Under the pieces are notes generated by a model, which was not told the origin of the DNA, made no database searches, and saw only the letters and a list, made by a program, of their open reading frames with translations. From NCBI GenBank assembly GCA_000934665.2, contig KZ537959.1:124001-188000 (forward strand): a DNA stretch of 64,000 nucleotides. Direction: 5' to 3'. Positions 1-64,000 of the stretch are shown here, one piece after another. Each line of letters starts with the position of its first letter. Position 1 is the first letter of the stretch. This DNA is from Catajapyx aquilonaris (lineage: Eukaryota). A program made the translations under genes and the position numbers.

Positions 1-41
1 TCTATTTATGGAACTCCATTCCATATTCGAAATTTCTTATA

Positions 42-1352
42 AGGGAAGGGGTCCATATTTCGACCATGCTCCTAATTCCAACCACCATGCTATCTCCATT
101 GTAACGTGTTGCAAATTGCCGGTGACAGTGGTAAATGTCACAAAGACGGATTTGGTGAGCTGGCAGCACTGATGCGAATATCCGTGCATTGTGCATGTGC
201 AACCTATGACACCAGTTTGTTTCTAAGCGTATGGTGGACTGCAGCGCATGCTAGTATTGGCCATCATGTCCCAGCAATTAAGCTATGCTATTCAATGATT
301 TATTTTAGCCTATATGATGTTGCTTGCACTGTTTATTTGCATGTTTTAAAGTAGGGACATTATGCTGCAATTTGTCGATGTGAACCAGCAGCCACAGTAG
401 AAAGTTGTCTTGTTCCTAATTTCGGCTACTTAGGCGTTCCTAATTTCGACCTACTGTACTATCATGCTCATTGTGACAGTTCCATTCAGCCCCCGGACAC
501 TACCACTACAATATTATCTTATCGCCTGCCGAGGCGTTTTGCATGAGGTGCTCACTTGAGACCGACATGAGACCTTTCACTGCTACATTATGTGGCGACC
601 TTACCGGACCCGCTGAACTTTATAGGTACGAAAGGGAAGCGCTGCATTGGGGGNGGGGGACCCGGACCCAACATGGTCGCCGGCGGCCATGTTGGGCCCG
701 CATGTAGCGGCTTCCTTTATACCTAAGTTCAGCTCGGTCCAGTAGGGTCGCCTCATAATGTAGCAGTGAACGCTGTCTCATGGCGCTCTCAAGTAAGCAC
801 CTCATGCAAAACGCCCCGACAGGCGATAAGAGGGAGTGACCAGACCCTAGTATTCTAAGACCATGGTTCCATTTATTTCGCGGAAACTCAAGAAAGAAGT
901 CACAGAAAATGTTTGTGCATATGATTGTACACTACTACCTGCTGTTAAAACGTTCTCGTATGATTGTATTGATCAAGTCATTATTCAACGGCGTAATTGT
1001 TTTTTTTTTTTGCAAATAGGGAAACTTTATTTTCATCGTGAAGATAAACCAGTTTTCATTGTATTGTTATTAAGCATTATAAAGCATTCACAAATTTAGA
1101 AATGTTTGTTTTTACTCCTTTCCTGCCATTAAAACGCAGGTGCCGAAATTAGGAACACTTTTTTTAGACTGAAAAAATTGGTGTTTTCACTTTTTCAATT
1201 CTGTGCTTTTTCCTAAATAAAAAAACAATTTCATTGCGGGACCTAGTATAGGTAAATGTTCAATGTGTTAACATTCACTTTCCATACATTGCTTCGTTCA
1301 GCCATTTTCTAAGAAGAAAACGTAAGGGTGTCGAAATTTGGGCCCCTTACCC
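42..1352. mobile_element. Non-autonomous TA-flanked DNA transposon (MITE-like; Tc1/mariner superfamily, probably pogo-type)
   Basis: The left end TA-AGGGAAGGGGTCCATATTTCGAC (40-64) matches the reverse complement of the right end (1330-1354, reads TA-GGGTAAGGGGCCCAAATTTCGAC) at 21/25 positions, including the flanking TA. Internal copies of the TIR core are GCTCCTAATTCCAAC (68-82), GTTCCTAATTTCGGC (412-426) and GTTCCTAATTTCGAC (436-450), plus an exact inverted copy GCCGAAATTAGGAAC (1142-1156). There is no transposase ORF. Confidence 0.75.
517..831. mobile_element. Fold-back (palindromic) MITE-like element nested in the TA-flanked element
   Basis: The left arm TCTTATCGCCTGCCGAGGCGTTTTGCATGAGGTGCTCACTTGAGA... 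aligns over ~130 bp with the reverse complement of the right arm (TCTTATCGCCTGTCGGGGCGTTTTGCATGAGGTGCTTACTTGAGA...). The centre is itself an imperfect palindrome, CCCAACATGGTCGCC/GGCGGCCATGTTGGG (667-696). No clear target-site duplication. Confidence 0.8.
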
Positions 1353-2620
1353 TACAAGTGTGTCATGGTGTGTTGTCGCAGCAGCTACGAGAACAGGCGT
1401 AGTACTATACCCAGGCCCTTTCCCTGATTATCTCCGTGCAAGTCAGTTCCAAAGCCCCTTGCCCGAAAGCGTGGGCCAGGGCAACGAGGAGCCAGTGTGT
1501 TATGCATATACTTGTAGGTGGAAACGGGATATAATAGTCATGTAGTGCGGCAGGGGCTGTGGTGGTAGTAGGGGGCCCTCCACCCAGCTGAAGGGAATAA
1601 TCCGGTGCGACGAACATTGCGGGTCGGCGCGAAGGTTATCATCTGGGCCATAGTCCGTTGCGAGGCTTCTGGCTGCCTTGGCGTTCTCTCGCTTGCTCGC
1701 TCGCACTGTGTTTCATTGCGGCGTTTATGTAGGCCCCAAGGATGAAGCGCCCGCAGCCCGAATTGCCACTTAACTTGCCCACGCTCACGTGTTAAAAGGC
1801 CCTTTTTGCCACCTATGCACATCACGCCGGATATAGTCCGCTGCTGGAGGGTGGGGTGGGCTGGAGAGATGGTTGGAATGACCCTAGCTCGCTGCGGACT
1901 CCCTGCCTCTCTCCCTGAAAATAAAAAAAATAAAATGAAATTAGCGCGCGTTTGATAAAGGCAATGCATCAGCGCTCTTCATTACCCTTGAGCATAAAGT
2001 ATGGTTTTCATTAGGGCCGGGCTACTTGCATGTAATTACACAATATCCTCAGCCGGCGCGTGTGGGGTGCAGGGCTGGCGTTCATTATTCATCGTAATCA
2101 GGTGAGTGCAGTGCCTAGACATGCCTGAGTCGCGTCTCGGCCCGTGGTTAGATATACGCAACATACCTGCATCACGCAGTATCTGCAAGCTGCTGCAGGG
2201 CACATGTGTGCACCAAGAGTTAATCCGGCCGGGAATGTGTCGTTATAGCCGGCATCCCGACGGCCGTTTCCAGGGAGGGGCTGAAGTCGAAGGTATAATG
2301 TGCCGGGGTTCCTTATTAGTCGCTGGATGGTCGACTGAATCATCTCCCGGGCAAAGTTTTGGAGGTTGGGCTCCCTCCCTGGCTCTGTGTCTGGTGGTGA
2401 TAGCCCGGGACATTTACCCTCACAAATGACGATAATCTGGCGAGTAACATGACGTCGGGGTCAAGCGGGGCGAATTCGCATCAGGGCTCATTCCGCAATG
2501 TTTGCGTTGGCTTGTAAGCTGATTATTCACGCGGATTCCAGTGCAGGATGGTCATTTGGATGCTTTATTAATGCATTTCCTGATTGAGCCAATTAGCTGC
2601 CGTTTGGAATGGAGGGGGGG

Positions 2621-2631
2621 NNNNNNNNNNN
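2621..2631. other. Assembly gap (11 N) inside a G-run
   Basis: N run flanked by poly-G. Other Ns at 654, 14259, 20575 and 22192-22194 also lie in or next to G/C-rich runs. Confidence 0.95.
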
Positions 2632-5270
2632 GGGGGGAGTGGGAGAGCAGGTTTGGAGGGGCGGGTAGGGAGGTTGCCCCTTTTGGCTTTGCTGGTTGGT
2701 AAAACTCGCAACCTCAGGGAAAGATTTGTGAGGTTAATCTGCAGTCGAGCCATTTTCGCAAGTTGTATAGCCAACGTGTCCAGGCAGTAAATCACGGGTC
2801 TGGCGAAAAGTTTGAACCGAAACGGAAAAACAGCTTGGAAAATGTGCCCCCGGCAGGCAGCAGGAGAGAAGAGGAAAAGGAAGCGCTTCTCTGCCTGCGT
2901 ATAGGCAAAGGGTCGTGCAGCAGAGAGGGTGGCAGACATTGTGATATTTATTCGCGGCCAGCTTTTTATGTGCAGTGTAAATGCGGTACAGGATACCCCG
3001 GGGCAGGCGCCCTGATGCCGCGTGGCCTTTACCCACAGCGAGTAGTGGGTGGGAGAGACAGGCGAAAGCGGAAGAAGAAATAATTATTATGGCTGGCGCG
3101 CTGACGAGGAAGAGATAGGGTAGGTCACGATCCGTCGAGATGTCTCCTACTTATCTGGCGGAAACTACTGGGAAGGAGCCTCCGGGTACGTGACAACGAG
3201 ACGCTCAGACAATGCATCCGCCCGTATGTGTGTGCAGAGGGCCCAAGAACCTGGGAAATGGAGCTGGGATTGACGGACAGACTGGCAGGCAGGCTTCATA
3301 ATTTCGGTCCTGTCAACAACTCCTGATGAAAGTCGGCCGACCAGTCGATCCCGTTTGACTACGGATCGCGTGTGGCAGAAGCCGAGAGCTATGTATGGAT
3401 TCTGGCTCTACATGCAGGGTGTTGTTGAATATGCGACCGAAAAATCGTAGCATGTGTGGTTACATTTCTGGCGTTACTCGGCATTAGGATATTTTTCTTG
3501 TTTCCTGTTAGAAGACCATGTCGGAAGGTATTTTAATGGGTAGAATTCCTTTAACCAGGTTCATAATGTGTGGTCGGAGGTTGCGGACAGGCCTTGACGC
3601 AGCACGAGGACATCCCGTACGTGTCGAGGTGTGCCGTGGTATAGGGTCGCGTAGTTTTTTTTTAAAGCCAACGCTATGCATGTAGGTTTAGCGGGTGGAG
3701 TGGAGTCTGCAGCAGGCGGTAGTAAAAGTGCTTCGGCCGTAGTAATGTCTGCAGGGCAAAGTTTCAATTTTCCGGGGCGCTTCCCTTTAGGTTGCAGATG
3801 GTGGCGCTGACATTCCACTGGTGTACGTTTCAATTAAATTGTTTGTTGAAGTGCTGTAATAGAGCGCGCCACACTGCAAATAGACGCGCCTCCTCCATTG
3901 ATCCGATAGTCCTTTATTCCCCTGCGGATTGCAGCATCCTGCCCACCCCGGATACACCGCTCCCTCTCCTGCCATCCTCTAGCAGGCAGCCAGGAAAGTT
4001 AGCCAGCAGAGAGCAAACACAAGATCATCGATGGACATTTCGGGCAACTAGAGTTGGCGGAGTTGTGCAATAAAAAAGTTTGCATGAAAATTAGTCGACG
4101 CTGTTATGGCACATGAAACGTTCAGTAAAAATGCAGCATCTGTTTTGCTTACGCACTCCATGTATAGAGGGGGCGGGGGCATCACCTATAGTACAGTCAG
4201 GGATATTTTTGGTGTCTCTGGATCTACTAGAAATGCACGTGTCTTGGTTAGTTGTTGTTGCAACCAGGTTGGGTTGGAAGTACTTCATCGGAAATGGAAG
4301 TGGGGTTTGTGTTTGCCCGCCAGTTGTGTGGACATGCTAATATAGGCACCGGTAGCAGCAGCAGGCGGTGGTAGGTAATGGGAAAGCCAAATGGTTGGGA
4401 TGACCTGGGCCGCAAAAAAAACAAGGTTTTTGGGCGACGATTGGGTGCTGCCATTTGCGCCTATTTTAGGGCGCCACCAATAGAAAAGCAAGTGATTTAA
4501 TGGGCCATCAGAGCAGGTCCCAATCGGCCGCCCCTCCACTCCCACAGGACCCTTTATTTCATTTTATTTTGCACTAATTCCAGGCTGGTGAACTGGGAGC
4601 GAAGCAGGCCCTCCCTGCTCTCCCACCCGTCCCTCCTGCTCCTTCCCCCTCTTCCTGGTGGTGCTGCGGCGTTGCAGCAAATCCCGACTCCCGAAAGAGT
4701 CCCGAATGCGGCTCACGTTGTCTTTTTGCTCTCTCGCTTCCACCTGAGCTAATTTATGGGCCATAAAGAGGCGCTTTGATGACCACTAGGAATTCTGTTT
4801 GCAGTGGTGGATGCGGCTTTTCTTTAACGGCCTCTCCTCTACGCTACCTCCTCCGCCTCTTGCACCCCTCTCACCAGGCACGCCGCCTTGTTTATGCAGA
4901 TATTATAGACCCACGCAGCAGCTAGACACCCCCTTTTACTTGCGGATGGATCCGGTGGTCCCTCCGTGCACGCAGCTCGCGAATCAGGAATGAAAAGCTT
5001 CCCTGCTGTTGTCATTTGCATTTTAAGCATTCTAATTCTGCCGCTAGAGAGTACCTTTCAAACGAAGGTGACGCCTTATTTAGCAATATTTCCTGAGAAA
5101 GAGGGCTGCTCTCGCTGAGGCTGTTCTGCCGGAATTTTAGTGCACTGAGTATTTTCGTATTTACGAAATTGCGGGGGAAGGAAGGCAACAGGGCACAAGT
5201 TGTAGGGATGCAGTTTGGCCAACAGTGGTATACAAAACGTGGTAAATTAGTTTAAAAATGTGATATGATG

Positions 5271-5271
<1 letters not shown>

Positions 5272-5346
<75 letters not shown>
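5272..5346. repeat. (ATT)25 microsatellite
   Basis: 75-bp perfect trinucleotide run. It explains the poly-Y and poly-N ORFs 5265..5459 and 5161..5370. Confidence 0.97.
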
Positions 5347-8012
5347 TTTATTACACAATTCGTAAAGCAATTAAAAATTTTGCCTCCGTTCATTCAAGCG
5401 CCATACTTAGCAAATTAGCGCTTGCATTGCGAAATCGCACCACAGGCAGAGTGCATTAAAACCCGCCGGTGAGAATATTGCGATGCTCAGGTGGGAGTAC
5501 ACTGCCAGAAGCGCAATTTATTTAATTTTTTTGTGTGTAATGGTCCCGAAATGTGATTATGCTGTTTGCACTAACGGGAAGTTTTCCTCAGGTCATGGAA
5601 ACTAATTGCATTGCGACGATTTATTTCCGGCCCTAAAACAGTGTGGCTGAATTTCTGCACAATATTTGAACCAGCCATTGGAGAACTTTTTCATCGTGAA
5701 AAAGACGCTGACTTTTAAATTGTGCATGCAATATTAGTGCTACTATTATTACGACACTCTTGACGTGGGTTTATTGCAGTAATGGAAACTCCATCGGAAG
5801 ACGACTAGAAGTAGAACGTAGAACATTCACTTGGACAGATGGAGTTTTCGCAATTTCTAAACTCCGCAGTACTGTAATTTTCAAACAAACTTTTAATTGA
5901 AAGAGTAATGTTTATCAACTTTTAATATACGTTGTGCTGAATGGGAAAGTACTGGTTTATGCGGTGCTGGTGGGTGTGTTAACAACACAGTACACATTGT
6001 GTCGAATAAGCAAATAGGTTCAGATTGAAAGATGCATATATTTATGAGCAAATACTGTACATAGCTGCAGTATTTATATCCAAGTTAAATGCGACACACA
6101 TTAATAATTGTATAACGTCATCATTCATACGTTAACATGTGAGTTTTATGCCCGTTACTGAGGAGTGCTTATTTCTTAGTATTTCAGTCCCTTTTTTTCA
6201 CTGACTGGGATTTTATGTTAGGAATTTGTGTATGTGCCAAGTAATTTTCATAAAACATTCTGTATTCTAAAAAAATCTTTGCCTGATTGACGTCACCACT
6301 GTGAGCCCACGATTCCATTTCAAGATGGCATTCAAGGAACTGGTCACTTTTCGGAGTAAGAACCACTTGTGCAAGTGGGATCCTCCGGTTTAGCTGAGTC
6401 GGTCTTGGCGGTATCCTGTGAGATGAAAAAACCGGCTAGAAGCATCTCACTATATACCAGTGACGCATTGAGGGTCTTGAGGCCGACTGCATAGTGTCGG
6501 CAGGTAGGCAGAGGCGTTGGTGCGAATTGGGATGGGCCCATATAGGGTAATGGGCGAAAGTGGCTTGAAATGGCGGGCTCTGCGGAAGGAAGGAAAGGGG
6601 AGGCAGGAAGGAAGGAAGAAAGAGGCAATCGGAGGGAGAGAGGGAGAGAGAGAGCGGCCAAAAGAGGCTGGTTGCTGTATAAGGCCCGAGCCTGTTTGCC
6701 TCTATTAAGAGCTATTAGAATCCCGGAGGAAGAGAAGAGGCCCAATCCCCTTTGAGGAGCAGGAAATTGGCTCAATCAGGCGGCGGGAGAAGCATCCCTC
6801 GGGACGCCGCCGCCAGGAAGAGGCATCAAGGGAAGGAAAAAAGAGAAGTTGGCCCTACACACACTGTGACGAAGAAGAAAGGAAAGAGGAAGGTGCGCGC
6901 GCTAATGAAGAGGCAACCTTCGCAATGGGCGGCTTCTTCAGCCGCCAGTGCTATCCAATTATCCTCCAGGGGATTGTTCAGCCGAAACAAGTGCCTGGTC
7001 GTGCACCGTGAACACTCCTCACAAACTCTCCCTTCCTGACCCGCCAGAATAGGTGCGGCTTGGCCAGAAGCAGCAGCAGCCGCCGCCGGATGGATGCCTG
7101 CCTCTTTCTTGTTGGCCACGGAGAATTTAGGGCCGACGGAGAGGGGCTGTGAACTCTGGCCAAACAACCGACTATTGTCACACAGCTGCAAAGAGAGAGC
7201 CCGGATCCTTTCTCTCCAGCTCGGCTCCCTCCTCCTCCTTCTGCCTCCCTCCTCAATCCGTTTGCCTTGCTCCCAGCTGGGGATCATGCTTAGAAAACTT
7301 TGTCCGACAATCAGGGTGGGCAAACAACTGCAATAGGAAAACTTCTCCGTGGAGAATATATTACGGAGAGAATGGTAAACAAGAACAATGTAGTCTTTCA
7401 AACTAGTGTCTTCAGAGTACTCACTCATTGTGCGAGTAGCTGCAGGTTTAGGAGGAAACGGGAACAGTTTGTTCGTTTGTGATGAAGGGCTGTTTTTTTT
7501 TTCTTTCTGTCGTCCAACAAACTGAAGAATGAGGTGCAGTTCAGTAATGATATCGAGTTGAAGAATACAGTTGAGTTTATATAGAATGAAGTAGGTTTTC
7601 GTAACTGACATCTTTCAGATTTATAAAAGAACTATAAAAACATGACTGAATGTTTTCACAGATTCAAATTAGTGCCAATTAGGCGTGATGTCTCATCATC
7701 ATGGTGATTACAACAGCTGTCGGCATCAAATGATTTGGAACTCAGACCCAGTTGTATGAACAAAAATTAGGAATATTGCTAACTCCCAAAGTAATTCATC
7801 ACGCATAATGGAGATTTTGTCTTAAATCTCCGGCCGTCTAGGTGGAATTCTATATTGCAGTTCCAGTGCACAAAAAGGTGGCTCATCCTGGCGACTAGCT
7901 AACCTATGAGCCTCTCTTGTTCATCAGGATGCGTGCTTTACAGGGGCAACGTAGGCATACATGGAGTGTTAGTCTCGACTCTATAGAGAGTATAAGTAAG
8001 AGAGTCTTAGAG

Positions 8013-8113
8013 GTTTTAGTCTTAATCCTTAATTTTAAAAGGATCGGTCAATCTGCGCGGGCTGCTCCGGGATGAAAAACTGATTGGAAGATCCTTACGA
8101 CTAAGCCTAAAAC
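8013..8113. repeat. Degenerate inverted repeat, probable MITE remnant
   Basis: GTTTTAGTCTTAATC...AAGGATCGGTCAATC (8013-8053) resembles the reverse complement of 8082-8113 (GTTTTAGGCTTAGTCGTAAGGATCTTCCAATC), with one indel. Confidence 0.45.
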
Positions 8114-11100
8114 TAGTGCCAAAATCGCCCGTGTGTTGACCCCTCTGTGTTGCCCTACTTCAGGGAGGAATTACCGCAGTTGACGTCTTTCGTGATTTTT
8201 CCCTTTGCTGTGTTGACTTTGTCAAAACAAAGCACGCGAGCAGTGTGACATTTTGAAGAATCGAGATAATCGTGTTTGAATCAAGTAGTCGCCGTAGTTA
8301 ATAAATCGTGCTACAATATGAAAGAAGTTTATGTGCCATGGAAGCATGACTCTGGCTAACAAAGTTCTTTCTGAAGTGTTTCCAGTCTGTCTTATAAGAC
8401 ATATTGTTATAGTTTTTGATGGAACGTGCCCGATAATCTTATTTGGAGTTCGGACTTCTTTTTCCGCGACGTTAATGCTCTTGGCAAATTGAAAGTAAAA
8501 TGCTGAAGGACGTGCAAATCGGATCGACGGCGATAAGCCGAAGACTGTCATACAATGGGGACTTCTGAAACGTAGTCACGCAAGTTTTTGGGCGTGATAA
8601 TCTGGATGAAAAACTGAAGTTCTGAGAGAAAAAATATACTCGTACTGAGATGTTTAATTTTTTTTTTTCTATACTAATACTTGAGTAAGCATAAAAATTG
8701 ATACAATTCGGTGCCAAATAAAATTTTGGGTCCCTCACCAGAAAAGTCAGGCACATAATGGTAGCAGGTTCGTTTTAAAAAATTTGAGTTAAAACGCTGA
8801 TGGCGTAATGTGGTTTTCATACGACGGACTTGCTAAATGATACAAGAACACGAAATGGTACTTGGGGAAGTTAATGGTGGCCTTCTACAAAGTCTCACTG
8901 AAAGTAACTGCAAAATTGCCACTTTCGTTGAAAGGGACTAATGGACATTCTGAAGTACCGGTTTTTAGTCTGGAGGTCCACATTAGGCCCATTGCATCGC
9001 AGCGTTTTGGAACAATTTTGAAGAGAGAATTGTGGATTTTGTGGAGATGAACTGCTGGCATTATAGTCAAAGCTATGTAGGGAAGGAAGGCTTTAAACTT
9101 GTTGTGCTGGCTCAGGTTTCCGCTTAATTTTTCGCACAGAGAGTTTAGTGCAGCCAGTGGAGTTCCCTGGTGACAGACGAAAGGTAATTATTACTCTACA
9201 ATTGGACGAGAACTTCATAATTGCTGACTCAAACAAACCACATTTACCTGACCTGGCTGCGAGAAAGTATGAAAATTTGAAATCAGGGGGTAAAAAATTC
9301 AGTTTGATAAGTAGAAGTGTTACGGAATAACTATTAAATGACGAAGTATGAATATGAATGGGACCTGCGCTGTACCAGCGGCCTAGTTATATGTACTGTA
9401 TCAGGAGCGCTGCTAGTTGAGGCTCAACTCACGTGCGCTTCATTTCGCCTGCAGCCTGCCTGCCTGCCAAGGAATTGAGTCTGGTGCATTGCTATAGCAG
9501 TGGAGAGAGCCCTTCCTCCAGTAGCCGCGAGAATTTGACGAACGTTTCTGGTGATTGCTACAGGTTTTCTCTCACCTGAGGGGAATTTTTATTCCTGCCT
9601 TGATGCAATTATCTCCGGCCGGGCTGACCCACCACAAATTTTCATGCTGCCTGCATACTCGCCGCCTCTTTTGCTTGCTAATTGCCTGTGGCTGCTTCTG
9701 CAGGAGATGATGTTACACTCTGTGAAAAAAGAGAGAGTATTGTCCTTTCATGTGGTGTGTGTGTGAGGGACGAGTCATTTTTCGTTATTTTTAACTCGTG
9801 CAGGCAGCGTGAAATTCACCGTTGGCTAAAATTCTAAAGAGCGATATATGGCCGCTCCCTACCGAGCTGACTGTTTCAAAAAGCGGAATGGGGGAGTTTT
9901 GAAATTTTGTTAGTTTATGACGTCGGCTCTCCGCCAGATGCAGTGTAAGTGCCGTAGACCCATGATGAAGGAATAACATGGTAAGAGCTGCAAGCTCACA
10001 AAGTATAATAATGGAAGCCAAGTACGATAAGAAGGTCTTGTGGAGGGGTGGAAAGCCTTTGATGTGGCTCATTTCCATGTCGGATGCGTCCCATCTGGCG
10101 TTGCAGGAAAACAATTTTGTTGTTGACTGCAATTCCGTATCTGAGCACTGCCATGGTTTCCGCTCACATGCATGCATAAGTCTGGGGGGATCCGTTTGAA
10201 AAATTCTTTCTAGATGAGGATTTGTACAGATAGGGTTGGGAGCTAGCGTGTGTGTTGTCAGGCCCGGGCGGGAAGGAACTTATCAGCGGACCGTAATTGC
10301 CCACGTGATCCTTAGTAATTGCAACGAGTCCTATGGGCGGAACCAGCTTGTTCTATCGGGGGGAAGGAGGAGGGGGTGGAGTGGGAGGGGCTCTGGCAAG
10401 ACAAAGTTCATCTGGCGACAGTCGCATTTTTATGGGCCCATAACTCTTGCGCGCCGGCAGATTCCTATGAAAAGTAGCAAGCCCCAGATCCGCCTCTATT
10501 ACTTGCGTCAACTGCCTGGGCTTTATGACGGCCCTAGACGATATGAACTAGGCTGCCGGATGGCTGCCTCCCTGCCTGCCTGCTTGCCTCCCTGTCACTG
10601 CAGTTGCAGCTCCTGCTGCACATGCATCCCCTTTTCTCATGCACCTTATGTATTGTCCTTCAGTGTGGGGGGCCGCGGCAACCTCTCTCCACAGCTTGGA
10701 GTGTGCACTATACGTGATGGTAGCATCTGCGCTTTTGTGTAACAATTACCGCTCCTTAAAAGAGCTCGGCGATGTTAATGGGCGGCAGAGTCGTGCAGAC
10801 TCTGCCGCCCCCTTGAAAACGAATAGAACAGTTTCAGTAAGGGGAAATTGTTCTCATACCGTACATTACAGATATCTCGCACGTAGGAGCTTGTTGCACA
10901 CGGCTTGCTGCGTACCCACCGTAACATGGCTGGTACAAAGAGACAGCTAACAATGGTTGGCCCCAGCAATAATAAAGCAGGGCTTGGAGAGAGTGGGGCC
11001 AGACTACATTGTAGAGTTAGGTGTGAGGCGACAGCTGCAGCAGAGAAGGAAGCTAAGCTGAGCCAGCGAGGTTCCTCGTGACCAAGTACTCGCTCTGGCC

Positions 11101-14100
11101 TGCCTGCCTGCCTGGCTGCCATTCATTAGTGTCGAGGAGAAGTTGGCCGCGGCTTCCGCCGCCCCAAAAGCCCCAAAGACACTTGGACTAACGGGTGGAG
11201 GTAATGGATTTATTGGGCTTTATCGTCCCCGAGCCACTTGTCTCCCCAAAGAACCAAGGCGGAAGGGATGAGGACAGCATGCAGACCGCTGATTGCTGCT
11301 CTCCCAGCGAGCGAAGGAACAGAGACGGATCCATCACCAGGGTATCCCGGCATGCGGCACCGTCCTGAGTGAGTGAGTGACTGAGTGAGTGAGAAAGGTG
11401 ATGTCCCGTCTGCCAGCAGCTTTCATACACGTACCGTGTGTGCTGATTGGAGAAGGTCCCAAGGCTGTGCTGCTGCTGCGCCAACAATTTGGATTGACTC
11501 CGGCCGTTAGGAGTTTACGGGCACACACTGGCCTTATTGGCATCTGGCAGTATTCCCCCCACTCTTCCGCTGGTGCGTCTCTTTACGATGATGGCAAGAG
11601 CCAGCAAGAGAAATAAGTTGCAGCAGCAGCTCCTCGGGAATAAGTGGCAGGCGCTTTATGCTGCAGCGTCGGGGAATAAAACCCGCGCGACATGTTGCAC
11701 GTCGATATACCTTCATTAAAGAAGCCTGCCGACATCTTTCCTTCATTACGCCCAGCAACAGCCCACTTTATACCCCTCTCCGGGGCCCATAAGAGTAATG
11801 GAGAAGGGATGTATGTCAGACCCTGTCCAAAACCTTACTTGCTCACACCGTCAAGAGGATGCGACGATCTTTGTCGATCAATGGAGGTCGGTGGCAGACA
11901 AGCCTGCAGCTTGAATAGGTGGATAAGTAGGGCAGCAGCAGCATCCTCCCCGTCGTCCGTGGAAAGCGAGCCACCACCGCATGGGAAGCTAGGCGGCTGT
12001 TAATGCGCCTGTTCCGGGCTGGCAGCAGGGAGGAAGGTGGAGCAGGAGGACCAAGTTTTAATCGGCCCCTCTAGTGCTGGCTCTGATGAAAAGATAGGCG
12101 CAAGTTGGGCTGCAGAGTCTTCCTTCTTGGCCCAGCCTAATGGCCGACGCCTGCCTGGCTTTTAACGACTCCGGTTTCCCCAAGGCGACCCTCCTCCATA
12201 ACGCCCGCCTTCATACCCCGCCCTTAAAAATTCATCTCTTCATTACTCCTGCACCAATCGCGCCGGACCACTCTAGCAAGCCACGCTTACCCAACTTGAC
12301 CAACTCTCTTGCTAACTTCTTTTTCACCTCCACGCCGCGCCGGGATGCTGCTGGGGATATATTACAGGGCTTCGGAGCTATTTGCGGAGCTCCCCTATTC
12401 CGATGATGTTGAGGATTAGGTGCAGAGCTGCAGGTAGATCAATTATGCGCACGACAAGGATTGGGCCGTGTTTAATTAGCAGGTCGTTTTATATTGGGGA
12501 AAAAATGATGTTGGAAGAGCTGCGGTTGAAATCGAATAGCTGCTGTTTAAAAATGCGCCACGTATTCATTGCGTGTGATTCGCCTAACAAATTGCAAAGA
12601 GCCTGTCGGCAAATATTGGTAGTGCATAAATATAGTCAATGCAGCGAACAGTACCAACGGGTATTATTTTTGTTCTCGCTTGTTTAGAGTGGGAGGATAA
12701 TCATAGTGAATTGACTTTTTTTGTCGCTGCATTGAATTACCGCAGCTGCACACTGTACAATTTGTATCGCAGCAATCATGTCCCAGCATGATGGATGGAA
12801 ACTGATAAAATACGCAGTCGTTTGGCCATTTGGAAGTGACTCGTTGCGACCGGCATTTATTGTTAGTTTCTCGGTACGGGCAGTTTTGGAGAAACTGGTG
12901 CAGCTCCACATCATAACAGCAGAAATATTGTACCATGTGTTGACGTATTGCTGAAATCCTTCAAAGCCACATCCACTTCCTGGCTCACGAGTCTGAAATT
13001 ATTGTGCAAAATGCCAACAGTTTCCGAATGAGCATCGCTGCTGCAATGGCCTATTTGGGAATTGGTTGCGGTTTGATTGAAATGTGGTGTGCAGGCAGGC
13101 ACTGCAATGCATGATGGGAGAGCGCACCTGCTACTTCGTCCGGAATCGAATGCGATTTCATGTCTGAAAGAGTGACGTCTGTTGCATGCGTCGAAGGCTG
13201 CCCAAATCTACATGCCGGATAATCCCAGCGCGCGCAACCAAAGACGTGATTAGGAGAATGGGACAACGAGCAAAGTGATTACTTAAATTCGTCATGTATC
13301 CGGGGAAGAAATGACAAAGTTCTGGAGTCAGTAAGAAAGTGGGTGGTGCAAAAAGGAAGTAGACAAAGCCGGCCTTCCATTGCGACTGCCAACGTTTTCT
13401 CTTTGTGACGTGCTAGGAACCAGAAGAAGGGAGGAATGGAAATGTGGGCCCGCATTCTTCTTCAGTACAGTATCTCCACTTCCCTTTGTCACTTCCAGTT
13501 TAAACTCCTTTTCTGCTGAAGAAATGGGCTTGCTTCCTTCTCTCCACCCTGCTACAGGACTCATTGTTTTTGCTCCCGATACGCTCACACCTGCCAACAA
13601 TGCTGCACTCGTGTCCGTTTGCAATGTGGACCGGCGACAACACTGAGTAGACAAAAGCCCTGGACTATTTTCGTCAAGTGCTTGGCTCGGCATCAACGGC
13701 AGCCCCCCCGGATGAAGAAAAGTGGGAGATAGTCGGAGGAATTGTGGACCTAATTTAATTCCCTGTCCCGCCTGGTTAAGAGTTGGTACCTCCTCCTTTG
13801 TATTGAGCCGACTCTTGTAATTTGTTTAATCTTGTCCTGCTTCCCGCATCCCGGAGATTAATGAGCGGAAGAAAGCGGCGGGACGGGGACCCATTCCAAC
13901 GGAATTAATATTTTTGTCCTCCTGTCTTCACCGGCGAGGCCGCCTTGGCAGTAAATAAGATCCGGACACTCCTTTCGCCTCGTTGCCGCCTTGATTCGCA
14001 GGCTAGTGCTGCAATTTCTCGTCGGGAAATGACGAACTACAATGATTAGTGAGTGATCCCGGCTGTCTGAAAGTTTTTGAGCTCATTTTCCTGGATATGT

Positions 14101-16846
14101 TCCCCCACGTCTTCCTGTCCCATTCAGGTTGCTTTCATTGTCGGCTGCGGCTCAGTTCTATCCGAATTTAGCAGGAGGAGATGTGACAGCTTGCACAAAG
14201 TCTAGGGTAGTTGAGAATCAGTTGAAAAAGTTGAGTGGCCTTGCCCCCCCCACCCGCCNGAGGGGGTGACGCAGGCAGTGCTTATCACTAACCTTTTGCT
14301 GCGAGGCTTGTGACGTTCCTCACGATTTGCGCCTGATTAAAATGGATGGGCCAAGTGGACCGGAGAAATCCGGGTGGGAAGGAGGGGAAATCTCTTCGCT
14401 AACTTTGGACTCGTTTTGAAGCGGCCAGGAAACGATCGGATTTGTGCGCAGGGACTAACTTGGGAATTATTGCGATTGCTGTGGCCCGCGTCCCAAAGCC
14501 CACCGACACTCTAACCGGGCTCGCTTGATGAGAGGGATTTGCGTTTACGTGCCAGCCCATACAAGGATCATGTTGGGTGGGGGATGTCAGGCCCGTTATT
14601 GTTGTTGAAAAAGGAGGCCTGGAGTAACCTGGACAATATTGGCCATGCTGCCATCTTTCGCTTTAAATTGCTCGAGTAATGGAGGTTTCTGGTGGGGTTG
14701 AAATCTCGCGTCTCTGCTGTGGATTGATATGGATGAATTGTATCAGGCCTTTTAAAAATGTAATTCATTTGCTTACTTATGTGATCTTAGTTGGCACCAT
14801 ACTCTGCCCTTTAAATATTTTCTCTGCTCTGAAACTTGGAGGCATCCGTAAATTACAGCGGACGTCTTAGGGAAGCAAATGTCAGAACCGTCAAAAGTAA
14901 ATTAATTCAATTAACTAGTTTTGGCCATACTTCGCTTTGAGAACGCTCTATAAAAACGAAGTTAATGCCATCCTTTTTGTTGCATCCACAGTCGTTAAAA
15001 GAATAATTTAATTCTCCACCTTTTATTAAAACGGGTAACTTCATCACGCTTTTTTTCTTCCATATCTGGGGTTGTTAGTGACTACTGTTGTTTTTAACGT
15101 GACTCATTTGTGTGCAATGCTATTATGCTGAACATCTTGAATAATGCAATGGTTTATTGATTGACTGACCAGTTGACATTTTATAATGTATTAACAACAG
15201 AAAGGCACTGCAGTGTCATTTCGACACAATACTGATGAATCAGTTGGATTGATAATTTAGTGGGAAATAGTATCACCATTTAGTTGTTACCTATTGTGTT
15301 TGCAAGCATCACTGACATGTGTAGGCTTTATTTTTGTACCAGTTTTGTAATTCGCAATGGACGAGATACGAGTATTATCGATGTATATTAGTATTTTTAA
15401 AAACATCCTATAGACACGAGGAAGACCTGTGCACGGCAAATGCGTCGCTCTTAGATTGGAATCGAAATTACGTAGCTCTAAGGGAACATTTGTAGATGGA
15501 GGATTAATGGTGGGTATACGTTGGGGAGTAATTTTGTTGCATAATCATTTCAAGCGGCAACGGCAGTTTGGAACAATATTCCGCAGCATTTTCACGTATG
15601 AAACACAGTCATTGTTTTCTTTCCACAATAAAATGTCACAATAGGTGGCTGCAAATGTAGGAGTGCGCCGGGCGAGATATATGTGAGTTTACAAAACGGA
15701 TAGGAAGGATGACTGAGGGGGAGAGGTGGAGGGAGGAGGGAAGAGCAGAGAGCGAGTCTTTGTTTTTATGGTCGGGACCGGGGAGGCCATTTGTGCTGAT
15801 ACAGGGACAAATAGCTGCGAATGTCCCAGATGAAGGCCTGCAGCATATTCCGCGCCTCCCTTACAACCTGCCCGCCGCTTTTATGATTGTGGCATGGCTA
15901 TGGAGGCGGGGGGAAGGAGGGGGAAGGAGAGGGAAGGAGAGGGATGTGTGGGTTGGCGTCTCTTCTTACCTATATATTTCAACACGAGCTTCGTCTTTCT
16001 CTGCGCAAGATCGATGCAGTCGTGGCCGGCTGATACTCGGTCTTGGTCATCCTAGTGGTCCTCCTCCGATGTCAATCCCAAATGGTAATGGGTCCCCGGG
16101 TACCACTCTACTCCTTCTTCACCTTCCAGTCGACCCACTAACGCTTCCTTACATTTATCTTCACTCAGTGTTTTTTCGGCTGATGGATGCAGGAATGAAT
16201 ATGCGGGCTCAAATGCCTTGTAAATGCACTTTTACTAGCAGTCATTTTAGATGATTTGCAGCCGTATCCTGCGCGGTAAATTATTAGTGTTGCGGTGTAG
16301 GTAAGGTGACTGTTAGATAACGGGAATGAAGACATCAATTTTGGATATCTCCTCAGAACACCACTTCTGGCGAAAAGAGAAATTATTGTCTCCACTCCTG
16401 GTATAGTCATTGGAGGGTCGCTGTCATTCTTAATCAAGTCTCTGAGCTTTCAAGTGACTTGGGATTCCACTGAGCGCCGAGAGGGAAGGTCTAGAAAGTT
16501 AGCATCCTGCACCAGCGGAGGTGCTTCATTACCAATAGGTATACCTGGTGATCAAGTGTAATTAAGCGGGAGGGACGTCGTAGCGTCGCCTATTTTGGTT
16601 TTCGATAGTTATACGTATGGAAAGCTACAGTTTTCTTCCAGTTGTATTCCAGTTGTTATATTTGAACTTGAAATTTATTTGAAGGCCCCTGTCGTCATTT
16701 GATAGAAGGCATGAGACTGGTAAATATGGTCTGATTTATGTTTCACATTATGGCGTGCCCATTTTGAGAAACTGTGCGCTTGCAACGATCTGTTTGACAT
16801 GGCAGACGTCAGCCGCATCACTCTTCAATGTCATAATTACTGCGTT

Positions 16847-17110
16847 AACCGAAGCAGGTTGGTGTGGTGGTTAAGGAGCCCGACTGCTAATAGGGAGGTC
16901 CTGGGTTCGAATCCCGGGGTCGGCAACCTTGCCCGTGGTTTTGTGTGCTATTCCACGGTCCCCCCAGGATAATTCCGGGGTTGTTTCCGTATAATAGGCC
17001 ACAGCCGCTTCATTCCCTCCCTATCTTTTGTCACAGCCAATGGTGGTACTCCACCCCCCTAATGGAGCGCCGATTCTCCCAATGGGGTATAAATATTTTT
17101 TTAAAAAAAG
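16847..17110 (+). mobile_element. tRNA-derived SINE, apparently full length, with target-site duplication
   Basis: A-box-like TGGTGTGGTGG (16860-16870), anticodon-arm-like CCCGA-CTGCTAA-TAGGG and canonical B-box GGTTCGAATCC (16904-16914). These are followed by a non-tRNA body and a T/A-rich tail. The direct repeat ACTGCGTT flanks it (16839-16846 and 17111-17118). Confidence 0.88.
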
Positions 17111-17156
17111 ACTGCGTTGACGCCATTTGGAACGGAGGTCTTGTTATGTAATTATT

Positions 17157-17200
17157 TTATTTTTATTATTTTTACGTTACACCGTGATAAGGCTTAGCCT
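17157..17200 (-). mobile_element. 44-bp 5'-truncated retroposon tail with 18-bp target-site duplication
   Basis: The exact direct repeat TCTTGTTATGTAATTATT occurs at 17139-17156 and 17201-17218. On the - strand the insert reads AGGCTAAGCCTTATCACGGTGTAACG followed by the A-rich tail TAAAAATAATAAAAATAA. Confidence 0.7.
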
Positions 17201-20200
17201 TCTTGTTATGTAATTATTGAATAACATATTTTAAATTTGCTATGAGACCTTCCGTTAGACCTAATCATTACCGATATATAAAAATTGTTATGAAATACTT
17301 CTCTCTCCTCGCTCAAATAGTATAGGTATGCATTAATACGATCACCAGTGTACGTGTTTGAATTTAATCGTACATGTGTGCAACGATATTGCTGTTGTGG
17401 CATCTTGCATACTTGTGGGCAAGGGAAATTAACTCTGTAGTACATAGTTTTATGGCCGAACTTGTTGTTTCAGGCATATATGAACAGAGTTTGTGTGACT
17501 ATTATAGCCTCGGTAGTAGTTCGGTGCCCCCATCAACTGAACACACGGTGTAACGATTTTACCAGCCATTTGCTGTCGGTGGTGGTGTATGGGCGGTACT
17601 GGAAGTTTCTTCTTACCGGTACTAGTGCAAGAGGTACAATTTGGAACAAGCGGGTGGGGAGGGTAGAGGTGTGGGATAGGGCTTCCCGCTGAATAATGCT
17701 CTCACTGGCTATAAATTCCACTGGGGTCAGTAGCAGAAGCAGCGCCGGGCAATATTCCCAAGACTATAAAAGTTGCTTCAACTCTATTATTGGAACCTGA
17801 ATTCTTCCTGGAATTGACACGGCGCGATACAACGCAGATCTTTTGAGCTAAGCGGACGCGCAGTAGTTGACGAATTGAAGGTCTTGAAGGAAGAAATAAT
17901 TTCTTAATATATTATTGATTTGCAGGAGCACTTTTAACATCGCAAATGATAGTTCAGGTGCACTAAAAATACACACAGGGGCGGTGGACTCTGGAGTATA
18001 CTACTGGTCTACGCGTAAACAATTTTGGCCGGAAATGCCAGTAATTTTGTTTTTCTTTGGGGGTTGGCGACATCTACACATGCCCCCACCCCACCTCTCT
18101 GTCCATTTCCCTCTCGACCTGTTAGCTCAGTTTGTTACACCCTAACATTTTTGAATGCACTCCCATTTTTGCCAAATGCCTGGCCGTTTTCTTCCAAGCC
18201 AGGAAGCCGGTGATAGTGAAAGAGTTCAAACAGAACGACGTCCGTTCTTGCGTCCGTAGGCACCCTACCGCCCCCCTCCTCCACCACCTACCGCCCCCAC
18301 CATCCATCCGTCCCACTTGGCCCAACTGGCGGCGTCCGGAATGGGCGATGAGGGCCATGGCCTCTCTTCCTTTGCCTCATTTCTTCTTCAACGACATTTG
18401 ACACTCGGCCGGCGTCCTGCCTTTTTTCATCGCCTCTCTGCCCGGAGCCGCCTAGCTGACACTTGCGACACTTTCTGCCAAGTGGATGGCGCCACCCCAG
18501 GCCGACCCCTCAACCCTTACACATTCGGCCTGCCTGCCACAATGCATCATCACCATCTAGCTTTCCCTCCCTCCCTCCCTCCGAACAAGAAGCCTGGAAT
18601 CGGCAACAACAACAAGCAATAATGAAAATGTAAATGGCCTTATCAGCAGCCGTGTTGGAATGAGGAAAATGCTACGTGTAATCCGCTGGATATGAATCTG
18701 AATTGGCAGGCGGGCAGGCAGCAAATCGGCATGGCAGTGAATGAAATGCATGGCGTGAGCTGCGTGTCATTCACCCGACATGCAGCGTAAATCGATGGGT
18801 AAGCAGCGGAACCATCACCATATTGGAGAGTGGTGGCAACCATCGGGTGACCAACTGTATCGACTTGGAAAACCGGCTGGCTGGTATAGGAGGCAAAGGC
18901 GGCAAAGGAGGCCTGGAGGCGTAATTCTCCCGGTTGAAAAGAGGTGTGGGGGGTGGGTATTGTGCTGCCTGCGATATATGGGGCCGATTAGCATGCATAT
19001 GCGACCGCCGCTCCAGGCCACCTCTCAGCCGGAACTGCCGCAGCCATGGACCAAGATGGATGGATCTGGAGAGGAGGGAAGGAAGGTACCGAGCTGGCAA
19101 CGGTGGAAGGGCAGTTGGGAGATTTTAGGCCTGGATATATGGAGATCGATTATATTGAAGCATTAGCTTTCCCAAGTGCTCTTCTTTGTAATGACTTTTT
19201 TGGAGAGTGCAGTAATTACTGACAATTGGAGCCATACCTGGCGCTATCTCCGGCTATTTCTGCTCCTTTCTCCCCCCACACTTCTTCATCACGCATAATT
19301 GCAAGCTCGGAATGGCTGGCGCGGAGGCACAAACTAGGAATCAATAGATTAATTTGGGATTAATGGGTCGAGGAGAAGAGATGATTCCCTTTTCCTTACA
19401 TTTCTCTCTGTATTGACTTTGCCTTCTTCCTCTGTTAACTTCATTACGGTTTATCCTTGTGACGTCAGCCCAAAAGTACTAATGAGCTCGAAACGCCTTC
19501 TCGTTGAAATGACGTATTCAGTTAGGAGGATGATGGCCCGAGTCGGGATTGGAGAATCGAGATATGCGCTCCCGTCTCCGGAACCAATTGCCCCTGGCTG
19601 ACTTTTTATCGTCGCCATCCTTTTTGCTTCCCCGGCGCTGGCTGCAAAGCTGCTGGATATGATGCCTCTGCTGCCGCTGCGGCAGCAGCCTCACTTGCAT
19701 AGCTTCCACCACCACGGCCCGATTGATTTCTCCATTTGCTCAGTGCATCCGTGCGTGCAGGGGGTGTACTGGAAAGTAATAACGCACATGTCCAGGTCGG
19801 GAAGGAGTTAGAGGCAGAAAGAGGAAAATCACTGTGTGGCAGCCAGATATTGGCTCTTTCCTTGTCGTGCTTTCCTTCCGTCTTTCCCATTTTCTTTTTG
19901 TGCTAAATGGGGGGCGAACGGGTTTTTGTTCTCTCTCCTTCCTAAACCTCTTTCTTTCTCCGGGAAGTAACCTCCTCAGATTGGTGACGGCTCGGGGAAG
20001 CATCTGGGAAAAGGAAATGGCGAGCTCCGTAATTCCCCTCTGGGGCTGTCACCAGGAGGAAGTGCGACTGTCACGCCCTCCTCTTTTCATTCCCACTTTG
20101 CTACCCCGCCAAAAGAAAAAAAATACGGAAAGGGGAAAAAAAACGCTGATGAAGAAGAAGAGACAGCATTCGAACACTGGAATACCTTGTGTATTGTTCT

Positions 20201-21280
20201 CTAATTGTGTTATGTTTTTTTCATTTCTTTATTAGAAGAGTCATGATTACACGGCAATGGCAGATATCTAGTTGTCTGGTTACATTGGGCACATACCACA
20301 AAGCATATTGAGAGAACAGTATTACATTCTTGACTCATTTTCACATCACAGATGAGAACAGTGTCGGACTCATGTGGCCAGGTATAGTGTATAAGGGGTC
20401 GTTGCGGAATCAGGGTGCAGGGAAGGGTAGATGGGGTTGGTGGATTGCCAGGCGCGTTCTCCAGACGACTCATCCATTATCGGAAAGTCCATTCATGCGC
20501 ACCATTTAGTTGGACTTAGAATGGTTTACTGCTGACCGCTAGAGATAAAGCCGGCGCTTTTATCGGATTCTGGTNCCCCGTGTTTTTTTCCCCCCTGTCC
20601 TCCTCCTCGGTAGGCCGGCGGAATGTCTATCGGCGACTGCATCTCCATCAGGTGGAGGAAATTGTGGCCCATTTTTCTTGCCCCCTTTGGCCCACCCGAA
20701 TTTTGGTCACGCGAGCCTCCCCCTCATATATTCTCCTTCCCCACCCAACAATCCCACAAAGGAAGAAAAGCCAGGAATCCGGCACGAATAGGAATTTGAT
20801 TTATAGAAGTCACAGCGGGGGAATGCGTTGTCGGATTTGTTATTGTTTTGCATTGTATTTAAACGGACCGAAAATGATGGCAAGCACGAGGTATATGTAA
20901 TGCTCGAAAGGCAGGAATCCAGTCCCATGTCCTATGGAGAAGGATAGAAAACTTTGCTCTTAATGCTGACTGCGATATCTGCATGAGAGGTATATAGGAA
21001 AAGATCGAGTTGGGGAAAAGAAATCTGAGAGAAGGATGGGACTCACTCTCCCTGGGCTTCCTGCTGGGCCTCCCCCGGATTTGGGCTTAGGGAAGAAGGG
21101 ATGGGAGGGGACCAACTTTTGCTGAGTTGGAGCTGACTGCTTGGCTGCTTGCTTGCTTGCTTGCTGCCGACTTTCAGGCTGAGCCCACTTTTCCTTTCTC
21201 TGCAGATAAGAGTTTCACCTGCTGTACACTCGGTGACGAGAAGTTGTGAATTTGTTGATATTGTTGTGGGTGAATTTTTC

Positions 21281-21363
21281 ATGACAAGTTTTTGTTCTCT
21301 CTTTTTTTGCAGGTGAGTACCAGACCTTGTTGTGATTGGTAGGGACTCTGGTGGAAGGTAAGG
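21281..21363 (+). promoter_or_regulatory. Candidate recursive splice site (ratchet point) with 45-nt cryptic exon
   Basis: Pyrimidine tract 21289-21308 (19/20 pyrimidine), then GCAG|GTGAGT with the junction at 21312/21313. A second donor AAG|GTAAGG follows at 21357/21358. Confidence 0.7.
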
Positions 21364-24300
21364 GTTCGATATTCGACCTTTGCGACGTAGAAAGAAACGT
21401 AGTGCGCAGTGGAGGGGGGATTGCGAATAATCCGGGAGCCGTTTGGCGGAAAAGCGCCAAGTTTGTGGTACTCGTGCCCTGCGTTGCTGCCAATTCGTAC
21501 ATGGAAATGAGGCTGGGTGGGTGGGTGGGTGGGCGTCGAGTGGGTGGGGCCCGTTTGGCCGCATGCTGTTGGCACCCCTCATCTAGCTGGCCGGGGCGTT
21601 GGGTGCTGCAGCAGCAATGGCGGAAGAGAGAGGGCGCAGATATTCGCGAACGTGTCTCTTCCGTACGTTGGCGATCAGGCGGATCAAATAGAGAGAAGGG
21701 CTGGGGATTTGCGGAGATTCGCCGGAAGAGAATCATTGGCGATTAATCCCGAGCTCCAGAGGAGCAATTTCGGAGGAAGCTTCCACTCTGGTGAAGTTGG
21801 CATCTCCTATGTCCCGCAGAGGGGGTGGCCACCGCCACTGGCTGGGGCGGTGAGAAGAAGGGAGGTGGATGAGAATATAAAAAAAATCGCGGGGGCAAAT
21901 GAAGAAAAGAGCGGGAAATGATTGAAGGGGTGGTCGGAATGAGCGGGCGGGATTGGCTGGGAGATGATGGGCTCGGGGAGCAGGCAAGAAGAAAATGATT
22001 TTGCACCGCTTCCCAGAAGACTCGCAATTTCCCACCCTCCTTCCCCTCGATCCTCCCCCTCTCCTTCCTCCACTTGGCGAATCCTTATCCCTGTCTTAGT
22101 TCCGGCTGGAAGATCACTCTGAAAGGGCGCTCCCTTAGCGCCCCCATCATTCCTCTGAACAGCATGCCCCCTCCCCAATCAACTTAAGCAGNNNCCCCCC
22201 CCGTCTCCCTTTCCTCCTGGACTAATTGATGTGCTCTTGCTGGAGCAGGATTACTTAGCCTTTGCAACTGACCTTTTCCCGATGCCCTCCCTGTCTTCGG
22301 CGACACTCGCATGTAGGAAGCCAATCGATCAACTTAATTCTTCGATTGGAAATAATTGTGTTTTGAATGCCACGATCTAGTGTCTACTCCCAAGTGTTGG
22401 TACAGGTTAGAGTGGTATAGGCTGTGATGTCCACGGCCAGCGGAGTTGAGCCGGTCCCAGAGGGGAGGCTCGGTATAGGGAGGGAGGTCAATTGGATCTA
22501 GAGTATTAACTGGTTCCGAGCCGACATGGGCTTAAAGCCACCACATTGCACAGTATCAGACGGAGTTCCCTTTGTCTTCTGGATTAAAGTCATGACTGGA
22601 AAACGATAGCAGGCAATGAGCCGAAGGGCCATCGGAATGGATCTCGATGAAGGGAAGTCAATAAGTTGCCTTTATTTATTTCTTGTTTCGGGACAAGTAT
22701 GGGATCTCACAGAGGGGAATTGCGGTCTTCTGATCTTTTAGTTATGGAAGGGGGTGCATACAGTAGTTCGGGAGCATTCATTAGGGTGGCGCCAGCAGGC
22801 ACAGAAATGGGGGCAAGGGAACTGGATCGGACCCCCCGGCCAGATGGTATTTAATATGTATGATCAGACTGATATAAGCACGCCACGCAATGTATCTGGG
22901 GTGTTCCGTAATAAGAATTAGTTTTATAAAATACAAATAATATGATACAGAAAAGCGTACCCCATTTGTTAGACTCCACGTAGGCCTACTTGTGAATGTT
23001 CTAGTGTTGTCCCGATTAGGTAGGATGAGCCAAATAACCAAATAGGTAAGATGAATGATTCATTATCTCTTGGAAGATGGTGAATTGGTGATGGGTTGCA
23101 TTCGGTGTGCAGTAACTTCTGAAAACCCTGACTACTTTGGAACTTCGATTTTAGGTGAGGCTGTTTCCTCCATTGCGTGTTCCAGATCAATATTTTTTAT
23201 GGTGTGCTAATAATAGAAAGCCATAGATACATCTGAAACATTAATTGGAATTACAGTTTTTAACTAGCAAAGTTGTTGTCTACCCCAGGCATTTCCTTGC
23301 TGTGCACTCTAGGTACTGTACCAGTGTAACATCGCTGCATACTGTATATAGGATTGAACTGAGGTGTTGGTGTCAAGTATAGCGATTTGGTGTAGGAGGC
23401 GTGGAGATGGCGGGCGGGGCGGGCCTATATGATGAGGAGGGGGATTTATAGCCTGGTTGCTATGCATGGGAAGAGGGGTTGGGGGATTGGGGAGGGCAGG
23501 GGAAGAGTAGGGAGGGTCAGCGGGCCGTGCCATCCCATCTCATCACATGGCCCCTTTTTTATCCCCTGGATAGTCTATAAATATTGACGGCAGGAGAAGG
23601 ACGGGCGGCCACTTCACTATTTCTGTCCGCCCATTCATGCTCTGATGCAGCACAAGGTGTGATAATGCGAATTTGATTCCAGGGCTGGCTAAGTATGATT
23701 CAGTCAGAAAGTTCCCGGCTGGCTTAAAGCTGGGTGACTGGTAGATTCCTCTTATAGTGTGAGTGGTGCCGTCTCGTTGGGAGCAGAGGCCGATCGGAGG
23801 CAATTTTGGGGAATCGGGCGGCGGATGGGAAAAGAGTTTTCGGGGGGATGAGCTCGGGGAGTGGATCGGACAGTAAAGAATGGCTTTGGGCCCCATCCAA
23901 AGTCCAAGTCATAGGCCGCCGCAGCAGCAGCAGCAGCAAGCAGAGAGAAGGAGGCAGGGTAGCAGTCAAGTTGGTCTTCACCTTTTCTTCGATGCTCTTT
24001 GACCAAGCGCTCTTCACCCACGGATTTGAGTCCATTCTCTTCACCTGGAGTTTCATGGCTTGTTTTGCCACTGGGGCACTCTTACGCATAATTATGCAAG
24101 TCCTGAAGTGACAGGCAGTATATTAAGTGGTGGACTTTTATGAACTTCTAAGCGCGGAGTAACTGCTCATAAATTACTTGCTGTTCCTATTTACCTTTCG
24201 CTGTTATAACAGCGTGATAAGTTTTCCTTGTGTACGAGTATCTGGGCTGGGTCGAATTTCCGAATGCAAATTTTATCGAATTTCCTAGTCCGCATGTTTT

Positions 24301-27300
24301 AATGGTCATTGGCGATGCGAGTTATGGAAGGTCGGTTGTATAATTATTGTGTGTGTCTCGTGGTGGTGCAGGCACTGCCTCCATTTGGATTGGTTCCCGT
24401 GTCCATAAAGAGAGTTAGAGAAAGGGAGGGTGGGGGAATGGGGGTCGGGAGGGGCGCCCGAGTGGGTGGGACCGGTTGGTTGGTTGGCTGGGTGGGTGAG
24501 CGCTGAAAATACAGAGCAGGGATCGATCGGGCCGCCAACAATAAATCTATTTTGTTGGGAGGGGCTGCTAAGCCCCACTAAGCCGCTGCAAGATAAACAA
24601 CGGATCCCGTAGTTATGTTGTGTTTTTACGTCTCTCTCTTCTGTACCTCTGCCGGCTCTCTCTCTCTGTCTCTCTCGTACACATAGTGCCTTGGTGCAAT
24701 TCAATTTGCAAAGTCCCGTCAAAAGCGCTCGAGTTGGAATCACCCTGGAGAAAAAGGCGAGGTGTTGACCGCTGTGGGAATAACGACGACGTCATATATT
24801 GCAAACAAGGATCTCGGAGGAGCGTGGCAGTTAGAGCGGCGGGGACACGCAACGGTCACGATACGTGGGCCCCAGAGCGCCTTTTCCCAGCATGTATTAG
24901 TGAGGGGCAAAGGATGCCCTGGGGACGCACTTTTCGCCCTATTTGGCCCTGGCTGACATGCACCATGCCGCTCTCACGGGGGCGTCCGCGACTCTGTACG
25001 GACTAGGCTGAGGTGTTCCGCAGATATGTACCGGCCTGGGAGAATAACGAGGCGGACTGTGGCCGAGTTTTGCGGAGTAATCGATCCCGTCGGATGCGAC
25101 GATAAATGGGATAGCGGATAGCTGTGACGCAATTTGTAGGTGGCTATTGTAGCCAGGTCTCACCCTCGGTGTGTAATCCGACTTAGAGTGTTGATAGGGT
25201 GTGCCCAGGCAGCAGAGCGGAGAAGAGCCGAGCGATCCGATGCGCCAATTATGAAGATGAAAGGGGAGGATAGGCGGGAATTGGAAGTGTGAAAGGCAGG
25301 AAGGGAGGGGGAGAGTAAGGGGAAGAGAGGGCATCAGGTGTAGGAGAAAGGCAAACTGATGGTGCCAAGCAGAATGGAAAGTTTGTATGGCTCTGTACGT
25401 CGTAATTGCGTACAGAGTGGAAGAAAGTTGCGCTGCCAGATGAGCCTTTACCTGCTAAACCAAGGGGAGGAAGTCTAGTTTAATTTACGAATATTGCCCC
25501 GTGCTGCTCTTTCTATTTCTCTTTGGAAGGCAGTTGCGTTATAAAAGGAGGGTTTTAAAAAAAATGATAAAACCGGAAATGTAGAAGTTATGGCCGAGTT
25601 TCTGCTTCATCACTAGAGAATAAATTAAGGGATAGTACTTACAGTATTGCAGTTGCGTGTCACGACGTAAATCAGTGGATTTAATGCGGTTTTCAGGTAT
25701 TTACAGAAAATAACTGCGAAACTTTTGTACGAATTTGTAAGCGTCTTACGGTAGGCCGAACTAAAAGGGTTTCTAATCAATAAGCGCAACAACTGCATGC
25801 AAAGCAATTCCAGCAGAATGGACAGACCACATATTTTGATGCGAACCAACCCCTTCTTTGTTTGTGCATTTCAATTGGGCTTGTTCGCTGTTGCCATTTA
25901 TTTCTTTCGTCCTTCAACTGCAGAATGTGTGTCGTAAACAAGGCTCGAACCCAAGGTATCCTAGTGCGGTGGAATGGAGATGGTAGGTGGGGGTGCAATC
26001 CCGGGCCGAAAACGGCCCATTAAGCATTTATAAATGGTTGAGTGGTCACAACAAGCAGGGCTGCCTGCTGCGTCCCAGCTAGCCAGGCACAATATGGTAA
26101 TGGACTTTGCTCTGGAACGGTCAGCTGCAGATGGACAACTCCATCTCTGCACTCCCCGTGTCCCTCCCCACCACCACCCGTATAGCAGTATACAGTGGGG
26201 GTCTCACCTTGCGAGGTGTGTTTTGGAGTGGTGCATCTTTCAGCAGCGGGGCTGGTAGGCTTGTTTCTCCAAATGGGAAACTTCCACGACTAATTTTTGC
26301 AAAGTGGAAGTGGCACGTCGCTTGGGGACAACCTCTGTTGTTGCAGGCTGAAAAAATACGACCCGTAGAGGGTGGATGAGATGGGAAAGGGCATTGGGAG
26401 GGAGGGTGGGGGGAAGAGAGGGAGAGAGAGAGAGAGACACGCTTGCAATTTGGACTTGTCGCCTTGCGCAACTTTGCTCATTATTCGCCGAAATGGCAGT
26501 AATCCATACTTCCCCTGACGTGCCTCTCAGCAATTTGCAACTTCCGACTCGATGGAGTTCGCATTTCTTCCTCTCCCCAAAGTTTTTCTCCCTTTTCTTT
26601 CTCACAACTCTTTTCTCTTTCTCTTCCCGCCCCCCTTCCTTCCCTCCCTCCCTCCTTCATGTAGAAGAAAAAATCTTTTCTTCTTTTCTTGCCCCCGGAA
26701 GATTCGTTGGCGACAGTCCCTAACTTCTTAATCTTTCCACCAAGTGCCGCCCACTTTTATTAAGTGATCAGTAATTACGGTCTCACCGTCACCATTTTCT
26801 GCGGGCCATGACTGAAGCGATTGCCAACCAACCCAGGGTCCTATATTGAAGTGACCCGCAGCAGGAAGCGAGGTGTGGACTCGCATTAAGGCTGGCAACC
26901 TGCCCATAATGAGTTATTACCGGCAGGGTTTAACGCGCTGTCGGCTGTTAGTCTATGATTATGTTAATGTGAGATCTATTAATTAACTGCCTAGTCATCA
27001 CATCCGAGACCCACGTTTTGCCAGTAATTGCTTATTACGTGGCGTAAACCCAGCCGGCCCTTTTGCATCTGGCTCCTCTGCCCCGTGCACACACAGGACT
27101 TTCTTTTTTTGGAGGAGGGCCTACTTGGGGGCAGGCTTCGTGGTTTATCTGCTGAAGATTGCCCCAGGCATGCCCCGGCTCTCCTGGAAGTGGCCGCCGA
27201 TGTTTGTTGGCTGCCCAAGGAGCCTAGTAGTAGTGTGACTTTCAAAGTTAGGCAAAGTTTGGAGGTCGTCGGAATTTCCTAAAGCGCTGCCTACCTTGAG

Positions 27301-27877
27301 TTGTTTGCTTGAGATTCAAGTCAAACACGAACCGAGATCGAATTAAGCGCCAGGGAAGGTTCAAACTGATGCAGCTGGCGAATCAGCAATAGCTGACTGC
27401 AGGAGGGACTCGGGTCATATTTGTACGCGCTTATGTGCTGTATCTACACGCTGCGTTGGTCTACTCTGGCAGTGCAGTTTGGCCTCCTACAGGCTAATTA
27501 TTTTCCACTCTCGTCACCGGAACTTGAAGGAAACTAAATGTACACATTTTAAAGTGCCTTTTCACCTTAGGTCATGGCACACTTGTAGCTGTCAGTCACT
27601 GGGGAGGAAATGCATCTTTTCATTGTGGCTGACTGAAAAATTGCTTTCTATTACATATAATTATTATCCCTTTTACTTAGTCTACAGTTGAGGCATTTTG
27701 TTGAAATTTGATAGTTAATCTGTTGTGATATGTGATATCTGAACCATTTCACAGCTCACGAGAGAAGGAAATGTTCGGATTACTTTGCCCTTCTATCCGC
27801 TGATTATCCTGAACAGTTAGATAACCTATCCGCCTCTGTTGCGTTGCTTGTCGGGGGCTGTCCAGGGGCAAATTGCA

Positions 27878-28055
27878 CTAGCAGTAATGACAGATAATAC
27901 TGTAGTATACAAACACCGAGACAGCATTGCGTAGTAATTTTGAATTCGTAATTAAATGCGAATGCCAAATTTCAAATTTTAATGTTTGACAGAAACTTTA
28001 TTCCGGCGATGATAAGTTTTGTTCAAGAAGGGCGAATGTTTTGGAACACTCTGTA
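27878..28055. mobile_element. Tc1/mariner-type element end (single TIR), fragment; inner boundary uncertain
   Basis: The reverse complement of 28039-28055 reads TA-CAGAGTGTTCCAAAA, resembling the TA-CAGGGTG... terminus of mariner/Tc1 TIRs. It adjoins AT-rich sequence. No partner TIR was found by eye. Confidence 0.4.
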
Positions 28056-31000
28056 GATGATGACAAAGAAAACCGGACATTTTCCCGTCCTTCTGTTCCG
28101 CCCAGTGCACGGATTAAAAAGAGATTAACGTGATGGATAGATGGAGGAACTGGGCTTGGAACGGTGTAATAAGATTTCCGATACCTTCAGTGGTCTTATG
28201 AGAAGCCGCGCCCGATAGTAAGTGTAGCGTAAAAATGGGTTGTGCCATTCCTTATTGGGGAAGTCTTTGCTTCAGTACGGTGCGTCGATCCGCATTTTAG
28301 CGCTTTTGGGTGCGGAGTGATGTATCAGTTTATACCTTTGCCGATTTTATCGTTGAGTTTTAGGCATATTCAGTAGTTAAATGTTTGAAGTGATTGATAT
28401 TGTACTGTTTTAAAAGAAAGCTTCTTTGTGGAGAGAACGGGGATGAAGATATGCAAAAAGAGTTCAAGGGATTGCAAGAAAGCATTACCTCTAGAAAAAT
28501 GTTGTATTGCAGCGAAATTTAAGCAGCCAAGTAGCGTGAGGGGTGGGGTTTAGATCCTTTTAAAATACCCCATGCACTACAGTTTTGTGTTTCCCTGGCC
28601 CAGCTGAGGTCAGATTTCACCATTTTTATTGTAATGGCAACAAAAGTGATGGCATTTGGACTTTATCGAAATCAGAAGTGCCCGTGTATTTGCATTCTTG
28701 CCCATTTACGTACGGTATTGTTTTATTCCTAGAAATTGGGTGGTTAATATATAGGCTACTGTTATTGCTGAAATCTGCTTATGTACGTATCCAGAATTGC
28801 TGAGGACCCAGGACTTACATGTTAGCATTCCCTGTTTCTAGATGTTTCGCTTCTGTCTGATATTTCTTGAATGAGATTAAAACACTGCTTCTCTTTTCAC
28901 TCGAAATTTACTGATTACTTGCTACCGTTGCGGTTAAGTTTTCACCTGGTTATGCACTATAGTTAATTAATACTAGGTAAAATTAAATAAGAGCACCGTA
29001 GGCGGCCATATATAAATCGTGCTGTAAGGATAACGTGACCTTTTCAGCGAAGGAGGGATGATCTTTTCCCTAGCAGTCACGCAACTGATAGTGCCAAGTA
29101 AGAGGTGACATGTTTTCTCTCTCTCCTATTCTGGAAGTTGTTGATATGCCTGACGCGTAAGTACAACGAGGGAAAGGGGGAGTGGAAGGGAGAGGCGGAG
29201 AGGATGGGTGGGAAGGGACACAGGATAAACGAGGTGCGTGATCAATACGCGTGAGGAAGAAACAGCTGCTTAGCCCCGCCTCGGGGACAACTTAACAACT
29301 CATAAACTGTTTGCTTTGCACAATCACGAATCCCTGTTTTCCTGTTTATTCCTCCTTGATCGCGCGGTTTTTCATCCTTAGTACAGTGAACGTGTTGAGT
29401 TTTCTCCCTCCGGCTTTACATGCATGTTATAGTCATAATGTGTGTTGCAGGGCACGGGAAAATTAGCTATAGAATTTTGAACAGAGCCACCACAAATAAA
29501 CTGTTGTACTTAATTCTACATGCTCCAGTAAATGATTTATGGTGCAACTAGCCCTATAATGTGGCAATTAGTTACGAAACTAGTTGTGTATGTGTTTATC
29601 TTGCTGAAACAGTCATGCAGATGAACTGGAATGTGGATCCGATTACTTATTAAACATTTTAAAAGAGTGACTTGAGCTCAGCACGGCATTTTAAGTGTGT
29701 CACAATGGTTAGTGATGAGAAGAGGCGGTATAAAGGAAGCAAGAAAAATTCAATTTCCGTACTCATTCAAACTCCTTTGTACTTGTATATTACTATATTA
29801 TACATGCATCGTGCCTTTTTCTGGCCTGTGCGTAAAACGAGGCAAGATCATTATCGGGCACCAAATTCGGCTCTGCATTTTACGCAGCAAGCAGTACAGG
29901 AAAAAATTTGCCCTGTCGCTGGTGCTACACCACTCGCACTATTGCCGAACTTGTCATTTGTGCGCTCCCGCCTGCTATTGAGTTCTTTACCTCGTAAAAA
30001 GGCCCTTCATTTGGGGCTCTTGTGCACCCATTATTATAATGAAGCAATGGATAGTGTAGCAGGCGGCAAAATAGAAACATCCCATGCATGTACCGTACAT
30101 GTGTAATGGGCGTACGGGGAAAACTGGGGTGTAGCTGTAATGGAGTGTGCAATAATTGCAGGCCGAAGAATAGTTGTGGAGTTGCGGTGTGATGGGCTCG
30201 GGATTTGCGAAAGTGTACCCGCACGCTAATCGGCCAGATGAGCAGTAGCAGAATAGCCAGTCACTGAATAAACCTAATTGGAGCTCGTAGCCGCCATATT
30301 CCGATCAGTGCAATCTATCTATCCGGCCGTATATCAATGCGCACATCCATCTGTATTTATATCGGGGGGTCCATTTCGGCAGCGGCACGTGCGCCAATCT
30401 GCCGGCACCATCTCTATGCGGCTAGTTGACAAATGACGCCTTGTCGCCAATAAAGCGCTCAGCCATCGCCCACCACTAATAAACAGCTTGATTGTTGCGG
30501 CCGGGTGCTGCACTCGCGCGCATCACAAAGCCATCGTCATCGGACGTGGCGGTTAGAACGATACTGCCACCGACATGGTGGTCCCCTGCCCCTGTAGACC
30601 CGCTGTTCACGATCAGACACGGAAACCCTGCTAATTCGTTCAGTTTGGGTATCCAGGGTGCGCAAGTGGTGAAGTGTAGGAAAATAATTGCTGGTTCAAA
30701 CTGTGCCGCGTAGACACCCTCTGCAAAAGTGATAAAATGTAAGTTTTTCCACTGGTGCTCTAGTGCCCCATCAAATAGGGGAGTTGATTCCAAGTTATTG
30801 CTGGTGGCAATGATTTACGGAGTCGGTCGGCCAGAATGGATATAAAGTGTAAAATGGTGGGCGTAAGTGGGAGCCAATCAGCTGCAGAGAATCGCGGCGT
30901 GGATTTATCCATCTTCTTCCACTGAGCGAGCGAGCGAGTTAACTCGTCTTGAACGGAAGACAGCCTGATCGGACGTAGATCTGCACTTCCTCCTCCATTA

Positions 31001-34000
31001 TAGGTTCTATATACGGTACAGCAGTAGTAGAGGGTGGAAATGGGTGGGTGGGAAAAAGGGGGGCGATCCTTTTCTTGTCGACGGGCCTAAGAGAGGCAGC
31101 GGGGGATAAGATGATGCCGGAGGAGAATAAAGTGATCGCCGGCGCTTTCTTCGCCCTTCCGCCGCTTATCAGCGACACTGGATCTGGCGGAAGAGAATTG
31201 TGGCCCAGTCCAAAGTCCTCCTCTCCTCCCAGATATATACTTACACACGTTACAAAACTAATTTAGAGCTTTTCCATTTCCACCCCTGCTGCTGCTGCTT
31301 CAGACCAGATTTATCCCAGCCCATCATGTAAAAGCAGGGTGGGAGATATAATGCTGCCTCTATCGGCGGTCGCTTTAAAGGGCGTTCGCTGCGTGCGAGC
31401 TTTATTGGGGCTCACCCTTTTCTGTCCGGGACACTATGCAGGGGTGCAAAAGGGGATTTTGCTTGCTGCCGGAGATGGGCTGCTGTTTTTGTTTCTGGGC
31501 GCTCCGCATTAGGCCCAGGCACAAACTTGAAGCTCTTTCTCTCACCCCTTGCTCCGCCTTCTCTTCCAACTCCTTTCCTAACAGGATTTGAATATTAATC
31601 GAGGCTTGGTTAGGCCACGTTTCGCCAAGGAGCTTGATTCGGATATTGGCACAAACTTGTTCCTTTTTGTCTCGCCTTTGAAGGCGCGAGTTCCAGCCTC
31701 CAGTCAAAGCAAGAGGGCCTGCGAGGCATTGTTGCCAGCGACTCGTTTTTGTTTCCGACTGAATTATTTGTTCCGGCAGTCCCGACGCTAGTCCAATCAA
31801 TCTTGCGCGGAATAATTTTAGGCACCGAAGGCTGACCCAAACCACCGCCGTTTGTTTACCGGCTAATTGTGCACCCCCCTCTCTTTTTTGGGGGGGAGGA
31901 GGAGAGGTGGGGTAGTGGAATAATGAAATTTGGGTGGGTGTTTGGGGCCGGTTGCAGCACGTGCGCCAACTGATGTGAACTCCGATATGCCGGAATACAA
32001 TTACCGAGCCCAAGATTGCACCGCTGCGGTTTTATTTATTAGTAACTATTATGGCTTTTGCCGTCATTATGACCCCCACCCCCAACCCAGCCCTATACAC
32101 CCAATCATAACTGTCCATTCCGGTCGCCGTCATTTGCACCTACTAGCGTTTTGACCTTTCACGCAGCGCAGCATGTTTACGTGATCGCTTTCCAGCTATT
32201 CCAGCTGGGAACAACGGAAGGCAACTTGCAATAAGGGTACTGTATAGGTACTCTGGACGCCATTGTGGATGTGTGACATCGCATGCTTTTATCACTGGTG
32301 ACGTGGGAGATCTCAGATTGCGTCCAGTTTCATGCAGTCGGATGCCTACAGTGGGAAAGGGCTTGGGTATGTACAGGCGACGATGGGAAATGCAGTGGTC
32401 GTGAATCCTGCTTTGCGTGCACATGATCGTACGGGTCCATGAAATGATTTATTTTGATCGGCATTTATATGAAGGAAGCAAGTGGTAAAGAGTCAGTGGC
32501 TATTCGTCAAGGTGCGGCCTCGCTTTAGGACGCCTTGTCATGTCAGCATTCGGCATGACTTCTCCTCCGGCCAAACCGATTTTTCCCTGGAAAAAATAGG
32601 TCTACCCGCACGCGACTCACTCTTATATGGCGCTCCGTGTTGTGTGTCGCATGCCCTCCTTTTTTGCCCCGTCTTTTTTGAAAGGAGACAAGCAGTGGCA
32701 CGAGACACACAGATGAAAAATTGGCCTCCCCTTACGGGTTACATGGGTAACGTAAGTTACGACCCTTTCCTCCTTCCAAACTCCGTTATAGATGCGCGTG
32801 TCTCTGCTGTAAGCTCGGTAAAGCTTGTTGGGATAGCAGGAGGCGGAGGATGGAAGGTGTTGGAGTGGGTCTGCCGGGAGGGAAAAAATATATAATGAAA
32901 TGCATTGCGATTGTAAGAGGTCCCATATTTCTTTTCTGTCAGCTTATCTGCGTCTGCTGTGTGATTTTGGAAACGTATGAAAGTTTCTTCCCATGAATTG
33001 TGTTGGGCGAGTCGTATCTCAGAAATACTTATTTGCATACTCCAAAGTGTTCCATGACGTAAAAAGTTTCTTTCTGCCAGCCTGCTGTGTGGGGCTGATG
33101 AGGAAATTCGGCACCGCGTACTGGTCTCAGAAATGGATCTATGGAAATGAGCTCTGCAGGATTCTGAAACCTAATTGATACGAATTTATTACTCGGGTCT
33201 GTCGGCCCACAGGCTTCATCGCATTACGAGGGTAACCATCCAGCACCTTCCCTGCTGCCAGCCTGGGTCTAGATTTAGTCTCACCTGCCGCTGTTGCTGC
33301 GGAGCCGGCTCCCAGAAAATGATTGCCTTCATATAGACACTGCCCCCCCCCCCCTCCTCCCATCCTCCTCATTCCCTTGTCCCCCCACCTCGTACATTAA
33401 TTGCCGGGATTTTGGCCCCTGTCCCACCCTACCCCACCCTGCCACAACCCTTCCAACCCCCACCAAGCTAGTCCCCCGCAACCTTTCCACATGAGGGGCA
33501 AGCAATGCAGGCGATCGATTTGGGTCGGGGATCAAAGGACTCTCTCGCCCCACTTGCTTCCAGCACAGCTGGTAACTCTGCTGTGTGGGCTATGTGTATA
33601 TGTACTCACACCACGCACGGTATCAGCCAAAGAGATAAAAAAAATATATACGAGTGCATATCCGAAGGGGCGATATTTATGCAGTTTGCAATTTTGGCAT
33701 TCTTTGTGCGCCGCCTGAATTCCTTATTCATCCGTCCCGTCCTTCTCCCGCCTTCTCTTTCGCCGTGCGACCTAAGTAAATCTTGGAATAAATCGCGGCC
33801 GTCATGTTCTGTTGGCAGGTGCGGCGCGCTGAAAAATGGAAACCATTTTGCAGGCGCCGAAGGTAGGAAGGAAGTGTAAAGGAAAATGCGGAAAGAGACT
33901 GGATCCTGCCGCTTGTCACCACACACAATCCCTTTTCACAACCCATCACAGTCACGTCCCTTCATTCTTTCTTTCTTCTCCGCCGTTCCATTCCAGGCCG

Positions 34001-37000
34001 CGCAGCACATCCTTTCTATCTGACGGATTCTGGATCAGACGCCAATGAGAGGAAGCTCAGTGCTTTTATGAAGCTGTGTCTTGAAAGTGCGTGTTTGCAC
34101 TTGGGTCCTTGAGAGAAAAGGAAAGGAATGGATCGATTGCGAGTCGCAGCATCCAGAGCCGCAGCAACGAAGGATCATCGCCGCAGACCAAAGAAGGGAA
34201 ATGTGTGCCTTCTCCTCTCTTACCAATTGAATTATGGGAGCAAGCCAGCCAGCCTCCTTTTCCTCCCACCCACCCAGCCCCATTCCTCTCTCGACGTTCC
34301 CCCAACGCAATTTTACTACTTGTCTGCTGTATCGACCGGCAGCGGGAACATTGTCGTACCAAGTTTGGGTTCGCCGGAGAGATGCTACAAGTTCGCCTCT
34401 TTTTATTGAATAGGCTTTCGAATGACTTTGCAGATACAACATCCGCAACGCCTCAGAGCATTTCCTCTCGATCCTACAGTTCTCTTTTGTGTAGAGTGAA
34501 TTTATACGACCGGTATGCTGGTGATTTATGAGGAACATCGCTGACAAACAGTGATAAGCTGATAACCAATGACGGGGTTCCTAGTTAGCCAGTTTGTCTG
34601 GTCCGATACTTTACTTGTCATTTCCACACTTTTGATTGCTTTTGAGCGTTCATTTCAGGAAGTTGCCTCAAGTTACTAGTAGTTATGATATACTGCTTTT
34701 AAAGTGGAGCTGAGGAGTGCGAAGGCACATAAGCTCAGCAGTGAGCGCTCTGAATATGCTCTAGTGCCAAGATATCATTTTTGACTTGCCTTAAAAAAAT
34801 CAGTGGACGAACTTTTTGAAGTTGGAATATTCACCGTCTAATTTGACTTCGAACTTTAAATAAATGGCACGCCAGCTCCACCTCATTACTGAAGAACACA
34901 TAATCTCCTATTGACATACAAGTTTGTTTTAGATGCTATAAACATATATAGACAGATGACCGAGGCTCTCAGTGGATTTCCTGGCGTAACGGTCCTCTTC
35001 AGATGTGTTGATTGGCCACAGCTCCTAGGCAGAATCTTCCACGAGAGGTAGGATCAAGAGTTCTTAGGCTTCATGATTGAGCCTCCCAAGTGCGAGGGAT
35101 GTGAAGGTTTGGTACTCTGATGCTTGTGGCAAGTTAGTCCTAATTTGTAGTGAATGTTGAAGATGGGTTAGGACCGCAGATTCCGGTTGGCGGGATTTGC
35201 GAATCTCCACGCCGCACCTAACAATCCGTCTGTTGAAAATAGCAGTTAATCAATTTCATCCTTGTCACTTGCAGTTCTTGTTGTCGACTTGGTACACTTT
35301 GCGGTGTTGATGAGATTGGATGGGATTTGTGCTGTGGTGGGTGGGTGGGTGAGTTGCCTTTTGGGAGGGGGTGGACGGGTGGAGGGGGGGGGGGCTGGAT
35401 GGGAGGACTCGTTTTGCAACTGGTGTTTCGCCTCATGAGCTTTAGCTGCTGCAGCCGAGGAGATAATTAACTTGTTCGCCCGAGTTTTAACCTCGGACAA
35501 AGTTTCTACTTTGTTCCAGGATTCTGCCCAACTGACTTTTCCGCCGGAAATACGCCACTGTATTTTTTCTCATCTGCTCACTGCTTTTCTCCTCGAATTT
35601 TTGACGCAATTCCGGGTGCGCCGTGGTATAGCAGGTGGGCTTGGCAGCTCTAGAGTGTTGTTCTTTTAAAAAAGTTATTCTATCTGTATATACTGTATAT
35701 ATTTTTAGTGGGAAGCGAGTCGATAGCTATCACATGGGGCTGAATTTCTCATAACCAGTTTATCTCTGCACGTGGTGAACAAAAGAAATGCCATGAACGA
35801 TGTTCAGGCCGGTTGATACACTTGATTGGGACGACGGCCGCTGGGTTTGATTTATTGCGGCATAAGCACGTGCTAAAAGTGATTAGCAATGGCGCACCCT
35901 GTGAACAGTGCTGCTTGTGAACATGCGTTATTGATGAGAGAGACGATTAACGGCTATTGACATGCTGGAGCACAATACCTTGCGGTGTTTGTCGAGTGGT
36001 GGGTGCCTGCCTGCTGGAGGACCATTTTGCTGGGAACAAAACTGTATATGAAAGCAGACTGTATCTCTAATTGGGTTTATGCATAAACAATGAGATCGGG
36101 CGCTGTGCGTAATAGGGTTTGAACTCGGTCGGGAGCCTCGACTTCTTCCCCTTCTTCTCGAGATGAGGAAGACAAAAGGGGTGGGGTGAGTGAGCCATCA
36201 TCTGACTTCACGTCATTATCGCCTCAATACCTTATGGAATTATTGATGAGGTAGAGGTCGGAGGAAAGATGGCTGCTTGCCGAAGGGGGCGGGTTGGGGC
36301 GGGGGTTGGAGCGGGGAGCATTAATATTAGAATTCCAGAGGCAAGTGCAGTGGCAGCCCGCTTTGCTCAGCCTTTCCAATCAAATCGAAACCGCAGCACA
36401 ATACAGTATATCCTTATATCCTTCCTGCTGCTGCTGTCGCTGCTGCTGCTGTTGCAGAGAGGGTTTTCATTGCTGCGGTCATGCGGCCACCATTTATCAC
36501 GTTCTCTCTTGTGCCCACCGCTATGTGCTGCCCGAGGGGGCTTGCCACTAATAACATACCTCCTCCTTGCACTGGGCAACATTTCCTTCAAACGGTTATT
36601 TTCTTTCCGAATTAAATAAAATGATGTTATAATATGAGGTAATTCATGCTACCGATGGGCACACGAAGGTCAAAATTCTGCCCCTCTTCTCTATCACTCT
36701 TGTGACTATCAAGTCAAAATAATTACAAATTTAACTGTGATTTTTATCATTTCTGACACTATCAGTATCTCTGTGCCCCAGAATTTGTCTTGAGGATACC
36801 CGGGGTCTATGGGATGACTGATATGATTGGAGTCAATCAATGCCTACACTCCCTTCACAATGAACACGGAAATATCAGGAGGCGCTTCCTATAGCTACTA
36901 TTTTTAAAGTGTGTGAGTGGTTATGCAGATCCACTATCCTGGAGCCTACATAGCAGATTTTTTTCGTTAGTTAGGAGGGTTGCGTGAGATTTGACTTTTA

Positions 37001-38659
37001 TCACACTTGGACACGATCACAGTAGTAATCCGGGTATACGTAGTTCCCGAATCATCTATCTGTAAATGCCACGGTTTAGCTGTGGGGTGTAATGAAGATG
37101 GAACCTGGAAACCCCGTTGCTTTTTCTGGGACACGTTGTAGAATGCAATATCCAGTTGTAAGAACTCTAATTGAGAAGGATTGTGTATTGTATACTCATA
37201 ATAATCCATAATCTCAATTTTCTGTAATTTGCTTTAATGCATCCGATCCTGTAGGATTCGCTTGTATGAATGCAGAATTAGGAAAACCATCCAAACACAG
37301 CATACGTGTATGGTTTTTTTTTTAACAGGTCGAGAATTTTCTCATAATCTGGGTCAGTGTAACGCGCCCTATCTGTCGAACATATTCATAATACAAAATT
37401 ACTGAGAGTACTCTTGGAGCTGTTCCGCTAGACACCAGCGAAGTGTCATGAATATGTCATCACTGTAATCGCTAATGCTGCTGGCCATGAATCCGAAGGG
37501 GAATCCTGAATGAGTGTAGGGACAATTAGTAACTTTGACATAAGTATCTGATATTCTCGGTGCAGTGTCACTATCGATTTCCTTTGTTAAAGTGAATAAA
37601 ACCTTCTTAAAAATAAATCAATTGACGTGACTGAAATATTATTCAGTTTGCAGTTTGCAGTATCGAGTTTCAGTCACCTATAGAACTGACAAGCACTGAC
37701 GGTAGCACATTGGTAACACTTGAGGGAGCAGTAGCTGTCTGTGGCAGATGACAACTGTACTTTGTAGGTTTTATATTTTCATATATAAAATGGAGGTAAA
37801 TGAAAAAGTCAAAAATGCAGAATATCGTGCGGGTAATTTCGGATACACGCGGTATTAAAGTTTAAAATTCTGTACTCGAGTTCTTGGCACGGAAGTGGCG
37901 CCTTTTCATGCCAGAATCGAGGTGCCACATTTGAAATGGCGCACCACAGAGTTTTTCTAATATATACTGAACGAATTAAAAATCAAGTAGGCCTATATTC
38001 AGAGATGCAGAATAACATTTGTAAATGTTCCCCCTCAGCCACTCGGCATTAGCGGAAAAGTAATTTCAGAGCAAGTTTTTTAAAAATCTATCTTAACTGT
38101 ATCTTAAATATAATTTGTAAAGTCACGTGGAAAAGAGGCCTTTAAAATTATTAAAAAGGACTCGAGCCATATAATATATTAAGACTAGTCTAATTAAATA
38201 ATCGTGCTCGTTGCAAAAGGGAATTAAGGCTTTCTCTGTACTAAAATGAATAGGAAAATTGTCATGTTGCTGAGTAAGAGTAATGCAATTATTATGATTA
38301 GGACTGTGGGGCTTACACCCATAATGCGTCCTACGTGAGTTTACGGTGCTTTGCTCGTTTTATACCTGCTGCAGTCCTCGAGGGCAAGTTGGATAGTACT
38401 GTATTTTGTTTGCGCCGTCTTCAGATTGCCCTACATCCGAGGCACACGGCTCCCAAGTGAATGCAGCCATTCTACGTGTGCATGATCAAATGAGGATTGG
38501 TGGAGGTTGTCGAAAAACAGCCTGATTGCATATATAGGGGAACTCTGGAAGTGGTTATCATTGTTTGAATTCATTGCGGAATGTTGTTGAGTGTATTGAG
38601 CGAATTGGGATCTTCAATTTGTGTTTATAATCGTAGCCAGTATTTTTTTATTTTTTTGC

Positions 38660-38820
38660 GTTGGGGAAAATCCATAGATTTATTAATGGGACTTGGGCGA
38701 TTAGGCAGAGGAGATAGAACGTGGTGGCATACAGTGTTGAGTTTAAGCACTATTGCAGTGAGACTATTGGATAATAGTCGACGGGAGATTGTGGTGGCAG
38801 AGTCTGTTGAAATGGGCTGA
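38660..38820 (+). mobile_element. Possible highly decayed CR1-type LINE ORF2 C-terminal fragment
   Basis: The translation ...RTWWH...AVRLLDNSRREIVVAESVEM loosely parallels the CR1 ORF2 C-terminal pattern (TRGH...VVxxWNxLPxEVVxAxSV). It sits in an AT-rich block. The similarity was judged from memory only. Confidence 0.25.
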
Positions 38821-41817
38821 AGCCATCCATGTGACACTCGTGATCTCAAATGATTTGCAACGCTATGCTCGGCTGTTCAATTCCATCACACACTTCCGAT
38901 GTAATCATGTGTTCTTACGTCAGCGATCATGTTTGAATCCGTGTTGTCGTATCACATTACATTACTTCATATCATAGGGCTACCGTGAATAATTAAATTG
39001 CGTAGGTTACAATATGAGCCACTTCTACTAAACAAAGCCATGCCCTCATAAGACCTTTTATAGAGTTTGTTTGCCTCTTGCTATGAATTTGTGGCAATAC
39101 AGTGATATGGATACTTTCTGCAGTTGACTCTTATTGCAAGTATCATTTTTGTCAAGATAAATGGAATGTCTTGGCTTGGAAATTTTGCAATTGAAGCCGG
39201 AGAGTCGTCGTCTAACTAGTAAGGAGAGGTCTTCAAAGGTACCCTCAGTGTTGCAACAAAAGAATGTGACAAGTCACCATTCATTTTTGTGCTGTATTTC
39301 AGGGTATCATTGGGAGATGAAACATGGATTAAAATTTTGCTTCCGTTGTAATCCCAAGTCATTTCAAACACACCATGTGTTTAAAAATAATAATTAGAAA
39401 CCTTACAGCAATCTTAGCTTGCACAATTTATGTACGACACTGCCAAATTTACAGGCATTGTTATGGGCCCATGATCCTACGTTTGAAAGACCGAAATAAT
39501 AGTTTAATTGAGCAATAAGTTAGCGGTGGAAAATGTTACTTTCTTAAGGAGGCCTTATTTGATGTAGATATACCTCGTTTATGAAGAGAAGCTATTATAA
39601 TACCTAGCAATGAATTTAAACGTGGTGAAACATAAAATGGTACATAACGATACATTGTTGGCTTTGTATCAGGGAGACATTTTGCAAGTATTTCGGATTT
39701 GATATTTGTAGGAGGCGTAGATTTTTAAAGCTTGGTGTTACGGGTGCCATTGAGCAGGCCCACTGATCCGGGAGACCACGAGAAATGCCAGAGAGATGTA
39801 ATGAGTCACTCTGGAATGTGATGTCAGTTTTAAAAATATGTACCTTCATGATGACAGTGAGGACATTTTCCCTTGTATTCATTTCAAGTATGACTGAATT
39901 CTTTAAAATTAGTATTATGGAAGTGAAAAAAGAAAACAGTTTATACTGATCTAAATGTGTTCACGGCAGATGAATGTCACGGGTTTATTCTGACACCAAA
40001 CTGGAATTGAACTGGCACTAATCCGTTTTTTTTTATCTCTTCGCCACCACTCTGTTTACTCACGTACAGTGCACTGGTAAACAAGCTTAATTGGCATGCA
40101 TGAAAAATGTACTAACCCGCACTTACCGATAATTTGGGATATCGTAGCGAACCAAGTCGATGTCCTCATCAGCCAGCAACCACTATACATAAGTATAACT
40201 ACTGTAAATACATTGCACATTGCTTCTTCCTGTTCCTGTGTAGAAAGAAAACTTGTTACCATACCACTTCCAGCCTTGCCTTTCATCCTGTGAGTTAGGT
40301 AACCCGTGCGCCTCAATTGTTTGGCGGGATGGTCTGGTTGGCAGGGGCTCAGAAGAATATTAGACTCCAGAGAAACCCTCACTTATCATTAGGCTTTCCT
40401 GTAGTCAGCTTGCCACCACTTAGGAACAAGTTAGAGTGTGTTTGATCCGACTGACTGTAAGGTTAATAGGGAAGTTGTTTCTGAATGTGTACCTTTTACT
40501 CATTGCGGAGGGAAATGCTATTCAAAAAATTGAACTAGAAGCCACTCATCTTGACGATATGAAACAGTGTTTCTCGCCATGATGGGTGTGGTTGCACAAA
40601 AATGTATACAGTTACAGGCAGGCGGTGTAGTGAATTCGAGCGGCTTTAATATAATCTCACCAATTGCAGGGGTATGGTTTCGAAGTGTAAATTGACATAA
40701 ACCAACTGCATTTTTTTTTTTTTGAACTGTAACCTACAGTTCTATTCTACATGTTGTGTACATTAGCCAGCTATTATACATCGCATTGGTAAACATTTCT
40801 CAATTACATGAGTGTTAACAGGAAGCAACTACTAAATTTGGCAGATCTATTTAATTTGCTCGTGTGCACTCCTCCCCTTCCCCCCAAAAAAGGGAGGAGG
40901 AAGAGGGGTGCGATATTACGTGGTAAGTTTGGGAATGGGTCTAACACGCATTCTTCCCAAATGGAACGTGGCGTATGACATATATTTGATTGAATCCTAT
41001 ATGAATAAAGTTCCAGCCATTCTTTGGTATAGGAAACGTGTGCTGAAGTGCTGGTAATTTTGCTCGGAATTCTTTGCACATTTCTAGGAATTTATTAGAT
41101 GCAATGGACTTGTAAATTCAGGTGCAGTCGAATCCTTAATATTTGACTCGACGTATACGCATTACCTGGGTTGTGAATAATGGATAACAAGTGAGATTAT
41201 TGAGTTGTGACATTTTGTCGAGATACAAACAGGTATTTTTAAAACAGAATCAAAGTCAGGTGTGAAAAAATATGTACTTACTAACATTTCACACCCCCTC
41301 CCTGTTTCCCCAATCTGTCAATATTGTGAATGTTGTCTCGCTTAGAAGTTTGTGCACGTGAAAGATTGAGAAGCTGTGATGTACAGGACGTACCATTAGC
41401 ACGGTGCAGACACAATTTTGAAGTAAGTGGTGTCAGAAGCCCGTAATTTAGTCGCAAAGGTCTCTCACCTTGGAAGTTCAACTTTGAGCCGAGCCGATAT
41501 TGGGTGAATGTAGGCTAAGTAGGTTATTCGGAACTTTCCATCCGAAAAGTAGTAAGCAAATAGCGAGAGTGGGGACCAGGTGCGGCCCGGAGAAATTAGG
41601 TGTGAAAGTTTCGCCAATCTTGTTTCATTGTTTGTTTTTTATGCCGTCGGTGACGGTCGTTTGTTTTTGGAAAAGGCCAAGCAGCTGACGTCCTGCGGCG
41701 ATGGATTTGGTGGGACTAAATCACTGCAAACAAGCCGTGTTTGCTCTGGTTTCGATGCTTCTACGTGCTCACATCATACATGGATGCGCTTTTTCCCCGT
41801 GTGCGCCCTCCGATAGC

Positions 41818-41838
41818 TAGATAGATAGATAGATAGAT
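41818..41838. repeat. (TAGA)5 microsatellite
   Basis: Direct reading of the sequence. Confidence 0.9.
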
Positions 41839-43806
41839 GGGTAGGTGGTCGCTATTGGACAAATGCATCTATTTGCCAATTGAATGGTGGTAACGAGCGA
41901 GCCGCTGTTTATTTGTATTCTGGTTTGCCAAACACGCAGCGAATGATGAGAGCAAACAGCACTTTTGCCTGCTGCAACCTGAGCCAAAGGTCCATTCATC
42001 CACCAAAGGGAAGATCCTCCACTTTCTTATTAGCGTGCGGACTGCGCCAGGCGAGCCTCCCCCCTCTTTCGCTCCCTCCCTCTCTGCTTTCCTCCCACCC
42101 ACCCATCCCCCCCCCCCTAGTTCCTCCTTACCTACCCTCCCCACCCTTTGGCTTATCGATCCAGGAGGAGAGAAAACTTGCATACATATCCCGTCTGCTG
42201 CTACTTTATGCTCACGGCTCCTTAATAAGCGCCTTAGCAGCACTGCAATGAGCGCAGAATTGAATGTGTTTGGCCCGGCCAACGCAGGCTCATGTTACAC
42301 ACGCCTCTGAGGTAATCAACATTCATCAAGCCACAAGTCGGGGGGACTCTTCTTTCACGCCTTTTGCAACTGGAGGTGGGATTACGCCTGCCTGGATAAT
42401 CCCTTTCCAGATCCAGCTTATTAACCGGTGGGGCCAAGATCTCTCCTCCGTGCAGCGTAGCCAGGACCGTGTCATTTGGCAAAGTGGTGGCTCCTAATTG
42501 GGAAATGGTAGCCGCAGTCATACGTACTCATAGAATGCCATACGTGGCATCCATTCGGAGCCTCTGTGTCCTCAGGCGTGGACCCTCGATTAATTAGCCC
42601 GTATATAGTAGAAAGAGCGGTGGGAAAATGAAGTGATGTCCGCGTGCTTGTCTTTGCACCGGATCGAACACCCCCATCCCTGGGTGTACTATATGCACAT
42701 AGCCGAACGTTTCCCTGGGAAGTGTCGCGGATGTGGGTCTGTCCGACTGGCTTGCCTTGCCGCACCAGGTAGAATGGTGTGGGTGTAATTTAGGGGGAGG
42801 GGAGGGGGTGCAGTGCATAATGGGAGCGGGGTGGCCCCCGAGACTCATTGTGCTCAGTGTTGCATGCAAACTCGGGCTAATTAGCAGGCGACCGAGTAAT
42901 AGCCCGACCCCCTCACGATGCCAAAAGCCAAGACATAAGTCACGAGGCCGGCGGGCTGTGATGTAGGGAGGGAGATTTTGATGGGGAAAAAAAACCCACC
43001 CCCCTTTGGTTTAGTTGTTTGAAGGGCGTGCACGGTAGGGGGGACGTGTCTCGCGGATTTCTGTGAGGCAAAGCACGTGCTGCGCTGGAAGGCAAAGTCC
43101 CCTTCCTGTCCACCTGAAATTGAATATGTTGGCTGGATGGATGGCTAGCTCTGTTTTCTCCCGCTAGTCTTGGTCAATATTGTCTTGCTCAGAGTGGGAT
43201 CTTTTGGGTGGGGAGTATAGGATGAAAACGCCACAAGTCATGTCAGCAAATACACTTCCGGGTGCTTTTATTAGCGGTCATGGCTGATACACATAAGGCC
43301 CGATGGTTGGACTACACGTGCCGGATGCGCCACGAGCAAAAAAGGTTATCTCTACATTTGCGTCGGAATACCGACCGGCTGCAAGCGGGGTTTGACCAAA
43401 GATGTCGGGATCGTTTTTTCTTTCTTTTTTTGTTGTAGAAAATAGCAGGAGTGTCGACAGACAGACGGATGCTCAGAATGCCAACTACAGCTGGTTGAAG
43501 GGGACCAAATGCCTCCATTTCTCCAACAATTTGGCCCGGATTCAACCAGCTAAAGCCTAGCACTGTTCTCTCTTGCCTTTCCTGCCTCCCGGCTTCCTTG
43601 CCTCTCTGCCACCCTTTCTCTCTCTCTCACCTGCAGCCGGCGCCGCACTCACTCACGGTGCACCTCACTATAATGCGGGATTCCTCACTGCGGTTCCTTC
43701 ACAACACCACTTTGCACTCACGGCACGTTTCACACGCGAGTCACCATGTTGCACTAACACACTGGTACGGCCTGGAACTAGCCACAAGCACTAAGGTTGC
43801 TTCCAT

Positions 43807-43887
43807 CAGCCAGCCAGCCAGCCAGCCCCTTCTTCCTTCCTTCCTTCCTTCCTTCCTTCCTTCCTTCCTTCCTTCCTTCCTTCCTTC
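43807..43887. repeat. Compound microsatellite: (CAGC)5 then (CTTC)14
   Basis: CAGC x5 at 43807-43826 and CTTC x14 at 43832-43887. It explains the FLPS/RKEG-repeat ORFs. Confidence 0.95.
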
Positions 43888-44088
43888 TCCATCTGGGGTC
43901 CTGCTGGTGGAGCGGTGCAGAGACGTGTGTGTGGAAGTGGACGCTTAGGAGTGCAATGCACGTACGGCTTTTCCAGGGGGGTTGTGGGGGTGGGTGGATG
44001 GGGTGGGGGGTGGAAAAATCCCCCACAGCACGCTCGGGTATTGATTTTCGCCTCCTCTCCTACCCACACTTGTTCCTTCTCCATCTCT

Positions 44089-44124
44089 CTTCTTCTTCTT
44101 CTTCTTCTTCTTCTTCTTCTTCTT
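44089..44124. repeat. (CTT)12 microsatellite
   Basis: 36-bp perfect run. It explains the poly-S/L/K/R ORFs. Confidence 0.95.
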
Positions 44125-47100
44125 GGCCGGCTTCTTGGGCACACGTCCTAGTGGAGGGCCGTTTTAGTGGACACCACATCGGAAGTGGACTAGAAAGAGG
44201 CTGGGGAGCACTTTTGCAGGGAAGGTGATCGGGTCAGAGAGAGTGGACGGAAGAGGTAGAGGAAGAGGGCGGGGGGAGGAGGTGGAAGGAAGGAGGGGAG
44301 GAGGTGGTGGAGGAGAACGGACAAGAAGAGCTTGCTGGGTGCAGACTGCCGCACTGCACTGGTGGATGGGGCCGGCGCTGCCAGGAGCGCACCTCGCCCC
44401 CCGCCCCATCCCCGCCCCTCCTTCCACCCCCACCCCCTACACACCCATCCTCCTCCGACTGCCCCGCCCTCCTACCGACAGCGGCCTGGCCCGACACTAG
44501 CCCCCGACGACGACGGTCGACCCGAGCTGCCAATTCCGCCGCTGCTCCTGGCCCATATGCAACCCATCCAGCCTTCTCCTTCCTTGTCTCTCTCCACTGC
44601 TGGGTCAAGATCGAGAAATGCCGGCCCGGCCTAATTTGGGCCCACATTCCCCCCACTCCCTCCCTCCCTCCCTCATCTCTCCCCCTACAACCCTGCGTGT
44701 ATTTATGTGAAGAGAAGGCCCACACCCTCCAGCTACCCCCAGCCCCAGCCAGCCACTCTTTTCCTTCTCTCTTCCTCGACACCATTTTTAGACCCGGCAA
44801 GACGAGAAGGCCTCCCCTCAAATCCCATCCCGTCCCATCTCACTTCCGCCTTCCTTCTCTACTTCCGCCCGTCTCTCCTTGACCCTTCGGCCTCCTCACA
44901 GGGTGGGACACTACTACATGCTGCACAGTGGCATGGAAAATTCCTTTCTTTAGAGAACCTTCTTCAGCAGACCGTCCGGCTCAAAATAGGGAAGTGGGCG
45001 AAGAAGGGTCGGATTTGGGATTTAGAGCTCCGGAAATCCCGGATTGCCTTTCGGGCTACATGACAAGTAGTAAGCTGGCAGAGCGCTGCTGATGAGATTG
45101 AGGTTTTGGCCGCAGTCCGATGGCCGCTCATTTTTTAGGCGTTCCGCTGCTTTATGACTTGGGTTGGCGAGCCTCATAAGCTGATTGGAACGCGAAGGAA
45201 ATTAAGTTACGACCTTTTTCCCCGCGCCCAAAATCTGCGATAGAGCCATCGCGCCCATTTTGGGGCCGCGATTTATGCCGCAGCTGCCGCGCCGGAACAT
45301 CACGATCAGGGGATTCGATAGGATTGCCCCGTCACGCCCTTCCCTCCCATGCCCTCCCAAATTATGACCGTGACGCAGTGCGTCTGAGGGCCGACACAAT
45401 TTGATAGTGTGTATGCTGGTGTGATGTCATTTGCAAAGATGGAAGCGCCTAAGTTTAACTCGGGGCGAGGGGATCCATGACAGCAGCTGCTGGGGGTGCT
45501 GCTGCTGCCGCATTGTTACAGTGTGCAACGCGGACTCGACACACACACTCACTCACGCACGCACATGTGGTGGCTGGAGCCAAGCAGCAGGGGAAGAAGG
45601 CGGCTGCCTCCCATTACTATATTTAGCCCGAGTAACACGAGCCCAGACACATAACCTCTGCGCAGGCTCACTCGATGGACACACTGACGCGTGCCTGCTT
45701 TCAACCACCGACCCACTAAACGACCAACAAGAAAATAAAAAAATAAAAAAAGGTCGCAAATAGGAAACACGCACGGCCTTGCCCTCGAGTAAGGTGAACA
45801 AACCGGCGCAAAACAGGAGTCGACTACTCCAGAGTAACATGGCTGTGGATGGGAGTTAACAATACATTAATTAATAGGGCGTGCAGGTGATTGAATGGAA
45901 AAGGTCGCCGTCCACGCCCACCCTTAATACCTGGGCCTCGCCCTGTGTGGCCGACGCCCCACCTGGGCTGCCCATCAGTTATGGGCAGTTTGAATCGTGG
46001 TCAAAGAGTACCCGCAGTAGGTCGAGTCAAGTACTACTAGGAAGAAATTGAAGCATGCCAAGAATCTCCCCTTCTTGCACCTCATCCCCAACATATTGAA
46101 GCAGAGCCTGTTTTTAGACCGGTGGGGAGAGGGGAGGGGAATGGAGAGGGGGAGAGAGAGAGCCCCAGCTGGCAAGTCAAGACCATGCACAACGTATGGT
46201 AAAAGTGGCTTCTTACGTAACTTAACCTTCTTTTCCCATTTCTGTACAGACACTGATCACATTCCTCCTACCGTTTCCTTATGTCTTGGAAGGAAAGATA
46301 TGCGTCTGGGTCTGGCTGGGTATTGATGACTGCTGCAGCCTAAATGGGAGATAAGCTGGCGTAGATTAAATGGCACGGTACTGCAACTGTCATTTAGTTT
46401 TAGTTAGATCAGTGTTTTGCGTCAACACGCGTGTCACTGGCGAATTTAATGGAGTGCACTTTCAGTGCAAGAGTAATGGCATTGCATAATGTACCGTATA
46501 TGATACCGCTAACATTACCACGATTTGCCTGAATCCTGACTAGATTTCTATTGCGTATCCTTGTTATTGTACTGTTTACTGGTATACGTCGACTTCGAAA
46601 TGAGCCTTATTCTGTATACACATGCATACCGAGCCTCGTGAGGCTCTGATAGCTCTGGCCTATTTGGCTTTAAAACCATAGCTGCAATGTGCAGGAAAGT
46701 CGCGTTTTGTTCTCCCTTACTGAACGTTGCAGGTACAAATATTTTTGATATGGATAATACAGCTTCTGTACACTTAAAGGTCTCTGCATTTTATGTGAAT
46801 TTCTTGACAACATTACTGTGAGGACCATTTTATTATTACTGTACATGTAGTACAGTTTGGATGTCAATGAGTGGACTGCAATCTTGATACCTTTTCTTTG
46901 AAAACAGTTATGTTGAGAGGTGAATTAAAATTGAGAGAAAGAACTGTAGTGTTTGCTTGTGTATGCATATAATTGTGATTGTCGACTAACTGCTCCAGAT
47001 ATTTTACCTTTGATGCTTTCAGAAAGATACAGATATACAGTATACATGTAGATTAAATGTTGAACAAAACGTTACATAATCAAGTGGTGTGCTTTATCCA

Positions 47101-49830
47101 GAGGGATACTACTTTTTAGTGTGAATACCGGCTTGTTATTGGATGTGTTGCCCTGCAGTGATGACTACAAAGTAGCTGGGCAAGTCTCTGAACTTCTTCA
47201 GTGTAATGCGCGTGAATAGAGTAATTCGAGAGAGAAGAAGCGGATACTGTGCATAAGGATGGGAATAAGCGTTGCAAGAATTTTGTGAAAGGTAGGCCAT
47301 CAATTGGACCTTTTGTGGCGCTGCATGAGCAAAGACTGTAGACAAAGGGAAAGCAAAGAAGAAAGAGAATCAATCGATAGGCTTGAGACTCGTTGATTCC
47401 AGCTGAGGAATGTGAATGAGCTCTCCCCAGGGATATAGGATTGGAATGGTGAAGGTTGGGGGGTAGTGGTAAGGAGGGGTAAAGCGGGCTTAGCCTCCCA
47501 ACTTTGCCTTTCTTCGAGACAGTGGATGCTCCATCCCCAAGGAAAGCATTGGGCCTTGAGAAACCGACAGTGCCCTTTGAAAACAAAAACTTTCTTAATT
47601 CTCACGGTAGTCCATTGCACATGCTGTCTGTCTGGCTGCATATGGTATATGCCGAACTATTCCGATCGTTTGTGTACATCCAAAAGTGCAGCGGCAGAAA
47701 GCACTCTGGTTGAAAAGGAGACGAGAGTCTGAGCATGGCTAGGAAGATATTTAGCTTATGAAAACGTGGTTCACGCTCCAAAGGCCTATTTGATGCTAAT
47801 CGGCCGTGGCTAAGCAAACAGGAGGTTTGTGCGGCAGAAAAGGAAGCCTCCTTGCGGCTGCAAAAAGGGAGAAACGGGGTGGGGTAGGGAGGAGGGGGCA
47901 GGGAGAAATTCCGAGGATCCTCGATCCAGAAGAGCTTTGCCCCGGATATTTACATTCGGTATACTGAGATGAATTTCTAACGTCCTGCCGGAAGGTGGTT
48001 GGGTGGTGGAGGTAAAGGGGTGGGTCGTTGGAGATAAATCCGATGCCGTGCTCCGGGGAGGAAATGTTAGCCTGGCAGTTGCTAGGCAAAACTCCCTCAC
48101 ACTCGACTCTCCCGTCACTTTATTAATGCAATTTTTATGCTTGGCCGCCGGATTGCTTGCTGTTTACTCTCGCCTAGAACAAACCTCTGGTATGAAACAG
48201 GCACGCATCAAGTTGGCACCAAGAATTTCTTTTTGCCCTCCCTAACGACTAGCTAATGAGCGCCCGCCTCTACGACAAGAAGACATTTGGAGTGGACCCA
48301 TACAGGGCCGGTTTACAGCCCATCCTGTAACGGAGTTTGCTAGGATTTGTAGCCCCTAACGCAGGCCGAAAATCTGGCGGCAAATAATGTGTGTAATGTG
48401 TGGCACTCGGTGTGGCATCAGCATCAGGCGTCACGTAGGGATGCGAGTGAGAATGGATGCGAACGGGATGCAAATGCAGGCGAGCATTGTAGCTAGCTGG
48501 CTGGCCATCATGTAGGAGCTGCCATCCATCCTACTTACGACCCGAGTGGAACGTCTCGCTCGTTCTCATTATTCCCAACTCCGCGCTTATCATATTGAGG
48601 CTATGTCCGCCATGAACAAATGGAGCTTCGTGTCCAACAGCTCCATCTTGGCGATGAGCCTGCGCCGACCGACCGGCAACATTGTCTGATTGGGATGTTG
48701 TGTTAAAGAGGGTGCTGGGGGGATGGGAGGGAGGGAGGGGAGAGGGAGAGGGGGGCCGTAACAAGGCGTTAATGACAAGTAGCACGCACTCATCCTATTG
48801 TTCCGGGAGCGCCCCCCGGATATTGCGCCCGGAGGATTATTGCGCAATTACCCGCTTCCTTCCTGGCAGATCCTGGAAATGGCGGGCCCCCGGAGGAGAC
48901 GGAGGAACAAGCGCCTCTTTCTTGCACCAACCACGCCTTTAAAACATAATTTAGGATCTGGGCAGACGTGGCAACGGCCTATGATTCCGGATATAAAGTT
49001 AATTAGACGGCCGAGCAGGAATTTCTCTCCGGGAGAGCAAAGAGGTAGAGTTTGCTGCTGCTGCCGCCGGCGGCGGCAGATAATTATAGTGTGCAGGACC
49101 AGCTACCAGTCCTGGCTGCGGAGGAGGGGCCCAAAGACTACTTTGGCCCTATATATTTCCGATTGAAGTAATCCCCGATGAATTTGCCCGACTGGGTGAC
49201 CCCCGATAAATCAGGATTGTGCTGGCGTTGGTCTTCCAGGAGCCGCCTCTACTTGGCCACTAATGGCCTTTTTCATGCAGCACAACACTTTGCTCTCATC
49301 CCAATAAATTACCGCCTATTTTCCTGGAGCTGGGGGTGTTGATCACATTTTGCCTGGCCCACTGTGTCGAGCCAGTCTGATTTATGCCTCCAGCAGATAG
49401 CGTCCCATTGCTCGACTCAGATCGACTGCTAGTGCAGCGGCTGGAATTTGCGTCTTTTCAGTGGCAGGACACGGTAGTGAACACGCTGACAGGGCTCCAT
49501 TCCCTGGCCTAGATGAAATGCCGTACTTTGATAGCGAGCTCACTACTGTTCTGAATAATTCCGTACCAAATCGAACCCGGATGGGTGAAGCTAACTAAAT
49601 AAATGGCAGTCTCAGGATATATACGCGGGCATGAAATATTTTGGTGGTGCAGCTGCAAGCTCGTAAAGGGGGATGTTGGGGGTGGAGGTGGAGGAGCGGC
49701 AAGGGAAAGAGAAATTTTTCTTCCAAGTCACGGGCATTAAGGGACAGGGGGCTTGGTCATTGAAAATTCCATTCCCGATGCCCAAGCTCTGCATCCGGAG
49801 CCCAATGTGACTGGAATAATCTCTCCACTC

Positions 49831-49831
49831 G

Positions 49832-49862
<31 letters not shown>
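49831..49862. repeat. (GCCT)8 microsatellite
   Basis: 32-bp perfect run. Confidence 0.93.
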
Positions 49863-52800
49863 TTCCTTCCTTCCTTGCCAGCTGAAGCGCCAATATTCAC
49901 TTTTGGCTTCGGGCACAAGAAAGACATCGGTATAAGGAAAGGCAAGGGGCCGCGAGAAGCCTCTGCCCGCACACATGCATATCTGTTCAGCTGATGGAAA
50001 AGGAGAAGGAAAGTGACTTCGTTTCTACCCATCTCACCCTTGAGCACCAGGAGTCTGAGAGACTGGTGGAATGTGCTGCTTCTAGTGCACTCATACAGTG
50101 TCTTACGCTTTCTTAACCTTCACTATACAATCGATAGCGAAGGTTTCTGACACATCATATGGGCATTTTTGTATTCAGTACACTAAAGGCATTGAGGTAT
50201 ACTTACTGATTCTTCGAAAAACAACATTTATGAGGTATTTTTTATCGAATATTTGCAGCTTCATTATTAATTTGAGCGTCATGACTTTACACTAGACCTA
50301 CATACTGATATTATAAATGATATAGGTATACTGTTAATTTTGTACGGGAGGCATCATGGTGTCTTGTTGCGGTCATTGCGCTCTCACTACTCACATCTGA
50401 ATAATATAGAGAATATCCTCACGCAGTAATGACGCCTTCCGGGACATATGATTTATATAATTATCAACGTCTCAGACGAGTTTTTAAGGAATTGTTGCCT
50501 GTTTATTACTAATTACCTATTTGTATAGGTATGTTGAGAAATATCTCTTGTGATCCACCCTGTAGAACAAGAGGGATAAATGCTTACCTCTAGAGCCAAA
50601 GTGTTCAAGATTGACTTTGGAAAGCAATGAAACCAGCAAGGACAGTGCCCCGTCAAAGATAGTTCTGTGAAGTATAAATAGACAACGCTTTGTGCATGTG
50701 GCTCGCATTATATGCTAGAATAGAATTTGCGGCGGAGGATGAGAGGCGTAATTATTTAGGGTGTTGCACTAAGCTTAAACATTGATATGGCCATAATGAA
50801 ATGGCGAGTCGCGTAATTTGACTGCAATGATTACTCGCTTATCATTTTCAATTGAAGGCTATTGGCTGGTTCTCTCTCATTTGTGTGTCATGAATCATTT
50901 TTGGCGAGGGAGTCGTCCCTGGAGGAAGAATGAGTTGGCCCTCCGGTGGAGTCTGGTTCCCACTTAGATATTTGTGGTATCACAAAGTGGAGCTGTGGAG
51001 TGGAGTTTGCAGCTATGATGTAACTCTTCCAAGAGTAGAAGCCTTCTCATTCCTACCTTGCTTTGCCTGCCATCTACAATGAGCAACATGTACGCCCTCA
51101 AGCTTTGCTGTTCCTCTTCCACTCGCTCATACATACGTATATCAGGTACTGTATAGCTATCAGTGCAGCAGCAGTTTTATGTGGTGGCGATTCCGGGGAT
51201 TTGCAGCCGACGATGTACATTTTGGAATGACGTGTAAAGCATACCCGATTGACATGGTTCATTTCTCAGCGTACTGATGGTATTGTCCCTTTGTCCTGAA
51301 TAGAAGACAGTTGAGGTTCATCATCTGGTGCAGTTAGTGGAGGAAAAGGCTAGCACGTGCTGTTGCGGAAATGGCTGTTCCTGTCCCAAGAAGGGTCTGC
51401 ACAGACCCGAGGAAGTTTTAAAATGCAGGAAGGCAGCAGGCACGTGGACCGCACGTGTCCGACCCGTCCTCTCCCTCCGCCTGCCCAGGGCCTGCCTGCT
51501 GTCTATTTCGGGGTCCGTGTCCCAGCTGTATACGCGCTTCCGACTGCCGCATCCCATCCAGGCAACTAACCAATCATCCATCCATCCATCGGTCACTCCC
51601 TGAGGTACCGGCCACTCAGCCTGCAAATTGCGGCGGAAATTAATCAACGCGCGTATCCTTAGGGATCACTTTTCCCGGATGCATACATATATCCCGACGA
51701 GTGCATGCATGTGCCTCGTCCGTTAGTCCGTCCCGCTGGAAGTGTCACTTGGGCCGCCCGTAAAAGAGAGCAAGGGAGGAAGTGGAGCGGGCAAGATGAG
51801 CCCATCATCCGGGTCCAGACAACGTGCTTGACAAGCGGCTTCTGATCCCGAAATTGGCGCCGGATTCTGCTGACGCTGCGTCATCATCTTCCTTCAAGAA
51901 ATCTTATATTTTACTCCTTCTATCACTCGCGCTTCTTGACAACCTCCTTTGCCACTTTTGCCAACCAAGGCGACGCCTGGATACTGGAGGGCCTTACTGT
52001 ACATGAGAGGGACCGATCATTATTTAGGGTAGGTCATGGTTGATTGATCATCTAGGCGTCTCCAAGGGTCGGAACATTTGCTGTTTTTCCCGGGTGGGTT
52101 CAGTGGGTGAAAAGGCCGTAATTGGAACCCAGTGAGTATTGCAACATGGGCGTACGAATCCTCGCCAATGCAATAATGCTGCTTCCATCTCAAACGAAAA
52201 AGAAAGAAAGGACGAAAAAAAAGAGAGAAGGAAGAACAGGGAAAGACGTGACATGCGCTTGGCTCAAAGTAGAAACTTGGAGAAACTCCTTCTTGCGATA
52301 TTGCTTCATAGTTCTGGTTTCCGCTCTGACAAGGCCGCGCCAAAGGAGGAAAAAGTGGCAGCCGCAATAAAAAAAAGGGGGCAGGCAGGCCCGTATGGGT
52401 TTGAGCAGCAATAAGTCGGCAAGGGGGGAAAAAAACTGCGGCGCCTCTTCTTAAGGGACAACCGTCTCCTTCCGGCCCACCAGAAAACGAACAGCATCAT
52501 ATTTTTTTGATCTATTTTTTCCTCATTATAACGGCCGAAAAACTTATATTTCCAAGTTTGAAGTCAGTTATCTATCTGGTTGGACAGTTTGCTTGACTTC
52601 ATCTATGACTTTGGCTAGAATCACTATACTGGCTGACTTTTTCAGAAATTTACCAGCCTGATGGAGCTTCCTGAAATGCACTGAGGCGCCAGAATATTTT
52701 GAGAGAAAGACATGGCGAGAAGTTATGTCTGGAACTCGGTGTTGTTGACAGTTAGTGACATTTGTACCCTAATGCTTGCGTTCACATCACCTATAAGCTG

Positions 52801-54506
52801 TGACCTTCGATCTAATGACATTTTCACCGAACTTTTAAAAACTGGAGCAGACCTTATCATCTTAGAGCACCATTAGCGTATAAGTTGCGGGAGCTTGATT
52901 TAATTTCATTAGGACCCCCTTTTAAAAACCGAGCCGTTCTTTCTTCTGATTACAAGTTTGAGCTATAACCGAACACGACTCCCTATCAGCAATCTACAAG
53001 AGGAGCTGATGAGTGCAGCGAGTGAGACGCGAGTTGGACATTTCCCCAGCAGTTGATTTGATTTTTGAGGCAAAGTGGAAACGCATGAACGGTCAGAATG
53101 AAAAGAGGCTGACGATGGATACCTTTGTGGAGCGGGGCACGAGGGAAAGAAAGAAGGGGAGGGGCGGTGGTTGGCTGGCGGGAAGGGGGGAGGGGGAGTG
53201 GTGGAACGTGTGGATATGACAGTTAGCGAGTGTTTAGTTGTCGGCGGCCGCTTCTGTAATGAGCCAGTGGAATGTTAGCAAGAGTGGCAAGTCATGTTTG
53301 GCGCCCCCGTGATGAATTTTCATAGTCCAGTATGCAGCAGTAGCAGCAACCCTGGGATTTCAATTCCGAGACACTCCCTGGGCATATATTCTGGCGGTGG
53401 TTCACCGTAACCAAAGGAAAAGGACATGTGTGTACGAATCACCTTGTACTTCGGATGGGATTTTTGTGTCGACGGAGCTAAATGCGACCTTTTAGGAGAA
53501 TGGGCGGGGAAGCCTATTCTCATGATAGTTATGACCATTCTGGGCCTTTTCTGCAGGCGGTGTTCTGTGCTCCTTTGTTGCGCGGGACAAAGATGCACAG
53601 CGACAAAAGGGAGGTGGACTGGGTGGGGGTGAAAATGACGAATGTCTGCTCTTATTCCTTCGCCTGCACAACTTTAGCTGTTAGTCGGTGAAAAGCTCTT
53701 TAATAGGCCGAGGTCGTTACGGTGCGGAGAAGAGGCAAGTTTCCTCATTACTTTGCCGCCTTAAACACGCCAATCCAACTTAATCAAGGAGGGAAAAGAG
53801 GGAGGAGAACACAGAGGCTGGTCCAAAAATGACTCGCCCATGGAAATTTCTCCCACCACTTATTTCCATTTCATCGGAAGCGACTGCTGGGATATATGAC
53901 CTGCACTCTCCACCAAGTTTCATTCCGCCAACCCACACCCTGTACTTCTGCACTGGCTTACATGGGTGTTATTACGGGCCGAATGGTGCCAAGTTGTGCT
54001 GAAAGAGGAGATGAAAAAAAGTGTGGTCGCTTAGTAATGGATCTGTTTGGCGTGGAAACAGCAGGGCCATGCTTCAAGGGGAAGGGAGGGTGGAGCCTGG
54101 GGAGAAGGAGGGGGGGAATGAGGAGAATGCGATTTGCATGTCGGGTAAGTCTTGGAGGAGTCATCTGGGTGTCGTGGCGAGAATATAGAATTGGGAAGGA
54201 AAAGAAGAGGGGAGGGCATTTACAACAAGCTCTTCTTCAATATCCGTCCAGACACGTTTCATTTTCCGCCCAACCGCTCATTTTTCTTATTAAAAATTCT
54301 CATTAGTTCTCTCCATCCGCCATTCCTTTTTTTAGCGGGAGAAAACACATCGCTTTCTTCATTTTCGTTTATCTCGCGATTAAGAGGAAACTTCCGTTGT
54401 TCGAGTACACCTGATTCAGCAGGAATAGTCCGTGCTGCATAGGAATGGTGTTTCTGAATCATTTATTTACTTTCCTGATATTTGGGCCAACATTATTTCT
54501 GCTGGA

Positions 54507-54532
54507 GCTGGCTGGCTGGCTGGCTGGCTGGC
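54507..54532. repeat. (GCTG)n microsatellite, ~6 copies
   Basis: Direct reading of the sequence. Confidence 0.85.
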
Positions 54533-57500
54533 AGCACTCGCCAATCGAAATGCATCGCCGGGAAAATTCCGCAAAGTTTGCAATTCTCCTTCCTCCTTTT
54601 CTCGTTTCTTTTCTTTTCTCCAATTTTTTCCCCGAGGATTCCAAGTGTGTCGTGGGGCGCCGCACTCGGGGATTAATTTTAATTTTATTAATATCGGGCA
54701 AAAATGTATATGAAGGCGAGGCCACCATTCATCTCCGGGAGAGAGGAAGAAGAAATGGAAAGGGAGGGAAACTTTTACTGCGCTTTCACCACTAATCGAG
54801 CTCGTATTTCATCAAGGAAGTTTTCTCTCGGTGCCGTCCCCTTCCTCTTATACGAGGGAGCATTGTAATATAATAATCATAATAATGGTCGAACTGGGTC
54901 ACACTGGCCACAAGGGTACGTTGCTGTTCCATTAGTCAGGTTTTGTCTACCTGCGACTGGTGGAAGGAAGACGGAACGGAAGAAGAAAGAATTGGGGTTT
55001 CTGGCCATTGATTGAGATACCTTGGCCCCAGCAGAAGATCCCCTAGGAGCTATTAGCGCAAAACACATGAAGCTAGCAATATTTCTCTCGCTCTGCTGGG
55101 CTGACCTGCGCGCTTCTCTCCGCCCATCTCCTTCTTTCTAATTCGGAGGAGACATTGGGCCATTTCGCATTCTCAGGTTCCTAATCTTCTATATATTCAG
55201 AATGGAATGTCTTTCACGCACGGCCTCTGGTATTATCGCTGCAGAAGTCGTCATCAAAGTTATGATCCAGAGGAGATTACACGCTCATTTCGCGATCAAG
55301 TGGTAGGGACAGGGGTGAGGGTGGGGTCCTGCCGACAAGGTCCTGCCCCTGATGGAAGTGAGATTTGAGGAGCCTCTTATCTGATGTGCTGTGAGACGAA
55401 GGCAGGAGGCGACCGGATGGAAGAAATTGGCCGCAGAAATGAAAGCGATTTTTTCTCTCTCTCTCTCTTCTCTCTCCCTTTCCATCCTCTTATGTTCCTT
55501 TCTCTCTCCCCCGCTTTTTGTGTTGTTGTCCTGGGGACGGTGCCGATAATCGATTGTTTCCCTTGGCCCCACCCACCCTCTGGTTGTACGGACTCCCTGC
55601 TGGATGCAAGGTCGCTAGCTTGCTGCTGACTACGTGTTGGAGCTGTGGTCAGCATCATTATCGCCCACCTGGCGCCCCCCACAAAAAGAGATGACGCCGC
55701 CTCTTTCGGCTAGTGGCGCCAATATCCGCTGCTGCCGTTGGGGACATAAATTCCCTGAAGAGTGGTCGCAGCTGATCTTGCTTTCGTTCATTCCGCTGCT
55801 GCACTCTGGAACCGCAATGCCGACCGGAGCTTGCAGAGAGGGAGAGAGAAAGCAAAGTGCAAACTTGGCCACTCTTACTCTTCATATCCCAGCTCTGTGT
55901 GAAGAGGGGAGGGGGGGAGGATGGAGGGATGGGAGGAGCTTGTCCACTGGAATTTCTTCCACGTTCGGCTGCAGGCGGGAAAGGATGCTGGATTTCTGCT
56001 TTTTAAGAAAAGGAGGGAGAGAAAGAGTAGAGAAAAAAATGGAGATGGTTGTGGGGTGGGGCTTTCTGGAAATTGGGGATTCGGTCTCGGGTCCATTTTG
56101 GTGGAAAGTGGCCCGAGGCCGTTCGGCCCTAGAGATCGGATCTTTTTCCTTCCTCTTCTTAGGGGAGGGGGGTGGGCGCGGGAGATGGGAGGGAGGGAGA
56201 GGGGAGAAGAAGAAGAAGAAGCAAGCGGGACCGGGCAATCATTTCAGATAAACCCCCAAATTGAAAAGAATTGCCTGCGATCCCTGGGCGCCAAGGCCGA
56301 TCCTTAGCGAATGCCAACTCCGCGATTCGTCCATCCTACGTGCACTCCACAGTACAGCACTCCCCACTTGATACTGCCGCTCAACCGCTTCAGCCAGACT
56401 TTGGGCCCAACGTAATGACTAGATGCGACCGTAAATTACAGCTGCGTTGAGGGGCCCGCGTATATAGAGGGGAGGTTAATCTCGGAAGAAGAAAGGCTGG
56501 TGGAAAAGAGTCAGGGTTCTAACAGCTCCCGTGGCTCGAAAGGATCTCCGGCAGAAGCAGGAGTTGCCTCCCCGAGCTTTCATATCCGCTTTTCTTGGAA
56601 GGTGTCCGACCCCCTTCTTCCTCCTTGTAATGAGCCAGGGCTCTTAAGGGCACCCTGGCGCCGACGGAGAGCCAGGCCAACTTTCCAGGCCCGAACAGCA
56701 TCAGAATTCCAACAGCTCTTGTTCGGTGCTGCTGCACCAGCCCGACGTCGGACTCCTTTTTGGCTGTGTGCGTGTCGAGGCAGAGCTAACTGAGATAAGA
56801 CTCTGGCAGATAGCGCGTAAGGGACGCTAGGAGACAATCGGAATGCTTGAGATTTCCGTAGCTCCGACTGCAATGCGGACGGGCCTGTTGGGAGTGTCTT
56901 ACGGCCCGCCCTCCTAATGTTCCGTCCCTGGCCCACATTATATGATGTGGAGGACAGGTTTTTGGTCAGATGAGAGCAGGTCCAGCCAAGTCTCGCCTTG
57001 AGCGTGGAAGAGAAGAGCGGTGACCGTGATCACGATGATGCCTACGGGATAGAATTATTCCTCTCCAGCCCTCCTTGATTCCCCTTCCACCACCTCTCTC
57101 CTCCCCCACGAAACCTCCTCCTCCCAAGTGGCAAATATCTGGTTGGCGGGAAGGGAAGCGAGTCAAGTGGCCTAACGAAGGCTTGTGACGGGCTCTGAAT
57201 GCCAAATTCACTTATTCCTCTCCCGAGGAGCCAAAGGAAGGAAGACCAAGTATGAAGAATCCTGGGAGAGCAGGATGGCTGCTGCCTGCCTGCATGGATG
57301 GATGGCTGGCGAAAGGACAGAAAGGGAATGAAAGAAGAGCAAAGGGAAAGAGGTGTTCCGCATTCCGCACGCTTGTTAGATCGCAATAATCCCCGATGCT
57401 GCTGGGAGGCGGTGCACCATCGTACAAGGAGGCTCCATGCATTTTTATTAAGTGGCTCCCATAGCCAACAAACGGATCAGAGTTACACGCGTTTGAACCC

Positions 57501-58352
57501 TTTCAGTTGCGGTCTAGAGAAGAAGCGTGTCATTTGGTCGACAGTTGGAGAGGAAAAGGAAAGGAAGGAAACAGGAGGGGCTTATTTGTAAAGGCCATTA
57601 GCGCGGAGGCGTTTTGTAACGCGCAATTTAATTTCGCAAATGGCCATACTCTTGCTCCTCGACGCCTTCAGCCCTCTTTTTTCCCCCCTCCCTCCCTCTC
57701 TCCGGATATTTCGGTCCGGATCGATAACTGTCGCCGCCTTCTTCTTCTTATATGGTTTCTTCCTTCTCCATTTGACTCCTCTTTGATTGGAAGGGCACTG
57801 GCGGGATGGTGTTGGGGGTGGGGAGAAGGGGCTCCCTGCCTGCTTCCTTGCTTGTGGAAGAGACCAAGTGCGGTCCCTGAGATTTCCCCAGCCCTTGGCA
57901 ACAGACCGGCAAAGGACTGCTTTTTCACGCTTCACGCATTTAGAGAGAGAACTCCCCGATATCCAGAGAGGTGGGAACGACGGGGATTATGGGTTCAACA
58001 TCGCCCACCCATCCCCCGGCTTTCCTCTTGATCGAAATTCATTACATTTTTCTGGAGGAGGACCCCTGGACTCCTTGCTGTTGGTTAAGACAGTCGGAGT
58101 GTGTCACCCTGCTCTGGGTCGTTCAGAGGGCGTTGCAAATGGCCAACAAGTGCAGTGTGTTGCTGCAGCGTACTTGGAACATTTCCGGCACTTGCAGAGC
58201 AAATATTATTGTTGGGACCGGGTTGGGTGCGAGGGGACCTTTCCCAAGGGTAACAACCCTTGCGAAGGTGGACCCAAGGTGGAAAAGGGCCAACGGAATC
58301 ATGCTCACACTGTCAAGCTCACTCGAGGGTGACAAATAAGAGCATTCTGTGC

Positions 58353-58376
58353 TGGGTGGGTGGGTGGGTGGGTGGG
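58353..58376. repeat. (TGGG)6 microsatellite with G-quadruplex potential
   Basis: Six GGG tracts separated by single T. Confidence 0.85.
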
Positions 58377-59228
58377 AAGAGAAGGGGTGGGGGAGGCTGG
58401 CAGCCAGGAATCCATTTCGCAAGGCCCACGAAGCGAGAGCATCGTTATCAGGAGATGCGGATGCTGCATGAATCCAAATGCGAAAACTCGGCCGAGCCTT
58501 GAGGCTAAAAGAGGGTGGGGCTGGGAGAATCGGGGGGAGGCTGGATTTTGCCATTGTTGAGTGTTCTGTCCATACCGGCTTTTGTTCAATTCTTGCCGCA
58601 TTGTTGTCCTGGAAGGATTAGCGATAGTGGGGCGTCGCACCGGCAAGTGAAGGACACAATCGGACTCTGTGCAGCCAGGTCCCATTATGGACTCAGCGTA
58701 TGGACACTGTTTATAGTATATGCGGTATAATAGCCTCTTTATGTATGCGTGGTCCGGCTGAAAAGGAGATGGCTACAGATAGGTCTCAACATCGTCCCAC
58801 TGCGCACATACTCATAATGGGATCCTCTCCTGTACGCCCAAACGATTTGAGTCCATTTATCATAGCGTCGGGACAATGAAATGTCGCACTTGCATGATGT
58901 CGAGTGCTGTTTCAATGAGAACTTGTTAGGAATTTCCTTCCGGGCAACAAAGGATCTTGTACTGCGGGAGAATATAGCAATGGCGAATTTGTGTCGGGGA
59001 GACTTATCATGTGAACTGTACTGACAAGTTGGTCAGAATGTAATTAACACTGTGCGCCATACTGGATTTTGATAATGCGACATATGCGAGCTATTTTGGG
59101 AGACTTGTAACGTCATAGTTGGTCATCTAAGTGATTTTCACTGTACGGTAATGACGTTTTTGGCATGTTATGTTAATTTTAGAGCAGTTTACGCTGTCAA
59201 ATGTGATAAATTAGACGTTTAGAATTGT

Positions 59229-59336
59229 CTAATAATTTCTTGTAAATTAATAAGCTTATTTTCGCTCCTTTCAGGTGAGTTATGCGATGCTATACCACCA
59301 CTTTACTGACTCCGCTTTGTATGCCTGCATGTAAGT
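59229..59336 (+). promoter_or_regulatory. Candidate recursive splice site (ratchet point) with 56-nt cryptic exon
   Basis: Branch-like CTAAT (59229-59233) and TTAAT (59247-59251), pyrimidine tract 59255-59272 (16/18 pyrimidine), then TTTCAG|GTGAGT with the junction at 59274/59275. A consensus donor GTAAGT follows at 59331-59336. Confidence 0.72.
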
Positions 59337-62300
59337 ACATTTTATGTTGGTTACCGGACAATCCGGCGAGCCAGAAGAAACGAGATAAGCCTGCCATAAG
59401 TGCACTGAAGGGCTCGCCCGACTAGTGTAACTACTCTTCGCTTGTAGCTACTTGTGTGACGCCCAGTATAGGGGCAATGGCTAATTTGCCAATGGACTAC
59501 ACTGAACAGAGTCGAAATGGAACGGGAGACTAACAGACGGTGATGGAGGCAGAAACTTGTTTCAGATAGAGGAAAGTTTGGGAGTCATGGCCCCCTTGGC
59601 TTTCCAAATGAGATTTATTCTGGAAATACGGTTGGCGGATTTTCCTTAAAGAAAGAGGGTCGAAGGGAGGAGGCGGGGTAGCTGGTAGAAGGGTCTTCTC
59701 TCCCCTTCCGACTTTGTTCTTCTTTTAGTATTTCCCCCTCTTAACCAAACTGTCTGCTTCATCGACAAGGTTAAAGGGGATAACCTTAATTGCTTTTACA
59801 CCCTTCCTGCCACTGTTTTGTCGAGTTCTAACGGGGTAGCTCGCAGGGTATTTGTGTGTAACAAGTACAGCACGTCAACATTGTGAGCGGGCACTGTAGG
59901 GTCGTATACCCAGGTTTTCAAGTAGGATTTTTGGGTAATTAGTCCCGGCGCAGGTCAGCATTGTCCTGCGAGCCAGACTTTCAAAACACCTGCTAGGGCT
60001 GATCCCGTTTAGTCGGGGGGTGTGGGGAGAGGATGGGTTAGAGGCTTATCTCTGGGTTGGATGATGTAGAGGTGCGCTTGCTTGAGGGTGCGTTTTGTCA
60101 GTGTCTGTTGGGCAAAGGGAAGCGGGTCCGATAGGATCTATCATGGCGTAGATGCATAATGCAGCCGGGCCATCAATGAGGGAGGAGGACGGGGGAGGGG
60201 GAGGGAGGGAGGGAGGAGGGAGCGGCTGCTGCTATCCCATTCCCATCCCATCCCCACTGAATTGTTCTGGCTGACAAAGTGCCGCCTGCTTTTGTTCTCG
60301 GATGCAGCAATAATTGGCTTTTGTGCTTCCGACAGGATTTACTCGGCCCTCCCCCTTTGTTACTTACTCCTCTCCAAACTCGTTCTCCGTATCTTCGCGG
60401 TTTCTCAGCCCGACTACGAATGTTCATTTTTTTTTTTTTTTTGCACAAAAGAACGCCGTCCGCAATCATAAAACGACCAATTCTTGGGTGTTTCTCGCTT
60501 CTTTCTTTTGCCGCGTTTCTGGCTACGAAATGAAGGCGGTGCGGTTACCCCTGCCAATTATGCAAGCCGGTGAGGAAGAGAGGCTCATTGGTTAGCTATG
60601 TGCAAGGATGAGCTGAGGGTTTGGAAACGCCTCGGGCACTCACCCTGATACTATATGTCCAACAATGACTTAACAATTAGGCTGTTCTATTTTAATGGCG
60701 AATAAGCATTGGGCTGTCAGGAACGTGGGGGAGGAGAGGTAAGCGTGTGCGTCATAAAGTTATTGTGAATAATTGATCGGGGATTCGCAGAAGGTAATTA
60801 AGTGCGACCGTTCATTACTCATTTGTCAACATTTTGCTTACACGCACCTCGTGTCATAATTATGTCTGCAGATATTTCAGAGAGAGCGCGTGACATGCGT
60901 ACTAAAGTACAGGGAAATGTAGGCCGAAGCAGCCGCAAGTGCACATAGGAAGAGTCAATTATCATAATCCGGATGAAAGGCCAATCCGCTAATTTGTGTC
61001 TTGCTCTCCTTCTACCCCTCCGCTCTTCCCGGTCTCTGTCTCATTTGGCGAATCATTTTAAAACGCGTCCGGCCGCGCTTTCCATTTACACTGGATTACA
61101 TTTGACCCGGCACCAGGCTCAAAAAGAGAGGCTCTCAACTGGCTGGCCTTTTTTTTCCCCTCCCTAGTTAAACGCAACGAAAGCATTTCTGGCTGTATGA
61201 GACCGCCAAATAGATGCGGCAGCCTGCTTCGTGAGACTGCAGATATGTTAATAATCACATCTGGCACACTTTCATTGCACCTACTAAGGCATTCTACGGC
61301 ACTACACAAATACGTGTGTATAACAACGGAGGATTTTGGTCGTGGAAGGGGAAGGGCTGGAATTATTCATTACTTAGTCGCAGGCCTTTATGGCCACCTC
61401 CTCAGAATCCAATCCCGGGGGCGCAAAATGTGCCGAAATTAATATCGGATAATAATGCGCCAACTATCCGGAACGCAATTTAAGGCCAGGGATTTGTTTA
61501 AAAAGGGCACTTGACCGCTGTGGCTCAGGAATCTAGCTGGAGAGGACGTGTATAAATCTCCTCCCGGACGATCTTCCTTTTCACTCCTTGAAGATCCGTT
61601 TGGCCTGACTCGGCTACTATACCCTTCTTCCGGTCCTTCCATTAGCTAATTGCATGGAAGCTAATTATGTTTAAGAAGGTGAGGCGCATCCGAGTAATGC
61701 TTCTTCTCATCCAGTAGTTAAGACTGTCATCTTTCGCACCTCTTCTCTCTCTCTCACCTGTCCCTTAATGGCCTCCTGCTTCGGCACCTGCTTCTTCTCA
61801 TGCCACGAGCCTTGCTGCCTGGCGCTACGTGTCTCCTCAATTACTCGTGGGGGGATTCTGCATTATTTTTACTGCTCCCGAAGGATGTATTGCGACAGAG
61901 TCCGGAAGCCCTTGAATTATCAATGTGGCATTTTCTTTTCTGAGGCAGCCGTTGACCTTCTGGAACTGACTCAAAGGTCCTTACTGGCTGTAAGGATCAA
62001 AAAAAAAAATGTCGCGCCAACACATTGTACCTGATCTGGCAAGTTGTTGGATGTGTGTGTATGTGTGTTGCGTATGCTGGCTATGGATGGGTTGAACAAC
62101 ACGGGAGAGCGAGAGGGAGCTGCAGAGCAGTCGATAAAAGGTGGTGTCGGGAGAAATGTGTTGACTGGGAAACTCTCAAGTGGGACTTGATGTACTTGAG
62201 AGCAGCTCCATGATGAATAGTCGAGCACAACTTTTGGATGGATTTGCATCGGAAGGCTCACACCATCCGACCTTGCTTTTATTTCCTCCCAACTTTGGGC

Positions 62301-63339
62301 CTGGGTGGTGATTTGGCGTAAGAAGCGGTGTGCGCCGCTATCAGAGGAGCGCCTTCTGCTGCTGGGCCTGTTTTCACCTGGGAGAAGTGATAGGAAATAG
62401 GAGCGGAAGGAGCAGAAGGAAGGAGGGGAAATGCGATTAGCCGGCGCTGAAAGGCCTTTTCTACCTCTCTCACTCTCACTCGCTCTTCATTTTGGCTGCG
62501 AGTTTGTTTTTCCGACCCAGAAAGGGGCAAAGTTGCGTGCCTGATCAGATGGGGAGAGGATTGATCGATTGGGGAGGGCCGTGCGTGTGTATGTTCTGCA
62601 TACACGCCTCGTACAATAGCGTCCAACTGCAACCGGTTGGTTCTTTGTGTGGGTGAATGTAGTGCAGGCCTACGGGCTCATTGATCCTTTGCCCTCTCCG
62701 ACACGTCACCTGAGTTGTGTTCAATGGGAGGTGCGCACTGGTCCTGCGCACCTGCAGGATAGCCCCCCTACCCATCCTCCTCCTCCTCCTTCCCCCACCT
62801 TATTCCCGCCACAATCCTCATTAACAGTGCGCCGCAGCGCCAAACTCGACGCCAGCAAAAGGTTTTCTCAGCGCCGGACTCTACACATTGCATTTGCGGC
62901 ACATTCCTGCAAAGATGCAGCTGAAAAGGAATGTGATTGATACCGCACTGGCCGACGGCTGCCACTTGTTTCACGCACAATTGATTTCCGTCTAAGCATT
63001 GCCCGAGCAATTACACACAACTAGGCAGTCCGCCGGGAAGGAGATGGTGGGTGGTGGGCATATAGGATTGGTCCAGATGCAGGGGAAAGGAGAGCTGCCG
63101 ATATCGATTTAGTCATTTGGAATTCGCCAATCATCATCTGCAGTCTGGAGTTTTGGGGCTTGCGGCTGTATGAAGACGAGAGAGCTTAGCTATATACAAG
63201 TTCTTTCCGGCACAACTTTCTCTTCCCCCAACTTGTGTATTGACGAGTCTTGCGCTTGAAGACGGGGTGGTAGCGGCAGGGGGGCTGCTTCCTATACCTG
63301 GCCGCTAGCGAGCAAGCAGCTCTGGATGGATGGAAGCTG

Positions 63340-63357
63340 CGTGGGAACCTGTGGGAA
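63340..63357 (+). promoter_or_regulatory. Tandem pair of Su(H)/CSL consensus sites
   Basis: CGTGGGAA (63340-63347) and TGTGGGAA (63350-63357) both match YGTGRGAA, as a direct repeat with 10-bp period. Confidence 0.35.
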
Positions 63358-64000
63358 CTTAACACTCTTACCACCTGATAAACCTAGCGCTACAAAACTC
63401 TTCTTCTCTCGCTAGATTTACTGCCGTTATTCTGAAAACTCATCCGGATTTTAGCCTCTGACATGGAGTGTGTATGCGACTGTACAGTGCATGTGGGTTG
63501 ACACTGGGCCTTCGTGCACGTAAGTCACCTCTTTCTGTTGCTGCGGAGTAATTCTGTTCGGAAATTTGCATAGTACTGTGAGATCCTGGATAACTCGAGA
63601 AACACCACCTTTGATGTAGTCTGCAAATGAGGTGGTAAGAAGGCTTGATCAGTGCCTTGCAGACTAAATGGATCGTTTAGAGTGAGTGATGTGAGGGAAA
63701 AGTCCACAAATAAGGGCTCATTACTGCCAGGGCAGTGGTTAGAAGAATACGCAATCTGTTTATCGGTTATTGGATAACCAATTTGTGCCAAAGTTTTTCT
63801 TCATAACTGCACGAAATATTTAAAAAGGCACGGCCCTGTTCTTTTATGCATCGGTTTTAATAAAACGATGAATGCACAGTTATTAGCCTGACATGACCTG
63901 TCGTCATACTGTCATAGACTACTAAGATTACAAGCTGACCTGCAACGCTCGATAAACGAGAAAAATTGGCACAGTTCCACGGGAAACCCACGCTTGAGTA

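Follow-up and report, generated by a model that had tools for sequence, protein, structure and literature searches.

Features of the window

The analysed window, a 64-kb stretch of Catajapyx aquilonaris DNA, contains two candidate ratchet points on the + strand, a mir-133 precursor on the - strand between them, and a third copy of the 9-mer CAGGTGAGT far upstream of both (Table 1). The distance between the two candidate sites is 37,962 nt.

Table 1. Coordinates of the features discussed, numbered from the first base of the window. A slash before a donor sequence marks a candidate splice junction.
Feature	Position	Strand	Remarks
Third copy of CAGGTGAGT	2099..2107	+	donor-like only; no pyrimidine tract; AA at -5/-6
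Branch-point-like TTCAT / TGAC, site 1	21278..21285	+	by eye, at about -29 to -32 relative to the AG
Acceptor half, candidate ratchet point 1	21289..21312	+	pyrimidine tract ending GCAG; TT at -5/-6
Candidate cryptic RS-exon 1, 45 nt	21313..21357	+	starts with the putative regenerated donor GTGAGT (21313-21318)
RS-exon 1 downstream donor AAG/GTAAGG	21358..21363	+	GT at 21358, 45 nt downstream
mir-133 precursor hairpin	43482..43558	-	between the candidate sites; Rfam RF00446
Branch-like TTAAT, site 2	59247..59251	+	by eye, about -25 relative to the AG of site 2
Acceptor half, candidate ratchet point 2	59251..59274	+	pyrimidine tract ending TCAG; TT at -5/-6
Candidate cryptic RS-exon 2, 56 nt	59275..59330	+	starts with the putative regenerated donor GTGAGT (59275-59280)
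RS-exon 2 downstream donor CAT/GTAAGT	59331..59336	+	GT at 59331, 56 nt downstream

The acceptor half of site 1 reads tttttgttctctctttttttgcag and is followed directly by GTGAGT, with pyrimidines at 17 of 19 positions; this tract was the top one among 204 + strand AGGT sites also having a good donor. At site 2, the acceptor half reads taagcttattttcgctcctttcag, again followed by GTGAGT, with 15 pyrimidines in 19 positions. The 45-nt candidate exon that begins at site 1 has stop codons in all three frames. The 56-nt candidate exon at site 2 is not a multiple of three in length and has stops in two of the three frames.

The mir-133 hairpin matched the Rfam model on the - strand with 62.9 bits (gathering score 55.5) over model positions 1-74 of 74, and the + strand scored 44.5 bits. 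A mir-133 gene identifies the source as an animal, though not specifically as the arthropod proposed in the first pass. The 5' arm of the hairpin has what we take to be a protostome-like look, which makes a vertebrate source unlikely. The mir-133 gene was the only one identified in the window, and it lies on the strand opposite to the candidate sites. Therefore, part of the interval between them is transcribed in the opposite direction. The Rfam families Hsp83_3_UTR (E 0.053) and HOTTIP_3 (E 0.62) were matched only weakly, far under their gathering scores, and both were rejected.

Coding content and strand signals

Pfam searches were performed on all 348 stop-to-stop ORFs of at least 70 aa, with thresholds of E up to 0.01 for 133 ORFs and up to 0.001 for 215 ORFs, and returned two sub-threshold matches only. 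The MAGE_N match (43809-44147, - strand; E 0.0068) fell on a low-complexity ORF and reached 17.3 bits against a cutoff of 26.6. The WH_Egal match (35439-35666, + strand; E 3.4e-4) reached 21.5 bits against a cutoff of 27 and was ruled out by a HMMER search over 1.84 billion representatives. That search gave three matches, none of which had an Egalitarian domain; all three were tandem-repeat proteins aligned in 5-9 stretches.

No homologue was found for the longest ORF (262 aa, 6829-7614, - strand), and the 179-aa ORF that lies across site 1 on the - strand was without match in a protein search. As far as tested, these searches thus revealed no coding exon, and the first-pass annotation, which had seen no convincing coding exon between the two sites, holds to the same extent (348 ORFs, Pfam). 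When the cores of sites 1 and 2 were scanned for exact matches in a metagenome collection, 0 loci were found.

The strand signals of the window were mixed. On the + strand, G exceeded C and T exceeded A in 16 of 16 bins of 4 kb. According to an excerpt of PMC5786239, the coding strand of fly introns is C- and T-rich, so the excess of T over A agrees with + sense transcription, whereas the excess of G over C does not. Composition skew is thus ambiguous as an indicator of the transcribed strand. Donor-like hexamers were without strand excess, with GGTRAG found 23 times on the + strand and 25 times on the - strand, and GTRAGT 28 and 21 times. AATAAA occurred 28 times on the + strand and 52 times on the - strand, for order-1 expectations of 19.3 and 28.7, respectively. 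The hexamer counts speak against the recursive reading of the + strand, and the lower AATAAA count on that strand speaks for it. The CpG observed/expected ratio of the window was 0.75.

Copies of the 9-mer and their chance expectation

In the 64-kb window, CAGGTGAGT was found on the + strand at 2099, 21310 and 59272 and had 0 copies on the - strand. This recount bore out the three-to-zero distribution reported in the first pass, and the expectation of 0.24 copies per strand given there was close to the 0.12-0.28 copies expected on the + strand under strand-specific Markov models of orders 0-5. In dinucleotide shuffles with both strands pooled, the mean was 0.50 copies, and three copies were reached in 1 of 100 shuffles.

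For AGGTRAGT, the expectation was 1.1-1.9 copies per strand, and at least three copies on one strand appeared in 159 of 400 order-1 and 80 of 400 order-3 simulated windows. Therefore, the motif count alone is unremarkable. The bare count is weak evidence for recursive sites and is not significant alone; as a support, it was the weakest part of the first-pass case when set against these 400 + 400 simulated windows.

The flanks of all three CAGGTGAGT sites were unique within the window, with no repeat copies. The copy at 2099 was absent from the relaxed candidate list and failed the test for a pyrimidine tract and TT; it could be a chance match, or else the ordinary donor of an exon lying upstream. 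A reading of CAGGTG as an E-box was tried and rejected. This hexamer had 14 copies on the + strand and 20 on the - strand, about the number given by random 6-mer arithmetic (64,000/4,096, or approximately 16 per strand), and an E-box would leave the tract and the second donor unexplained.

Composite architecture of the two sites

Among the 368 AGGT sites on both strands of the window, only those at 21311 and 59273, both on the + strand, were strong in both halves. A strong site was one with at least 14 of 19 pyrimidines upstream and at least three of four donor matches, and both passing sites carried the full GTRAGT. A tract of at least 15 pyrimidines in 19 was present at about 2% of the AGGT sites of the window, yet at two of the three full-donor sites. 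Both 21311 and 59273 also had TT at -5/-6, and each was followed 45 or 56 nt later by another strong donor; a donor of such strength was found 30-80 nt downstream of 1.8-3.3% of sampled positions.

Simulated windows of order 1 and order 3 (400 each) were scored for sites that combine a tract of 15 or more pyrimidines in 19 with TT at -5/-6 and AGGTRAGT. The mean was 0.0025-0.005 such sites per strand per window. None of the 800 simulated windows contained two or more such sites, and none contained even a single full site including the downstream donor. The composite architecture of the two sites is not chance. The arrangement described in the first pass, namely a tract, CAG/GTGAGT, an interval of 45-56 nt and a second donor at two + strand sites about 38 kb apart, was thus confirmed. 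The case was chosen in the first pass after a scan of many windows, which carries some selection effect.

Comparison with Drosophila ratchet points

In flies, conservation is the strongest predictor of recursive sites. Fly ratchet points were reported as 197 sites in 130 introns, with TT at -5/-6 in 196 of 197 sites compared to 43.76% of all fly introns (10.1101/006163). In the same study, the branch points of recursive lariats fell in the -36 to -21 zone, and the segments between recursive sites measured 2,596-63,580 bp (10.1101/006163). The host introns in flies measure 11-133 kb. The fly mechanism includes a cryptic RS-exon of about 50 nt that is closed by a downstream donor; such exons are non-coding, generally out of frame, and always skipped (PMC8605326).

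The rules applied to the two sites were those of Drosophila, which may not be those of the host. An AG/GT juxtaposition was found as GCAG/GTGAGT at 21312/21313 and as TCAG/GTGAGT at 59274/59275, and both sites had a prominent tract (17/19 and 15/19 pyrimidines) with TT at -5/-6. Downstream donors were located at +45 and +56, as for an exon of about 50 nt. Both candidate exons appeared non-coding, with stops in 3/3 and 2/3 frames; these stops, with one exon out of frame, fit the cryptic, always-skipped exons of flies (PMC8605326). Within the -36 to -21 zone, site 1 had branch-like motifs at about -29 to -32 and site 2 had one at about -25, all consensus-like by eye only. The spacing of the two sites falls inside the range of fly segments. 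The proposal that these are ratchet points was therefore partly supported: the sites follow the Drosophila rules readable from DNA, with the branch-point-like motifs judged by eye only.

The likeness to the Drosophila ratchet points of Ubx, kuz, Bx and luna includes the acceptor/donor juxtaposition, the strong tract with TT, the non-coding exon of about 50 nt with a second donor, the tens of kb between sites, and the lack of an annotated exon between consecutive sites. CAGGTGAGT is a common form of the fly recursive site, with 48 occurrences in supplementary files of PMC6110457. Both sites here have GTGAGT, which flies use too, whereas many of the fly motifs displayed from those supplements have the GTAAGT form. 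The fly sites are backed by junction, saw-tooth, lariat and conservation data, whereas the present sites are candidates read from DNA sequence.

Proposed mechanism

We consider it somewhat better than an even chance that 21312/21313 and 59274/59275 are recursive splice sites of the Drosophila type, located in a very long intron of a left-to-right transcript. The two sites appear to be well-formed candidate recursive splice sites, and from their form we infer transcription of the + strand, an intronic location and use of the sites.

In this mechanism, each site would be seen first as a strong 3' splice site, and exon definition would be aided by the second donor, which follows after 45 or 56 nt and bounds a short cryptic RS-exon. 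Once the upstream exon had been ligated to the site, the junction would again present a 5' splice site, GTGAGT. The regenerated donor would then out-compete the RS-exon donor, with the result that the cryptic exon would be skipped and the next segment removed. The segment removed between the two sites would be about 38 kb.

Vertebrate RS-exons also undergo exon definition before the regenerated 5' splice site is used, and they occur in long genes, inside introns that are themselves very long. Vertebrate recursive cases are few, often give included exons, and are regulated by the exon junction complex. The step from exon definition to the regenerated donor is what they would have in common with the candidates under the proposed model. 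Vertebrate RS-exons are described in portions of PMC6224609 and PMC6110456. For mosquito, beetle or bee, no relevant paper on recursive splicing stood among the search matches listed, which is no claim about what is in print.

Alternative explanations

A rather unlikely alternative is that the two elements (45 and 56 nt) serve a + strand transcript as ordinary short exons that are expressed and included in some mature RNAs. They might be 5' UTR exons, alternative cassette exons, or 'expressed RS-exons' of the kind known from Ubx mI and mII. Such exons would agree with the pairing, at both sites, of a strong acceptor with a strong donor downstream (AAG/GTAAGG or CAT/GTAAGT). However, with stops in 3/3 and 2/3 frames and one length that is not a multiple of three, they could, if expressed, be only non-coding or poison exons. 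In addition, a perfect GTGAGT right after the AG at both sites would be superfluous for an ordinary exon. Ubx mI and mII are expressed recursive microexons of 51 nt each that are frame-preserving, conserved and coding (PMC8605326). Their likeness to the candidates lies in being short exons that open with a donor sequence straight after the acceptor; they differ in being coding and in frame, whereas the candidates have stops in most or all frames.

Splice-like elements could also have another role on a + strand transcript, with no stepwise intron removal, either as decoy or poison exons or as U1-binding sites guarding a long transcript from premature polyadenylation. The non-random architecture in simulations and the under-representation of AATAAA on the + strand relative to the - strand are in line with such a role. 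We nevertheless regard it as improbable, given that donor-like hexamers were not in excess on the + strand and that the tight AG/GT juxtaposition is specific to recursive sites.

Slightly less probable still is that the sites are plain 5' splice sites at which non-coding exons rich in pyrimidines end, such as the alternative first exons of a gene or lncRNA on the + strand, with CAG as the last three bases of the exon. CAG/GTGAGT is the full donor consensus, and the copy at 2099 shows the same donor without an acceptor half. However, the preceding 20-24 nt are shaped like a 3' splice site (tract, TT at -5/-6, YAG), motifs resembling a branch point are seen by eye at about -25 to -32, and this reading would leave unexplained why each site is followed, some 50 nt on, by a second donor.

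Very improbable is chance, by which two motifs would have arisen independently around mir-133 in DNA that is either not transcribed or transcribed from the - strand. In its favour, three AGGTRAGT per strand were common in simulations (80/400 and 159/400), the finding was picked from a scan of many windows, and the sole gene found is on the other strand. Against it, the composite site was expected only 0.0025-0.005 times per strand per window, 0/800 simulated windows held two such sites, 0/800 held one with its downstream donor, and tracts of at least 15/19 pyrimidines, rare among AGGT sites (~2%), mark two of the three full-donor sites.

Implications

In vertebrates, mir-133a-1/mir-1-2 lies antisense within an intron of MIB1. 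In flatworms, miR-133 is linked to a Mind bomb gene, as stated in a portion of PMC4405270; the portion of PMC2394756 examined gives no host gene for insect mir-133. The layout with an antisense mir-133 resembles the vertebrate MIB1 arrangement and echoes the flatworm Mind bomb linkage. The fuller reading, in which the window lies within a giant intron that a non-Drosophila invertebrate removes by recursive splicing, with mir-133 antisense, is one to which we give a decidedly low probability. If it were true, ratchet-point splicing would be extended beyond flies and vertebrates, and a mind bomb orthologue as host would suggest that this arrangement of gene and microRNA is ancient among bilaterians.

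If the two sites are unused, they would serve as a warning that a near-perfect ratchet-point motif alone does not suffice. If they are used as the Drosophila-type recursive splice sites proposed here, the fly-type ratchet point would be at work in Catajapyx aquilonaris, down to its detailed rules on TT at -5/-6 and on the length of the cryptic exon, about 50 nt, and the window would belong to a very long gene, probably developmental or neuronal, of a kind that gene finders would miss.

Sequence architecture of the two candidate ratchet points

The sites at issue are two candidate + strand ratchet points (recursive splice sites), site 1 and site 2. As the first-pass annotation had correctly described, the CAGGTGAGT 9-mer has three + strand copies (2099, 21310, and 59272) and none on the - strand across the whole window, and the latter two combine a pyrimidine tract, CAG|GTGAGT, and a second donor. 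Upstream pyrimidines numbered 17/19 at site 1 and 15/19 at site 2, and both sites displayed TT at -5/-6. Motifs resembling branch points were read by eye only: TTCAT/TGAC at roughly -29 to -32 of site 1 and TTAAT at roughly -25 of site 2. The sites are spaced 37,962 nt apart, and their flanks are unique within the window, so they are not copies of one repeat. Between the regenerated donor and the second donor lies a candidate cryptic RS-exon. Expressed short exons, to which we give lesser weight, would be another reading of these stretches; stops were found in 3/3 frames at site 1 (45 nt) and in 2/3 frames at site 2 (56 nt).

Positions of the candidate recursive splice sites, their second donors, and the microRNA precursor
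Feature	Position	Strand	Sequence or score
Site 1	junction 21312|21313	+	tttttgttctctctttttttgcag|GTGAGTAC
Site 1 second donor	GT at 21358	+	AAG|GTAAGG, 45 nt past junction
Site 2	junction 59274|59275	+	cttattttcgctcctttcag|GTGAGTTA
Site 2 second donor	GT at 59331	+	CAT|GTAAGT, 56 nt past junction
mir-133 precursor, complete hairpin	43482-43558	-	Rfam 62.9 bits (gathering score 55.5)

The copy at 2099 lacked a pyrimidine tract (atcgtaatcag|GTGAGT) and does not follow the rules for an acceptor. This copy is an ordinary donor, perhaps that of the exon upstream, 19.2 kb ahead of site 1, or else a coincidental match. A weaker acceptor-plus-donor was present at 23153 (+), 1.8 kb past site 1 (ttcgattttag|GTGAGG, 12/19 pyrimidines, TT at -5/-6), with no downstream donor.

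Comparison with chance expectation

The strength of the case comes from the composite architecture; the motif count is its weak point. On average, dinucleotide shuffles held 0.50 copies of the 9-mer on both strands together, with at least three copies in 1/100 shuffles, and strand-specific Markov models (orders 0-5) predicted 0.12-0.28 copies on the + strand. When the usual R at +3 was allowed and C at -3 was dropped, the expectation for AGGTRAGT was 1.1-1.9 per strand, and at least three copies on one strand occurred in 159/400 (order 1) and 80/400 (order 3) simulated windows.

Scoring covered all 368 AGGT sites of the two strands (+, 204; -, 164). Only those at 21311 and 59273 combined at least 14/19 upstream pyrimidines with at least 3/4 GTRAGT matches, each reaching 4/4. 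At least 15/19 pyrimidines were present at about 2% of the window's AGGT sites, yet at 2/3 of the full-donor sites; that sites 1 and 2 are plain donors is among the readings of lesser weight. Sites with at least 15/19 pyrimidines, TT at -5/-6, and AGGTRAGT had a simulated mean of 0.0025-0.005 per strand. Neither two such sites nor one such site plus a strong donor 30-80 nt downstream appeared in any simulated window (0/800 each). In the real sequence, a donor 30-80 nt downstream was found at 1.8% (GTAAG[GT]) to 3.3% (GTRAGT or GGTRAG) of sampled positions. The architecture of sites 1 and 2 is clearly non-random, and chance likewise carries lesser weight.

Comparison with known recursive splice sites

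According to Duff et al. (10.1101/006163), fly ratchet points are strongly conserved and their pyrimidine tract stands out more than in ordinary introns; 196/197 have TT at -5/-6, versus 43.76% of all introns, and most branch points fall between -36 and -21; their host introns span 11,341-132,736 bp and the removed segments 2,596-63,580 bp. PMC8605326, summarising Joseph et al., states that every fly ratchet point includes a cryptic RS-exon; the regenerated donor prevails in the competition, so that this exon is skipped. Pai et al. (PMC6110457) found that recursive 3' splice sites exceed ordinary ones in strength, and the supplementary files of that study hold 48 occurrences of CAGGTGAGT, which indicates that the GTGAGT form is usual.

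Sites 1 and 2 share with Drosophila ratchet points the TT at -5/-6, the rich pyrimidine tract, and short cryptic exons with stops. As candidates, they agree with every Drosophila-derived rule readable from DNA alone, the branch points being consensus-like motifs. The earlier proposal of a giant + strand intron removed by recursive splicing through both sites held at this level, and both sites may be in actual use.

Coding content and composition

No coding exon was detected when all 348 stop-to-stop ORFs of at least 70 aa were scanned with Pfam, which gave two sub-threshold matches only. ORF searches are insensitive to short exons, so the earlier statement that no convincing coding exon lies between the sites stands in the sense of none detectable. 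A low-complexity ORF carried one match, MAGE_N. The second, WH_Egal (E 3.4e-4, 21.5 bits, cutoff 27), fell on a 76-aa ORF between the sites (35439-35666:+) and was treated as spurious because the only library matches of this ORF were 3 tandem-repeat proteins, each in 5-9 stretches; the Egalitarian domain was absent from all 3 (1.84 billion representatives searched). No homologues were found for the longest ORF (262 aa, 6829-7614, - strand) or for a 179-aa ORF across site 1. Exact core scans of a metagenome collection and the protein search with the 179-aa ORF found no related DNA or protein for the sites.

CpG observed/expected was 0.75 in the window. Long microsatellites were present at 5272-5353 ((ATT)27) and 43828-43887 ((CCTT)15), and several G/A-rich minisatellites were spread over the window. 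The 17 N in five places (654; 2621-2631; 14259; 20575; 22192-22194) do not affect the sites discussed.

Strand signals and the - strand mir-133 gene

On the + strand, G exceeded C and T exceeded A in 16/16 bins of 4 kb. The GC skew ranged from 0.009 to 0.153, with the lowest values at 16-20, 32-36, and 40-52 kb, and G-rich purine repeats on this strand are part of it. In PMC5786239, the coding strand of fly introns is enriched in C and T, the concatenated skews being 1.18% and 0.82%. By this pattern, T>A agrees with + sense transcription, whereas G>C disagrees. The mammalian coding strand shows G>C and T>A, so by that pattern the window skew would agree with + transcription. AATAAA occurred 28 times on + versus 52 on - (order-1 expectation 19.3 versus 28.7); the lower + count lends mild support to a long + transcript shielded from premature polyadenylation. 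Donor-like hexamers showed no strand excess in the whole window (+ versus -: GGTRAG 23 versus 25, GTRAGT 28 versus 21).

The presence of mir-133 demonstrates that the - strand is transcribed between the two sites and that the window is animal DNA; the + strand reading of the hairpin scored only 44.5 bits (Rfam). No tRNA, no mir-1 at Rfam thresholds, and no further Rfam family at gathering score were found in the window. Just upstream of the hairpin, a donor-like cluster on the - strand (43625-43725), with GTGAGT at 43721, 43656, and 43652 and CAG|GTGAGA (GT at 43630-43629), may mark where an initial exon in the primary mir-133 transcript ends. Long introns not uncommonly host antisense microRNA genes; mir-133 therefore neither refutes nor supports the recursive-site reading. 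In vertebrates, a MIB1 intron harbours mir-133a-1 in antisense orientation. PMC4405270 places miR-133 near a Mind bomb gene in five flatworms. These arrangements offer a lead to a possible host gene. Pfam detected no mind bomb domain in the window's 348 ORFs, an absence to be expected of a window lying wholly within an intron.

Overall, with slightly better than even confidence, we regard recursive splicing as the best explanation of the non-random architecture at sites 1 and 2; other splice-related roles for them also receive lesser weight. Recursive splicing is an established phenomenon in both flies and vertebrates, and sites 1 and 2, if real, would be a further case of it.
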